IMG/VR virus record: IMGVR_UViG_3300029305_002203
Span: 31,565 to 95,564 of that record
DNA: 64,000 nucleotides
Direction: 5' to 3' (one strand)
Source: a virus
Lineage: Duplodnaviria; Caudoviricetes
The notes beneath the pieces are model-generated. The model was not told the DNA's origin. It saw nothing but the letters and a program-made list of their open reading frames with translations, and did not search any database. This document shows, one piece after another, positions 1 through 64,000 of the stretch (within the stretch, counting starts at the first letter, position 1; every line of letters starts with the position of its first letter). The translations under genes and the position numbers were made by a program.

Positions 1-1
1 T

Positions 2-208
2 GCTATTAAAGAATTTGTGAATACCACATCAAAATTTACATCAGATATTGACATCATTAGCGGAAGATATGTTTGTGATGCAAAGAGTCTTAAGGCTTTA
101 TTTTCTTACGATTTATCTCGTCCGGTTGACATTGTTATTCATTCAGATAATGAAGAAGAGTTAATTAGATTTGCAGAAGCTATGAAGCCTTACGAGGTAA
201 AGGAGTAA
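2..208 (+). CDS. HPr-like (PTS phosphocarrier family) protein, 5'-partial
   Basis: DIDIISGRYVCDAKSLKALFS resembles the HPr 'VDAKSI' regulatory-Ser region; frame is open to the window edge. Confidence 0.7.
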   Translation, partial: AIKEFVNTTSKFTSDIDIISGRYVCDAKSLKALFSYDLSRPVDIVIHSDNEEELIRFAEAMKPYEVKE

Positions 209-210
209 GA

Positions 211-429
211 ATGAAAGTAAAAGTTGTAAAAAATATTGGATATGATAGCAAATTTGAATTTGGTGCTGAAGGAAATATCTTAGAAGTAAAAGATGGTTGT
301 ATTAATAGTCTTAGAGCTGGTTGTTTCTGGGAACAGTGGTCGCAGCATGAATGTACTATTGAAGCATTAAATAAATATTTTGGAGAAGAAGATCAATTTC
401 AGACAGTATTTGAGTTAGTGGAGGAATAA
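211..429 (+). CDS. hypothetical protein
   Basis: ORF with AAGGAG RBS, in operon. Confidence 0.7.
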   Translation: MKVKVVKNIGYDSKFEFGAEGNILEVKDGCINSLRAGCFWEQWSQHECTIEALNKYFGEEDQFQTVFELVEE

Positions 430-1107
430 ATGGGAAAAGTTATTATTCAGGATTTTACATATAAATATCCGATTCAGATGATTGGTACAGAAGCAGGTGT
501 TTGTTATGGGTCTGATACAACAAATGCAGAGAAGAATTATAAGAGAGGAATTGATTGTTTAGAAAATAATCATGGACGTACATGGGAATTCCCTGATGTG
601 TATATGGTTTTAGATGAATACTCGGCAAGAGTTTTCCGTGAATGGTATACCCACATTGGCGGCTCCCCTACAAGACTTCAAGCATCAACTAGATATATTA
701 ATTACCAAAAAGGATTTGATTATTTTACACCACCTTCTATTCAAAACAATAGTACAGCATTAAAAATTTATGATGAGTTGATGGAACATATTTCTTGTAG
801 TTTAGCAACATTAGAAACACTAGGTATTCCAAGAGAAGATTCAGCAAACGGACTTCCTTTGGGAATGATGTCAAAGATTGTGTGCAAGCATAATTTTAGA
901 AATTTAGTAGATATGTCTCATCAGAGAGAATGTACTAGAGCCTATCACGAATATCGAAAATTATTTAAGGATATTTGCAATGCCCTTTCAGAATATTCAG
1001 AGGAATGGAAGTATTTAGTTGAAACATATTTTATGCCTAAATGCGACCAGTATGGATATTGTACAGAGAAAAATTCGTGTGGAAGAAAACCTAAGAAGGG
1101 AGAATAA
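430..1107 (+). CDS. thyX: flavin-dependent thymidylate synthase ThyX (variant motif)
   Basis: H-x-x-x-x-EF, SARVFRE, QASTRY, GIPREDSANGLP, NFRNL..R.C.RA..E motifs. Confidence 0.85.
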   Translation: MGKVIIQDFTYKYPIQMIGTEAGVCYGSDTTNAEKNYKRGIDCLENNHGRTWEFPDVYMVLDEYSARVFREWYTHIGGSPTRLQASTRYINYQKGFDYFTPPSIQNNSTALKIYDELMEHISCSLATLETLGIPREDSANGLPLGMMSKIVCKHNFRNLVDMSHQRECTRAYHEYRKLFKDICNALSEYSEEWKYLVETYFMPKCDQYGYCTEKNSCGRKPKKGE

Positions 1108-1110
1108 AAA

Positions 1111-1668
1111 ATGATTCTATTAGTAGGCAAGTCGGCTGCTGGCAAGGATACAATTCGTAACGAGCTTATTAAATTAAATTATAGACCTGTTGTAAATTAT
1201 ACAACTAGGCCACCAAGAGAAGGCGAGGTTAATGGAGTTACATATAACTTTATCTCAAAAGAATATTTTATGACAAAAGAATCTGCCGGGGCTTTTGCAG
1301 AAACAACTTCTTACAATGTTGCATCTGGAGAGACATGGTATTATGGGTCAGCAATTGATGATTTAGCACCTGATAAAGTTATGATTGTTAATCCTGACGG
1401 TGTAAAAAAATTAAAGAAGCTTACAAATATTAAGCCGGTTGTTTTTTACATCTTAGCAAATGAAGAAACTCTTTGGAACAGATTGAGACAACGTGGTGGA
1501 GACAATGTGGAAGCACGTAGAAGAATGAATGCAGATGATATTGACTTCGCAGATATTAATGATTATGTTGATTTCTCCATAAGAAGTGACATTGGTTTAT
1601 CAGCAAAAGAAATTGCATTGCTCATTGATGATATTTATAGAAAGGTGGATCTATTAGATGAAGAATAA
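1111..1668 (+). CDS. gmk: guanylate kinase-like
   Basis: P-loop GKSAAGKDT, YTTRPPREGEVNGVTYNF, WYYG. Confidence 0.9.
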   Translation: MILLVGKSAAGKDTIRNELIKLNYRPVVNYTTRPPREGEVNGVTYNFISKEYFMTKESAGAFAETTSYNVASGETWYYGSAIDDLAPDKVMIVNPDGVKKLKKLTNIKPVVFYILANEETLWNRLRQRGGDNVEARRRMNADDIDFADINDYVDFSIRSDIGLSAKEIALLIDDIYRKVDLLDEE

Positions 1669-2086
1669 GTTTTTGATTTATCTATGTGGTGGAATGACCG
1701 GTCTATCTCATGAAGAACAAAACAATTGGCGTTCATATTTAAAAACTGCATTAGAAGAGATTCAGTCTTCTGTATATTGTTATAATCCAGTAGATTACTT
1801 CACTGTAGAAGAAGTTAATGATGGTGGAATAGATGTTCAAAGAAGAGCAATGAATCTGGATTTATATAAATTAAGAACTTCATCGTTAGTGATTTGTAAT
1901 TTTAACAATCCAAATTCATTAGGAACAATGACAGAATTAGCAATTGCACATGATAGAGGTATTCCTATTGTGGGCTTAAATATAAATCACAAACAATTAC
2001 ATCCTTGGTGTGAATTAATGTGTGAGATTATCTTTGATTCAATTGAGGATTTAATTTTATATATTTCAAAAATGTATTTTAAATAA
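1658..2086 (+). CDS. nucleoside 2-deoxyribosyltransferase-like
   Basis: IYLCGGM, YNP, D..., SLGTMTELAIA motifs. Confidence 0.8.
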   Translation: MKNKFLIYLCGGMTGLSHEEQNNWRSYLKTALEEIQSSVYCYNPVDYFTVEEVNDGGIDVQRRAMNLDLYKLRTSSLVICNFNNPNSLGTMTELAIAHDRGIPIVGLNINHKQLHPWCELMCEIIFDSIEDLILYISKMYFK

Positions 2087-2104
2087 CAATAAAGGAGGAA
2101 AGAT

Positions 2105-2305
2105 ATGGTTACATTTTATAGTACACATTGCCCCAAATGTGCAGTATTAGAAAAGAAATTACAGCAGAATAATATTTCTTATGAAGAAATTAATGATGTT
2201 AATGTTATGACACAAAAGGGATATAAATCCGTACCTATGCTTGAGGTTGACGGTGTAAGTATGGATTTTAATGAAGCAGTTAAATGGATTAATAATAACA
2301 ACTAA
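2105..2305 (+). CDS. nrdH: NrdH/glutaredoxin-like redoxin
   Basis: CPKC and SVPML motifs, adjacent to nrdD. Confidence 0.85.
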   Translation: MVTFYSTHCPKCAVLEKKLQQNNISYEEINDVNVMTQKGYKSVPMLEVDGVSMDFNEAVKWINNNN

Positions 2306-2316
2306 AGGAGAAAACA

Positions 2317-4236
2317 ATGAATATTCCAATTAAAATGAATAAAGATTTTGAAAGAGCGTTATCTACTATTGATGCAAAATACGGAGAAGATTTTGAGATT
2401 TTAAATGGGTTTCATGAATCTCAGCTCAATTTCTCAGATTTCATTGATGGTTTTGTTGATAAGAATGTTGCAGATGTAACCATTGATGCAAATGCTAATG
2501 CTCATCATAAAGATATCTGTAGTATGTTAGGAGAAAAAGGTAAGTCTGAAGATAAGCTCTTTGCATTTAATAAGATTTTTTATGAAATGAAAAAGAAATA
2601 TGGGTTAAGAACAGCAAAAGAATGGTTAGAGACTGAGTACAATGGTGGCTTCTATCTTCATGATGCTCCAAGCGCAACATATAAGCCATATTGCTATGCT
2701 TACGATTTAACAAGATTAGCAACAGAAGGATTGTTCTTCTTGGAGAATTATAACAATCAAGCACCTGGTCATTTAACTACATTCTTAGATGATGTAATTG
2801 AGTTCGTCTCATTCTTTAGTAATAGAAGTTCCGGAGCTTGTGGTTTACCGAATGTATTATTATGGACATTCTATTTCTGGAAAAAGGATTGTGCAGAAAG
2901 CTATTATTTGAAGAATCCAGACTATTATATTAGACAGTCTTTCCAGAAGTTTATTTATAGATTGAATCAGCCTTTCTTAAGAGTTGATCAATCAGCCTTT
3001 GTAAATATTTCGATTTTCGATAGACATTATCTCGAAGCATTATTTGGTGGGGTGGAATTCCCTGATGGTACATTTGCAATTGATTATATTGATGAATTGT
3101 TAGAGCATCAGAAGATTTTCATGGAAGTTGTTTCTGAGATTAGAAGTTCTAATATGTTTACGTTCCCGGTATTAACTTATAGCCTTCTTTATAAAGATGG
3201 TAAGTTCCAGGATGAAGAATTTGCAAGATGGTGTTCAGACCATAACACTACATGGAATGATAGCAACTTCTTTATGAGTGACAATGTTGGTGTTCTTAGC
3301 AACTGCTGTAGACTTCTCTCAGACACCTCTAAACTTGATGGTTTTATTAATTCTATTGGTGGAACCGCACTGTCAATTGGTTCTGTAAAAGTTAATACTA
3401 TTAACTTAATGCGTATTGCATATGAAAGTGATTTTGATGAAAAGAAATATCTTAACTTATTAAAGAAGAGAACTACATTATGTTGTAAATCACTCGATGT
3501 TATCCGTCATATCATTGCTAGGAATGTAGTAAAGGGATTACTGCCTAACTATTGTGATGGTGGCATCGAAATGAGTAAGCAATATTGTACATGCGGTATT
3601 TTAGGTTTATATGAGGTAATTGAAGCATTTGGATATACAGAGAAAGATGAATTTGGAAATGTATCTTATACAGATAAAGGTATTGAATTTGCTTCAAAGA
3701 TTTTTGAAGTATTAAATGATGTAAAAGATAATTTTACTGATGAGTTCAGCTACAATGTTGAATCTGTTCCTGCGGAACGTGCAGCAGTAATCCTTTGTCA
3801 GAAAGACAATCTGCTTTATGAGAAAGATGATAAGTTTATCTATTCTAATCAGTGGATTCCTCTTTCGGAGAAATGTACAATTCAGGAAAAATTGAGACTT
3901 AGTTCTATCCTAGATACTAAATGTTCAGGAGGAGCTATCGCACATATTAATCTTGAACAGAACTTCCCTAACAAAGATATGGCATGGGATATGCTCAATA
4001 TGATTGCCGCATCTGGTGTTATCTATTTTGCATTCAACACAAGAATTAATGAATGTGATAATCATCATGGATTTGTTGGAACAGATATTTGTCCGGAATG
4101 CGGTCACGGTATTATGGATACTTATCAGAGAATTGTAGGTTTTCTTGAGCCTGTTCGTGCATACTCTAAGGATAGAAAGAAAGAGTTTGACACAAGACAA
4201 TGGTATTCATATGCAGATATGAAAGGTGAAATTTAA
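2317..4236 (+). CDS. nrdD: class III (anaerobic) ribonucleotide reductase, no ATP cone
   Basis: YLHD, PYC, SNCCRL finger loop, ESVPAE, C-terminal CxxH/CxxC and RIVGF glycyl-radical motif. Confidence 0.93.
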   Translation: MNIPIKMNKDFERALSTIDAKYGEDFEILNGFHESQLNFSDFIDGFVDKNVADVTIDANANAHHKDICSMLGEKGKSEDKLFAFNKIFYEMKKKYGLRTAKEWLETEYNGGFYLHDAPSATYKPYCYAYDLTRLATEGLFFLENYNNQAPGHLTTFLDDVIEFVSFFSNRSSGACGLPNVLLWTFYFWKKDCAESYYLKNPDYYIRQSFQKFIYRLNQPFLRVDQSAFVNISIFDRHYLEALFGGVEFPDGTFAIDYIDELLEHQKIFMEVVSEIRSSNMFTFPVLTYSLLYKDGKFQDEEFARWCSDHNTTWNDSNFFMSDNVGVLSNCCRLLSDTSKLDGFINSIGGTALSIGSVKVNTINLMRIAYESDFDEKKYLNLLKKRTTLCCKSLDVIRHIIARNVVKGLLPNYCDGGIEMSKQYCTCGILGLYEVIEAFGYTEKDEFGNVSYTDKGIEFASKIFEVLNDVKDNFTDEFSYNVESVPAERAAVILCQKDNLLYEKDDKFIYSNQWIPLSEKCTIQEKLRLSSILDTKCSGGAIAHINLEQNFPNKDMAWDMLNMIAASGVIYFAFNTRINECDNHHGFVGTDICPECGHGIMDTYQRIVGFLEPVRAYSKDRKKEFDTRQWYSYADMKGEI

Positions 4237-4709
4237 TGATTATCAAACAATTACTAGATGAAGATTTTGTAAATTATAAAAAGCCATCTATGTTTATTGG
4301 TTCATCAATATGCACTTGGAAATGTGAAAAAGAATGTGGTGAGCAAGTATGCCAAAATAGCATACTTGCTTCCGCAAATAACATTTATATCAATGATGAA
4401 TCTTTAGTAAATAGATATATTAATAATTCTATCACATCAGCTATTGTTGTAGGTGGCTTAGAACCTCTTGATACATGGGAAGAACTGTATAAACTGATAA
4501 CTTGTGTAAGGACAAAAACAGATGATGACATTGTTATTTATACAGGTTATTACAAAGAAGAGATTCAATCATATATTAATAAATTAAAACAATTCTCAAA
4601 TATTATTGTTAAATTTGGAAGATATATACCAAATAGAGAGAAACGCTATGATGAAGTATTAGGTGTATATCTAGCATCAGACAATCAGTATGCAGAAAAA
4701 ATAAGTTAG
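4236..4709 (+). CDS. nrdG: RNR activating radical SAM enzyme
   Basis: CTWKCEKEC cluster motif, GGLEP, YTGY, KFGRY, SDNQ; overlaps nrdD stop. Confidence 0.85.
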   Translation: MIIKQLLDEDFVNYKKPSMFIGSSICTWKCEKECGEQVCQNSILASANNIYINDESLVNRYINNSITSAIVVGGLEPLDTWEELYKLITCVRTKTDDDIVIYTGYYKEEIQSYINKLKQFSNIIVKFGRYIPNREKRYDEVLGVYLASDNQYAEKIS

Positions 4710-4719
4710 GAGTAACATT

Positions 4720-4908
4720 TTGAAAGTTGTAGTATCTGAAAATAAAGAATTGGTAAAAGAGATTAGAGAAAAATTAAAAGACAATGATGGTTATTGCCCA
4801 TGTTCTTTGGTAAAAAATATCAATACAAGATGTCCTTGTAAAGAGTTTAGAGAGCAAGAAGATCCAGGAGATTGTCATTGTGGGTTATACATTAAAATCA
4901 ATGAATAG
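4720..4908 (+). CDS. ferredoxin-thioredoxin reductase catalytic-subunit-like protein
   Basis: GYCPC...CPC...CHCGLY is the FTR catalytic signature. Confidence 0.85.
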   Translation: MKVVVSENKELVKEIREKLKDNDGYCPCSLVKNINTRCPCKEFREQEDPGDCHCGLYIKINE

Positions 4909-4918
4909 GGGTGATTGT

Positions 4919-5251
4919 ATGGTTAAAAGATTACCATCTAATAGATATAAAATGACGAACCATTCTAAAGATAATTTAAAAAAAATAGGATTTAAAAAAG
5001 TGATAAATGAACCGGATTTATATACTTATAGATTCCCTGTATATAAATATAACAATATCCCTACAGAATGGTGTGTATTAAATATAGACAGTTCAACTGG
5101 CGAAGTTAATATTGATGTAGTTAATAATAGTGGTAATTTTTTGTCTGCCTTCTATCAACATATGAGTGGCTTTGATGAATTTATTGAAAAGATTAATTCG
5201 AGAATTAAAAATAAGTTATCTAAATTAGGAATAAAGAAAGTGAAAAAGTAA
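4919..5251 (+). CDS. hypothetical protein
   Basis: ATG after GGGGTGA RBS; ORF track start 4880. Confidence 0.65.
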   Translation: MVKRLPSNRYKMTNHSKDNLKKIGFKKVINEPDLYTYRFPVYKYNNIPTEWCVLNIDSSTGEVNIDVVNNSGNFLSAFYQHMSGFDEFIEKINSRIKNKLSKLGIKKVKK

Positions 5252-5416
5252 ATGGCAGAAAATACAATTACAACAAATGAATGCGAAAAATGTAAATACG
5301 GAACGATTGATTATTCAAATAAAGCAAAATTACCTGTGTATTGCAGCTATAAAAATAAGACTTATGTATATGGTCAAAGAATACCATGTGATTATTATGA
5401 GGAGACAAAAGAATAA
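5252..5416 (+). CDS. small Cys-containing hypothetical protein (54 aa, not in ORF track)
   Basis: MAENTITTNECEKCKYG...PCDYYEETKE fills the gap; TAATG overlap with next gene. Confidence 0.7.
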   Translation: MAENTITTNECEKCKYGTIDYSNKAKLPVYCSYKNKTYVYGQRIPCDYYEETKE

Positions 5417-5904
5417 TGTATCTCGTTTTAGGTTTAATTAAGATTTTAGATAATATAATCCTTACAGCAAAATCGTTATCTCAATATAAAGGGCAAAAGT
5501 TTGTTTCTTCTATATTAGTAATTATTTCTCAGTTGTTGTTTTATTTAGTTATTAAAGAAGTTATTAATGATAATTCTTTGATGGCAATAATTATTGTTGC
5601 TGTTAGTTCCGGAATAGGGAATTATATAGCTTTTATAATAAATGATAAATTCAAGAAAGATGATGTTTGGGAGAATACGATTACATCATCAGATAAAGAT
5701 TTTCTTGTTAATCTTTGTACAATGCTTAGAGAACATAAAGTCAAATATCTTCTCTATGAAACACTTAATCGTAGGTTTGAGCAATCATATACTGTGACTG
5801 CTTTTACCAAGACAAAAGCAGAGAGTAGATTGATTGATGAGTATTTGAAGAATACAAATGTTAGGTATTTAAGAATGATTGATGGCGTAGAAGTAAAAAT
5901 GTGA
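5416..5904 (+). CDS. membrane protein (3 TM plus small soluble domain)
   Basis: hydrophobic N-terminal half. Confidence 0.65.
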   Translation: MYLVLGLIKILDNIILTAKSLSQYKGQKFVSSILVIISQLLFYLVIKEVINDNSLMAIIIVAVSSGIGNYIAFIINDKFKKDDVWENTITSSDKDFLVNLCTMLREHKVKYLLYETLNRRFEQSYTVTAFTKTKAESRLIDEYLKNTNVRYLRMIDGVEVKM

Positions 5905-5959
5905 TAAAAAAGGGTAAATAAAAGATAGATTTTATTGTCAAAAATAAAGGAGAATTATT

Positions 5960-6400
5960 ATGGAAACGATTAAGATTAAAAAAATAAATGAAAATGCAAT
6001 TATTCCAACAAGAGGAAGTGAATATGCAGCCGGTTATGATTTGTATGCCTGTGTTAATGTGCCAACCACTATTCCCGCACATTGCACTGAGAAAATCGGA
6101 ACTGGATTATCAATTGAAATCCCAAATGGATATTTTGGAGCTATTTTTGCAAGAAGTGGTTTAGCAACAAAGCAAGGATTAAGACCTGCAAATTGTGTAG
6201 GTGTTTGTGACAGCGATTATAGGGGAGAATATATAGTAGCTTTACATAATGATACAGATGAAGCTAAATTAATTATGCCTAGGGAACGTATAGCACAATT
6301 AGTTGTTATGCCATTCTTAGAAGTAGAGTTTGACGAAGTTAATGAATTAGAAAATACCAAACGTGGAGACGGAGGGTTTGGTAGCACAGGAACAAATTAA
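5960..6400 (+). CDS. dut: trimeric dUTPase
   Basis: AGYDL, RSGLA, GVCDSDYRGE, RIAQL, RGDGGFGSTG. Confidence 0.97.
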   Translation: METIKIKKINENAIIPTRGSEYAAGYDLYACVNVPTTIPAHCTEKIGTGLSIEIPNGYFGAIFARSGLATKQGLRPANCVGVCDSDYRGEYIVALHNDTDEAKLIMPRERIAQLVVMPFLEVEFDEVNELENTKRGDGGFGSTGTN

Positions 6401-6415
6401 TGGAGTAATTATATT

Positions 6416-6607
6416 ATGGAAGATAAAATGCTTTTATCCATAAAAGATATTATGGAAATGACAGGTCTTGGTGAAAAGAAAGTACGTCAAATGTTAAAAA
6501 GTCCAACAAGTACATTTACAATTCGTAATGGAAATAGATTATATGCACACAAAGAGTTGTTTAAAGATTACATAGAGAAGTGTGCAAAGTTCCATTTGAC
6601 ATTGTAA
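6416..6607 (+). CDS. excisionase-like HTH protein
   Basis: LLSIKDIMEMTGLGEKKVRQML; directly upstream of integrase. Confidence 0.75.
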   Translation: MEDKMLLSIKDIMEMTGLGEKKVRQMLKSPTSTFTIRNGNRLYAHKELFKDYIEKCAKFHLTL

Positions 6608-6624
6608 TTGCGACAATTTATAAT
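6596..6624 (+). promoter_or_regulatory. sigma-A promoter for integrase
   Basis: TTGACA-17 bp-TATAAT; spacer contains TTGCGACA, similar to att arm repeats. Confidence 0.75.
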
Positions 6625-6682
6625 TAAAGCATCAAGAAAATTACCCATAGATATTATTAATAATGAAAGGAAGATAATATAT

Positions 6683-7888
6683 ATGGGAAAAGATCTTAAA
6701 GGAAAAGAACTGGGAGTTGGATTAGGTCAAAGAAAGGACGGTAGATACGAAGCAAGAGCTGTTGTTAATGGTGTGAAAATTGCTTTATATGATTTCAATT
6801 TAAGTGAATTAAAAAGAGAGTTTGAAAGAGAAAAAGAAAAAGCAAAAAGAAGTAACGTTGTTCATTGTCCAGATATTACAGTAATGGAATGGTTTGATGC
6901 TTGGTTTGAGCAATACAAAAAGCCGACATTAAAACCAACCGGTGTAGTAACATATAAAAGAAAATTTGTTAATACATACGGTGAACAATTAGGTTTTGTT
7001 AAGGTTAAAGAATTAAATCAATTTGCAATCCAAACTGCAACATCTGAACTAGTTAATAAAGGTTATAAGTTTAAGTCAATCAGAGATGCATTATCTGTTT
7101 TAAAACTTATGTTAGACGCAGCCGTTGGTAATTGTGTAATTGATAACAACCCGGCATTAGGTATTATTGTACCAACATATGCCGAAACAAAAGAAGAAAG
7201 AAGAGTATTAACAAAAGAAGAACAAAAAATGTTTCTTAATAAAGTGGAGTCTTCTCATTATAAAGAATTATATCAATTTATGTTATCAACAGGTGTTAGA
7301 GTTGGTGAAATGGGTGCATTACAATGGTCTGATATTGACTTTGAAAATGAGTTTGTTAATATAAATCATTCATTAACTTGTCACTATGTTAAAAGTAAAA
7401 AAACTCTCATGCTTACAACACCAAAAACAAAAAACTCTTTTAGAAAAATACCGTTCTTCGGAGAAACAAAACAAATTCTTTTAGCACAAAAAGAAAAACA
7501 ACAAAATCTTAAAAAGCAGCTTGGTGACAGATGGAGAGGTTCAGAAGAACTTGGGAATGCAGATTTAGTATTTACATCTTCGATGGGTTCTCCAGTTACT
7601 CGTTATGTTTTAGAGCATGATATGAGACAGATATCAAAAGAAATCAATGCGATAGAATTATATAACGCTTCCAGAGAAGGAAGAAATGCAGTTGCTTTTG
7701 ACTATATTCACCCTCATGCATTAAGGCACACTTTCGCTACAAGATGCTTTGAAAAAGGTATGAGTGTGGAGACAGTTCAGAAAATAATGGGACACGCAAA
7801 TATTAATATGACTATGAGTTACACGCATGTTTTAGACGATGTATTGAAACAGGCAGCATCAAATGTGGGTAATTTCTTAGATGCGTAA
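6683..7888 (+). CDS. int: tyrosine integrase (Tn916-like N-terminal arm-binding domain)
   Basis: MGKDLKGKELG..QRKDGRY; TGVRVGE, HALRHTF, MGHANINMTMSY. Confidence 0.93.
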   Translation: MGKDLKGKELGVGLGQRKDGRYEARAVVNGVKIALYDFNLSELKREFEREKEKAKRSNVVHCPDITVMEWFDAWFEQYKKPTLKPTGVVTYKRKFVNTYGEQLGFVKVKELNQFAIQTATSELVNKGYKFKSIRDALSVLKLMLDAAVGNCVIDNNPALGIIVPTYAETKEERRVLTKEEQKMFLNKVESSHYKELYQFMLSTGVRVGEMGALQWSDIDFENEFVNINHSLTCHYVKSKKTLMLTTPKTKNSFRKIPFFGETKQILLAQKEKQQNLKKQLGDRWRGSEELGNADLVFTSSMGSPVTRYVLEHDMRQISKEINAIELYNASREGRNAVAFDYIHPHALRHTFATRCFEKGMSVETVQKIMGHANINMTMSYTHVLDDVLKQAASNVGNFLDA

Positions 7889-8230
7889 AACTGTTGCGAC
7901 AGATTACGATTTGCGTAAAAAAAATTGAACAACCAAGATTTATCTTAACAAAAGTTGCGTAAAAGTTGCGTAAAAATCGCAAGTAGGGGTTGCGAAGCCA
8001 GTAAAATCAATGGTTTCAAAAATTCTTATCAAAGCAGATGTTAGGATAAATTATTCGGCAAAGATATATGCGAATGACGGTTCAAATCCCCTTATTTTCT
8101 AGGATTTGAGCCGTTTTTCTTTACTCAAAAACTAATTCTTGATGCGTAATTATAATGGCATAACTTGGCATAAAACGGCATATTTTTTCAGTGTTTTGCG
8201 TATGAAATTGCAACGGATTTGCGTAAATTA
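7880..8230. repeat. attP-like region with TGCGTAAAA arm-type repeats
   Basis: at least 7 copies of (T/A)TGCG(TA) in two clusters (7881-7975, 8141-8230) immediately after int. Confidence 0.6.
8077..8119 (+). terminator. intrinsic terminator
   Basis: ACGGTTCAAATCC...GGATTTGAGCCGT stem followed by T run. Confidence 0.7.
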
Positions 8231-8317
8231 TGAATGCAAGAATCTTCGGCTAAGTTTCGCAAATTAAGACCAAGTAACCGGGTAATTTTCTTGAAATAAT
8301 TATTTCAAATAAAAAGT

Positions 8318-8360
8318 AAAAAAGGGGACATTCTCATTGAGAATAATCCCCTTGATTTTT
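8318..8360. terminator. terminator after rep
   Basis: AAGGGGA...TCCCCTT stem with A/T tracts. Confidence 0.65.
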
Positions 8361-8363
8361 TAT

Positions 8364-9170
8364 TTACATGTGTACCAAATTTTGATAATGCGTATCTAAT
8401 GTTAGTACAGCATTATATAAAACTGATAGAATAAAATTTCTCATATTTGTTATCTTACTCGGATAACTATTAATCGCATCAATAGTATAAGTAATATGAT
8501 TCATATTAACTTTCAATAATATAATTTTCAAATGTTCACAATTTATTTCCCCATTATTAATTTTAATACGTTCATAGTTATTAACGAATATATCTACAAT
8601 TACATCTACAATATTATCTACCAGTTCTTTATCTGACGAACCAACAAACACAGGCTTATAATCTATATTTGTTTGTATGATGTTAGTATATAAAGTATTA
8701 TTCTTTATAGTATTATTACTTAAAGTCTTATTATACGAGTGGGTTTCCCACTGCATAGGTAAGCTACCGAGTGGGTTTGCCACAAGTGGAGAAGCCACAT
8801 GTGGGTTTTCAACATATGGCTTTATAGAAGTTTGAGCCGTAGGTGGATTTTCAACATATGGGTTATCACATACTTCATATTCATAATAAAACTGTTTTGT
8901 TTCGTCATCTTTAAGCCTATGTTGTATAAGATAACCATTGTCTTTTAATTCTTTCCACGCACCTCTAAAAGAAGTTTCACCATCCGTAGATTTATTAATT
9001 AAGAACTGCTTATAAAGAATGAAGTTCTCCAAACTAATATAAGATTCAATGAGTGATAATAATCCCTTGGCTTTCAAAGATAAATTCTCGTCTCTAAGAG
9101 CAATGTTACTTACTTGAGCAAATGATGTCTTTTTCTTTCTGAAAGCTCCTGATTGCTGCATATAAATCAC
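8364..9170 (-). CDS. replication initiator-like protein (N-terminal wHTH, helical C-terminal domain)
   Basis: FAQVSNIALRDENLSLKAKGLL typical of phage/plasmid initiators; repeat-encoded linker; KITNMRNFILSVLYNA C-terminus. Confidence 0.75.
   Translation of the reverse strand: MIYMQQSGAFRKKKTSFAQVSNIALRDENLSLKAKGLLSLIESYISLENFILYKQFLINKSTDGETSFRGAWKELKDNGYLIQHRLKDDETKQFYYEYEVCDNPYVENPPTAQTSIKPYVENPHVASPLVANPLGSLPMQWETHSYNKTLSNNTIKNNTLYTNIIQTNIDYKPVFVGSSDKELVDNIVDVIVDIFVNNYERIKINNGEINCEHLKIILLKVNMNHITYTIDAINSYPSKITNMRNFILSVLYNAVLTLDTHYQNLVHM
8739..8862. repeat. iteron-like repeats inside rep gene
   Basis: GTGGGTTT at 8739, 8771, 8801 and GTGGATTT at 8843; last two extend to 19 bp GTGG(G/A)TTTTCAACATATGG. 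Confidence 0.6.
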
Positions 9171-9173
9171 TCC

Positions 9174-10226
9174 TTATTTAATTAGTTTCATTAGTTTTTC
9201 TCTTGCAGAAAGTTCTTGAGTTGGTTTCTTATTTTGTATAGTTATAGTGTAATCATCTTTGAATGTTACACCAGCACTAAACTGCATATCTAACTCAATT
9301 TTCTTTTTGTCTTCTTTAATAGATTCGTATAATTTGTTAATAATAGTCATTGGATATTGCAATCCACTCATAAATATCATATCTGTTTTAGTCTGATATC
9401 CTTGGAATATATCTCTCCAATATCCAAAGGTTAATTGTAACTCATCATAATCAACTTTCACAGTCTTACGCATAGTAGAAGATTTAATCCCACAGTAGTA
9501 TAATGTATTACGTGGTTCAATATCGGCAAAAATATTATTTGCAATAGAAGTCTTTATTGCCGATGTAATATCTGTTTGTGTAGGTTTGCGAACAAAATGA
9601 TTGAGAATACCATATCCCTTTTGTTCTAACATTGCACAGATTTCAGAATAATCATAAATACCATCAATAGAAGTAGACACATCTGATATAAGAGAATAGA
9701 TTAAATTAGCAAGTGTCTCATTGCTTTTAATAAAATTAGACTCTTTATTGTTATCAACAATAAATACAGTATGTTGAGCACAACCGAATAACTCTTTAAG
9801 TAATTCATATGAATTGGTTTTTGCTTGTAATGACTCTGATAAACTTGGAATAGTAATAACCGGAATAACAATTTTTCCTAATTCATTTTCTAATAACTCT
9901 GTCATTAATGCACACATTCCAGAAGAAGTACCACCACCAGTTGATCCAAATAAAAATACATACTTTCCAGTTAAATAACGTTCTATGTGTTTTAATATAT
10001 CCTCATAATTATGTGCTAAATATTCTTTAGATACATCTCTGTCTTTGTGACAACCAATCGCCCCCTTAACGTGATAGTAGTGCATATCTTGTAATCCTAA
10101 ACTATTCAAATCTTCCATAGCAGAATTAATATAAAAACTTGCCAAGTTATATTTTTTAAAAGCTGCAACCTGATTTCCACCACAAGCACCAATTCCTAAT
10201 AATCCAAAATCTTTTAAGTCATGCAT
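9174..10226 (-). CDS. tubZ: tubulin/FtsZ-family GTPase, TubZ-like
   Basis: GIGACGGN, INS, GSTGGGTSSG tubulin signature, VDNNK, DxxE T7-like loop. Confidence 0.85.
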   Translation of the reverse strand: MHDLKDFGLLGIGACGGNQVAAFKKYNLASFYINSAMEDLNSLGLQDMHYYHVKGAIGCHKDRDVSKEYLAHNYEDILKHIERYLTGKYVFLFGSTGGGTSSGMCALMTELLENELGKIVIPVITIPSLSESLQAKTNSYELLKELFGCAQHTVFIVDNNKESNFIKSNETLANLIYSLISDVSTSIDGIYDYSEICAMLEQKGYGILNHFVRKPTQTDITSAIKTSIANNIFADIEPRNTLYYCGIKSSTMRKTVKVDYDELQLTFGYWRDIFQGYQTKTDMIFMSGLQYPMTIINKLYESIKEDKKKIELDMQFSAGVTFKDDYTITIQNKKPTQELSAREKLMKLIK

Positions 10227-10228
10227 AC

Positions 10229-10489
10229 TTATACCCCCTTAATTAAATTAATACCATCTTCAGTAATGTAATACATTTTTTGATTACCATAGTTCCCTGA
10301 TTGACAAACCAAACCTTTATCAATTAATGAGGATAAATGTTTCCAAATACAAGATCTTTTTACTTCGGTTATATTCATTTCTTTAATAGTCAACCCAAGT
10401 ATATGATTTGTTGCCCCATTAGAATCTAAGGAACTTAAAATGAGATAATCAATTCTGGAAAGTTCTGTATGATTCCCTGCTGTTTCCAT
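10229..10489 (-). CDS. winged-helix DNA-binding protein, TubR-like
   Basis: ILSSL...TIKEM...IWKHLSSLIDKGLV...YYITEDG; directly upstream of tubZ; GGAGG RBS. Confidence 0.7.
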   Translation of the reverse strand: METAGNHTELSRIDYLILSSLDSNGATNHILGLTIKEMNITEVKRSCIWKHLSSLIDKGLVCQSGNYGNQKMYYITEDGINLIKGV

Positions 10490-10560
10490 ATGTTCCCTCC
10501 TTTTCTTAACAGTCACAAAATGTTATAAAGTGTTACAAAGTGTTCCTTTGTTGTTCACAT
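10461..10560. repeat. 10-bp-period TGTT repeats, tubC-like centromere
   Basis: tgtttccata/tgttccctcc ... tgttataaag/tgttacaaag/tgttcctttg in 10-bp phase upstream of tubR. Confidence 0.5.
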
Positions 10561-10587
10561 TATAAACAGTATTGTTTATAAAGTCAA
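10559..10587 (-). promoter_or_regulatory. tubRZ-rep promoter with palindromic operator
   Basis: TTGACT-17-TATAAT on minus strand; palindrome TTATAAACA-gtat-TGTTTATAA at 10560-10581. Confidence 0.7.
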
Positions 10588-10638
10588 CAGATATATTTTT
10601 TATTTTGTGATATAATTATAGTGAAGGGAGAGAAGAGT

Positions 10639-10836
10639 ATGGAAGTTAATTATGATAAATTGTTTGTATATATGTTTAAAAATAATATAAGTAAAAGTGA
10701 GTTAGCTGAAAAGGCTGGGATTAGTAGAAATACAATCATTAAAATGACAAAAGGTGAGCCAGTACATTTATCTGTAATATTAGCAATTTGTGAAGCCTAT
10801 GGACTTCCATTATCAGATGTAATTCAAGAAAAATAA
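10639..10836 (+). CDS. XRE/Cro-family HTH regulator
   Basis: ISKSELAEKAGISRNTIIKM; divergent from tubR. Confidence 0.85.
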   Translation: MEVNYDKLFVYMFKNNISKSELAEKAGISRNTIIKMTKGEPVHLSVILAICEAYGLPLSDVIQEK

Positions 10837-10875
10837 AAAAAGGGGACTACTCTTGAATTGAGTAATCCCCTTAAT
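10835..10875. terminator. bidirectional terminator between convergent genes
   Basis: AAGGGGAcTACTC...GAGTAaTCCCCTT. Confidence 0.7.
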
Positions 10876-10878
10876 TTA

Positions 10879-12207
10879 TTATTCAGATAAATCTAATAGC
10901 ATATTATATTCATCCTCAGAAATAATTTTTAATGCCCAATCTTTAGGACAATACATTTTAAATTTCTTATTTATATTATTCTTCTTATAGTACATATTCC
11001 ATAAGTAAACATTAGCCAAAGAACGAGCTTTATGCATTTCACATATGTATGTTGCACGTTTGTCCGGTGTGCCAAATTCTTGATAATTATATGCGCTACA
11101 CCACGAACACCCTTCAGCAATAGGGCAGTAAAAACATTCATCTGTACTTTGAGTTTTACGATCAATACAGTTTAAACAATGCAAACAATCTTTTTCACAT
11201 TTAGATGATGCAATGCCATCATTTACATTTCCGATCCTCATTGGATTACGAGTACAACCAAGAGATGACTCCATATATCTAATACAAGGATATAAGTACC
11301 CATCTGGGTCACATGATAACATTAATCCAGTTCCTCCACACCAATTTTGTAGGTCATTTTCATTTTTCTGTTTGAAGAAGCTTTCTTCAAATAAAGAACA
11401 ATATATATCCCCAACTAAGTCATTATCAATAAAATAATTGGCAATCTTTTTTAATTGTTTATAAAATTCTACAGAGTGTTCTTGTTCCCATCCTTTTTCA
11501 TAAACACAATTTGCATTTATATCTAAATAGCCCAAATCAACCATATGAATAATTGCATCATAAAGATAATTTATGTTACCAGGAGCAATAGTTATTTTGC
11601 TTCCCATATAATTACCTTTTGCAATCCAATCGTTTGCACCAGCAACTGCAATATCATAGCTTGGATTTCCATTAGGGAATATTCTGCAAGAGTCATGTAG
11701 TTCTTTATTACCATCAATAGTGATAGAAAAAGACATATGATCTTTATTTTTATTTAAAAACTTTTGCACTCTTTCATCAAAATAAAGTACGCCATTAGAA
11801 CATATACTTATACAATAATTCGTTGCCCAAGGATGTATCAATTCAATGGTGCGTTCTCTAAAATAATCTACGATTTGATCTATTAATTCAATTTCAAGAA
11901 AAGGTTCTCCACCAATAAATTCAAGTATGATTGCAGGAGAGTTTTCAGGATTAATATATTCTTTAAAACCTTTTTTCCCGGAGAGTAATAAGTCAATATA
12001 TTGCTTTGCAATATCAAAAGACATTCTTCTTTTTCCTTTATTGATTTGGTAACAATATGTACATGCAAGGTTACAATTATCTGTCACTTGAAAAGTTACA
12101 GTTCTTGATAATACCATTTTAGATGAGTCATTAGATGAATATTCAGGGTACAATCTTGCAATCATATCTTGCCATTGTTCAAGTCTTCTTAATTTCTTTT
12201 CTGTCAT
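10879..12207 (-). CDS. radical SAM/SPASM peptide maturase, CXXX-repeat target type
   Basis: CNLACTYC, FIGGEP, SPASM Cys motifs WCGG..YPC..CFYC..GCSWC..C. Confidence 0.9.
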   Translation of the reverse strand: MTEKKLRRLEQWQDMIARLYPEYSSNDSSKMVLSRTVTFQVTDNCNLACTYCYQINKGKRRMSFDIAKQYIDLLLSGKKGFKEYINPENSPAIILEFIGGEPFLEIELIDQIVDYFRERTIELIHPWATNYCISICSNGVLYFDERVQKFLNKNKDHMSFSITIDGNKELHDSCRIFPNGNPSYDIAVAGANDWIAKGNYMGSKITIAPGNINYLYDAIIHMVDLGYLDINANCVYEKGWEQEHSVEFYKQLKKIANYFIDNDLVGDIYCSLFEESFFKQKNENDLQNWCGGTGLMLSCDPDGYLYPCIRYMESSLGCTRNPMRIGNVNDGIASSKCEKDCLHCLNCIDRKTQSTDECFYCPIAEGCSWCSAYNYQEFGTPDKRATYICEMHKARSLANVYLWNMYYKKNNINKKFKMYCPKDWALKIISEDEYNMLLDLSE

Positions 12208-12228
12208 TCCTTTTACTCCTATAATTCC

Positions 12229-12576
12229 TTATTCAACATTTTCTAAAGCTGCAATTCCACATTCGCATAAAACATCTATTGTCATAATATTAGTAGTAAA
12301 ATCAACACTCCAGTTATACTGATGTTTACCATATAATTCTTCTGGAACATATAACTTTTCAACTTCCAATTTTGCCATTTCATACTCTGCCTTAATTCTT
12401 GACAACTCTTCAGAATATTTCAAAAAAGGTTTGCTTACAAACAAACTATCATCAGTATCATCCTTATGCATCTCAAGTAATTTAGTAATAATTTCTTCTC
12501 TTGTGAATACTTCATAATTTAATCTCTGTAAATAATTAACCATATCCTGAGTAACACTAATTTTAATCTTTTTCAT
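12229..12576 (-). CDS. accessory protein of CXXX-repeat modification system
   Basis: small helical protein ending in 'YNWSVDF', between Cys-rich target and maturase. Confidence 0.65.
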   Translation of the reverse strand: MKKIKISVTQDMVNYLQRLNYEVFTREEIITKLLEMHKDDTDDSLFVSKPFLKYSEELSRIKAEYEMAKLEVEKLYVPEELYGKHQYNWSVDFTTNIMTIDVLCECGIAALENVE

Positions 12577-12598
12577 AATTTAATTCTCCTTATTTTCT

Positions 12599-13891
12599 TT
12601 ATACTGAAGCTTTTGCTGAGCCAAAACATTGTGCAGAGCAAGTAGCATAACAATTTGTTGAGCATGTTGTTGAACATGAATTTTTACATGTGGCTGTACA
12701 ATTTGTATTACAACTACTTCCACACCCAGTAGAACATGTTGTATAACAAGTAGTAGTACATTGGCCGTAACAAGAACCTTTGCAACCTGAACATTGAGAA
12801 GAACATCCGGCACAACCATCACAACCCGAACATGAAGCGCAAGAGCCACTACATCCTGAGCAACCTGAACCACATCCTGATGAACAACCATTACAACCAC
12901 CAGTACAACTAGTACATCCACTAGAACATCCGGTACCACATCCTTCTGCACATCCTGTGCCGCATCCTATAGCACATGAGCCTCCGCATCCATCTCGGCA
13001 AGCACCGTCACAACCAGAACATCCGTTACATCCTCCGCAAGAACTTGTACAATCACCAGAACAACCACTAGAACATGCACTTGCACAACCTGAACCACAA
13101 CCACTTGTACAGTTTGAACCACAACCGCCTTGGCAGCCATAACATCCACCACCACATCCTGCGCCACAACCAGTAGAACAACTACCACCGCAACCAGAAC
13201 AACCGGTGCAGTCAGCACATCCAGACGAACAACCTGATGAACAAGAAGCACCGCATCCACCAGAACAAATATTACCGCATCCGTTAGCACAAGTTGTTCC
13301 ACAAGTAGCAGTACATCCACTGCCACAACCGCCAGAACATCCTGAACAGCCACCATCACATCCTGAACACGATGAACAAGACGAACTGCAACCAGCACAT
13401 CCTCCACAAGCAGAAGCGCAAGTAGTGCCACAACCAGTACACGCAGTTCCACATCCTCCGCTACATGTATTACCACAACTTCCTATACAAGTTGCAGAGC
13501 AACCGCCAGTACAAGTTCCGCTACATCCGTTACATCCTCCTGAACAAGTACCAACACACAATCCAGTACAAGCACCTCTACAAGATGAGGTAGTTCCGGT
13601 CATAGTTTCTTTTGCCAATGTATCAACATAAGTAATTAATTCATTTGTGAAACTGCTTGGTATAAGTTCATTCTGTTTAACGAATTTTAAGTTTCCTTTA
13701 TCTTTAATTTGCAGTAACAAGTCTATTGTCTTCTGACCATGTTCTGCTAAAATTGTTCCACCTTGTTTTGGGGCAGTAGTAAAATCATACGTTGTTGCAG
13801 CAAAAGAAGAAAGAGATCCATATCCAGATCTCCTTGCCATTTCTGCTTTAACTTTATTTTTCAAACTAACAATTTCTGTTGCTGTAAGCAT
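12599..13891 (-). CDS. Cys-rich CxxC/CxxxC repeat protein (about 430 aa), probable maturase target
   Basis: about 100-aa N-terminal domain then about 325 aa with Cys every 3-4 residues; ATG after GGGGGTGA RBS. Confidence 0.85.
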   Translation of the reverse strand: MLTATEIVSLKNKVKAEMARRSGYGSLSSFAATTYDFTTAPKQGGTILAEHGQKTIDLLLQIKDKGNLKFVKQNELIPSSFTNELITYVDTLAKETMTGTTSSCRGACTGLCVGTCSGGCNGCSGTCTGGCSATCIGSCGNTCSGGCGTACTGCGTTCASACGGCAGCSSSCSSCSGCDGGCSGCSGGCGSGCTATCGTTCANGCGNICSGGCGASCSSGCSSGCADCTGCSGCGGSCSTGCGAGCGGGCYGCQGGCGSNCTSGCGSGCASACSSGCSGDCTSSCGGCNGCSGCDGACRDGCGGSCAIGCGTGCAEGCGTGCSSGCTSCTGGCNGCSSGCGSGCSGCSGSCASCSGCDGCAGCSSQCSGCKGSCYGQCTTTCYTTCSTGCGSSCNTNCTATCKNSCSTTCSTNCYATCSAQCFGSAKASV

Positions 13892-13896
13892 AAAAA

Positions 13897-14856
13897 TCAC
13901 CCCCAGACTGCTTTCGTTGCGACCCAAGCGGTGCCATTATGGTATTTCATTATTCCACCATTACCAGTGTCAATCCATAATAATTCTCTATCAGTAGGAG
14001 CTGTAGCACCTATATAACTTCCACCTGAACCTGTTTCAATTGTTGTCCATGTTGTACCGTTTTTATATTGTAATTCTGCGTTATAAAATCGAATACCATG
14101 AGCACCATTCACTGTATTTATAGGTACATCATGTGCAGTTAATCTGTCGCCTACATTATCTATTTGTTCAGATACATCGTTTAATTGTCCAGCAAAATCA
14201 CTTAATTGTTCAGCAAAATCGTTTAATTGTGAAGTAATATCATCAGTTATATTTGCAAGACATAACCAATTAATATTTGTATCAGTGGGTTCACTGTCAG
14301 AATTTTGAACAAGACACTGCCAAAAAGCATTATTATGAGCAACAAAATCATTTACTAAATAAAGTGATAAATTATTCCATAAACCTCTTGGGGAAAGTCC
14401 CAAACCTGACTCACCTTTCTCACCCTGAATAATTCTTGGAATCCAATATGTAGTGTTTGTTGGAAGAGTAGCAATAGGTGTATCATCTCTTAAACATTCA
14501 AATGTTTGAGTTATGCCATTAACCGAATATGTTACAAAATTGTATTTTACATATTTGGTTGTTGAATTCCATTCACCTTTATTGACTACTGTTTCATGTA
14601 TATATGTTTGTATATTATTTAAAAATAAATCTTGGACTTCTTCGATAGTCTTACTCAATCTATTCATATATACACTGTCAATAATACATTTTTGTAATTC
14701 TGCATTAGATTGTAATAATGTAGCAGCATTAGCAAATTGACCATTTGCTATATAACTATTAAATTGTCTCCAGTCAGAATACACACTACTTGATACATCT
14801 GTTTTTAAATCAAATCTTTGTACACTGTCAGGAAACGTTGTATAACTATTTGCCAT
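13897..14856 (-). CDS. module B tail fibre/baseplate attachment protein
   Basis: KGEWNSTTKY..YNFV repeats, QGEKGE, C-terminal GATAPT..LWIDT..KYHNGTAW; N-terminus paralogous to 28314..28643. Confidence 0.7.
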   Translation of the reverse strand: MANSYTTFPDSVQRFDLKTDVSSSVYSDWRQFNSYIANGQFANAATLLQSNAELQKCIIDSVYMNRLSKTIEEVQDLFLNNIQTYIHETVVNKGEWNSTTKYVKYNFVTYSVNGITQTFECLRDDTPIATLPTNTTYWIPRIIQGEKGESGLGLSPRGLWNNLSLYLVNDFVAHNNAFWQCLVQNSDSEPTDTNINWLCLANITDDITSQLNDFAEQLSDFAGQLNDVSEQIDNVGDRLTAHDVPINTVNGAHGIRFYNAELQYKNGTTWTTIETGSGGSYIGATAPTDRELLWIDTGNGGIMKYHNGTAWVATKAVWG

Positions 14857-14867
14857 ATATTTTCCTC

Positions 14868-16277
14868 CTAGCTATAAGGATCTGTATCATAAAAAGCAAC
14901 CATGCTAACATCCATAGTACCTCCAGTTGTTGATCCGTTTATTTGTTTTGTTACATATCTTTTTATATCTTTAGTAGTGTATGATTGATGTTCAATTAAC
15001 CAATTAACATCCAACCAAGGAATATCAATCATATTTAAATTTATACTTTCTTGCAATCTACAAGCATGATAAAGTTCATAATTTGCTCTATCTTGAGCTA
15101 ATGAATTTGAATAAATCTTACTATATTCATCACTGGATAATATCTTAGTTATTTCTTCCCCAATATTAGACTTATGAAATGGTGAGAGAGTGTTTGTTTC
15201 ACTTGCTTCTGCATACACCTGATGTTCACCAAGCCAATAAAAGTCATTATTTACTTTTCTATATTTGAATACATTGTATGTTTCTATGGCAAGCGTTTTT
15301 GCAGGGATATGTTTTCCTTTGTCATCTACAATATAAGCCGTTGTTCCTGCAATAGTTAACTTGGAATCTGCACCATTTGTTTGAGGAATAAGAATTGCAT
15401 ATAAATCAAAGTTGCCTACAGATGTGACAGTTGCAATAGTGGGAGTATATGTATTAGTAGAAGTATCATAAGTACATGTATCCGTAGAATAAGTTGGTTC
15501 TAATTGTTGTCCCCATACAACAACTCGGTTATATATTTCTTTAAATGAAGTGTTTAAACCCTCACTGATAACAAGAGGAGAAATAAAATCATAGGTAAGC
15601 AAAATATTATCACTATCTTGATGTGGGATTTTTTGAATAATAAATGTACCATTAATATCAAAAAACATTTCAAAATCAGAAAATAAAGAAACTACTTCGT
15701 TTAATACATCATAATAAGTTTGTGTTGCATCAAATTCCATTTCGTATGGAATAAGTAATCCATCTAAGTCAGATAAAATATATTTAGTTACATTTGCTTC
15801 TTTAAGAAGTGTAACAAGTAATTCTCGAACATTTTCATCTTCCTCAAACTTAATAGAACTCTTTAATGCACCGTTTCTGTCACCATTTAATTTACTCATA
15901 AGATCCGAACAACTAAGTGAAAGAGTATTAGTAGATGAATCAAAAGAGTAATTACTGTCAAGCATTATAAATGTGCCTTTAAGATATTTAATTATCTCAC
16001 CAGTTCGAACCTCCTTGATGCAAATATAAGGTCTAATATACTTGTCCATCCATATACGTTTATCAGTTCCTATTAACATAGAACTATCAGTAACTAATAA
16101 ATCCATAGAATAAGTTCGTCTAATCGCAGAGTTTGCATCAATAGAAAACGAATCAGATATCAATTTCCCTTCTACAACATCAACAACTTTCATATCTGAA
16201 TTTAACAACTCAACAGTTACAAACAAATCCTTTACATTTTGATTTATGATATTTTTATCTCTCTGAGTAATAACCAT
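14868..16277 (-). CDS. module B baseplate hub/Tal-like protein
   Basis: paralog of 28647..30266 (IRRT, LSLSCSD..LNG.RNG, EMFFDING.F, IPWLD). Confidence 0.7.
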   Translation of the reverse strand: MVITQRDKNIINQNVKDLFVTVELLNSDMKVVDVVEGKLISDSFSIDANSAIRRTYSMDLLVTDSSMLIGTDKRIWMDKYIRPYICIKEVRTGEIIKYLKGTFIMLDSNYSFDSSTNTLSLSCSDLMSKLNGDRNGALKSSIKFEEDENVRELLVTLLKEANVTKYILSDLDGLLIPYEMEFDATQTYYDVLNEVVSLFSDFEMFFDINGTFIIQKIPHQDSDNILLTYDFISPLVISEGLNTSFKEIYNRVVVWGQQLEPTYSTDTCTYDTSTNTYTPTIATVTSVGNFDLYAILIPQTNGADSKLTIAGTTAYIVDDKGKHIPAKTLAIETYNVFKYRKVNNDFYWLGEHQVYAEASETNTLSPFHKSNIGEEITKILSSDEYSKIYSNSLAQDRANYELYHACRLQESINLNMIDIPWLDVNWLIEHQSYTTKDIKRYVTKQINGSTTGGTMDVSMVAFYDTDPYS

Positions 16278-16280
16278 AAG

Positions 16281-17171
16281 CTATACTCCTTCCACATCGA
16301 CATCAGATAAACCAGCATTGTAAAGATCTGTTGTGCTATCACTGTCGCCTATTTCCGTGAATTCTATATTATAAATTATATTATCTGGATGACCATCTAC
16401 TGATTGAGAGATTGTATTACCGGTGCTAACCATCCATCTTCGCCCTTTGTTATCCTTTAAAATCATAGCTTGATTTTCTGTTAAAAAATTATTTACTTCT
16501 CGTCTGTAAGCAACGGCATTTTCAAAATCTAATTGACAATTATCTTTCACTGGTACAAAACTTGTACTCATAGAAAGTGTATCATATTGTGACATTCCGT
16601 TAGAGATAGCAAATGGTTTCTTTCTGCCAAGAGTAGTTATAAATTCCTTATTCTGATTTGTTGTTACTTCCAACGATAAATTCACAAATGCATGATATTG
16701 TTTTGCTTGTGTACACAAGTAACATCCATCAAAATCTGATATAACAGTATTGGTTATATAATTGGCCTCTGTACTATTTAACACCGGAACAATTGCAACT
16801 TCGTATTGTGTTTTATTCCCTTTGAGATAGTAATAAGTTTTAGCAAAATTAAAATCTTCCTCGGAATTAATCTCGTATTCGTAGATGGTTCTCCATAAGG
16901 TGTCGCCATATTCTCTTACCTTAATCCTCATAGAACTTATTGCACTAATTGGAATCAGAATATTTCCAGCAAGTAAATTCCCCTGGAATGTTGCCCAGAA
17001 GATTGTATTAATGTCCCAAATTAAAGAATCGTTTTGTTTGTTATAATCTGCATTTGCACTAACATATAAATCATTAATTAAACAGTTCATTACATCAATA
17101 ACATTTATATTATCTCCCAATGTTGTTTTAAGCACATCCGTGCCAGTTACAGTCGCACCAAGAAAAATCAT
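16281..17171 (-). CDS. module B distal-tail-like protein
   Basis: paralog of 30268..31179 (MIFLG, LKDNKGRRW, FTEIGD, LYNAGL). Confidence 0.65.
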   Translation of the reverse strand: MIFLGATVTGTDVLKTTLGDNINVIDVMNCLINDLYVSANADYNKQNDSLIWDINTIFWATFQGNLLAGNILIPISAISSMRIKVREYGDTLWRTIYEYEINSEEDFNFAKTYYYLKGNKTQYEVAIVPVLNSTEANYITNTVISDFDGCYLCTQAKQYHAFVNLSLEVTTNQNKEFITTLGRKKPFAISNGMSQYDTLSMSTSFVPVKDNCQLDFENAVAYRREVNNFLTENQAMILKDNKGRRWMVSTGNTISQSVDGHPDNIIYNIEFTEIGDSDSTTDLYNAGLSDVDVEGV

Positions 17172-18181
17172 ACAATCACCTCCATTTCAAAGAGAGTATC
17201 TTTTCTTTTAATCCATAACGAAATCTCATCTTCTGTATATGGATTAGCTTTTGTAATCATATAATCATTATTTTTATATATTGCATGAAGTTCAAAATAA
17301 TATATATCAGAAAACGTATCATATTTATAATCAACAATGACAATTTCATCATTTCCTGATAATCTTAAAATTCTTTCATTTACACCAAACTGTGAACCCT
17401 TAATTAATAATGAAAAGTCTCCTGAAATAGTAAATCCTTTATTGAAATGAACAACATTATTTGTCAAGTCTGCAATCTCATTATCAATATAAGTAACATC
17501 AGAGTCAGATGTACCTTCTACAGATATAATGTTGGATTTCATATAAACTCCACCAGTGTCATACATATTCTGTAACTCAAGTACAAAATATGCTTCCGAT
17601 TTAATAAAGTCAGCAGAAAAATTAATTCTACCAGTAGATAACACTATACCATTGATTGTTTCCCCTGTAGCAAGAATAGAATAGTGGTTATTATCTTGTA
17701 AGTTAGTTATTTTTACAGTATCAAGTACATAACGTGTATTAGAATCGTATATTACAACACTATCTGAGTTGTATACTCTAATACGATATGATTGTAACAA
17801 TTCTCCCTCTGATTGAGCATAGGCAATATTTACACCATATGTCTGTGCCTGTATAATTTGGTCTGGTTCAATGTTGATTTGAAAAGTGGGAGTTGAATAG
17901 CAATAGAAGAGAAGAACATCTGACCATTCAGAATTAACACCATTGCTATCAGTAACCCTAATCGCAGCATTATATAAAGTACCATTTACTAAGCCAGATG
18001 AAATAGGTATCGCATGTTCTAATCTCATTGTTGTTTGAGTCTGTTCGTATACCACTTCGTTTGTTGTGTTATTTTTTATCACAAGTGTATTACTAATAGG
18101 TTGATTCCCTAGCCATGAGAACTTAATTGTACTCCCAAGGGAGGAGTCAAAGCTAGGTATCAAATATAAGCCCGGTTTCAT
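17168..18181 (-). CDS. module B Ig/FN3-like tail-tip protein
   Basis: paralog of 31195..32271 (PxFD, SDVLLFYCYSTPTF, GETING). Confidence 0.65.
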   Translation of the reverse strand: MKPGLYLIPSFDSSLGSTIKFSWLGNQPISNTLVIKNNTTNEVVYEQTQTTMRLEHAIPISSGLVNGTLYNAAIRVTDSNGVNSEWSDVLLFYCYSTPTFQINIEPDQIIQAQTYGVNIAYAQSEGELLQSYRIRVYNSDSVVIYDSNTRYVLDTVKITNLQDNNHYSILATGETINGIVLSTGRINFSADFIKSEAYFVLELQNMYDTGGVYMKSNIISVEGTSDSDVTYIDNEIADLTNNVVHFNKGFTISGDFSLLIKGSQFGVNERILRLSGNDEIVIVDYKYDTFSDIYYFELHAIYKNNDYMITKANPYTEDEISLWIKRKDTLFEMEVIV

Positions 18182-18190
18182 AAATTACTC

Positions 18191-18439
18191 CTAATGAGGC
18201 AATATTATTGCATTAATCCAACTGTTTTCTGGTAATAAAACATATACAATATCATTCTCAGAATAATCTCCATTACTTACTACAACATGAGAAACACCAT
18301 CTTTTTGTACAACATATTTATTATCAGCAACTTTTGAAACAACCCTACATTTATATGTCTTATCGAATTTTGCAGAACTAATTACCTTATTACAAACTGT
18401 AAATATAGCATCGGATAAAGCATTACTAATTTCTCTCAT
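18191..18439 (-). CDS. module B small tail-tip protein
   Basis: KFDKTY..VYVLLP; paralog of 36257..36697. Confidence 0.65.
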   Translation of the reverse strand: MREISNALSDAIFTVCNKVISSAKFDKTYKCRVVSKVADNKYVVQKDGVSHVVVSNGDYSENDIVYVLLPENSWINAIILPH

Positions 18440-18461
18440 AATAATTTCTCCTTTAACAAAA

Positions 18462-18503
18462 AAATAAAAAAAGGGGCAGTCATAAATTAATATGACCGCC
18501 CCT
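18462..18503 (-). terminator. hairpin/terminator after TMP exon B
   Basis: GGGGCAGTCATA...TATGACCGCCCC with U tract on minus strand. Confidence 0.65.
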
Positions 18504-18509
18504 ATAACA

Positions 18510-21500
18510 TTATTTAGAATGTAGTTTCTGAATTACTTTTAGTGGTAATTCCTTAACTATTTCATCAACGATCATATCCGAATTATCCGGATTATAAACG
18601 TTAATATCACCAATGGTAATTTCCATAGGCGAATTTTCTCTTTTGTTAATTGGTGCAATGGAAGAATATGCTTTGTTTAAGTTACTAAACATATTTCCCA
18701 TTTGATTATTAGTTAACACAACTTCTCCATAAAGAAGTTTTGCCAGTGTTTCATTTGGTTTTAAGTTGTCCTCTGTTAAAGCTACAAAGTTTTCAGGTAA
18801 TTTATTCTTAGAGGTCGGCTTACCAACAATACCACCAGAATGGTATAGATGCATTGTTGCACCATTTTTACCACCTTTGTTTGAAGTTGTGTTACCTTTC
18901 GTGCCATTACCTTTGTTTCCATTAGTTCCAGCACTCGCAGCTTTTGCTTGATAATCAAGAATTTGTTTATAAGTTTCTTTTGCATTGGTAAGAATGGTTT
19001 CCAATGAACTAAAAGCAGAGTTAGCCTTACTTACCTGTGAAGCAATTTGACCATATAAAGACACAGCAACATTTTTAAATTCCTCTAATTTTTTCTGTCT
19101 TTCGTCTAAAATAGTGGCCTCAGAATCCTTTGCAGAAGTATGTGCCGATGTAACAAATTCAAGAGCAGAAGTAATATTAGCATCTGCCTCTGTCCATTTA
19201 TCAGATAATTCTTTTGTTTCATCAGTTCTATTCTGAATAGCCTCTAATTCTTCCTCGTTCTCAACTATTGCTTTATTGATTGCATCTTGAGCTGCCTTTA
19301 TCTCTAATTGTTTAGCGAGATAGGCTTCAGCTTCTTCTCTGATTTGCTGCATAGTAGTATTGTTTGCATCAATCTTTTCTTGAATGGTATCTACTTCAGT
19401 TTTAGCATTATTTAATGAAGTTTCTAAGATTGTTAATATACCTTCATCTTGTTGCAGAATACTATTTTCACCAGATGCTTTAAACAATTCAAGAAATGCT
19501 CTTTTAGAAATCAATCGTTCATAACTATCGGAAACTGCATTTAATTTCTTAGCATATTCTTCCCATGTCTTAATTTCATTATCAATAATTAATAAGTCAT
19601 CTTCTTTATTTTTATTTAAAGTATCAATCTGCTTATCAAAAGAAGCGATAGTATTATTATAATTCTGTTGGTCTAATTCTTGTTGAGCATCACGAATAGC
19701 ATCCTGATCTGCTTCATAAACAAAACCTTCTCCGGCACGATAGATACGCTGAGTCTTGTTTCGCATAGCTTTTTCAAGATTATACTTGGCATTCTCTAAA
19801 TCAATTTCTCTTTGACGTTCATCATTAGACTCTGTAAGAGCATCCTTTTGTTCTTGGATTGCTTTGATTTGCTCATCATAACCATCTGATAAAACTTGTC
19901 TTCTTTCATTTAAAGCTTCAATTTCATCTTGGACAAGAATGTTAGCATATCCAATTGCACTTTCTATTTTTGACTGTAGTTTGGTCTGATAGTCTAAATC
20001 TTCTTCCAATTCCTTATTTAAATCTTCGTACTGTTTTATTGGCAATAGAAGAATAGCTCTATTATTTTCTATTTGAGCAATAGTACAGGCATTAATATTA
20101 TCCTGAGCCTCTTGTACTTGGTCATTATATTCCTTATATGCTGCGGTTCCCCATTTTTCGCCATCACGTTTTGCGATAGCTGCTTTAAGGTCAGCTTTAT
20201 ATATCTCTTTGTTTTTTTCATGTAAGGCATTCATATCCAAGTATTGCTGTGCAGTTCCTTGACCACCTCTGGCTTCTTCCAAATCTATGTCGTTTTGAAT
20301 ATCTTGGATTCGGCTATTATAATAACTGGTTTTATTAGCACGACCTTCTCTGCCATTCTCATATTTTTTATCTGGTTCTGCCTCTACATATTCATCATAA
20401 GCCTTTTGAAGTTTTAATCGTTCTTCTTCGGTGGTTGCCAAAGCCAGATTAAGTTTTAGTATTTCACCTTTGATTCTTTTTTCTTCGTCAAGCCATTTAT
20501 TTTTTTCAGCGACAGTCATACTTTCTTGGTCTACAAGATTATGATTTTCAAGATTTAATTCATTTTGCTCAAGTAGTGTGGAATTGACTTCGTCTTCATT
20601 CGCTTTAAGTTTTTCAACAGCATCGTTATTTTGGGTTATTGAATCTTGCCATCTATCATAAATCTCAACAAGCTTCATAACTCGATTGTATTCTTCCTCG
20701 TTGTCAAAGTTCTCAATTGTTAGCTGACTTCTATCACCGGTTATCAATTTTATATATTTGGGGTCAATTTTAGCAGACTCTGTCTCCCAAATGCTTTTAT
20801 ATTCTTCAGAAGCTTCTGCGGTGGCAGTAACTAAATCCTCGTTTGCCCCCTTTAATTGCTTTAATACAGCCAATCTTTCAGTAAAACCCTCTGTATTACT
20901 AAGAGTGTTATCAAGTTCTTCAATTCTACGATTGGCATTTTCTACAGATCTTGCAAACCAGTCAAAATCTTCTGAGAATTTTTCTTCTTCACCTGAATCA
21001 GATCCAGAAGCACCAAATGGAAGATCGGTTCTAAAATCTGGAACAACAGTAGAAATAGAAGTATTAACTCCATTTATAATTTCTTCTATCTCAACAAGTT
21101 CTTTTTCTGCTTGTACCATATCATCATATGCAGATATAGAGGGATTTAAATAGTGAGTCCGGTCATTAACAGTTGATTCGTATTTTCTTTGAGCACTTTC
21201 AAATATTAATTTTTTACGAGCATACTCTTTATCCATAGCAAGTTTTGCTTCAAGATAATTTGAATAGTTGCCTAACTCTATGCCATATTCTTTTGCCTTA
21301 TTAATTAAATCTTCTGATAAACCATCAACAACAAGATCATAGAAAGATTCATCTTCGCCTTTTTTCTGAGCCATATATAATTTGTAATTTTGCAAATCTG
21401 CTTCGTATTCTTTTTGTAAATCCCTTAATAAATCTTTTTCACTTGCTTTGCCTTCTAAGTATTTATCAATAGTAGCAGTAAGACCGGGATATTGACTTGC

Positions 21501-23171
21501 AATATTTTGTAAAGTAGAAACAGATATTTTACCACTTTCAGAAACTTCGCCTTTTACAGTTTTAATCATGGAATGAGTAGACTCTAATTCAGACAACATT
21601 TCATCTAAACTAATATTGCTACTCTCTGTAGTCAGACCATCAAACAATTCTAAGATTTCATCACTGGCACCAGCATCTTGCAAAGAAGATTTTAAGCTTT
21701 TTAACTTGTCATCAATTAAAGTCTGAATGGCATATGACAAATTATCGGTTTCACTGGTAAGAGTAGGAAAACTTTGCAATAAATCTAATAGGTCGGAAGA
21801 AGATAAGTTATTATTCCTAATCTTATCTAAAGCTTCTGATAAACTATTTAAATCAGATTGATAATTATCTATTCCTTCTTGGTTTGTAGCATCAAACGAA
21901 AATTTTGGGACAGAAGTATTAACTGCTTCTTGTGATGTTGCAATACTATTTAAATATTGTAAATATACAGATGCGGGAGTTTGACCTTCTTCTAATATTA
22001 AATTAGCATCTTCAAGAGCAGTAATTAAATTATCATATTGAGCAATATCACTTTCAGTCAAAGTTCCATTTGCAAACTTCTGTTGAATTTCTTCCTTAGT
22101 TTTATCTAAAGATGTGTCATTTAAAGCAAAATCTATTTGAAGTGTATTCCATTCACCAGAGCCATTATTTAGCTGATATATTTTTTTCTTCCAAGACTCT
22201 ATATAATCCCACATTTGCTGATTAAGTGGATTGTCAAATGTACCGTCTTCATTTCTAAGTAACATTAATGTCTCTTGTTGCTCTAAAAATCCTTGAAGAA
22301 TAGAAGCAGAACGTTTTCCTAATTCTTCTTGAAGAATTAATTGGCTTTCTTGTAACGAAGTGACAAGTTTATCATTTCCCTCTGTTATTGCGGCATCAAT
22401 TTGATTATTAACGCTTTCTAAATTAAATAATAGCCCTTGGTCGTCTATACGAGATGCCTCTTTCTCATTAATTTGTGCTGCCCATCCATGTAGCACATTG
22501 CCTTCAGCATTATATTCTGTATCAAAATCTGAACCCCATTCATCATTAAATGTTTCTCTGTTTTGTACTGATAGTTTTTTGGCATCTTCTTTAGCAAGGT
22601 CTTCCTTGGTTTTCTTTTGTTCTTCTAATAATTTATTTTGCAGAATTAATTTATTAAGTTCATCATCTTCAACAAGAGTGATTGTACCTTCACTTAATTT
22701 ATTCCTTAATTCTAATATTCTTTTTTCATTATCTATTATTGCATTTCCAAGAGATTCAACTTCTTGGATAGTATTTTCATATTCATTTCTTAATTCTGAA
22801 ATTTTCTCTTTTTGTTCTTCAATGGTTGGATTCCATTTTTTATACACTTTAACTGCAAATCCTACTGCCACAGCGATACCAAGAATCCATGTTGCAGGAT
22901 TAGTAAGTATTGCGGCTGCCATAGCTTTCGCATTTGCTAATAGAGCAGTAGTATATGCTTGCATTGAGAATGTAGCCAACCCGGTTGCAGAGGCAGAAGC
23001 AGTTTTTGCAACAATAGCTCCCGTCTCTGTTTGGGTTAATTTTTTATTTGCTAATACACTTGCTTTTTGACTTTCGGTTAAATTTTTAGTTAATCTGTCT
23101 AATTCATCCGTATCAGTCGCAGTGCTTCTTAATGCCTCTCCAAAAGCACTCATACCTTTAAAATCAAATAT
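18510..23171 (-). CDS. tape measure protein C-terminal exon B (distal 3' exon, 1553 aa)
   Basis: no RBS; the called TTG start ends in the omega-G of UGUUUG|AUAUUU; TM segment NPATWILGIAVAV, long coiled coil; C-terminus paralogous to exon A. Confidence 0.8.
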   Translation of the reverse strand: MFDFKGMSAFGEALRSTATDTDELDRLTKNLTESQKASVLANKKLTQTETGAIVAKTASASATGLATFSMQAYTTALLANAKAMAAAILTNPATWILGIAVAVGFAVKVYKKWNPTIEEQKEKISELRNEYENTIQEVESLGNAIIDNEKRILELRNKLSEGTITLVEDDELNKLILQNKLLEEQKKTKEDLAKEDAKKLSVQNRETFNDEWGSDFDTEYNAEGNVLHGWAAQINEKEASRIDDQGLLFNLESVNNQIDAAITEGNDKLVTSLQESQLILQEELGKRSASILQGFLEQQETLMLLRNEDGTFDNPLNQQMWDYIESWKKKIYQLNNGSGEWNTLQIDFALNDTSLDKTKEEIQQKFANGTLTESDIAQYDNLITALEDANLILEEGQTPASVYLQYLNSIATSQEAVNTSVPKFSFDATNQEGIDNYQSDLNSLSEALDKIRNNNLSSSDLLDLLQSFPTLTSETDNLSYAIQTLIDDKLKSLKSSLQDAGASDEILELFDGLTTESSNISLDEMLSELESTHSMIKTVKGEVSESGKISVSTLQNIASQYPGLTATIDKYLEGKASEKDLLRDLQKEYEADLQNYKLYMAQKKGEDESFYDLVVDGLSEDLINKAKEYGIELGNYSNYLEAKLAMDKEYARKKLIFESAQRKYESTVNDRTHYLNPSISAYDDMVQAEKELVEIEEIINGVNTSISTVVPDFRTDLPFGASGSDSGEEEKFSEDFDWFARSVENANRRIEELDNTLSNTEGFTERLAVLKQLKGANEDLVTATAEASEEYKSIWETESAKIDPKYIKLITGDRSQLTIENFDNEEEYNRVMKLVEIYDRWQDSITQNNDAVEKLKANEDEVNSTLLEQNELNLENHNLVDQESMTVAEKNKWLDEEKRIKGEILKLNLALATTEEERLKLQKAYDEYVEAEPDKKYENGREGRANKTSYYNSRIQDIQNDIDLEEARGGQGTAQQYLDMNALHEKNKEIYKADLKAAIAKRDGEKWGTAAYKEYNDQVQEAQDNINACTIAQIENNRAILLLPIKQYEDLNKELEEDLDYQTKLQSKIESAIGYANILVQDEIEALNERRQVLSDGYDEQIKAIQEQKDALTESNDERQREIDLENAKYNLEKAMRNKTQRIYRAGEGFVYEADQDAIRDAQQELDQQNYNNTIASFDKQIDTLNKNKEDDLLIIDNEIKTWEEYAKKLNAVSDSYERLISKRAFLELFKASGENSILQQDEGILTILETSLNNAKTEVDTIQEKIDANNTTMQQIREEAEAYLAKQLEIKAAQDAINKAIVENEEELEAIQNRTDETKELSDKWTEADANITSALEFVTSAHTSAKDSEATILDERQKKLEEFKNVAVSLYGQIASQVSKANSAFSSLETILTNAKETYKQILDYQAKAASAGTNGNKGNGTKGNTTSNKGGKNGATMHLYHSGGIVGKPTSKNKLPENFVALTEDNLKPNETLAKLLYGEVVLTNNQMGNMFSNLNKAYSSIAPINKRENSPMEITIGDINVYNPDNSDMIVDEIVKELPLKVIQKLHSK

Positions 23172-23217
23172 CAAACATTATTATAATACATAATATATTA
23201 GGGGTATATTATATATT
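23166..23217 (-). other. distal group I 3' splice-site element
   Basis: 13-bp hairpin with CCCCUAA loop, then UGUUUG(23172)|AUAUUU. Confidence 0.7.
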
Positions 23218-23239
23218 CAAATTCAACTTTTACGGATAA

Positions 23240-23782
23240 TTATTTGTTGTCAATAATAAAATTTTTAAATTCATTTTCATATAATGCATGGCATGTTCCA
23301 TTCCCATAACAAGCAAAATATTCACTAAACATTGCTTCCATATTTTCGTGGTCTGTGATAGTAATATGTACTTTACCTTGCTCATCTACATTTTGACTAA
23401 AGTAACGCATACCGCCCAAGATACGATCTCTTAAAACGGCACAGTCCCGACGCTTTCCATCCTCATCAATTTTGGTTAAACGTTCACTTTGTTCATCAAT
23501 TTTTTTATCAAGTTGAGTACAACGATCATTCATTATAGATACAAATTTTTCAATTCTTGTTGATAATTCTTCAATCGCTGCAGTGTTTTTATCAATTGTA
23601 GAAACTTCTTCCTCACGTCCTTTTCTTTTATTGTAAGCTTTGATAAATACTCCCCACAGCCATTTAATGAATTTTTCCAAACCAACCACAATTGCAACAA
23701 TTACAATTAGTGCGGATAATAAATCCAAAAAAGTATGTTCTGCAAAATATTCAATCATTTGTTCTAGCATTTTACAAATCAC
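23240..23782 (-). CDS. membrane-anchored coiled-coil protein of lysis cassette (holin/spanin-like)
   Basis: one N-terminal TM, coiled coil, LRDRIL..GNG motif; follows endolysin. Confidence 0.55.
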   Translation of the reverse strand: MICKMLEQMIEYFAEHTFLDLLSALIVIVAIVVGLEKFIKWLWGVFIKAYNKRKGREEEVSTIDKNTAAIEELSTRIEKFVSIMNDRCTQLDKKIDEQSERLTKIDEDGKRRDCAVLRDRILGGMRYFSQNVDEQGKVHITITDHENMEAMFSEYFACYGNGTCHALYENEFKNFIIDNK

Positions 23783-23847
23783 CCTTAGTCATATCTGACT
23801 CCTCCCTCTTTTGTTCTAGTCTTATAAATATTTATAAGAATTTTTAT

Positions 23848-25539
23848 TTACACGGTTTTCCTGTCTTCCTTATGACCATATTGTAAGTAATGCAACACAT
23901 ATGGTTTATAGCCATCCTTTTCTCCAAATGCATTTTGTAAATCGGGATTGCTTGATTTATAAATTGTAACATTAAATGTACTTTTTGCTTGACGACCCTC
24001 TTTAATACCATAATTAATATAGTGATTAAATAATTTTGTAGCATCAGTACCAAAATGCCTCTTCAAATCACTATAAGAATTTGCATAGTACATAGGATCG
24101 AATACAAGAGAATAATCAACTCCGTTATATACATATCCCTTTGTCGTAGTGATATCTAATGGTTTTGAGGTTGAAGTAGAACTGGAAGAAGATAATTTAA
24201 GAACTTGTCCAACCTTAACGATATAAGGAAATTTAATCCTATTTAAATTAGCTATTGTTTTCCATGCAACACCAGTTTTCTGTCCAATCTTAGAAAGAGT
24301 ATCACCTTTCTGTACAATGTAAGTATTTGCTGATACTGTTATAACAGGGGAGTTAGTAATTGGTGTAGAAATACTATTGTCTACCTTTATTCCCACATAA
24401 TCTAAAAATCCTTTAGCTACATCTTCACCTTGTTCCTTGCAGAACATTTCAGTTTTCATTAATGCCGCTTCTTCTTTATTAGTCATAAAACCAATTTCAA
24501 CCAGGCAAGCAGCTTTAACATTCATAGCAACACAGTTACACATTGCAAGAGATTGTTTCTTTACACCACGATTCTTTTGTTTTGTGCCTTGAACAAGTCG
24601 TGCTTGTATTTTAGTTGCCATTGCAAAAGAGTCACCAATATATGCAGAATTACTATGAATTAATGTTTCTACTCCATTTGCAGAGTTCCATACTGATTGA
24701 TGTGCATTAGCATGAAAAGAAATAGAATAGTGACAACCCTCATTCTTAATTTGTTTCTGTCTTGTTGATAATGCCACATCAGGATCATCTGTTGCATTAG
24801 TATCATCCCAACCAACTCTGAATGTTGATATGCCGTATTTCTGCAAATACTGTTCACAGTAGTAAGCAGATTTTACGTTAATCCAGTGTTCCAGATGGTT
24901 GTCCGGGGTGCGCTTACCGGCAGTATTACTGCCATGACCAGCATCTATTGCCACTTTGCATACCATATTCCCATCCTCCTTTACTTTAATCTTTAAAATA
25001 TCATTTAAAATATCCAAAACCTGATATCCATAACTGTCCTTTGCTTTATTTGCCTCTTCCAAGCTTTTATACTTCTTGGTGTTATAACCCGGTACAGCCC
25101 AAGTCCCACCTAAATCTTCCATATGAGGAGCAGTCCCACCTTTAACATTTATAAACCACTGTGTTCTTCTAGGGTCTACATTTAGTTCATTTAAAGATGA
25201 TTTAGTCGCATAAGATTTTGCATGTTGTGCGTGTGCTAATATACCAATTTCAATGGAAGTAAAAGAGCAACCTGGAACTCCACCGGTAGCACCAATACCG
25301 GCAAAATTATTTTGTGTATATTTAACATCTCCACCATACTTTAAGTTGCCTGTTTCTTTAAGCATCTGACAGAAGATTAAATCCCCACGAACACCTTCTT
25401 TTGCTGGAATATCTAAATATAGCTGGCAAAACTCTATGACAGATATACTTCTTGAAAGTTTAGGATTTTTATTTTTAGACAATAAATAAGAAGCCATCTG
25501 TTGTGCAGTGGCTTGTGATTTTCCTAAAATTAAAGTCAT
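23848..25539 (-). CDS. endolysin: glucosaminidase-like + Amidase_3 + LysM + C-terminal repeats
   Basis: ETG..QNNFAGIG; IDAGHG..E..SFHANA..LVEIGFMTN; YIVQKGDTLSKI LysM; HY..YG.KEGR repeats. Confidence 0.9.
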   Translation of the reverse strand: MTLILGKSQATAQQMASYLLSKNKNPKLSRSISVIEFCQLYLDIPAKEGVRGDLIFCQMLKETGNLKYGGDVKYTQNNFAGIGATGGVPGCSFTSIEIGILAHAQHAKSYATKSSLNELNVDPRRTQWFINVKGGTAPHMEDLGGTWAVPGYNTKKYKSLEEANKAKDSYGYQVLDILNDILKIKVKEDGNMVCKVAIDAGHGSNTAGKRTPDNHLEHWINVKSAYYCEQYLQKYGISTFRVGWDDTNATDDPDVALSTRQKQIKNEGCHYSISFHANAHQSVWNSANGVETLIHSNSAYIGDSFAMATKIQARLVQGTKQKNRGVKKQSLAMCNCVAMNVKAACLVEIGFMTNKEEAALMKTEMFCKEQGEDVAKGFLDYVGIKVDNSISTPITNSPVITVSANTYIVQKGDTLSKIGQKTGVAWKTIANLNRIKFPYIVKVGQVLKLSSSSSTSTSKPLDITTTKGYVYNGVDYSLVFDPMYYANSYSDLKRHFGTDATKLFNHYINYGIKEGRQAKSTFNVTIYKSSNPDLQNAFGEKDGYKPYVLHYLQYGHKEDRKTV

Positions 25540-25561
25540 AATTTCACTTCCTTCTAAAGTA

Positions 25562-25593
25562 GAAGAGTACGGTGATATTTCACACCGTACTCT
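25562..25593 (-). terminator. hairpin between holin and endolysin
   Basis: AAGAGTACGGTGA..TCACACCGTACTCTT inverted repeat. Confidence 0.55.
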
Positions 25594-25602
25594 TAATTAC
25601 AA

Positions 25603-25950
25603 TTATTTACTTGTATTACTAGCAAGTTCTTTTGCAGTATTCAAATCTCTAACCGCTGATTCGATTAAAACATTCAATTCTTCCTCAGTAATAGAGTATT
25701 TGGTCTTATCAAGAATACCGTTAATAAAATTAAGAACATATTCCTTTTTCTGTTCTCCAAGACCAGTACCAACAAAAATCTGTTCTGCAGCTCTTACTGC
25801 ATAATCAACATACATTGCAATAGTATCAAACTTTTCTGCACCGATTTCCTCTTTAAGTTTAGGAATTACATATCTTGTAATTAAAACAACAGCCACTGTA
25901 ATAACTAAACCAATTACCATTTTTAAAATTTCCATCATCCATGTTTCCAT
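25603..25950 (-). CDS. LL-H family holin
   Basis: N-terminal TM, AVRAAEQ, G.QKK..V, LIESAV. Confidence 0.85.
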   Translation of the reverse strand: METWMMEILKMVIGLVITVAVVLITRYVIPKLKEEIGAEKFDTIAMYVDYAVRAAEQIFVGTGLGEQKKEYVLNFINGILDKTKYSITEEELNVLIESAVRDLNTAKELASNTSK

Positions 25951-25979
25951 AATTCATTTCTCCTTTTCTTTTATGAAAT

Positions 25980-26004
25980 TAAAAAAGAGCCAATATAGGC
26001 TCTC
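25980..26004 (-). terminator. intrinsic terminator
   Basis: minus strand GAGAGCC-tatatt-GGCTCTTTTTT. Confidence 0.65.
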
Positions 26005-26017
26005 AGTTACCATAACT

Positions 26018-26275
26018 TTATTCATTTAATATTTGATTAATATCAATTTGTTCCCATATCTCTTTTGGTAAACTACCTAATACTTTAGGAACATTTTCTT
26101 TTGCTGATTTTTTTAAGTACCAAATATTACAGGTGGCAACCTCGCCCCAAGCAAGAGCAGCAATAGTAGTAATATTTGACATATCTAAATTAAAAAAAGT
26201 TCCCACAACCAAAACAATTGTAAGAACTATTGCAGAAATATAACTTGCTAATAATATTTTTTTACTTGTCTCCAT
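26018..26275 (-). CDS. two-TM holin-like protein
   Basis: METSKKIL, 2 TM, WYLKKSAKEN. Confidence 0.6.
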   Translation of the reverse strand: METSKKILLASYISAIVLTIVLVVGTFFNLDMSNITTIAALAWGEVATCNIWYLKKSAKENVPKVLGSLPKEIWEQIDINQILNE

Positions 26276-26287
26276 AATGCTATTCCC

Positions 26288-27319
26288 TTATATCTCTTCA
26301 AAACTTTGTTTATCATTATTCCATTTATATTTATAATCTGAAATCGGTTCTTTTGTCTTATATGAAGCTATTTGATTAAGAGTATCACCGTCAGACCCTA
26401 TAAATATAATACTATTTTTCATTTGAAGCGACTCATAAAATAATATTGCATTAACCTTAACATCAGGGTCACTCCAAAATAGTTCCCATATATTTAAATC
26501 ATTTTTTTTTAAACAATAAAACCCACTGCCGGCACTATATTCATATAGATATATTTTATTATCATATAGAAATAGAAATTGTGGTCTAAGTTCTTCACAT
26601 TCTATATTTTCAATATATGAAAAACTATTTGTAGATTCTTTATAACTAATTATATAATGCTTTTTCGAAGCAAACATATGAATTTCATCTTCTATAACAT
26701 ATCCACGTTTATAAATATTATCATCAATTGATGGTATAATACCTCCACATGGAATCCATTCCTGCTGTGCTTCATCCCACACACAAGTTCCATTATAATT
26801 AATATTGGAAACTGTTATATTTCGATATAAACAAAATAATTTATTGTGTAACACAAAATAGTCACAATATCTTGAACTACTAAATTCTGTATCTCTAAAT
26901 CCAATGTGAGCAGCACCAATTTTATATGCTGCCCTATTTGTTATTTTGGGGTCATAAACATACATTTCGTTTTTCGCTTCATACATAATATAAATTAAAT
27001 CATTATATACTATCGCATGACATGGATCCGTGTATTGTGGTAAAACACTTGGTTTTTCGCTCCATTTAAATCCATTATATTTCATAACGCAATAAGGGGA
27101 CATGACATTATTACTACAATTAAAAACATAAATATTATTATCATATAAAACCGAAGCCTTCTCTGGATGATTAAATTTATATTGATTACCATCAGAATCT
27201 TTTGGTAAATCTGGCAAACGTCCATATTGTGAAAACACTTCTTTTCCATTATGAATCCAGTTAACAATATTATAATTATTAAACAAAACATTGTTTATTT
27301 CAATTCCGTTATATATCAT
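26288..27319 (-). CDS. module A Kelch/beta-propeller-like protein (putative receptor binding)
   Basis: repeated V-Y-x-x-x-I-Y-V / Y-x-x-x-x-W units about 45-50 aa apart. Confidence 0.55.
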   Translation of the reverse strand: MIYNGIEINNVLFNNYNIVNWIHNGKEVFSQYGRLPDLPKDSDGNQYKFNHPEKASVLYDNNIYVFNCSNNVMSPYCVMKYNGFKWSEKPSVLPQYTDPCHAIVYNDLIYIMYEAKNEMYVYDPKITNRAAYKIGAAHIGFRDTEFSSSRYCDYFVLHNKLFCLYRNITVSNINYNGTCVWDEAQQEWIPCGGIIPSIDDNIYKRGYVIEDEIHMFASKKHYIISYKESTNSFSYIENIECEELRPQFLFLYDNKIYLYEYSAGSGFYCLKKNDLNIWELFWSDPDVKVNAILFYESLQMKNSIIFIGSDGDTLNQIASYKTKEPISDYKYKWNNDKQSFEEI

Positions 27320-27329
27320 TATTGCCTCC

Positions 27330-27563
27330 TTATTCTGTATAATCAGATGAACGTGTGGTTAATACACCTGTTTCTTCATCAAAAGAAACAATAAAAATAC
27401 AACTATTTAATTGAGTTGTCATATCATCAATTTTTTGCGTCAAACTAGACCCATCACTCATTTCAACTGTATCAGCATGAGTCCATTCTGATACAAGTTT
27501 ATAATTTTCATCATCAATTTTTAAATGTCGTTTGTATTTTTCGTATCCAGATAATATTGACAT
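27330..27563 (-). CDS. module A small tail-associated protein
   Basis: THADTVEMSDGSSL fibre-type motif. Confidence 0.55.
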   Translation of the reverse strand: MSILSGYEKYKRHLKIDDENYKLVSEWTHADTVEMSDGSSLTQKIDDMTTQLNSCIFIVSFDEETGVLTTRSSDYTE

Positions 27564-27581
27564 ATTATCCCTCCTTTTTTC

Positions 27582-28301
27582 TTACATATTTAAGCCGATG
27601 ATTCCAAAGATATTTAAACCGTATGTTACTGTACTGTTTCCAATACGAACAACACATTCTCCATTATATTTTCCAATATTAGCAGTAATCTCAGAATAAG
27701 AAGCAGAAGATGTATGTGTATAATTTAATACTTCAGTATCATTTATTGTTATTGTAAAATTCTCATTTGCATAAAGATAAGCATCAATCTGCAATTTTCT
27801 TATACTAGATAAATCCATTTTAAGTTCTATATATGAATCTGAATTAACAAAATTTTTGGCAGATGATCCATTTGCATACTTACCATTTGTTAGTCTAAGA
27901 CCATTGGAATATGAACCTAATGTAATATTATTCTCACTCTCTAAGGTACAATTAGTGTATGCCCCATCACTATTACTAGATGCATTGTAATAATATAATT
28001 CACTAGGAGGTTGCAACCACCATGTTTTTTTGTCGGCATCTTCGGTTGGCTCATCACTTAAATATATCTCATCTAATGAATATTCATTGTTTAAAATATG
28101 AGTTCCTAAAATATTAATTCTTTCAGCCAACTCATTAAAAAAAGATGCTCTAGCACCTTTGTCATAATTTTCTTCGTCTAAATAATTAGTGGCTTCTGTA
28201 TATTTCCCCTCATTAATCAATGCAGCATGTGTATCAATTACATCTCTATCGTTTGCCCCCATATCACTTAATGGTTTAAATTTTAATTCTTCTATTTGCA
28301 T
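27582..28301 (-). CDS. module A tail fibre/adhesin-like protein
   Basis: N-terminus related to 28314..28643 and 13897..14856; beta-rich C-terminus. Confidence 0.55.
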   Translation of the reverse strand: MQIEELKFKPLSDMGANDRDVIDTHAALINEGKYTEATNYLDEENYDKGARASFFNELAERINILGTHILNNEYSLDEIYLSDEPTEDADKKTWWLQPPSELYYYNASSNSDGAYTNCTLESENNITLGSYSNGLRLTNGKYANGSSAKNFVNSDSYIELKMDLSSIRKLQIDAYLYANENFTITINDTEVLNYTHTSSASYSEITANIGKYNGECVVRIGNSTVTYGLNIFGIIGLNM

Positions 28302-28313
28302 ATTTCACCATCC

Positions 28314-28643
28314 TTACATGGGTTGAAACCAAGAACCATTTTGTAATTGATCTTCCGGTTCCTCACTACTAATAATGGTAGGAGAGTAATACATACTAAA
28401 CACTCCCATATTATATACTTCTTCGCTCAATCTATTAACGAAAGCACTATTTATAATGTATGGTTCTAACACAGATTTATTAGCTTCATAATACTGATAA
28501 GCACCTGAAATATCTTCCTGATCAATATATTCATAATAAGTATCAATCATTGTTTTAACAGTATCATTCACATCTTGTTTTTCCACAAAACTAGGCAAAG
28601 ATGTCGGAAAAGTGCTTCCGAAATTATGATTATAATTTGGCAT
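28314..28643 (-). CDS. module A baseplate attachment protein
   Basis: STFP..QDV..IINSAFVNRL paralogous to the N-terminus of 13897..14856. Confidence 0.6.
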   Translation of the reverse strand: MPNYNHNFGSTFPTSLPSFVEKQDVNDTVKTMIDTYYEYIDQEDISGAYQYYEANKSVLEPYIINSAFVNRLSEEVYNMGVFSMYYSPTIISSEEPEDQLQNGSWFQPM

Positions 28644-28646
28644 TTA

Positions 28647-30266
28647 TTATCCCTCCTCCTTTGTTATTAAAAATAAAGGATAGAATCTCGACATTGTAAT
28701 AGAAGTAGTACAAGACTCCATCTCATTAGATATGCTTTTAACTATATATTGATGAACAGTATCATCTTGTTGTTTTTGATATTCTACTTTTGTGTTTGTG
28801 TCTAAAAATGGTATCATTTTTGTTGCAATCGTTACCGTATCAAAAACAGAAGAAGATTGTTTGTTGTAATATTTTGCGTTTTCTATTGCTACTGAATCAG
28901 ATAAAATATTATCCCATTCATCACCATATTTAACATCTAACACTTCTCCAATTTTCTGTACAGCAAAAGGACTATCTGGTTCAACTCTTAATACTACATT
29001 TCTTTCATCACAATTATACTTATTAGCAAAATATGAAATAGTATATTTAGAATCATCTGCATTATTAGTCAATGCACAAAGAGCATGAGGTTGATATTGC
29101 CCTAAGTAATAAGCAACCAATTTTGTTCCTTGTTGTGCTATTTTAAATACATAAGTTTTAGCAGACTCAATTGTACCCGGCTCAATACTTTCCTCTGTAA
29201 ATTCTTTGTAGATTGGCAATACATCTAATTCATTAATTTGAAATTTCATATTTGTAATGTTAGTAGATGGTGAAACAAATCCAATATAATCTCCGACATC
29301 ATATCCTTCATAATCCTCTAATGTAAGTACATAGGTATCATTATTTGTCGTACAATCTGTACAATATCTATCCACTTCATATGATTTGCCAAAAACTTCT
29401 GTAACATTTTTAATGGTATCAATCGAATATGTTACATTTTCGGTTGATTCAGCTAACAATATTTGTTGTAAATAATCATTATCTAAAATCACTGAATCAT
29501 TTTCTCTTGAAGGAATCATATTAAAACAAAAATGTCCGTATATATCAAAATACATCTCGTAATTTGGATAGAGATTTTTAATCTCTTCGAAAATTTCTGA
29601 GATGTAAGCACCTACACTATATTCTAAATCATAAGGAAGTTGATTCCATAATGGTTGCAGCTTTCTATATTCTTCATAATTTTCATTGAATTCCGGTAAT
29701 GCCTTTGGTTCTCCAACATCGCTAATGATATAATCTGTAATTCCAGCTAATTCTTTTAGAATATCTTCGGTAAGTTTCTTAATAATTACAGGATTTCCGT
29801 CTTTGTCATAATTCGGAATGTCAATAATTGGAGCACCACCTAATTGCCCATTTCTTGTGCCATTAAAAATAGAGTACCAATCGGACAGATTAAGAGTAAG
29901 AGAGTTATCAATAGCACTATATACAGTATTAGCTTCAGTGATTAAATAATAACCACAATCAAACCATTTATAGTCATCATCTCTTAAACTATATATACCT
30001 ATTTGTAATAAAAAATTATATCCAATCCAAGAAAATAATCTTGTTTCAATAGAAAGCTCTGAATAATATGTGTCTAACAACAGTGTGAGAGAAGTGGTTC
30101 TTCTTATATCTGAATCAGGATCAACTGCATATGAACCTATATTTGAAATACCAACTAATTCATCAATATAATTTCTATTATTGTCTAAAACAATTAATTT
30201 ATATTTATAATCTACGGACGGTTGTGTTATTAAAAGTTTATCATCTTCTGTAATGAGATAATACAT
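28647..30266 (-). CDS. module A baseplate hub/Tal-like protein
   Basis: SDIRRT, LSDW..FNGTRNG, YEMYFDIYG, IPFLD. Confidence 0.7.
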   Translation of the reverse strand: MYYLITEDDKLLITQPSVDYKYKLIVLDNNRNYIDELVGISNIGSYAVDPDSDIRRTTSLTLLLDTYYSELSIETRLFSWIGYNFLLQIGIYSLRDDDYKWFDCGYYLITEANTVYSAIDNSLTLNLSDWYSIFNGTRNGQLGGAPIIDIPNYDKDGNPVIIKKLTEDILKELAGITDYIISDVGEPKALPEFNENYEEYRKLQPLWNQLPYDLEYSVGAYISEIFEEIKNLYPNYEMYFDIYGHFCFNMIPSRENDSVILDNDYLQQILLAESTENVTYSIDTIKNVTEVFGKSYEVDRYCTDCTTNNDTYVLTLEDYEGYDVGDYIGFVSPSTNITNMKFQINELDVLPIYKEFTEESIEPGTIESAKTYVFKIAQQGTKLVAYYLGQYQPHALCALTNNADDSKYTISYFANKYNCDERNVVLRVEPDSPFAVQKIGEVLDVKYGDEWDNILSDSVAIENAKYYNKQSSSVFDTVTIATKMIPFLDTNTKVEYQKQQDDTVHQYIVKSISNEMESCTTSITMSRFYPLFLITKEEG

Positions 30267-30267
30267 A

Positions 30268-31179
30268 TTACCACCAGCCCGAACCTACATTGGTTAAACC
30301 TGCGTTATACATTGTTTTCATATCATTATAATCGCCAATTTCAACCCATTCAAAGGTAATATCTCTAACATCACGATGACCACCGTGAGAATCTGTTGGC
30401 ATACCAGTAACTCTTATCAACCACATCCGTCCATCATCAATTTTAAGAATTAAAGGTTTATGTTTTGCCAATCTGTTTTTTAAATCATTTCTATATTGGA
30501 GACTTGCTGCTCTGTCTAATTCTGTATGTGTTACATCATCCATTTTTAAAAATGTTCCCGTAATTGAACCACTATCACAGTTAACAGAAGAGTTTGACAC
30601 AACATTCATATATTGATTATTAAGTAATCCTAATGATTGATTTTGTATATTTCTCGTAGTGTTGCATCCATCTACATTATAAACAGTTCCATATATAGAA
30701 TCTTTATCTGCAATATAAAATCCAGCAAATTCTGAATATACTTCTCCAATAATATAACTATTTTCTACACCGTTCATATAAGAAGAAATGCAGTATTCGT
30801 AATTTGTTTCTGACTTTGCAAAACTATCTCTAAATGTAAAAGAAAAGTCACCTATATCATTTATCTTTTTGACAAAAATAGTATTCCAATTAATTTCTCC
30901 CTTTTCACGTCTGCGAATTGCAATATATTCTGTGATGGTTAAATTAAAACCAGTGTTACCTGCTTCTAAACTACCTTTCGTAAAATTCGCATATGCTTGT
31001 GTATAATCAGTCCACTGGTCAGAATTTAAAACATCTGTTGTTTCATCAGAAGAAGATGAAAGATATAAGCGTCTATAAGTACCTTCGTATAATGTCATTT
31101 CGTCTATTGATTCTTTTGGTGTAGGTGGAGAAAGTAAAGAACGTTTTCCACTACAAAAAGTTGTACCTAAAAATAACAT
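30268..31179 (-). CDS. module A distal-tail-like protein
   Basis: MLFLG, LKIDDGRMW, WVEIGD, MYNAGL. Confidence 0.65.
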   Translation of the reverse strand: MLFLGTTFCSGKRSLLSPPTPKESIDEMTLYEGTYRRLYLSSSSDETTDVLNSDQWTDYTQAYANFTKGSLEAGNTGFNLTITEYIAIRRREKGEINWNTIFVKKINDIGDFSFTFRDSFAKSETNYEYCISSYMNGVENSYIIGEVYSEFAGFYIADKDSIYGTVYNVDGCNTTRNIQNQSLGLLNNQYMNVVSNSSVNCDSGSITGTFLKMDDVTHTELDRAASLQYRNDLKNRLAKHKPLILKIDDGRMWLIRVTGMPTDSHGGHRDVRDITFEWVEIGDYNDMKTMYNAGLTNVGSGWW

Positions 31180-31194
31180 GCTTTATTCCTCCTT

Positions 31195-32271
31195 TTATAA
31201 ATCTTTATATGAAATATTGAAATAATAATAATCACCATATCTCTTTATTTCAAAAACCATGCTTTTTCCAGAAACATAAATTTGTCCATTCTCATATGTT
31301 GCATCCGGAATTAATATATATTGATTATGGTCAGTATTTTTAACATTAAATCTACAATAATAATCTCCACATACATCAACAATACTTAAAGAATAAGTAT
31401 TATCTTTTGTGGAGAAAAACTTTTTCACAGGAAGTTTGACTGCCTCTATATATAATGCAAAATCATTTTCTACCAAAAAACCATCATTATAAGTTATACT
31501 ATTGTCATCAGAAATAATTAAAGCATTATCATCTAATGAATAATTGCCATTCTTAATTTCATATCCAATAACTTTAAGACTAACTGAAACTGTAATGTAA
31601 CCATTACAATAATTATTTTCTAATTGCAAAGTTACATTATTTGGAGGTATTGTTTCGTAATTGACATGAATTTGTATATACCCTGTGTCTAATGGCATTC
31701 CATGAACAGTTTCTCCAATCGCTCGAAAACTATAATACCCATCATTATTCATTTTATAAAAACTATATGTCATTGAAGTTGTAGAATAAGATGTGTTTGA
31801 AGAATTGATAAGAGCACCATTAACATCATATTGCAAAAATTGAAAACTTTTAATGGATTCATTTTCTTTTTGAGAATAGTTTAAACTTAAGGTGATATCA
31901 GAACCATTGTATTCCGAACCATCTACAATTTCATTAAATGAAAATGTTGGTGTCGAAAAACAATAGAAGAGTACAGGGTCAGATAATGAACTCTGTTTTT
32001 CAACCGTTCCAGTTTCTGATATGTATAATACTTGAATTTGAATTAAGTATTGATTCCCCGGTTCCAAAATATCTTTATAAATAGTATATGTTGTTCCACC
32101 AATGATACGAGTTTCATCAACAACTGTTTGTCCAGTTAAATTATCCACAATGACAGCACGTATTCTATTATGTTGTTCTCCAGCATACACAAAATTTATT
32201 TCATTATTATATTTTGGATCAAATGGGATAATCGCATTAATCATTGGAGTTGGTAACATTTTAATTGCCAT
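31195..32271 (-). CDS. module A Ig/FN3-like tail-tip protein
   Basis: PFD, SDPVLFYCFSTPTF, GETVHG. Confidence 0.65.
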   Translation of the reverse strand: MAIKMLPTPMINAIIPFDPKYNNEINFVYAGEQHNRIRAVIVDNLTGQTVVDETRIIGGTTYTIYKDILEPGNQYLIQIQVLYISETGTVEKQSSLSDPVLFYCFSTPTFSFNEIVDGSEYNGSDITLSLNYSQKENESIKSFQFLQYDVNGALINSSNTSYSTTSMTYSFYKMNNDGYYSFRAIGETVHGMPLDTGYIQIHVNYETIPPNNVTLQLENNYCNGYITVSVSLKVIGYEIKNGNYSLDDNALIISDDNSITYNDGFLVENDFALYIEAVKLPVKKFFSTKDNTYSLSIVDVCGDYYCRFNVKNTDHNQYILIPDATYENGQIYVSGKSMVFEIKRYGDYYYFNISYKDL

Positions 32272-32307
32272 ATTCCCTCCTTTCTAACAAATGTTTTATT
32301 CAAACAT

Positions 32308-32412
32308 CTATTCTTCATCTAATATTTTTTGAACAGCTTCTCTTAAATTTTTAGGTACATCATCAATAGTTTTAAGTCCTTTTTTAATTAAATTTGCATA
32401 GATTTTTGCCAT
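32308..32412 (-). CDS. 34-aa CD1375/XkdX-like tail-fibre-associated protein (not in ORF track)
   Basis: MAKIYANLIKKGLKTIDDVPKNLREAVQKILDEE; GGAGG RBS. Confidence 0.8.
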   Translation of the reverse strand: MAKIYANLIKKGLKTIDDVPKNLREAVQKILDEE

Positions 32413-32414
32413 AA

Positions 32415-32783
32415 TTAAATTCCTCCTAATATAGACTCATAAATCTCGGTTAAAGCAAGTTCGATATTAGTAATTGCATCTTCTGTATTTAAAATACTTT
32501 CATAGTTCTCGGCAGTAGCTAATTGAGTATCTAAAATGTCACTTGCATTTGTTTCATTCCCTTGTCCCAAACTATCTATATGTTCAATAATACGGCTATC
32601 AACATAAGGAGTTAACATTGTTACATGACCGTTATTTACTTTAACTTTGTAGCAACAAATCTTTGCAATAGACCAGTTAGAAAAAGGGTTGTTTTCATCT
32701 AAGATTTCTAACTCTGTTAGAGTTGTATCTGATGTAGTATTAACATCTTTTATTTCATTTTTCTCATTAACATAAACTTTCAT
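32415..32783 (-). CDS. tail-fibre chaperone-like protein
   Basis: C-terminal 'ELALTEIYE' typical of genes preceding CD1375-like ORFs. Confidence 0.6.
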   Translation of the reverse strand: MKVYVNEKNEIKDVNTTSDTTLTELEILDENNPFSNWSIAKICCYKVKVNNGHVTMLTPYVDSRIIEHIDSLGQGNETNASDILDTQLATAENYESILNTEDAITNIELALTEIYESILGGI

Positions 32784-32796
32784 AAGTATACCTCCA

Positions 32797-35700
32797 CTAT
32801 TTCAACCAGATTTTAGTAATGTTTAAATTATTATTGCTATCTGTCATTGTTACTACATCATTAAACTTGTCAAATGCTACCATTTTACCTTCACCTATGG
32901 AGGTGGTTACTGAGGACAGAAACAACCATGAACTAATTTGACTACTACCATTTCGCCAATGTTTTAAACCAACATAATAACTACCTGCTACAGTTGAAAT
33001 GTCAACTTCGATAGTTTTTTCAAGAACTCCTTCTAAAACAGTTGCTCCTAATACTTTATAGTCAGTAACATCAATAGTATTTTCGGTAACAATAGTAGTA
33101 CTTGTTTCTCCTGCCGTAATGTTTGTAGAAATATAAGTGTCATTAAATATTGCATCTTTATCAGTATATGCTGAACTTCCATCATTACCATTGATAATGT
33201 TACTAACAACATCTGTGTTTATAACGCCTTCTTTATAAATATAAGTAGCATATAATCCTACATACTTCCAATTATCCCAGGTATTATTATCATCATCAAA
33301 AACTTGAAAGCAGTCATATCCTTTATGATATCTAACAGATGAAGGACTATCACTATATCCTAGTATGTGATATTCAGAATTTGTAGACTCGCCCACTAGA
33401 GTCATTATAACTACAGTATTGCTATAAACAGTGTCATAATCGTTGTAAATGGCTATCTCTTCACCACCATTTATAGATAAAAATGGAGCACATTGATGAC
33501 TTATACCATCAATAAATCTAATAGCAATTATATTACCAACTGCATTTTCATACCCTGGTATGGTTACATATTTAATATCCTCATCTCTTCCTGTATCACA
33601 CTCTGCATACCATATTGAAGGGAGTTTATCATATGACAACACTTCAAAAGCAGAATCTTTTTCTAATAAAGTAACTTTTGTATTTGCTGGAATTGTTTGA
33701 ATACCATTAATAACTTTTTGTCCATTGTCATTTATTTTTAAATAAATTGAAGATGTGCGAGTATTTACAAGATTTGTAAATTTAACAGTTATAACATTAC
33801 CTGCAGAAGAAATATAATCTGATGATAAAGTTATTGTTTTTATATAATTAGTAGCTTCGGTATTGCATGTTGTATACCAATGGTTTGATGCACATGCTTG
33901 CGTACTTTCAGAACCACCACCAGAACCACTTCCTTCTTTGTAGTAGGGAACACCCGAAATAATAGGGCAAGCCGTATACCCATCACTTGATGTTACAGTT
34001 GATGTTGTTTTAACTCCACCAAGAGTGCTTGATGCTATGGGCAATGTGTAGTTATTTGCACCTTCTTCAATACCTTCTAGCTTAGTTCTTTCTGCACTTG
34101 TAATGTGTTTTACAGTATCAGATATGTGCTCTACTGCATTATTCCATGCAGTAATTAAAGCAGAAGTAATACCATCTAATATAGATTTATTTGAATGAGT
34201 ATGTCTGGCCTCTGTATTTGCTTGTACCTCTACAGTTTGGTCTAATAAAACGCCAACATCAGTTTCTATTACCGTAACTCTATTATCAAAATCACCTATA
34301 TGGCTTCCTAAGTCATAATATACTTTTCCAATTTCATCTGAAATATTGTCTAACTGTTCCTGAATATTTTCTTTAGTACCAACAAGATAATTAACTTCCT
34401 CAGTTGTAGCAGTAACTCCAAGATTAACATCACCAACTAATGTACCATTTACATTGTAAAAATTAACCTTTTCTCCTTCAACTCTAGAAATAACATTTGC
34501 ATGCGTTAATCCATCATCAGAACATACACTTGGTTCTTTAAGATATAAAGTACCATTTCTTGTAATACCCCAACCTATAATTAATACCGTTGCATCTCCC
34601 GGTGCGGTTAATGATACTTCTTTTAATTCCCAGTTGTTATCGCCAATCATAGTGATTGGTCTATTATCAATTAATATTGTTTCACCGCCAGCATTCTTCC
34701 ATGCTATATACCATAATAATCCAGTACTGTCATTTTCAGTTCTTGCATCTGTTTTTAGCCATGCAGAAACACTAAATTTTTCTCCTGGCGAAATAGTTAT
34801 ATTGCTTGCCCAAATACCACGATATACATCTGTGGTGGCATCATATTGACTGATTTTAATATAATTAGGATTATCTTCAAATAATTCAAAAGTTCCTTCA
34901 TAATACCATCCGTCAGAACTCGGTACGAGAGTTGTACCACCTGATGCTTCAACAAAATAAGGATTGTATACTAAGTTTTCTAAGTTTACACCAATCTCAA
35001 CACCCTTTATAATAACACCAGAAGTTTGATTGAAGATTTCTCGTCCTTCACGACACATCGTTATCAAAGTATCTGATTCAAACTGTACTAAATCGTTACC
35101 GCCAGAAATCTCATGAAGTACTGTACTCTTGTTAATGTTATATCCACCTTCAAATTTTGCAGATCCTTTTACATATATTTGATCATAGTTAGCTTCATTC
35201 CAACAATTCTTAAAACATATATTTTGACAATCAATAGCAACAATAGCTCTCTCATTATATTCAAATACCGAGTTCCAAATAGTACTTTCAAAAAGAGCGT
35301 TTGCATAAAATCCTGCAATTAAATTACCCACAAACTGACATGCAATATATACGTCACCACTGGCAGACCATTTACCAACGGTATCTTCTTCGAGAGGATA
35401 GTACTTAACACCATACTCTGTATTATCCATAAAATGACATCTTGTAATATATCTGTTCCAACCTGCATATAAGAATAAACCGGTTTTAAAATATTTAATA
35501 TCTAAGTTTGTCAACTCAACACGTTGAGAGGCATCATACTGTGTTCCGTTGGGTTTTGTATAATGTAAAACAATACCATTGGATTGAGAACAGTTGTATC
35601 TATCAACACCACCAGTTATTGTAAAATTAAATAATCTACAATTATCTGAAACAATAACAAAACAAGCATTGCTTTCCTCATACCATTCTTGGTCATATTT

Positions 35701-36180
35701 TGTTTCTTCATGATATTCACCCTGGAACAAAATAATAGACTCATCTTGAGATGCACCTACAATATTAACAGGTTTATCAATTATAATTCGTTCTTTAATT
35801 AAGAAAGTACCTTTGTTTATATATAAAGTTTGTCCATTAGTAATAGCACGTTGCAGTGCTGTCTTAAAACATTCAGTATCATCTGTAACACCATCACCGA
35901 CACAACCACAAGACACTAAATTAATAGAATCAATATATGGTTTATTTTTAATATATGCATCAGAATTTTCATCTGTTTCATGCCAATCGCTTTGTACATT
36001 TTTTTCTGCATCAATTGGAGCGTGTTCGGAAATACTATGAGTATAAGCAGAGTTCCAATCCGTTACATTACTAAGTATATCTCCAACTTTATTCCCATCA
36101 GATGTAAATACAGCATCAGCATGACCATAAGGGTATATCTTATTTCCCTCTTTATCCGTTAAAAAGTATGCTTTACTCAT
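32797..36180 (-). CDS. module A tailspike/fibre: pectate-lyase-like beta-helix, CBM-like domain, fibre repeats
   Basis: GCVGDGVTDDTECF..GTFL beta-helix start; NLVYNPYF..W CBM-like; HTHSNKSILD, KLEGIEEGANNYTLP..LGGVK fibre motifs. Confidence 0.8.
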   Translation of the reverse strand: MSKAYFLTDKEGNKIYPYGHADAVFTSDGNKVGDILSNVTDWNSAYTHSISEHAPIDAEKNVQSDWHETDENSDAYIKNKPYIDSINLVSCGCVGDGVTDDTECFKTALQRAITNGQTLYINKGTFLIKERIIIDKPVNIVGASQDESIILFQGEYHEETKYDQEWYEESNACFVIVSDNCRLFNFTITGGVDRYNCSQSNGIVLHYTKPNGTQYDASQRVELTNLDIKYFKTGLFLYAGWNRYITRCHFMDNTEYGVKYYPLEEDTVGKWSASGDVYIACQFVGNLIAGFYANALFESTIWNSVFEYNERAIVAIDCQNICFKNCWNEANYDQIYVKGSAKFEGGYNINKSTVLHEISGGNDLVQFESDTLITMCREGREIFNQTSGVIIKGVEIGVNLENLVYNPYFVEASGGTTLVPSSDGWYYEGTFELFEDNPNYIKISQYDATTDVYRGIWASNITISPGEKFSVSAWLKTDARTENDSTGLLWYIAWKNAGGETILIDNRPITMIGDNNWELKEVSLTAPGDATVLIIGWGITRNGTLYLKEPSVCSDDGLTHANVISRVEGEKVNFYNVNGTLVGDVNLGVTATTEEVNYLVGTKENIQEQLDNISDEIGKVYYDLGSHIGDFDNRVTVIETDVGVLLDQTVEVQANTEARHTHSNKSILDGITSALITAWNNAVEHISDTVKHITSAERTKLEGIEEGANNYTLPIASSTLGGVKTTSTVTSSDGYTACPIISGVPYYKEGSGSGGGSESTQACASNHWYTTCNTEATNYIKTITLSSDYISSAGNVITVKFTNLVNTRTSSIYLKINDNGQKVINGIQTIPANTKVTLLEKDSAFEVLSYDKLPSIWYAECDTGRDEDIKYVTIPGYENAVGNIIAIRFIDGISHQCAPFLSINGGEEIAIYNDYDTVYSNTVVIMTLVGESTNSEYHILGYSDSPSSVRYHKGYDCFQVFDDDNNTWDNWKYVGLYATYIYKEGVINTDVVSNIINGNDGSSAYTDKDAIFNDTYISTNITAGETSTTIVTENTIDVTDYKVLGATVLEGVLEKTIEVDISTVAGSYYVGLKHWRNGSSQISSWLFLSSVTTSIGEGKMVAFDKFNDVVTMTDSNNNLNITKIWLK

Positions 36181-36256
36181 TCGTTTTTTCCTTTCTTTTT
36201 CATTGGTTATCTATAAATAAAATCCCACTTTTATTTAGGAGTAATATACTAAATTA

Positions 36257-36697
36257 TTAACTCTCTAATGGTTCAAATGTTACATCATTAGAAAGTGCCA
36301 CAGAACCTTCAAATTCCTCAATTGCTATTTTTAAAGATTCTATATCTTCAGTATTTTTATTAACTTCTGTTCTTAATTCACTAACAATCTCAGCTAATTC
36401 ATCTATACTTCCCGCAGACGGTTTCCTCCATTTGTTTACACCACATATAAACATATTTCTTATAATTCCACTAGGTATATTTACCCAAACAGATTGTCCC
36501 GGAGATAGAAGAGTGCCTAATGCATTCGGAACATTGTACATTTGTCCTAAATAATTAATACCATATGTTCCATCAGAATTTACTTTCCATACAGTAGTTT
36601 TGAATGTTTTATCATACTTTAAATTTTTTGTTTTTGTATCAGTGATATATACCATTTTTTTAATAAGCATATCTATAGCTTTATTATTTAGATTCAT
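36257..36697 (-). CDS. module A small tail-tip protein
   Basis: KYDKTF..VWVNIP; ATG after GAGGTG RBS. Confidence 0.65.
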   Translation of the reverse strand: MNLNNKAIDMLIKKMVYITDTKTKNLKYDKTFKTTVWKVNSDGTYGINYLGQMYNVPNALGTLLSPGQSVWVNIPSGIIRNMFICGVNKWRKPSAGSIDELAEIVSELRTEVNKNTEDIESLKIAIEEFEGSVALSNDVTFEPLES

Positions 36698-36716
36698 CTT
36701 TATCACCTCATTTAAT

Positions 36717-36748
36717 AAGAAGGTCACAGATTTCTCCATGACCTTCTT
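36717..36748 (-). terminator. hairpin after TMP exon A
   Basis: AAGAAGGTCA...TGACCTTCTT. Confidence 0.55.
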
Positions 36749-36756
36749 TTAAAAGT

Positions 36757-39700
36757 TTATCGTTTATTTATTGCTTGAATAATTTTACCGGGGAACTGAT
36801 TTATAATTGCTTTGCTAAATGTATCTACATCATTGACTTCATGTAAATGAATATCTCCAATAGACAATGTAATATTGTTTGTATTTGTAGTACCAGTAAC
36901 CGGAATCTTAAATAAATTATCGAAGAATTTATTATTTGTTAAAGTAGGTATTAACTTATCTGAAAAAGCTATTAGCTTCTCAAAGTTTTTGTTCTGATAA
37001 GGTGTGAGGATTCGTTCTCCATTTTGTACTGCAACAAGTTGATCTTCACCAACAGCTTCAGCAAGAGAGGAGAGTAGAGAATCTTCTTTTTTACCAACTA
37101 CACCACCTTTGGCATTGATTGGAATTTTGATAGTTGTTACTTTAATATCTTCCTTATGATAACCATTATCTTCTGCATATTCTATAGCATCAGATCTACT
37201 ATCGAAGACTTCATTGCCAACAGTATATCTTGTTACTTTTTTATATTTTGTAGAGTCATCAGGATTACTACCTTTAGAACCACTGTTAGAACCTTTCCCT
37301 GAACCGCTACTAGAACCTTTTCCAGCAAGCATTTTTTCTGCATCTAACGCAGCTTCTGCAGCTTTAACTGCAGCATCTGCCATTTCTTGTTGAATACGAA
37401 TATACTCATTCTTAAAGTTTTCAAGTACATCTTGACGTGTAGCAAGAATGTTTGCTTCCCATTCTGCACCAAGAATTTGCACAGCCAACATTTCGTTTTG
37501 GGCTTCCTCATATTCTTCAGAAACTCGTTCCCATTGCTCAATGTATTCTTGCAAATGTTCGATTTGCTCATCAATGTGCTTGGTAGCATCTTCCATTTCT
37601 TTCTCAAGTGCTTCGATTTGCTCTTCAAGTCGAGAGATATTCATTTGAAGTTCTTTATCTGCAAGCTCATCTTCAGCATCACGAATAGCTTCATCATCAG
37701 CAGTGTAAATGAAGTTGTCGCCAGTATACAATCTTTTCGTTCTTTGATTTCTTGCCTTTTCGGCATTATATCTAGCTCGTTCTAATTCCTCTAAATCTTT
37801 CTTTTTCTGTGCTTCTTTTTCAAGCAATTCGATTTCTTCTTGAAGCTTATCAATCTGTAATTGATATGTTTCTTCAATGGTTTCTTTTTGTTTTTCTAAT
37901 TGCTCAATTTGTTTCTCAAGCTTATTAGTTACAGCAGAAATTACTCGATCATATATTGACAACTGATTTTCATAGGTTGCTTCTAAGTAAGAGTAGTAGT
38001 CCTCTGCTTTGATTTTACCTTCTGCATAATATTGTTCGATTAAATCAAGACGCTTTCCAAGATACGTATCGAAATCTATTAATCCTGCATCTAATTGTTT
38101 TTCAAGAAGTGTAATCTCTTTATCAAGAAGATTTTTCCAATCATACTCTGAGCCAGAACTACTTCCGGAATTACTACCAAGAGAATCTAATGTAATATTA
38201 GCAACCAATGCATTTATCTTATCGATATCTGCGTATGCTTTTTTAGTAACTGCATCAACATCTACGTCACTGCCAAACATATCAATTGCCCATGCTTCAA
38301 TTTTTGACTTTGCAAGATGTTCATAACTGTCAGCTAATTCATAATTAGTAGAGGCTAAATAATCTGCGGCCATTTGCTCATTTGTAATACTGGTTACATT
38401 ATCAATGATACCGTTTATCATTTGAGCTTTCATCTCTACAATACGAGATTGGGCAAGGTCATACATTGCTTGCTCGTTTAATCCGAGTTGACCCTCTTCA
38501 AGAGTTAAATAATCTAAGAAGTCATCACCTTGTTCTACAATTTCTTGAAATTGATCAATGGTAATATGTCCATTATTATTATAAGTATCAATAGCATCAG
38601 ATAAAGTTTGATATGCAGATTGAATTTTATCAAGTTCATCATTAAGTTTACCTAATGTATTTAATTCTCCGTTTGCATTTTCGAGAGCAAAGATATCCGG
38701 AAATGTTTTATCCACAGTAATTTGGATATTTGCTTTTTCTTGTAATTCTTTAACCCATTTTTCCATATCATCGGCAGTACCCTCTTTTACATAATCAGGT
38801 ACTTCCACATCAATAATTAATGTTTGGGTTTCTGCATCAAGAGACTTATAATAATCTATTTTTTCTTCCGAATACTCAGAATCTTCTGGAGCAAAATTAT
38901 ATACTAAATCTGCTTGGTTATACAATTCCTGAATTAAATCTTTAAATTCAATTCCTGCTTTCTTACAAGCATTTTTTAAGCTATCAATTAATGATGAACC
39001 GAATTTTTCTTCAAGTGATTTAGTATCCATTTCTCCACCGTCAATGAAGTAATTAACAATATCTTGTTGAAGGTTTTCTAATCCTTCTTCATCAAAAACA
39101 GGAGTTATAATAAATTTATTATATTCACTATCAGAATAAATGGCTTTATGCATTTTATCTAGTTGCTTAGATACTTGATTAAACCACGATTTATCTTCAT
39201 CTGTCATCTTTGACATATCATTATCATAATATGATAATAAAACATCTTGATAACTTTTTAATTTAGAAATGGCATCATATTGTGCTTGCGTAACATTTTC
39301 AACTTCTTCATATGCAGAACCATTAGAAGTAACATGAAATGCACTACTTGCTTCACCTAATAAATCTTCGGGGTCAGATTTAAACTTTTTGTATGCTTCA
39401 TCGTTAGCAGTTTTAATTAATTTCTCTTGAAGTGCAATAGATTTTTCGAGTTCTATTCTTTGACTTTTTAATAAGTTTAATTGTTCTTTATCAGTAAAAG
39501 TAAGAACACCTTTTGATTGTAATTCTTCAATTTGTGAATCAATATTCTCTAGTTCTTTTTTAAATCCTTCAAGTTTTTCTTTGTTTTCAGAAATATCATC
39601 GGTTAATTCTTTGATTTTGTCTGCCAATTTTTCTGCATTATGAACATTTAAATCAATAACAACTGCTAATGCAGTAAATGTAGTAATCGCCAAAGTAACC

Positions 39701-48100: not shown

Positions 48101-50210
48101 GCATTATCTGTCTTTGTTCAATTAATTCTTCTTTAACTTCATGAAAATGTTTTAAACTTTCTATCGCATCATTCTTTATGATATTAGTAGCAGCTTGAAT
48201 TTTTTCATATACATTATCGTCAGTGCTTGAAATTGTTCCTTTGTTATAAAGAATTTCATTAGTATACTTACCTTTTTTATCTTTGGCATATTCAACACCG
48301 TTTATTGCCAAAGTTTCTCTTTTGGATTTCATAGATTTATCAATACGATTTATTTCGTCTTGAAAATATCCCTTAAATTTCTTTTTAACACCATCAATTT
48401 CTTTTTCTGATGGAAACAAACTACCTTCATCAAATAAAGAAGAAAGTTTTTCTTGCCATTTTTCTAATGTTTCTCCATGACCAAACTTTGCATATTTAAT
48501 TCCATCAACTTCTGTATAATCGCTATAATATGCAGATTCTGTTAATGCAGATTTATCTCCGGATTTTAACTTTTTATTTGATTTTAATTTCTTGAGTTCT
48601 TGTTCTACTAATTGATCTCTTTCTAATGATTTAATTAAATATTCTGTAGTAGCAACAATGTCTTTTTTGTTTTGAAGCACTTCACCACGTTTTCTAGTTC
48701 TTAATAACTGGTCAACGTTATAAACATTGTCTACTGCCTTTTGTTCTTGCTCAACACTTTTCTTAAATTCTTCAGACTGCGTACCAGGAATACCTGTAGA
48801 ATTCCATTGAGAAAGAATTGTTTTAATATCAGAGAGAGTAGTTTCAGTAGCAATACCACTAGAAGGATCTATTGTAAGATTTCCACCCTTGAGGTTAAAT
48901 TCATTTTGATTTACAAACTGTTGATGTTCAATTTCTTCTGAAAGTTCTTTTGCTGATTGTTCAACAGTAGATTCATCAATTTTACCTACAACTTCGACTT
49001 CAATCTTTTTGCCATCTGTTTTAAGTTTAGCATTAATATTTTCAACTTCTTTATTAATATTATTAACCAAATCAGACGAATCAGCTTTAATTTTTAAATT
49101 AATACTATCAAATAAAACTTTTTCCGTATCTTTCCCTAAAGCCTTGTCAGCAGCAAGAGCATCATCTTTAAACATAGACTTATCATAAGTATATCCAATA
49201 GGGATACGGATAGGAGAACCTTCTAATCTTTTTTCTACCTTTTCAATTACATCATTTTGAATCTTGTTTACAATAGAGTCAATAGCAGTATTAGTGGGAT
49301 CTTCAATAACATATTTGAAACGAACTTCAGTAGGATTTTTTTTTGTACTATCTTTTGAAGTATCTTCTTCTATAACATCTGTCACATATTTTAATTCTTT
49401 TTGCCAATTCTTTAATATACTTTTGTCAATACCAGAAGATTTGAATAAAATGGAATTGATATCAATACTCTTATTTTTATCTGCTCTACTAAGTTTATTG
49501 ATATTATTCAAAACCATATTAATAACAGCTTTTACTTCATCAACTACTTCATTTTCATCTATTTCCATATCAATGACCATTTGTATCTTATTTCCCTGGT
49601 CACTATTCATCAACTTATTTAATTCTTTTAAAGAAGATTTTAAATTTTTTTCTAATTTATCAGTTTCAGTTTCTATCTTTTTAGAAGAATCTTTAATGCC
49701 TTTTTCCATTTTTTGAAAACTAGACGCATCAAAACTTCCATCCATAATATTTTGAACTAAAGTTGAAACATCTGTAAATTGAGATACGACACCATTAATA
49801 GTAGAAGATAACTCGTCAAACATCTTTCCAATTCCGGATGCAAAACCTTTTCCGGAATTAGGATCATTTAAAAAATCTAAAGATGACTGCAATTCTTTCA
49901 TCTTATCTTGAACACCATTTATTGATGTTTCAATAGATGATTGCATATCCTTAAACTCTTTAGACATTCTATCAGTGTCTATCTTTCCAAGATTTTCATT
50001 AATAGATTTAGTACTAGAAACAATTTCTCCTTTTAATCCATTTAATGATTCGCCAATTTTATCTATTTGAGACTGTAATCCTGCAGACAACCCTTTTTTC
50101 TTAGATAACTCGTCAAGTTCTTTTTCTAAAATATTTATCTGTTCGGTTGCCTTATCTGTTACAGCAGTAATTTCTATTCCATATGTTTTAATTACATCAT
50201 AATTCGCCAT
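42168..50210 (-). CDS. tape measure protein, 5' exon (2681 aa; unspliced ORF stops at 42126)
   Basis: long coiled coil; TP901-type TMP core near the end (MDAAMTELRKV, WARLGYS, NEIGNNFAIS, LKILSLRVRG). Confidence 0.92.
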
Positions 50211-50256
50211 ATAATATGCCTCCTTTATTAAAAAAGAGGCATATTAATATGCCTCT

Positions 50257-50874
50257 TTACTTATATTTATTCTTTATTTGTTTATATAACTTATCACATG
50301 CTTTTGAACCATTGGCTTCTTCCCAATGATTTACAAAATCACGCATGACAACATTCGGTACACCTTCTTTTGTTGTATAACTACCCATTGTTACTTTCGT
50401 TAAAAAGATGTTATGATATGGATCGTTCTGGCCACTCCAATATGGATTTCTCCATTTTTCACCTTCATTAAAATGATGATTGTAAAAACTATAACTATGT
50501 GATAAAGGATTTTTACCATATTTGGGTAAGCCACGAACACCCTTATTCCACATTAAATCAAATATGTTATCCGGTGTTGCATCTCCATTATAATGGTCAT
50601 CCATTCTAAAACTTCCTATAACAACACCTGCTTGATATGTGTTTGATTTAGAATTGTGATGATTTATCCCTTGTGGAATAATGCTATCATATAAGCCTTC
50701 CTGTCTATTATAAGAATTTTGGTCGTGCGCAGCATAAAAATTTGATATAATTTGATGATGTGCTTTTATCAAATCTTTCTCTGCTTGTTTTGCTAATTCA
50801 ATCGCAAAAGATGTTCCTATATTGCCTATCTCAGTTCTAATTTCATTAAATTGTTTTCTATAAGACTTGGTCAT
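50257..50874 (-). CDS. hypothetical tail-region protein
   Basis: ORF directly upstream of TMP. Confidence 0.65.
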   Translation of the reverse strand: MTKSYRKQFNEIRTEIGNIGTSFAIELAKQAEKDLIKAHHQIISNFYAAHDQNSYNRQEGLYDSIIPQGINHHNSKSNTYQAGVVIGSFRMDDHYNGDATPDNIFDLMWNKGVRGLPKYGKNPLSHSYSFYNHHFNEGEKWRNPYWSGQNDPYHNIFLTKVTMGSYTTKEGVPNVVMRDFVNHWEEANGSKACDKLYKQIKNKYK

Positions 50875-50878
50875 AGCA

Positions 50879-51292
50879 TCACAACCTTTCTAACTTAATG
50901 CGTTTATGTTCTAAATCATCCATATACATTTCCATTATTCCTAAACATATATCATATTCGGATCCTAATGCGCCTATAGTATAATTTAGCAAGTTATTTG
51001 AACACAAAATATCATAGCTATTTTCATCAACATCTAAATCTGTGTAAACAGATAGAAGAGTGGTAATGAACAACACATATTTTTCACAACTATTATATAA
51101 CAAATCACCACTTTCACTAATGTGAACAACTTTATTTAATATATCCAATATCATATCTTGTTTCTTTTTAAAAGATATATATTTTTTAAGATGGATTAAA
51201 TTTTTAATGATTTCGATTCGTTTTTCATCTGTCAAATCTTTTACGTCTTTTGTTTTTATATTGTATATATTTGCTAAATAAGAACAAGTCAT
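50879..51292 (-). CDS. putative tail assembly chaperone
   Basis: position upstream of TMP; YI.F.KK / YTDL..YD.L pattern shared with next gene. Confidence 0.5.
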   Translation of the reverse strand: MTCSYLANIYNIKTKDVKDLTDEKRIEIIKNLIHLKKYISFKKKQDMILDILNKVVHISESGDLLYNSCEKYVLFITTLLSVYTDLDVDENSYDILCSNNLLNYTIGALGSEYDICLGIMEMYMDDLEHKRIKLERL

Positions 51293-51293
51293 A

Positions 51294-51815
51294 TTATTTT
51301 TTAAACCTTTCTATGTTTCCAAGTAAATCAACTCTTATAGTATCCATTATTTTCTTTGTGTCTAAATTAGATATATAATCATTCAGTTCATCTTGTTTAT
51401 TCTTCATAAATGAAGATATGATATTTTTAATATATACTAAGACATATCCTACACTTGTTTTTTCTCTATAAATATCATTTAATTTACAGTCTAAGATTTC
51501 ATTGAATCTATCTAATTCATTTTTAATAAAATCTAAAGATAACAAGTTATTAATTTCATTCTTAGAACATAAATAATCATAACCATTCAGTCCATTAGAA
51601 TTTGTATCTGATAAATCTAAATTAGTAATATGCTCCATAAAAACTTGAAAACTAATTCTCTTTAATAGAGCAGTGTCTACATTTACTAATTCATTATGTT
51701 TTACAACTTGAGATAATATAACTTCAACTATTTCAACCTTATTTTCATAAGGTGTATAAAAAAGTTCCAAAGCACTTTTATTTTCTAAATATTCTTCAAT
51801 TCTTAATTTTTCCAT
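51294..51815 (-). CDS. putative tail assembly chaperone
   Basis: YTPYENK / ITNL..YDYL pattern; position. Confidence 0.5.
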   Translation of the reverse strand: MEKLRIEEYLENKSALELFYTPYENKVEIVEVILSQVVKHNELVNVDTALLKRISFQVFMEHITNLDLSDTNSNGLNGYDYLCSKNEINNLLSLDFIKNELDRFNEILDCKLNDIYREKTSVGYVLVYIKNIISSFMKNKQDELNDYISNLDTKKIMDTIRVDLLGNIERFKK

Positions 51816-51829
51816 AATTAAATCTCCTT

Positions 51830-52084
51830 TTATTCCGTTTCTTCATTATCTGAAACCACAATTGTTTCAGAATTTAAATACTTAATTTGGTCTGTTAATG
51901 TAACTGCGAGAGCAGTACATCTTTCCAACGTGTCCATTTCTTTTTCATTTATATCTGTTGAATCCATTAGTATAACTACGCTAGTTACCTTAGCTAATAT
52001 ATTTTGAATGCACGATTTTTCAAAATCCTCTTTAAAATCCCAAGATGGAATTTTTATCAAATCCTCTTTCTCGCAATTCTTCAT
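51830..52084 (-). CDS. hypothetical protein
   Basis: ORF with AGGAG RBS. Confidence 0.55.
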   Translation of the reverse strand: MKNCEKEDLIKIPSWDFKEDFEKSCIQNILAKVTSVVILMDSTDINEKEMDTLERCTALAVTLTDQIKYLNSETIVVSDNEETE

Positions 52085-52217
52085 AAAACTCCTTTACTTC
52101 AAACTCTGTAATTTCATATAAATTATTTTTATTATATTTTTCCATCATTTTTAATAGCAGACCGCCATACTTATCATCTTCCCGTCTAATCCTGTTAATG
52201 TAGTCCCACTTATCCAT
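52032..52217 (-). CDS. hypothetical protein
   Basis: ORF with AAGGAG RBS. Confidence 0.6.
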   Translation of the reverse strand: MDKWDYINRIRREDDKYGGLLLKMMEKYNKNNLYEITEFEVKEFYEELRERGFDKNSILGF

Positions 52218-52237
52218 TGCGGTCTACTCCTTTCTCT

Positions 52238-52435
52238 TTATCCTAATGTTTGATAATTATTCAATAAACATTCTTTACATAATTCTTCACCAGTATCATA
52301 TTCATATAATTCTTTAGGACTATATTCTTCACCGCAACAATCACAATAATATTCATATGAATCATCTCGGTAAGAACAATATGGCGCACAAGGTATATCA
52401 CAATGTATACAATTATCTACTTTCTTTCTCATCAT
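52238..52435 (-). CDS. small Cys-rich zinc-binding protein
   Basis: CIHC..C..C..CDCC..CKEC. Confidence 0.6.
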   Translation of the reverse strand: MMRKKVDNCIHCDIPCAPYCSYRDDSYEYYCDCCGEEYSPKELYEYDTGEELCKECLLNNYQTLG

Positions 52436-52436
52436 T

Positions 52437-52643
52437 TTACTCCTTATCTTTATACACCTGAAAATTCCAACACCAATCATCATTAGTCCATATAGTAAAA
52501 CTATCAGAATATGCTTCATATTTGACATGTTCAATTTGTGGATTTTTTTGCACATTTGATATTTCTAAATAAACAGAAGAGGGTAGTTGGTTATTATATT
52601 TTTTTATTTTTTGATCTATTTCCCAGGAATACACATAGACCAT
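52437..52643 (-). CDS. hypothetical protein
   Basis: ORF in operon. Confidence 0.6.
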   Translation of the reverse strand: MVYVYSWEIDQKIKKYNNQLPSSVYLEISNVQKNPQIEHVKYEAYSDSFTIWTNDDWCWNFQVYKDKE

Positions 52644-52648
52644 CCTTT

Positions 52649-53197
52649 CTAATCTGAACTGTATTTCTCTTTTATGTCATTAAAAAAAGAACCAATTTCA
52701 TATTTGAAATTTGTTCTTTTCTTTATCGACTCTATTTTAATAGGAGAGTATTTTAGTAAATCTAACATTGTAAAGCTTTTTTTATTTAAATTATTTATCA
52801 TTCTATCAAAATCATTTATATGTATAAAATATGTTAACTCTGTATAATCAGGGGTATCTTCTTTTACACGGTAATTCAAGATAAATCCCGGAACTATACC
52901 TTTATATTTTGCAAATTCTCTCAAACCTTCTATCTGATGATAATGTATCTTTGCAACTTTATTTGTTCCCTTTTCTTTTTCAAAAGTATAAAATTTATCT
53001 TTAGTTGTTTTCAGTTCTAACGCCAACAACATACCTTCTTTAAACAAAAATGCGTCACAAGGATTTTGCCAACTAAACCTTGTACCTTTATCTTGCGACC
53101 AACTTTGCGGTGCATCATGCAATCTATGATACATTACATTTTCCGGAACAGAAGATTTAAAATTATTTTCAAATTTCTTACCTACATTTTGTGCCAT
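52649..53197 (-). CDS. recU: RecU-like Holliday junction resolvase
   Basis: GKKFE, PCD, LELKTT, IHYHQI motifs. Confidence 0.75.
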   Translation of the reverse strand: MAQNVGKKFENNFKSSVPENVMYHRLHDAPQSWSQDKGTRFSWQNPCDAFLFKEGMLLALELKTTKDKFYTFEKEKGTNKVAKIHYHQIEGLREFAKYKGIVPGFILNYRVKEDTPDYTELTYFIHINDFDRMINNLNKKSFTMLDLLKYSPIKIESIKKRTNFKYEIGSFFNDIKEKYSSD

Positions 53198-53199
53198 AT

Positions 53200-53637
53200 T
53201 TATTTATCCTTTTTCTCCATAATTATCTTTCTTCTTAACTCATTACACGTTTCATAACCTTTTGTGTAAAACAATCTATCTACATATATAACCACTTCAT
53301 TAAAATCTACCTTGTTACCATCAAACCACTCAGTTCCAGGTATTCTAGCAAAATCATAATGATTATGACATGTTCCCTCTATACTCTGAATCCACGTACT
53401 AGGAGAGCAATATAAAGAAGTTATTTTTGAACCACCGCCATTGCTTCCTGATAAAGATTTAAGTCTTTGTATAATATTTGTCGTCTTCCCAATCTTTACA
53501 TTTCCATTTGAACTCAACATTACATATATGTATATTTGTCCGTCTTCAAGTATAGGTATAGATTTCAACAATCTAATATTCTCTTTTGTGTATATAATAG
53601 GATAGTAAGAGACTATTTCTTTTTCCTTTTTATCCAT
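53200..53637 (-). CDS. GIY-YIG/T5orf172-family protein
   Basis: YIYVM..VKIGKT..R..L, E..H, EWF. Confidence 0.75.
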   Translation of the reverse strand: MDKKEKEIVSYYPIIYTKENIRLLKSIPILEDGQIYIYVMLSSNGNVKIGKTTNIIQRLKSLSGSNGGGSKITSLYCSPSTWIQSIEGTCHNHYDFARIPGTEWFDGNKVDFNEVVIYVDRLFYTKGYETCNELRRKIIMEKKDK

Positions 53638-53652
53638 AATTTAATTTCCCTT

Positions 53653-54696
53653 TTACAAATCTGATAAACTAGATTTCTCTACTTGAACGATTCCATCTTC
53701 ATTGAAATATTTTCCAATCATTTCATCTGCTGATGTATCTGTATATAAATTAACCATATCAGCACTATCCCAACCAACGATTTCCTGTATAACATTTGAC
53801 GGAATATTGTTTTCAGATAAGCTAGTAGTATAAAGATGACGTAAGCTATGCCAGTAAAAGTCTTTCCCTAAAAACTTTGTAAAACTATCAGTCCAACTAT
53901 CCATTGTAGTAATATTCATCTGTTTATCATTATCCCATTCATTACCAACTTTTAAAGGGAATAACCATTCACTAGTAATTCCAAGTTTTTCTCTTTCTTC
54001 AAGCCATAATTTTAAGTATGGGTCGAACTGATTCTTTAAAACATATAAGTAAAGCAATTTACCCTTAGAACCTCTACCTTTAGTTACAACTTTTTCAGGT
54101 GTCTTATATAAAGAACCGAATATTACATTTTCATCTGTAAAATATGACACTTTAAAACGTGGAAGCTCTGCCTTTCTTCTTCCGGAACTATATGCAAGTG
54201 CAAGAACACACGCTTTCATATATTGCTCATTCTCAACTAAATAACCTAATAGATTTTGAATTTCTTCTGGTTCAAAAACTGTTTTCTCACGAACTGTTTC
54301 ATTAACTGGATTCTCTATTTTCTTAATTACAGAACGGTATCCTTCATATTCTTCTTCTTCATCTAAAATATTTTCAATAAAGTTAGAAAGAGACGAGAGT
54401 ACAGACTTTACTCGTCTTGTTCTTTTGGGACTCCATTGCCATTCATTGATTGCATAATTCTGAAATTTTGCAAATTCACGTTTGGTAATTTTAATAAATT
54501 CTTTGTTGTTATTGTTTTGTAAATTCCATACCCAGAATATATTTAAATCTTGTTCGTACTGATATATTGTAGTTTTAGCTCTATCTATTGATTTTAAATA
54601 ATCAATAAATTCTTTCATAAGATATAAATTTTCTTCATTAACTTGTGCCAACAACTCTGGTGTTGTTATATTATTATAAACTGTTTTTCTTGCCAT
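53653..54696 (-). CDS. second tyrosine recombinase within structural operon
   Basis: SGRRKAE, HSLRHLY, VGW..ADMVNLY. Confidence 0.9.
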   Translation of the reverse strand: MARKTVYNNITTPELLAQVNEENLYLMKEFIDYLKSIDRAKTTIYQYEQDLNIFWVWNLQNNNNKEFIKITKREFAKFQNYAINEWQWSPKRTRRVKSVLSSLSNFIENILDEEEEYEGYRSVIKKIENPVNETVREKTVFEPEEIQNLLGYLVENEQYMKACVLALAYSSGRRKAELPRFKVSYFTDENVIFGSLYKTPEKVVTKGRGSKGKLLYLYVLKNQFDPYLKLWLEEREKLGITSEWLFPLKVGNEWDNDKQMNITTMDSWTDSFTKFLGKDFYWHSLRHLYTTSLSENNIPSNVIQEIVGWDSADMVNLYTDTSADEMIGKYFNEDGIVQVEKSSLSDL

Positions 54697-54744
54697 TCGT
54701 TTCCTCCTTTTCTTCTGTGACATAAAAATAGAGTAGGAGATTCC

Positions 54745-54999
54745 CTACTCTGTATCATCTATAATCTCATATGTGATTTCTATTGGAACAACAACCAATT
54801 CAGTATCTAATCCTGTGTCAGAATAATAATAACCAAGAATCGAATTTGCCAACTTTTCACTCATTGTCTTTGTAGCGATTTCAATATCTTCTACAAAATA
54901 ATATTCTTTCTTAGCCGGTGTTTTCTTTAAATACAAAGTAGGAGTATCTAATGTAGCAATCACATACTTTCTTGTTTTCTTTTCTAAATATTTCTTCAT
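54745..54999 (-). CDS. hypothetical protein
   Basis: ORF in operon. Confidence 0.6.
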   Translation of the reverse strand: MKKYLEKKTRKYVIATLDTPTLYLKKTPAKKEYYFVEDIEIATKTMSEKLANSILGYYYSDTGLDTELVVVPIEITYEIIDDTE

Positions 55000-55009
55000 A
55001 ATTTATTAT

Positions 55010-55231
55010 TTACTCCAATTCATGCGCTAACCATTTTTGATATAAATCTTTTGTTTCTTCTCTAAGAAAAATATAAACAATAATATCTTTTCCATCTTCG
55101 CTTATACCGGGATACATATCAATTGGAAACACTCTATGTTTTACATATCTTTTATATTGCACCTCGTTTACAATTCTACATACTTCTTTTTCTGTGTATG
55201 GACGAGGCTTTAAATTTGATTCAATATTCAT
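55010..55231 (-). CDS. hypothetical protein
   Basis: ORF with RBS. Confidence 0.65.
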   Translation of the reverse strand: MNIESNLKPRPYTEKEVCRIVNEVQYKRYVKHRVFPIDMYPGISEDGKDIIVYIFLREETKDLYQKWLAHELE

Positions 55232-55320
55232 ATCCTTTTTCTCCTTTAAAGTAAAAAAAGGGGATATAACTCGAATAGTGAGTTACATCCCCTTTCTATA
55301 ATAAAATCACTATTCAAATA

Positions 55321-55710
55321 CTACTTTTTCTTGGTTGTTTTATATTTTGTTTTTTCAACAACTTCAATTTCTTCAACCATTGGTTCTAATTCTACATTAG
55401 TAGAAATAACATTTTCTTCTTCTTCGATTTCTACTTCTTTTTTAATTCCGTATGCTGCGTTAATTGCATCTATGAAATTTTCATTTAACTTATCCTTATA
55501 AGATAAATCACATTCATCAAATCTTGCTCTTACTTCTTCAATTGTAGCTGTCTGTGAATGATAACCAGATGCAGCACGGAATAACTTTTTACAATTCTCT
55601 GAGCAATAAATATTTCTCCACATTTCTAACTCTTTTGTTTCAGAGCATGTAGGACAAAATGTATATTTCTGTCCACAAACAATACATGTTTTATTATTCT
55701 TTTTAGCCAT
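55321..55710 (-). CDS. zinc-finger protein following tail tube gene
   Basis: CIVC..CPTC..YCSENC. Confidence 0.65.
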   Translation of the reverse strand: MAKKNNKTCIVCGQKYTFCPTCSETKELEMWRNIYCSENCKKLFRAASGYHSQTATIEEVRARFDECDLSYKDKLNENFIDAINAAYGIKKEVEIEEEENVISTNVELEPMVEEIEVVEKTKYKTTKKK

Positions 55711-55816
55711 ATTATATTTCTCCTTTATAAACTATAAATACTAAATGAGTCATATAATATGACTCTCAAAAGACTAGTAGGATTTGACACCTACTAGTCC
55801 TAAAATTATAAATTAA

Positions 55817-56602
55817 TTATTCTTCATCCTCTTCGGCAATGTATACACTATACAATTCCTTATCTGCTGAACAATAATTTACCTGCAAAGTACCCTTATA
55901 TTCCATCTGAGCATCTGTAGTAAGATTCAAACTTACTTCAGGAGATACCTGGAATGAAGGAAGAACAATGTAGCAAGCACGTAATGTGTCTGCACTACAA
56001 GGATCAACACAAAGAGCCTTTAATGTTAATCTTACAGTGCCAGGGAACTTGTCTGCTTTATTCTTAATAGCAACACCAGATTCTACATTTCTTGTATACT
56101 TAACAATATACTGAGTTTCAGCAGAATCTGTAGGAGGTGTAAGAACACCTGTGTCTTCTGCAAAACCAAATGCAGTAGTAGAAGCAGATGTAGACTGAGT
56201 ATAAGCCTTACCCATTGAACCATTTGTGCTCAATGCATTAACAGTTACTGTACCAGCAACAAAGTTTTTAAGTTCTACAGTTTCACCAGCCTTAACAGTG
56301 ATAATCTTAGGCATAGCAATAGCTAACTCACCTGCACCAGCATTAACTTTACCTTCACCAGAAGCTGCTCCAAGAATATTAAGGTTTAACATAGCGTTGT
56401 TAGCCGTAAACTCACCAGCCTTACCCTGGTAGAAACGCTTAATCAATGTACCTGTAGCATCAACTGCGTCCTTAGATTCTGCTGTAATATCAATAGTTGC
56501 ATCTGCTAACTGAGTTAAAGTGTAAAGTAACTCACCATCAAATGTTTCAGCAACACCGTACTGAATTCTGTCAATAATAATGTCATCTAATTTAAATGCC
56601 AT
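55817..56602 (-). CDS. major tail (tube) protein
   Basis: beta-rich, highly expressed codon usage, position between neck genes and TMP. Confidence 0.7.
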   Translation of the reverse strand: MAFKLDDIIIDRIQYGVAETFDGELLYTLTQLADATIDITAESKDAVDATGTLIKRFYQGKAGEFTANNAMLNLNILGAASGEGKVNAGAGELAIAMPKIITVKAGETVELKNFVAGTVTVNALSTNGSMGKAYTQSTSASTTAFGFAEDTGVLTPPTDSAETQYIVKYTRNVESGVAIKNKADKFPGTVRLTLKALCVDPCSADTLRACYIVLPSFQVSPEVSLNLTTDAQMEYKGTLQVNYCSADKELYSVYIAEEDEE

Positions 56603-56668
56603 AATTTTTTTCTCCTTTCAATTTTTAAAATAAAAAAGAGAGCACTTAAGCTCTCATTAATAACTTAT

Positions 56669-57436
56669 TTATTTGTCATCAATGTCTCTCATAAAGTTGA
56701 ATAGTTTTTTATCCACTTTAGAAAGGTCACACATACCTGAATACATTCCTGAATTCAAAGCAACAGTGCTTTCATATATTTGCAATCTTTGAACACTATC
56801 CATAAATTGAACAATACCAACTTCTCTTAATTCATTTAAGTTATATTTAAATCCCGGATGATTTACACAGGAAGACACAAGTGGAAGTAACGTTGATTTA
56901 GAACCCTCATTTTGTACTTTTACCAATTTCTCACGTTCTTCTTCAATAATCCATTCCTTTGTAGTTTTTCCTTTTGCTTTCTCTACTTTGGGATATATAT
57001 TAAACATTGACCTTAAATATTCCGAGATGTGTTTATATGTATCTTCATCTATTTCAATAACTTGCTCTTGATTATATAAAGTAATAACAGTAGAATCGTT
57101 TTCTTTATATGAATAAAGTTTAAATAAACTAAAATCAATGTCACCAAACAAAATACTTGTAGCATTGATATTCAAAAATCTAATCAAAGAACAAAACAAT
57201 TCATAATCTGTAATATTATTCCAATCAATGCCTGCATCCCACAATTGAACTCTATAAGAAGTTGGGTTTGATACAAATACATGTAACATTGAGTAAAACT
57301 CTTTTTCACCAAATATCAATATATCATCTATTGTAGGTTGATTAATAGTGATTTGACCTTGTTTACAGTTAATAGTATATGGTTCTCCGAAATACATTTT
57401 AAGTTTATCAAAATCAAATTTTGGTGAATCTGTCAT
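56669..57436 (-). CDS. conserved neck/tail-region protein
   Basis: MTDSPKFDFDKLKMYFG start after GGTGG RBS. Confidence 0.6.
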   Translation of the reverse strand: MTDSPKFDFDKLKMYFGEPYTINCKQGQITINQPTIDDILIFGEKEFYSMLHVFVSNPTSYRVQLWDAGIDWNNITDYELFCSLIRFLNINATSILFGDIDFSLFKLYSYKENDSTVITLYNQEQVIEIDEDTYKHISEYLRSMFNIYPKVEKAKGKTTKEWIIEEEREKLVKVQNEGSKSTLLPLVSSCVNHPGFKYNLNELREVGIVQFMDSVQRLQIYESTVALNSGMYSGMCDLSKVDKKLFNFMRDIDDK

Positions 57437-58022
57437 ATTTGTTACCACCACCTTGTACACTATTAGGTGCTTCGATTTTGAATTTAACAGTTCTTGCGTA
57501 ATATTTACTATCAATAATATCTTGAAAATCATTTACACATTTTAATTGCATACCTAATGCGTTAGTCCAACACAACAAGTCCTTAATAATATAGCCCAAC
57601 AAATCATGTCTAGGTATTTTGTATTCGGTTTCCATATCATCTTCATGAACTAAACACATTACAATTAAATATTGATTTTTAATAACATTATTGGTATAAG
57701 AAACATCACTATCATCCATATCAAACATAACAAAATTCAGCACCTCTTTTTGCAAACCATTAAGTTTCAACCAAGGCACAATTTGCTTGTGCTGAATTTT
57801 TTCGTTATAATCTTCAATTTCTTGACGTTCTTTTAGTTCTTCCTCTGTTGGATTGTTTTTATCAGCAAATTTATTCAAAGGCCTTTTAGGTTTTTGACCT
57901 AAAATTTCAATTAAATCAGGGTCTTCATTAAACATTTCTTCCAACTTCTTCTTCTTCCAAATAATGTCGTTATTCTTTGTGTCTTCTAAATCCCTTGTAA
58001 TTTTTCCTATATCTCTTATCAT
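57414..58022 (-). CDS. putative tail terminator/completion protein
   Basis: position; RHDLL..II motif. Confidence 0.5.
   Translation of the reverse strand: MIRDIGKITRDLEDTKNNDIIWKKKKLEEMFNEDPDLIEILGQKPKRPLNKFADKNNPTEEELKERQEIEDYNEKIQHKQIVPWLKLNGLQKEVLNFVMFDMDDSDVSYTNNVIKNQYLIVMCLVHEDDMETEYKIPRHDLLGYIIKDLLCWTNALGMQLKCVNDFQDIIDSKYYARTVKFKIEAPNSVQGGGNKYDRFTKI

Positions 58023-64000: not shown

Follow-up and report, generated by a model that had tools for sequence, protein, structure and literature searches.

The window, i.e., the whole 64,000-nucleotide stretch of the Caudoviricetes record IMGVR_UViG_3300029305_002203 that was analysed, contains a minus-strand unit reaching from 18181 to 10879 with terminators at both ends. 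The unit comprises three tail-tip genes, a fibre gene and the genes of a cysteine-ladder protein, an accessory protein and a radical SAM (rSAM)/SPASM enzyme, the last three being termed the cassette here. A sequence-only reading of this DNA had described the succession of fibre, Cys-rich, accessory and rSAM/SPASM genes, and all four were found on the minus strand where it had placed them. The features are as follows:

18472..18503, minus strand: intrinsic-terminator-like hairpin (13-bp stem and T run), upstream of the unit, after the tape-measure gene
17168..18181, minus strand: tail-tip/baseplate protein, 337 aa; gene 1 of tail module B, paralogue of the module A gene 31195-32271 (27% identity)
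16281..17171, minus strand: tail-tip protein, 296 aa (phrog_27355); paralogue of the module A gene 30268-31179 (29% identity)
14868..16277, minus strand: tail protein, 469 aa (phrog_1887 'tail protein', C-terminal DUF5048); paralogue of the module A gene 28647-30266
13897..14856, minus strand: tail-fibre protein, 319 aa, with PHROG 'tail fiber protein' matches
13900..14025, minus strand: LWID..Y..W..VWG module at the fibre C-terminus (fibre residues 278-319)
12599..13891, minus strand: Cys-ladder protein, 430 aa, stop codon included, ATG at 13891
13583..13891, minus strand: N-terminal domain of the Cys-ladder protein (residues 1-103), a small, mostly helical, conserved family
12626..13582, minus strand: ladder of 86 cysteines, spaced 3 or 4 residues apart (residues 104-422)
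12229..12576, minus strand: accessory protein, 115 aa, directly before the rSAM gene
10879..12207, minus strand: radical SAM/SPASM maturase, 442 aa (TIGR04115)
10840..10872, minus strand: intrinsic-terminator-like hairpin (13-bp stem and T run), 7 nt past the rSAM stop codon, closing the unit

The two hairpins (18503-18472 and 10872-10840) are the only intrinsic-terminator-like structures of the unit, so that no terminator separates the cassette from the fibre gene, and the frequency of promoter-like sites does not exceed that in shuffled sequence. The sequence evidence supports the view that the cassette is part of the tail-tip transcription unit. A protease, exporter or immunity gene was not found in this unit. 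The cassette borders an XRE regulator and a TubZ/Rep plasmid-type module.

The 319-aa fibre protein has hits among the 'tail fiber protein' families of PHROG (phrog_26419, E 8e-12). Its residues 1-197 constitute a conserved attachment part, beyond which a stretch weakly resembling CBM_5_12 (E 0.049, below cut-off) and a coiled-coil-like repeat lead to the LWID..VWG module at the C-terminus. The former statement that module B has no other obvious adhesin was therefore too strong, as this fibre has a C-terminal part of its own including the weak CBM_5_12-like stretch, and it is itself a candidate adhesin. In the closest relative, L007, the attachment gene is separated from the Cys gene by two additional fibre-type genes. 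The coupling to the cassette is close: the last fibre codons (TGG GGG TGA) constitute the Shine-Dalgarno-like sequence GGGGGTGA for the Cys-ladder gene, the ATG of which follows 5 nt past the fibre stop codon, so that the ribosome-binding site is shared with the fibre end.

The cysteine ladder and its relatives

The 430-aa protein contains 86 Cys, all of them within residues 104-422, in agreement with the more than 80 Cys in CxxC/CxxxC register that had been reported. All 85 Cys-to-Cys spacings amount to 3 or 4 residues (63 CxxxC and 22 CxxC), which rules out a chance origin of the register. Cys makes up 27% of the array, the remainder of which is rich in G (85), S (57), T (35) and A (21) and includes only 6 Asp and 1 Glu. 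At the DNA level, only short tandem arrays of 2-3.5 copies with 72-91% match occur, which contradicts a recent tandem duplication. The open reading frames in other frames across 12580-13631 are regarded as by-products of the repeat composition, not as genes. The ATG at 13891 was preferred over the TTG at 13927 listed by the ORF tool, because homologues begin at the same Met.

The N-terminal domain has the invariant residues R20, R21, G25, P41, G52, D64 and E95, and an SS pair precedes the first Cys, yielding an invariant SSCRGACTGLC junction at which the ladder opens with CRGACTGLC. The ladder ends in a conserved T/S/N/Y-rich cap (...C-Y-x-x-C-S-x-Q-C-F-G). The model of the N-terminal domain (pLDDT 77) matched no known fold.

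Relatives of the Cys-ladder protein form 824 sequence clusters, which are mostly viral. Their Cys count varies from 9 to 144 with the register and the end cap retained; 25 of the 35 non-redundant relatives carry 41-144 Cys, and a short class has 9-18. Hence, the description of the chain as far longer than normal RiPP precursors holds in comparison with peptide precursors, whereas among phages 86 Cys are typical of the long class. Four relatives (P0068, P0094, P0122 and P0184) possess non-Cys domains of 150-400 aa C-terminal to the ladder; such a globular domain would fit an anchor-shaft-knob layout and is compatible with a shaft role. The hosts are all strict anaerobes (Lachnospiraceae, Oscillospiraceae, Eubacterium, Emergencia, Raoultibacter), the phage of the window being one of gut anaerobes, and the N-terminal domain was found in none of the cultured phages of the collection searched. 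The precomputed annotation of homologues at 43-51% identity, including P0029, contains PF27846. Likewise, PF27846 is carried by 19-40% of the members of the nearest Atlas clusters, the name of which is 'Modification target Cys-rich repeat domain-containing protein'.

The maturase and the accessory protein

The rSAM enzyme matches TIGR04115 with 511.9 bits (residues 35-401; model positions 2-358 of 359), well above the curated cut-off of 350 bits, and its radical SAM motif CX3CX2C is complete (C45/C49/C52). Both results identify it as an rSAM/SPASM maturase with a CXXX-repeat target. A search of the 95.5-kb record with the same model (512.3 bits) revealed a single copy. The SPASM motif is complete as well, its cysteines (290, 308, 358, 361, 367, 370 and 389) being arranged as C290-x12-G303-x4-C308, C358-x2-C361-x5-C367-x2-C370 and C389, the last spacing being CX2C and not CX3C, and an additional CX3CX2CX2C is located at 337-347. 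Runner-up profiles were PapB (162 bits), QhpD (103) and the SCIFF maturase (97); as these scores are below the cut-offs of 340 for PapB, 453 for QhpD and 425 for SCIFF (CteB), the enzyme is a relative and not a member of these families. The closest solved structure is that of CteB (5WGG, E 1.7e-21), and since the alignment begins at CteB residue 82, the N-terminal leader-binding domain of CteB has no counterpart here. Among about 40 viral and bacterial loci, each one with a sufficiently long flank has an rSAM gene (54-86% identity) 1-1.7 kb 3' of the ladder gene, and judged from this co-occurrence the Cys-ladder protein is evidently the substrate of the maturase.

The accessory protein gave a confident model (pLDDT 91) consisting of a strand, a helical hairpin and a beta-hairpin, with neither a family match nor a match to a known fold. 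Its element order differs from the usual PqqD (RRE) order, and fold searches returned only generic helical hairpins. As the N-terminal domain of the substrate matched no known fold either, attachment and substrate recognition are without structural support. In most loci, the gene keeps its place immediately ahead of the rSAM gene: tblastn with the copy of the window detected it in about half of them, and an ORF of the same size is present at this place in most others. Searches with TIGR04116 ('CXXX_rpt_assoc', cut-off 50 bits) detected nothing in the genome at E<=10, nor did any of 16 homologues of the accessory protein match this model. With three true TIGR04116 members, hhalign resulted in a probability of 11%, the alignment covering only 18 columns at the W-x-[IL]-D-[FY] hairpin near the C-terminus. 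The accessory protein shares size and position with TIGR04116 proteins and may be remotely related to them.

Association with tail-fibre genes

The gene-neighbourhood survey that had been proposed as a check revealed a strong, two-way link with tail-fibre genes. Directly upstream of the ladder gene, PHROG tail-fibre proteins are encoded, with a recognisable fibre-type C-terminus in about 27 of 34 non-redundant loci. In about 20 of the 34 this is the LWID..VWG module, as a rule at a distance of 3-7 nt from the ladder gene; other fibres terminate in an end similar to the Peptidase_G2 self-cleaving chaperone or in a GTGYGxW end. In the reverse direction, IMG/VR loci were picked by the fibre module only, and the N-terminal domain plus ladder followed just downstream in 62 of 76, or, after clustering, in 9 of the 11 clusters ending W-G or W-S.

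The same gene order after fibre genes recurs in many unrelated phages of strict anaerobes. Homologues of the 337-aa tail-tip protein lie upstream of the cassette in three loci (L007, the closest relative, L009 and L018), and in four (L001, L013, L020 and L043) the cassette is located between tail genes and not at their edge. Locus L043, a siphophage, features the order TMP, Dit, Tal, 650-aa fibre, ladder protein, accessory and rSAM, with a holin later. Moreover, a distantly similar cassette adjoins tail genes in large Salmonella phages related to SPN3US. The accessible parts of the main texts of the SPN3US papers do not mention these Cys proteins or rSAM enzymes (gp163-gp167), and the accessible supplements of one of these papers do not mention gp163-gp167 by gp or locus-tag name. 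When the tree of the N-terminal domain, which is poorly resolved, was compared with the type of the upstream fibre end, 10 label changes were counted vs. 13.4 in shuffles. The tree is thus not clearly sorted by fibre end, and docking of the domain to the fibre receives no support from co-variation.

Possible functions and comparison with known systems

The cassette is best explained as a phage form of the CXXX-repeat rSAM maturation system wired into the tail-tip operon, and on sequence grounds we consider the chance about even that its product is an enzyme-stapled fibre part. In the anoxic cytoplasm of the host, the enzyme would recognise the ladder protein by its N-terminal domain and the SSCRGACTGLC junction, probably assisted by the accessory protein as the enzyme is devoid of the leader-binding domain of CteB, and would install many cross-links along the ladder. 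These would be non-reducible, since PapB, QhpD and CteB as the nearest characterised relatives make thioethers from Cys sulfur to carbon. By way of its N-terminal domain, the product might dock to the LWID..VWG module that ends the 319-aa fibre, and the ladder would provide the module B fibre with a stiff distal shaft or tip that withstands proteases and reductants, with thioethers replacing disulfides, which fail in the reducing gut. The wider proposal, that phages of strict anaerobes form a part of their fibre for host recognition from a protein stapled by a phage rSAM enzyme, with dozens of non-reducible cross-links as an oxygen-independent substitute for disulfides, is advanced tentatively.

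The position directly after a fibre gene is also typical of assembly chaperones. Accordingly, the ladder protein could bind the C-terminal module of the fibre during folding or trimerisation and be absent from the particle, its role being tuned by the rSAM enzyme. The translational coupling and the strong co-occurrence with one fibre C-terminal module suit such an assembly factor, which nevertheless appears unlikely, as it leaves the 40-140 cysteines, the dedicated Fe-S enzyme and the C-terminal globular domain of relatives unexplained, and the ladder also follows fibres with Peptidase_G2-like or GTGYGxW ends. Quite unlikely in our view is a free RiPP-type product, for which the 103 N-terminal residues would be the leader and the modified ladder the core, acting off the virion, e.g., in a bacteriocin-like or signalling manner after release by lysis. 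TIGR04115 was established as a family of peptide maturases, the substrates of its relatives are peptides with a leader, the conservation of the N-terminal domain and the junction motif is what a recognition element would show, and the short class with 9-18 Cys would be in line with a peptide. Against this stand the missing protease, exporter and immunity genes, core lengths of 170-550 residues that are without precedent, the folded domains after the ladder in some members, and both the tight two-way link with fibre genes and the co-transcription with tail genes.

The high Cys content and the CxxC/CxxxC register would also be found in a metal or iron-sulfur carrier, e.g., a metallothionein-like store, an Fe-S scaffold for the phage or the rSAM enzyme, or a fibre with non-covalently bound metal, which recalls the metal-loaded alternative of the sequence-only reading. 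For a store, however, a SPASM maturase dedicated to it at each locus would be superfluous, and the synteny with fibres and the C-terminal domains would be left unexplained; we hold this to be very improbable. Still less probable is a lysogenic-conversion cargo (moron) with a defence, exclusion or host-benefit function, riding at the end of the late operon and unrelated to the tail. Cargo is commonly located where a tail module ends beside lysis or lysogeny genes, and the cassette has the XRE regulator and the TubZ/Rep module as neighbours; but promoter-like signals do not exceed the shuffled background, no terminator precedes the cassette, it lies between tail genes in the four loci named above, and the distant cassette adjoins tail genes in the SPN3US relatives.

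Should the ladder protein be a cross-linked component of the fibre, rSAM 'peptide' maturases would also act on full-size structural proteins, and phages would bring along a post-translational chemistry that stabilises their particles in guts that are reducing and rich in proteases. A virion protein would then be seen for the first time to be cross-linked by enzymatic radical chemistry, and no RiPP-type maturase would have a larger known substrate; the finding would assign a function to a widespread, mostly viral family and offer protein engineers a genetically encoded route to long, regularly stapled rods. Even without a fibre role, the locus encodes a large, conserved and completely uncharacterised enzyme-substrate pair which can be reconstituted from three genes.

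Among known systems, the CXXX-repeat peptide maturation system of NCBIfam/TIGRFAMs (TIGR04115, TIGR04116 and TIGR04119; targets TIGR04114, TIGR04117 and TIGR04118; PF27846) shares with the cassette the rSAM core, an adjacent protein in CXXX register and an accessory of about 100 aa, and a CXXX-repeat protein lies one gene away from the enzyme, as TIGR04115 demands of its target. Only the enzyme core matches, however, and the target is a 430-aa two-domain protein with an N-terminal domain of its own in a tail-fibre operon. TIGR04119 ('CXXX_matur', 210 positions) had no match in the genome at E<=10, and the enzyme ends 47 residues past the TIGR04115 match. Five stretches of the ladder gave sub-threshold scores with the repeat model TIGR04114 (cut-off 20 bits), the highest being 15.7 bits where the ladder begins. 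TIGR04117 (14.6 bits vs. 50) and TIGR04118 (8.9 vs. 35) stayed below their cut-offs and aligned with the Cys repeats only. The literature searches yielded no paper on the chemistry or role of this bioinformatics-defined family, and none on a phage Cys-ladder/maturase system linked to fibres. The designation 'RiPP-like' is justified for the enzyme; the general features of RiPP clusters are not reproduced, given the 430-aa precursor, a unit without protease or exporter gene and an enzyme without the CteB-type leader-binding domain.

CteB (SCIFF maturase, ranthipeptide), PapB (freyrasin) and QhpD are the closest characterised relatives by profile and solved structure. In all three, Cys is the sulfur donor of non-reducible thioether links to carbon in Cys-rich substrates, and the substrate of PapB contains repeated C-x3-D motifs with the four-residue spacing of CXXX. 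As the ladder protein combines 86 Cys with 7 acidic residues, acceptor residues and perhaps the chemistry must differ from these systems, and Cys-to-Asp/Glu links of the PapB/QhpD type cannot cover most cysteines.

Regarding the virion, we know of no phage fibre that needs an rSAM enzyme. Analogues are the T4-type gp38 adhesins with their glycine-rich motifs and the collagen-like G-X-Y segments of fibres. While no sequence or fold similarity of the ladder protein to distal adhesins or repeat shafts was detected, it resembles the gp38 type in being encoded by a separate gene directly 3' of the fibre gene, with an N-terminal part that would attach to the tip, and it resembles repeat shafts in its Gly-rich, short-period repeat of varying length and in the C-terminal globular domain of some relatives.

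Transcription unit and its surroundings

The IMG/VR virus record that contains the window measures 95.5 kb, with a G+C content of about 30%. Within the window, seven closely packed minus-strand genes sit between strong terminator-like hairpins at 18503-18472 and 10872-10840:

18181..17168, minus strand, first of three tail-tip/baseplate genes
17171..16281, minus strand, second of three tail-tip/baseplate genes
16277..14868, minus strand, third of three tail-tip/baseplate genes
14856..13897, minus strand, 319-aa fibre gene
13891..12599, minus strand, 430-aa Cys-rich (ladder) gene
12576..12229, minus strand, 115-aa accessory gene
12207..10879, minus strand, 442-aa radical SAM (rSAM) gene

No terminator was found between the fibre gene and the cassette of ladder, accessory and rSAM genes, and promoter-like matches did not exceed those of shuffled sequence (40 observed vs 47 expected). 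Only 5 nt separate the fibre stop codon from the start of the Cys-rich gene, and the final codons of the fibre, TGG GGG TGA (window 13897-13905), also serve as the GGGGGTGA ribosome-binding site of this gene. Accordingly, the conservation of the 'VWG' fibre end may be partly exerted at the RNA level.

The two paralogous tail-tip modules, A and B, are real, with a gene-for-gene identity of 25-31% (window 23848-32271 vs 13897-18181). The cassette is present after module B only, and its rSAM gene is the single TIGR04115 gene in the whole record. Module A terminates in proteins of 239 and 343 aa in place of the cassette. Beyond the cassette terminator, window 8364-10836 carries a divergent XRE regulator gene and genes for a winged-helix protein, a tubulin-like GTPase and a replication initiator, a layout also found 3' of the cassette in two related loci, L007 and L018 (ORFs of 351 and about 265 aa).

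The cysteine ladder and its probable maturase

The Cys-rich protein combines a conserved separate domain (N-domain, residues 1-103) with a cysteine ladder, the two being joined by an invariant SSC-R-G-A-C-T-G-L-C junction. The ladder comprises 86 Cys within residues 104-422, all at spacings of 3 or 4 (63 CxxxC, 22 CxxC); the other residues are Gly, Ser, Thr and Ala, with Gly favoured directly before each Cys. Recent tandem duplication as the source of the array was rejected, as the DNA bears no such signature. A profile search with N-domain and junction in 1.84 billion representative proteins yielded 824 clusters (50% identity) at E <=0.001 and 467 at E <=1e-10. Viral proteins make up 50-89% of the closest ESM Atlas clusters, which contain PF27846, a recent addition to Pfam, and are automatically named 'Modification target Cys-rich repeat domain-containing protein'. 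The AlphaFold model of the N-domain is small and mostly helical (pLDDT 77); it had no match in the PDB (Foldseek best E 7.3; VIA-align best Z 4.8), and its matches in a viral structure library were restricted to its own family. Likewise, the N-domain had no match in a cultured-phage collection. No fusion to a long fibre protein was found among the 754-2150-aa proteins searched, which is weak evidence according to the caveat of the tool.

With 511.9 bits against a cut-off of 350, the 442-aa enzyme belongs to TIGR04115, 'radical SAM peptide maturase, CXXX-repeat target family'; the next-best families, PapB, QhpD and the SCIFF maturase, each remain far under their own cut-offs. It features the CX3CX2C motif at 45/49/52 and a complete set of SPASM cysteines. 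An additional CX3CX2CX2C motif at residues 337-347 lies between the two SPASM halves and may ligate another metal or Fe-S centre. The nearest solved structure is CteB (5WGG, E 1.7e-21), and since the alignment starts at CteB residue 82, the pre-catalytic N-terminal domain of CteB is without counterpart in the enzyme. A review confirms the QhpD-like grouping of CteB-type enzymes. Inteins interrupt the maturase gene in three related phages (L023:4825-7212, L024:9865-12330, L045:12170-14113) at two different sites: one, with Hint and LAGLIDADG homing-endonuclease domains, close to residue 295, where the SPASM region begins, and the other immediately past the CX3CX2C motif.

The model of the 115-aa accessory protein (pLDDT 91) consists of a strand, a long helical hairpin and a beta-hairpin. 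Fold searches returned generic helical hairpins only (Foldseek E about 1; VIA-align Z <=7.1), without any indication of a PqqD-like domain. PDB sequences yielded no profile match, and no family match was obtained in NCBIfam, Pfam or PHROGs.

Neighbourhood survey and association with tail fibres

The neighbourhood survey of the N-terminal domain, put forward earlier as a check, was run on 19 IMG/VR contigs, 17 bacterial genome contigs and several metagenome contigs carrying the N-domain gene. Wherever the flank was long enough, the ladder gene is followed 1-1.7 kb downstream by an rSAM gene of 54-86% identity. A gene of about 100-118 aa directly before the rSAM gene was detected by tblastn with the copy of the window at about half of the loci, and the others mostly feature a same-sized ORF at that position. 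Endolysins or more tail genes follow downstream of the cassette. The bacterial hosts are strict anaerobes throughout (Lachnospiraceae, Oscillospiraceae, Eubacterium, Emergencia, Raoultibacter). They include the isolate assemblies of Eubacterium pyruvativorans i6 and Lachnospiraceae 47-T17, whose prophages are candidates for a host-phage pair that can be cultured. In L004 (14306-16412), L005 and L006, PspA, two TatA-like proteins and TatC are encoded immediately 3' of the maturase gene, so that a set for Tat export, borne by a phage or plasmid, adjoins the cassette.

Ladder sizes in the survey fall into two classes of 9-18 Cys (10 loci) and 41-144 Cys (25 loci), with an end cap rich in Thr, Ser, Asn and Tyr being common to long ladders. 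The chain had been regarded as far longer than normal RiPP precursors; this holds by the standards of such precursors, whereas in its own phage family the length is ordinary, 86 Cys being typical of the larger class. The longest ladder in the survey, with 144 Cys over 547 residues, is L038:5177-7129, from a MAG labelled 'uncultured Tenericutes'. Moreover, two ladder genes, in tandem or close together, can accompany a single maturase gene (L011:7047-8951; L045:5582-6820 and 8001-10148).

Whenever the gene immediately upstream of the ladder gene was matched, the matches were PHROG tail-fibre families. Its C-terminus is of few types, the commonest being an LWID..Y..W..VWG module (about 20 of 34 non-redundant loci, window included), which in most cases leaves a gap of 3-7 nt to the ladder gene. 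The siphophage locus L043 runs from tape measure, Dit and Tal through a 650-aa fibre that carries the module to the ladder, accessory and rSAM genes, with a holin gene later on. In the reverse direction, IMG/VR was scanned with the fibre module alone (four-sequence alignment), and an N-domain homologue with a Cys ladder lay just downstream in 62 of 76 loci. After clustering at 80% identity, the ladder was present in 13 of 24 clusters, including 9 of the 11 with a module ending in W-G or W-S; the ladder-less clusters are mostly the weakest or internal module matches. The upstream survey and the module-first scan thus agree on a two-way association of fibre and ladder. Clustering of the N-domain by upstream fibre-end type was weak, on a poorly resolved tree.

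The assumption that module B has no other obvious adhesin went too far. The 319-aa fibre, which possesses a C-terminal half of its own with a weak CBM_5_12-like stretch, is itself an adhesin candidate, and the closest relative (L007, rSAM 86% identical) carries two more fibre-type genes before the ladder gene.

In SPN3US-type Salmonella phages, CXXX proteins, unannotated or hypothetical, and two rSAM genes come after gp168 and gp167. The former is a tail protein according to one article (PMC5105663), and the latter is annotated as a virion structural protein. The SPN3US papers examined make no mention of gp163-gp167 in particles, and a search of the supplements of one of them by gp and locus-tag names gave no match either. 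In Salmonella phage STsAS (L047:3133-4154), unannotated small CXXX-repeat ORFs lie between the gene of 'virion structural protein 20' and two rSAM genes, and the equivalent position in SPN3US (JN641803), flanked by gp166 and gp167, is a 542-bp gap without annotation (143744-144286).

Role of the ladder product and relation to known maturation systems

The universal pairing of the two genes and the family of the enzyme make it quite probable that the rSAM enzyme modifies the ladder. By analogy with the nearest relatives of the enzyme, Cys-derived thioether links would be the likeliest chemistry. As the array holds only seven acidic residues, such links must involve acceptors other than those used by PapB and QhpD.

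Judged from context and architecture, the chances that the ladder product belongs to the module B fibre or is attached to it are about even; rival explanations see it as a RiPP-like product acting freely, a factor in assembly, a carrier of metal or unrelated cargo. Some family members feature non-Cys domains of 150-400 residues beyond the ladder (P0068, P0094, P0122, P0184), additional N-terminal domains (P0001, P0155, P0168) or, in P0177, an N-domain with an insertion. Family scans of these extra domains gave no match, and an Atlas search returned unnamed viral clusters only. With a conserved domain at the N-terminus, then a repeat of short period and variable length, and in some members a globular domain at the distal end, these proteins are laid out as a fibre or stalk would be, and not as a leader-core peptide.

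The enzyme family and its repeat target are already known from curated NCBIfam and Pfam entries based on bioinformatics alone; full-text searches on CXXX-repeat maturases, ranthipeptides, virion thioethers and phage fibres found no paper on the chemistry or on a link to phage fibres. The accessory proteins of canonical bacterial systems form the family TIGR04116, whose model fails to recognise the 115-aa accessory protein, and a comparison with three true members, drawn from 399 scored Clostridia genomes, aligned a short C-terminal motif alone (hhalign probability 11%). In addition, TIGR04119 is absent and the short-target models remain below their cut-offs. Consequently, the phage cassette recognisably has only the enzyme core and the CXXX register in common with the canonical CXXX-repeat maturation system.

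What the first reader, a model, noticed from the sequence alone, without database searches (positions are those of the whole stretch)
18510..50210. Alternative 3' splice-site choice by a group I intron yields two tape-measure proteins and, by inference, two virion types
Seen: the TMP 5' exon ends GGC GAU GGU| at 42168. The IGS AAAUAU-GCCAUCG (42122-42110) pairs with the exon end (U.G wobble) and specifies a 3' exon beginning AUAUUU. The strand after P7, AAACA (41861-41857), specifies (U)GUUU before omega-G. Both RBS-less TMP-C ORFs start with exactly this: GUUUG|AUAUUUAAA at 40264 and UGUUUG|AUAUUUGAU at 23172. Both joins are in frame: ..KGDG-IFKDIA (3849 aa, 1904-nt intron) and ..KGDG-IFDFKG (4234 aa, 18996-nt span). 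Inference: a domesticated ribozyme with no homing endonuclease acts as an RNA-level switch between two tails, allowing host-range bet-hedging without DNA rearrangement. I know of no described equivalent.
Basis: partly seen in the sequence, partly recalled or inferred. Interest (0 to 1): 0.98.

Follow-up and report, generated by a model that had tools for sequence, protein, structure and literature searches.

The report
One phage intron, two tail-ruler endings

Summary
The 5' exon ends at 42168. The guide AAAUAU-GCCAUCG lies at 42122-42110 and AAAC at 41861-41858. GTTTGATATTT occurs only twice, at the first codons of ORF A (40263) and ORF B (23171). Both ORFs lack a Shine-Dalgarno site and an ATG.

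The intron is real although Rfam misses it. Its helices covary in four related phages; P1 occurs in three compensating versions.

A and B are paralogous tape-measure C-terminal halves. Each is followed by paralogous tail-tip genes, including a gp27/Tal-like hub. Uninterrupted tape-measure proteins align straight across both virtual junctions.

The B acceptor GUU(U/C)G|AU(A/G)UU(U/C) is kept in nine lineages down to 29% protein identity. Eight also keep a CCUAA box 21-26 nt upstream, within otherwise unalignable spacers. Two lineages have UCG in place of UUG, so no start codon remains.

Best reading (about 0.65): B is joined to the same 5' exon by the ribozyme, in cis or in trans.

The closest precedent is the Clostridium tetani group II intron C.te.I1. 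This scan has reported the same layout before in related genomes.

The parts
42168..50210 (-). Tape-measure 5' exon (exon 1): 2681 codons, with its own ATG and strong Shine-Dalgarno site.
   Evidence: Near-identical homologs carry PF10145. The exon ends GGCGAUGGU at 42168.
42110..42174 (-). P1/P10 region. It holds the exon strand CGAUGGU (42174-42168), the L1 hairpin AGGCUC/GAGCCU (42167-42148), the P10 guide AAAUAU (42122-42117) and the P1 guide GCCAUCG (42116-42110).
   Evidence: P1 covaries in relatives as CGGUGGU/GCCACCG and CGGAGGU/GCCUCCG. The L1 hairpin covaries as AGGGUU/AACCCU.
41740..42167 (-). Ribozyme core, intron nt 1-428: P2, P2.1, P3, P4, P5/P5a, P6, P7 (GACUA 41916-41912 with UAGUC 41867-41863), P8, J7/9 AAAC (41861-41858), P9, P9.1 and P9.2.
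   Evidence: Alignment and pair check. Compensatory changes occur in P2, P3, P4, P8 and P9.2. In the W-L033 pair the core is more conserved than the exon (87.6% against 77.7%).
41613..41792 (-). 3' peripheral domain. GUUAGGG (41792-41786) pairs with the internal CCUAAC (41683-41678). AUGUGGAA (41620-41613) is the 5' strand of the helix that docks acceptor A.
   Evidence: Minimum-free-energy folds of three introns all close GUUAGG with CCUAAC. AUGUGGAA pairs with UUCCACAU.
40264..41612 (-). Variable intron interior: cargo DNA that includes opposite-strand genes and a bidirectional terminator.
   Evidence: It cannot be aligned between relatives.
40264..40288 (-). Acceptor A: the box UUCCACAU (40288-40281), then GUUUG with omega-G at 40264.
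36757..40263 (-). 3' exon A: tape-measure C-terminal half, 1168 codons, with no Shine-Dalgarno site and no ATG.
   Evidence: Uninterrupted tape-measure proteins P0123 and P0091 align across the exon 1-A junction.
26018..36739 (-). Tail-tip module A. It includes a 1127-aa pectate-lyase-like protein (32797..36180), and the 358-, 303- and 539-aa proteins (539 aa = DUF5048, hub-like).
23240..25950 (-). Lysis cassette between the two modules: holin 25603..25950, endolysin 23848..25539, and a 180-aa ORF.
23172..23204 (-). Acceptor B cassette: the box CCCCUAAU (23204-23197), a 20-nt spacer, then GUUUG with omega-G at 23172.
   Evidence: Both elements are conserved in 8-9 lineages while the rest of the spacer cannot be aligned.
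18510..23171 (-). 3' exon B: a paralogous tape-measure C-terminal half, 1553 codons, with no Shine-Dalgarno site and no ATG at its start.
   Evidence: Uninterrupted tape-measure proteins P0170, P0163, P0153 and P0076 align across the exon 1-B junction.
13897..18439 (-). Tail-tip module B: proteins of 82, 337, 296, 469 (DUF5048, gp27/Tal-like hub) and 319 aa (fibre). They are paralogs of the module A proteins of 358, 303, 539 and 109 aa.

Best explanation
The window belongs to a large SPbeta-like temperate siphovirus of gut Firmicutes. Its giant tape-measure gene is split by a group I intron that carries no homing endonuclease.

The ribozyme core lies in the first 430 nt or so of the intron. 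It holds the 5' exon through P1 and selects a 3' splice site through three contacts. GUUU pairs with AAAC (P9.0). Omega-G binds the G site. AUAUUU pairs with AAAUAU (P10).

Two acceptors fit this specification.

- Acceptor A lies 1.9 kb downstream. It is brought to the core by the helix AUGUGGAA/UUCCACAU, which spans the cargo insertion.
- Acceptor B lies 19 kb downstream, beyond tail module A and the lysis genes. It carries its own copy of an intron 3' strand, CCCUAA. This could replace the internal CCUAAC in pairing with GUUAGGG of the core.

Joining exon 1 to A gives a 3849-aa tape-measure protein. Joining it to B gives a 4234-aa one. Each C-terminal half is followed by its own Dit/Tal-type tail-tip genes, so the two products would probably seed two different tail tips.

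What is shown: the sequence features, paralogy, covariation, conservation, and absence of translation signals. What is inferred: that the exon 1-B join happens in RNA; whether it runs in cis on one long late transcript or in trans between two transcripts; and that two kinds of virion result.
For: 1. The intron is real.
- P1 has three compensating versions in W, G001 and L100.
- There are compensatory changes in L1, P2, P3, P4, P8 and P9.2.
- In the W-L033 pair the core is more conserved than the coding exon.

2. A and B are paralogs, and so are the genes behind them. The protein pair of 469 and 539 aa has a gp27/VgrG/Tal-like fold.

3. B cannot start on its own.
- It has no Shine-Dalgarno site and no ATG, whereas almost all other genes have GGAGG plus ATG.
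- In L026 a stop codon lies two codons upstream and no Met is nearby.
- In L035 and L036 the junction codon is UCG, so there is no start codon, yet omega-G is kept.

4. Uninterrupted tape-measure proteins of 3.4-4.3 thousand aa align without a break across the virtual exon 1-B junction.

5. All nine B lineages, at 73% down to 29% identity, begin GUU(U/C)G|AU(A/G)UU(U/C). Eight have CCUAA 21-26 nt upstream. The rest of the spacer cannot be aligned.

6. The first exon codon is ATA in 12 of 12 Ile cases, though ATA makes up only 29% of Ile codons here.

7. In all four lineages where both intron and B are known, the guide is AAAUAU. B starts AUAUUU in three and AUGUUU in the L034/L024 lineage, where the G.U wobble still pairs. 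B fits better than A in G001 and L100.

8. All eight B homologs whose neighbourhood was read are distal, none directly behind an intron core, and all are intact at about 1480-1820 aa. That implies selection while they sit in the distal position.

9. SPbeta late genes are transcribed as a single operon by the processive polymerase YonO (PMC5467207), so long late transcripts are plausible.
Against: - There is no RNA evidence.
- Rfam finds no group I family here.
- The intron holds a bidirectional terminator. Terminator-like hairpins lie just upstream of the B box in L026, L035, L036 and L101, and one lies at 26004-25985 in the window. A single 19-kb precursor therefore needs read-through, or the join must occur in trans.
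- P9.0, P10 and the two boxes are conserved but do not covary. The one lineage with changed P9.0 and P10 (GUUCG|AUAUUC) has no intron sequence available.
- An unbiased duplex test of the B leader against the core was not significant in W or G001.
- About half the lineages have a Met at codon 7, which could start a free-standing protein.
- Another report of this scan (e1-5888452) found duplicated acceptors that were relics of imported cassettes.
Confidence: 0.65

Rival explanations
1. B is a free-standing gene. It is translated by weak or non-canonical initiation (UUG at the junction, or Met-7) into a tape-measure-like tail-tip protein. The acceptor-like motif is inherited from a time when B followed an intron.
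For: - Gene callers predict stand-alone proteins of about 1550 aa.
- Met-7 is present in W, L024, L025, L101 and L102.
- Terminators before B suggest a separate transcription unit.
Against: - There is no Shine-Dalgarno site in a genome where almost every gene has one.
- Neither Met-7 nor UUG is conserved. L026, L035 and L036 have neither Met-7 nor any ATG nearby, and L035 and L036 also have UCG in place of the UUG.
- Non-coding GUUYG and CCUAA are kept while the spacer around them is randomised.
- ATA is fixed at codon 1.
- B lacks the tape-measure core domain, yet aligns as the direct continuation of it in uninterrupted homologs.
Confidence: 0.15
2. B and its module are a stored or relic cassette. 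It arrived by recombination at the intron and is used only after DNA-level module exchange, not by splicing in the present arrangement.
For: - The intron is a recombination boundary. W and L034 share exon 1 at 91.5% nucleotide identity but have unrelated A exons at about 53%.
- In the P0066 phage, a module with B-like gene sizes sits directly behind the intron.
- Relic acceptors were reported elsewhere in this scan (e1-5888452).
Against: - A silent 4.6-kb frame would decay. All nine distal B frames are intact, and they have diverged to 29-73% identity.
- No long repeats link the A and B junctions.
- A deletion between the two 11-nt repeats would remove the lysis genes.
- The downstream B-module genes have normal Shine-Dalgarno sites, so they are expressed and need a partner.
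Confidence: 0.12
3. A DNA switch operates. The tyrosine recombinase encoded among the tail genes (53653..54723) brings B next to the intron in part of the population.
For: A recombinase gene lies within the tail gene cluster.
Against: No inverted or direct repeats suited to a recombinase flank the modules. The recombinase is absent from the P0066 phage.
Confidence: 0.03

Closest known systems
C.te.I1, the alternatively splicing group II intron of Clostridium tetani (McNeil, Simon and Zimmerly 2014, PMC3919590)
   Same: One 5' exon and one ribozyme body are followed by repeated copies of the intron's 3'-terminal motif. Each copy heads a different 3' exon, so several protein isoforms come from one locus. 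There is no intron-encoded protein. The organism belongs to the Firmicutes.
   Different: C.te.I1 is a group II intron with repeated D5/D6 domains. The intron here is group I, and only a short box plus P9.0, omega-G and P10 are repeated. C.te.I1 has four acceptors within 5 kb of a bacterial surface-layer locus. Here two acceptors lie 17 kb apart in a phage (longer spans are reported in related phages), with whole gene modules between them. C.te.I1 was shown by RT-PCR; this case has no RNA data.
Group I introns in tape-measure genes of Bacillus cereus-group prophages, TMP-IVS1/2/3 (Tourasse and Kolsto 2008, PMC2504315)
   Same: These are group I introns inserted in frame in prophage tape-measure genes. 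Most lack an endonuclease gene, and a stop codon follows soon after the 5' splice site.
   Different: Each has a single acceptor and is a compact intron. No second C-terminal exon or second tail module is described.
[quoted passage not shown]
   Same: Group I introns in phage genes produce more than one ligated product.
   Different: Those cases involve two or three complete introns, and a whole exon is skipped. Here a single core would choose between two acceptors, and both products are full-length isoforms matched to gene modules.
T4 sunY (nrdD) intron with a remote 3' splice junction
   Same: The catalytic core lies far from the 3' splice site, and a 3'-terminal intron segment docks back onto the core.
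   Different: The distance there is under 1 kb, with one acceptor.

Membership tests
Group I intron | P1: the end of the 5' exon pairs with an internal guide, with U.G at the splice site. | tested here: met
   CGAUGGU pairs with GCCAUCG. It covaries as CGGUGGU/GCCACCG and CGGAGGU/GCCUCCG. Pairs were checked.
Group I intron | The last intron base is G (omega-G), and P10 forms between the guide and the start of the 3' exon. | tested here: met
   Both acceptors read G|AUAUUU, matching the guide AAAUAU. The same holds in L033, L034 and G001-B.
Group I intron | Core helices P3-P8, including P7 and the R/S-like elements, in the canonical order. | tested here: met
   P2, P2.1, P3, P4, P5, P6, P7 with a bulged C, P8 and P9 were placed by hand. 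Compensatory changes occur in P2, P3, P4, P8 and P9.2. P3 has only 4 bp, and CCAGG between P7 and P3' is unassigned.
Group I intron | Match to the Rfam model RF00028. | tested here: not met
   There was no hit even at E = 10. The same search also missed the evident introns of L004, L005, L008 and L014, and hit only L012. The model is therefore insensitive to this group.
Group I intron | GTP-dependent self-splicing. | not testable with these tools
   This needs in vitro transcription and a splicing assay.
Alternatively splicing ribozyme locus (C.te.I1 type) | One intron body, with repeated 3'-terminal intron motifs, each heading an ORF that has no usable start of its own. | tested here: met
Alternatively splicing ribozyme locus (C.te.I1 type) | Alternative ligated junctions present in RNA. 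| not testable with these tools
Phage tape-measure protein (PF10145) | The TP901-type core domain, followed by a hydrophobic and coiled-coil C-terminal half. | tested here: met
   Homologs of exon 1 at 94-96% identity carry PF10145. A and B align to the region after the core in uninterrupted tape-measure proteins.
gp27/Tal-type tail hub | The gp27-like fold in the DUF5048 proteins of both modules. | tested here: inconclusive
   The Foldseek top hits are all VgrG, gp27, Mu gp44 and Tal hubs, down to E = 2e-8. The model has a mean pLDDT of only 58.

The most novel reading that the evidence does not exclude
A group I ribozyme acts as a selector of protein isoforms and of whole tail modules. The far acceptor cassette carries a copy (CCCUAA) of an internal intron strand. 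That copy competes with the internal CCUAAC for the core strand GUUAGGG. A strand swap, possibly between two separate transcripts, would then decide whether the phage builds tail A or tail B. This would give one genome two host ranges without any DNA change. The device is shared by a whole clade of gut phages, in which the proximal module is freely exchanged and the distal one is kept.
Probability: 0.3. Interest if true: 0.95.

Novelty: new variant of a known kind. Interest (0 to 1): 0.85.

Why it matters
Functional alternative splicing is almost unknown in bacteria and their viruses. The one proven case is a group II intron (C.te.I1).

A group I ribozyme that chooses between two 3' exons 17 kb apart would be new in three ways. 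It would be a new way for phages to diversify their tails and host range, alongside invertible fibre segments, diversity-generating retroelements and dual receptor-binding proteins. It would show that group I introns can be domesticated as gene-expression devices. It would also give a natural example of very long-range or trans 3' splice-site capture, with a short addressing code that could be reused in RNA engineering.

The hypothesis is directly testable with one RT-PCR.

Tried and rejected
- Rfam gave no group I hit at the gathering threshold or at E up to 10. I do not treat this as decisive, because the model also misses clear introns in relatives.
The planned test of the B C-terminus against the module B hub was not run.
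- The INPHARED search found no relative of the intron region.
- Further relatives: the viral, metagenome and genome scans with B or exon 1 alignments added nothing beyond one lineage. A scan with a 15-mer from the core gave only chance hits and two unrelated introns.
- Docking test: an unbiased duplex search of the B leader against the core was not better than shuffles in W or G001. The CCUAA/GUUAGGG pairing therefore rests on conservation and on identity with the internal strand, not on energy.
- I withdrew an early idea that the G001 B leader pairs with GUGCACU of its core. That segment is more probably P7' of a divergent core, and I did not fully resolve the G001 fold.
- DNA switch: no suitable repeats were found.
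- CCTAAYAYRTT is not a repeated promoter-like motif in the window.
- Sequence searches of the PDB with three module B proteins gave nothing.
- The model of the 337-aa protein shows only tandem FN3/Ig domains and does not settle its role.
- A YonO homolog could not be looked for in full, because the record is only 56% complete.
Full report
**Setting.** The window is part of a 95.5-kb IMG/VR virus record, estimated 56% complete. Everything relevant lies on the minus strand. The order of features is as follows:
- head and tail genes;
- a 2694-codon tape-measure ORF (42126..50210);
- a 1.9-kb gap;
- ORF A (36757..40266);
- about ten tail genes;
- holin and endolysin;
- ORF B (18510..23174);
- five or six more tail genes.

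Close relatives carry the Pfam families YomU_Tube, YomW and YonB and end with an integrase. This is therefore an SPbeta-like temperate siphovirus, and the samples point to gut Firmicutes.

**Observation.**
- The 5' exon ends GGCGAUGGU at 42168.
- The guide AAAUAU-GCCAUCG is at 42122-42110.
- UAGUCU-AAACA is at 41867-41857.
- GTTTGATATTT occurs twice only. The chance expectation is 0.32. The looser pattern finds no third acceptor on this strand in the whole record.
- Both copies sit in frame at the first codon of ORFs A and B. The virtual products are 3849 and 4234 aa.
- Nearly every gene in the window has a GGAGG-type Shine-Dalgarno site and an ATG. A and B have neither.

**Is there a group I intron?** Rfam says nothing, but it also misses obvious introns in relatives. 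Comparative data settle the matter.
- The same intron sits at the same codon in four other phages. These are L034 (exon 1 94% identical), L033 (78%), G001/L004 (47%) and L100.
- P1 exists in three compensating versions: CGAUGGU/GCCAUCG, CGGUGGU/GCCACCG and CGGAGGU/GCCUCCG.
- The hairpin just after the 5' splice site looks like a terminator. It covaries as AGGCUC/GAGCCU against AGGGUU/AACCCU, so it is an RNA helix.
- Aligning W, L034 and L033 places P2, P2.1, P3, P4, P5/P5a, P6, P7 (with a bulged C), P8, P9, P9.1 and P9.2 in canonical order. Compensatory changes occur in P2, P3, P4, P8 and P9.2.
- Between W and L033 the core is 87.6% identical, against 77.7% for the coding exon next to it.
- Remaining gaps: P3 is short and CCAGG is unassigned. 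I did not resolve the divergent G001 core.
- There is no endonuclease gene on the sense strand.

**What is B?**
- A and B are collinear paralogs at 31% identity in the best block.
- The genes behind them are paralogs too: 358/337, 303/296, 539/469 and 109/319 aa.
- The 469-aa protein (DUF5048) models as a gp27/VgrG/Tal-type hub, at low confidence.
- Uninterrupted tape-measure proteins of 3.4-4.3 thousand residues align straight through the virtual exon 1-B junction. The hydrophobic segment of B matches the segment that follows the core domain in these proteins (P0170, P0163, P0153, P0076). Others do the same across exon 1-A (P0123, P0091).
- B is therefore a tape-measure C-terminal half without an N-terminal half.
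- The record holds only one tape-measure core and one guide sequence.

**Is the B acceptor under selection?**
- A protein search found about thirty clusters of B homologs. I read the DNA of eight, plus G001.
- All nine begin GUU(U/C)G|AU(A/G)UU(U/C).
- Eight carry CCUAA 21-26 nt upstream. The rest of each spacer cannot be aligned.
- In L035 and L036 the junction codon is UCG, so no start codon is left, yet the G is kept. In L026 a stop lies two codons upstream and there is no Met nearby.
- The first codon is ATA in all 12 Ile cases (A and B sites together), although ATA supplies only 29% of Ile codons. That fits pairing with the guide.
- In L024 the codon is ATG, which still pairs through G.U.
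- None of the eight homologs read in context directly follows an intron core, and five of them demonstrably sit behind lysis genes. All the B frames are intact, so selection acts on them in that distal position.

**Complete lineages.** In W, L034+L024 (same contig family), G001 and L100+L026 (same contig, reached by walking), both the intron and B are known.
- The guide is AAAUAU in all four.
- B begins AUAUUU in three of them. In L034/L024 it begins AUGUUU, which still pairs with the guide through a G.U wobble.
- A is more variable: AUAUCA in G001, and probably CACAG|AUGUUA in L100.
- B therefore fits the ribozyme at least as well as A.

**Docking elements.**
- In the compact 695-nt intron of L100 the 3' domain reads: GUUAGGG...CCUAAC, then a small hairpin, then AUGUGGAAA...UUUCCACA-G|.
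- In W the same AUGUGGAA (41620-41613) pairs with UUCCACAU (40288-40281), 17 nt before omega-G of A. The 1.35-kb cargo insertion thus sits in a loop.
- The folds of W, L034 and L033 all close GUUAGG with CCUAAC.
- The B cassette carries a second copy of that 3' strand. I read this as an address that lets the far acceptor dock on the core.
- This reading is an inference from conservation. An energy test was not significant.
- An earlier first-reader note (e1-5905755) proposed docking hairpins. My elements were found independently.

**Mechanism and open points.**
- Splicing in cis needs a transcript of at least 19 kb. In SPbeta itself the late genes form a single operon made by the processive polymerase YonO (PMC5467207).
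- However, the intron contains a bidirectional terminator, and several relatives have a terminator right before the B box. Splicing in trans to a separate B transcript is equally possible.
- No repeats suggest a DNA switch.

**Evolution.**
- W and L034 share exon 1 and the intron, but have unrelated A exons.
- L033, G001 and L100 have yet other A modules.
- In the P0066 phage a module with B-like gene sizes sits directly behind the intron; it was not checked by sequence, as no DNA was available.
- The intron is thus a boundary for module exchange. The proximal module is variable and the distal one is conserved.

**Comparison with known systems.**
- Group I introns in prophage tape-measure genes are known (PMC2504315).
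- Group I exon skipping is known in Twort and SIOphi (PMC11878797).
- The closest analogue is the group II intron C.te.I1, which has four alternative 3' splice sites (PMC3919590).
- My literature searches found no group I case with alternative 3' exons.
- This scan has already reported the same layout in related genomes. Those are AI notes, and they too lack RNA evidence.

**Verdict.** It is best classed as a new variant of a known kind.

Noticed in passing
window 41157-41500: A cassette inside the intron resembles a par/Fst-type type I toxin-antitoxin. On the + strand there is a promoter (41157-41185), a long leader, a Shine-Dalgarno site, and a 25-aa hydrophobic ORF (41302..41379, MEQLTLFLFLLIVVATIELIKNIKE). 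A bidirectional terminator follows at about 41377-41412. A GUGCUAUCC...GGUUAG repeat lies on both converging strands.
   Followed up: partly
window 40336-41135 (+ strand): Two opposite-strand genes lie inside the intron. One encodes a 182-aa protein with a C-terminal zinc ribbon (PF23451) and has its own promoter and Shine-Dalgarno site. The other is a 61-aa ORF, followed by a strong terminator at 41119-41149. Relatives carry other zinc-ribbon genes at the same place (L033, L034).
   Followed up: partly
window 53200-54723: A tyrosine recombinase (356 aa, PF00589) and a T5orf172/MUG113 protein (145 aa) lie among the tail genes, between the tail tube and the tape-measure gene. They are conserved in L033 and L034. 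The recombinase is absent from the P0066 phage.
   Followed up: partly
window 36757-40263 compared with L034 19665 onward and L033 20973 onward: Phages with 78-94% identical exon 1 and near-identical intron cores carry unrelated A exons (about 54% nucleotide identity). The intron therefore marks a sharp recombination boundary for tail-tip modules.
   Followed up: yes
L100 1866-2891 and L004 16736-18115: Relatives have further introns in the same tape-measure gene, each with an endonuclease-like ORF (244 aa in L100, 303 aa in L004). L012 has a group I intron that Rfam recognises, at 16366-16645, next to a GIY-YIG-like ORF.
   Followed up: no
window 10879-13927: Module B ends with a 442-aa ORF (12599..13927), two small ORFs, and a radical SAM enzyme (10879..12207, phrog_1802). 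This was also flagged by another first-reader note (e1-5915205).
   Followed up: no
window 8364-10226: A TubZ-like tubulin (350 aa; PF00091 and TubZ_C_3) lies next to a DnaD/replication-initiator-like DNA-binding protein. This is probably a partition or replication module of the prophage.
   Followed up: no
P0048-P0058: Another family of tape-measure C-terminal ORFs of about 1720-1740 aa, with PF19127/PF19085 domains, begins ...W-L|IFQTF. This suggests the same kind of acceptor (…UUG|AUAUUU) in a different phage group.
   Followed up: no
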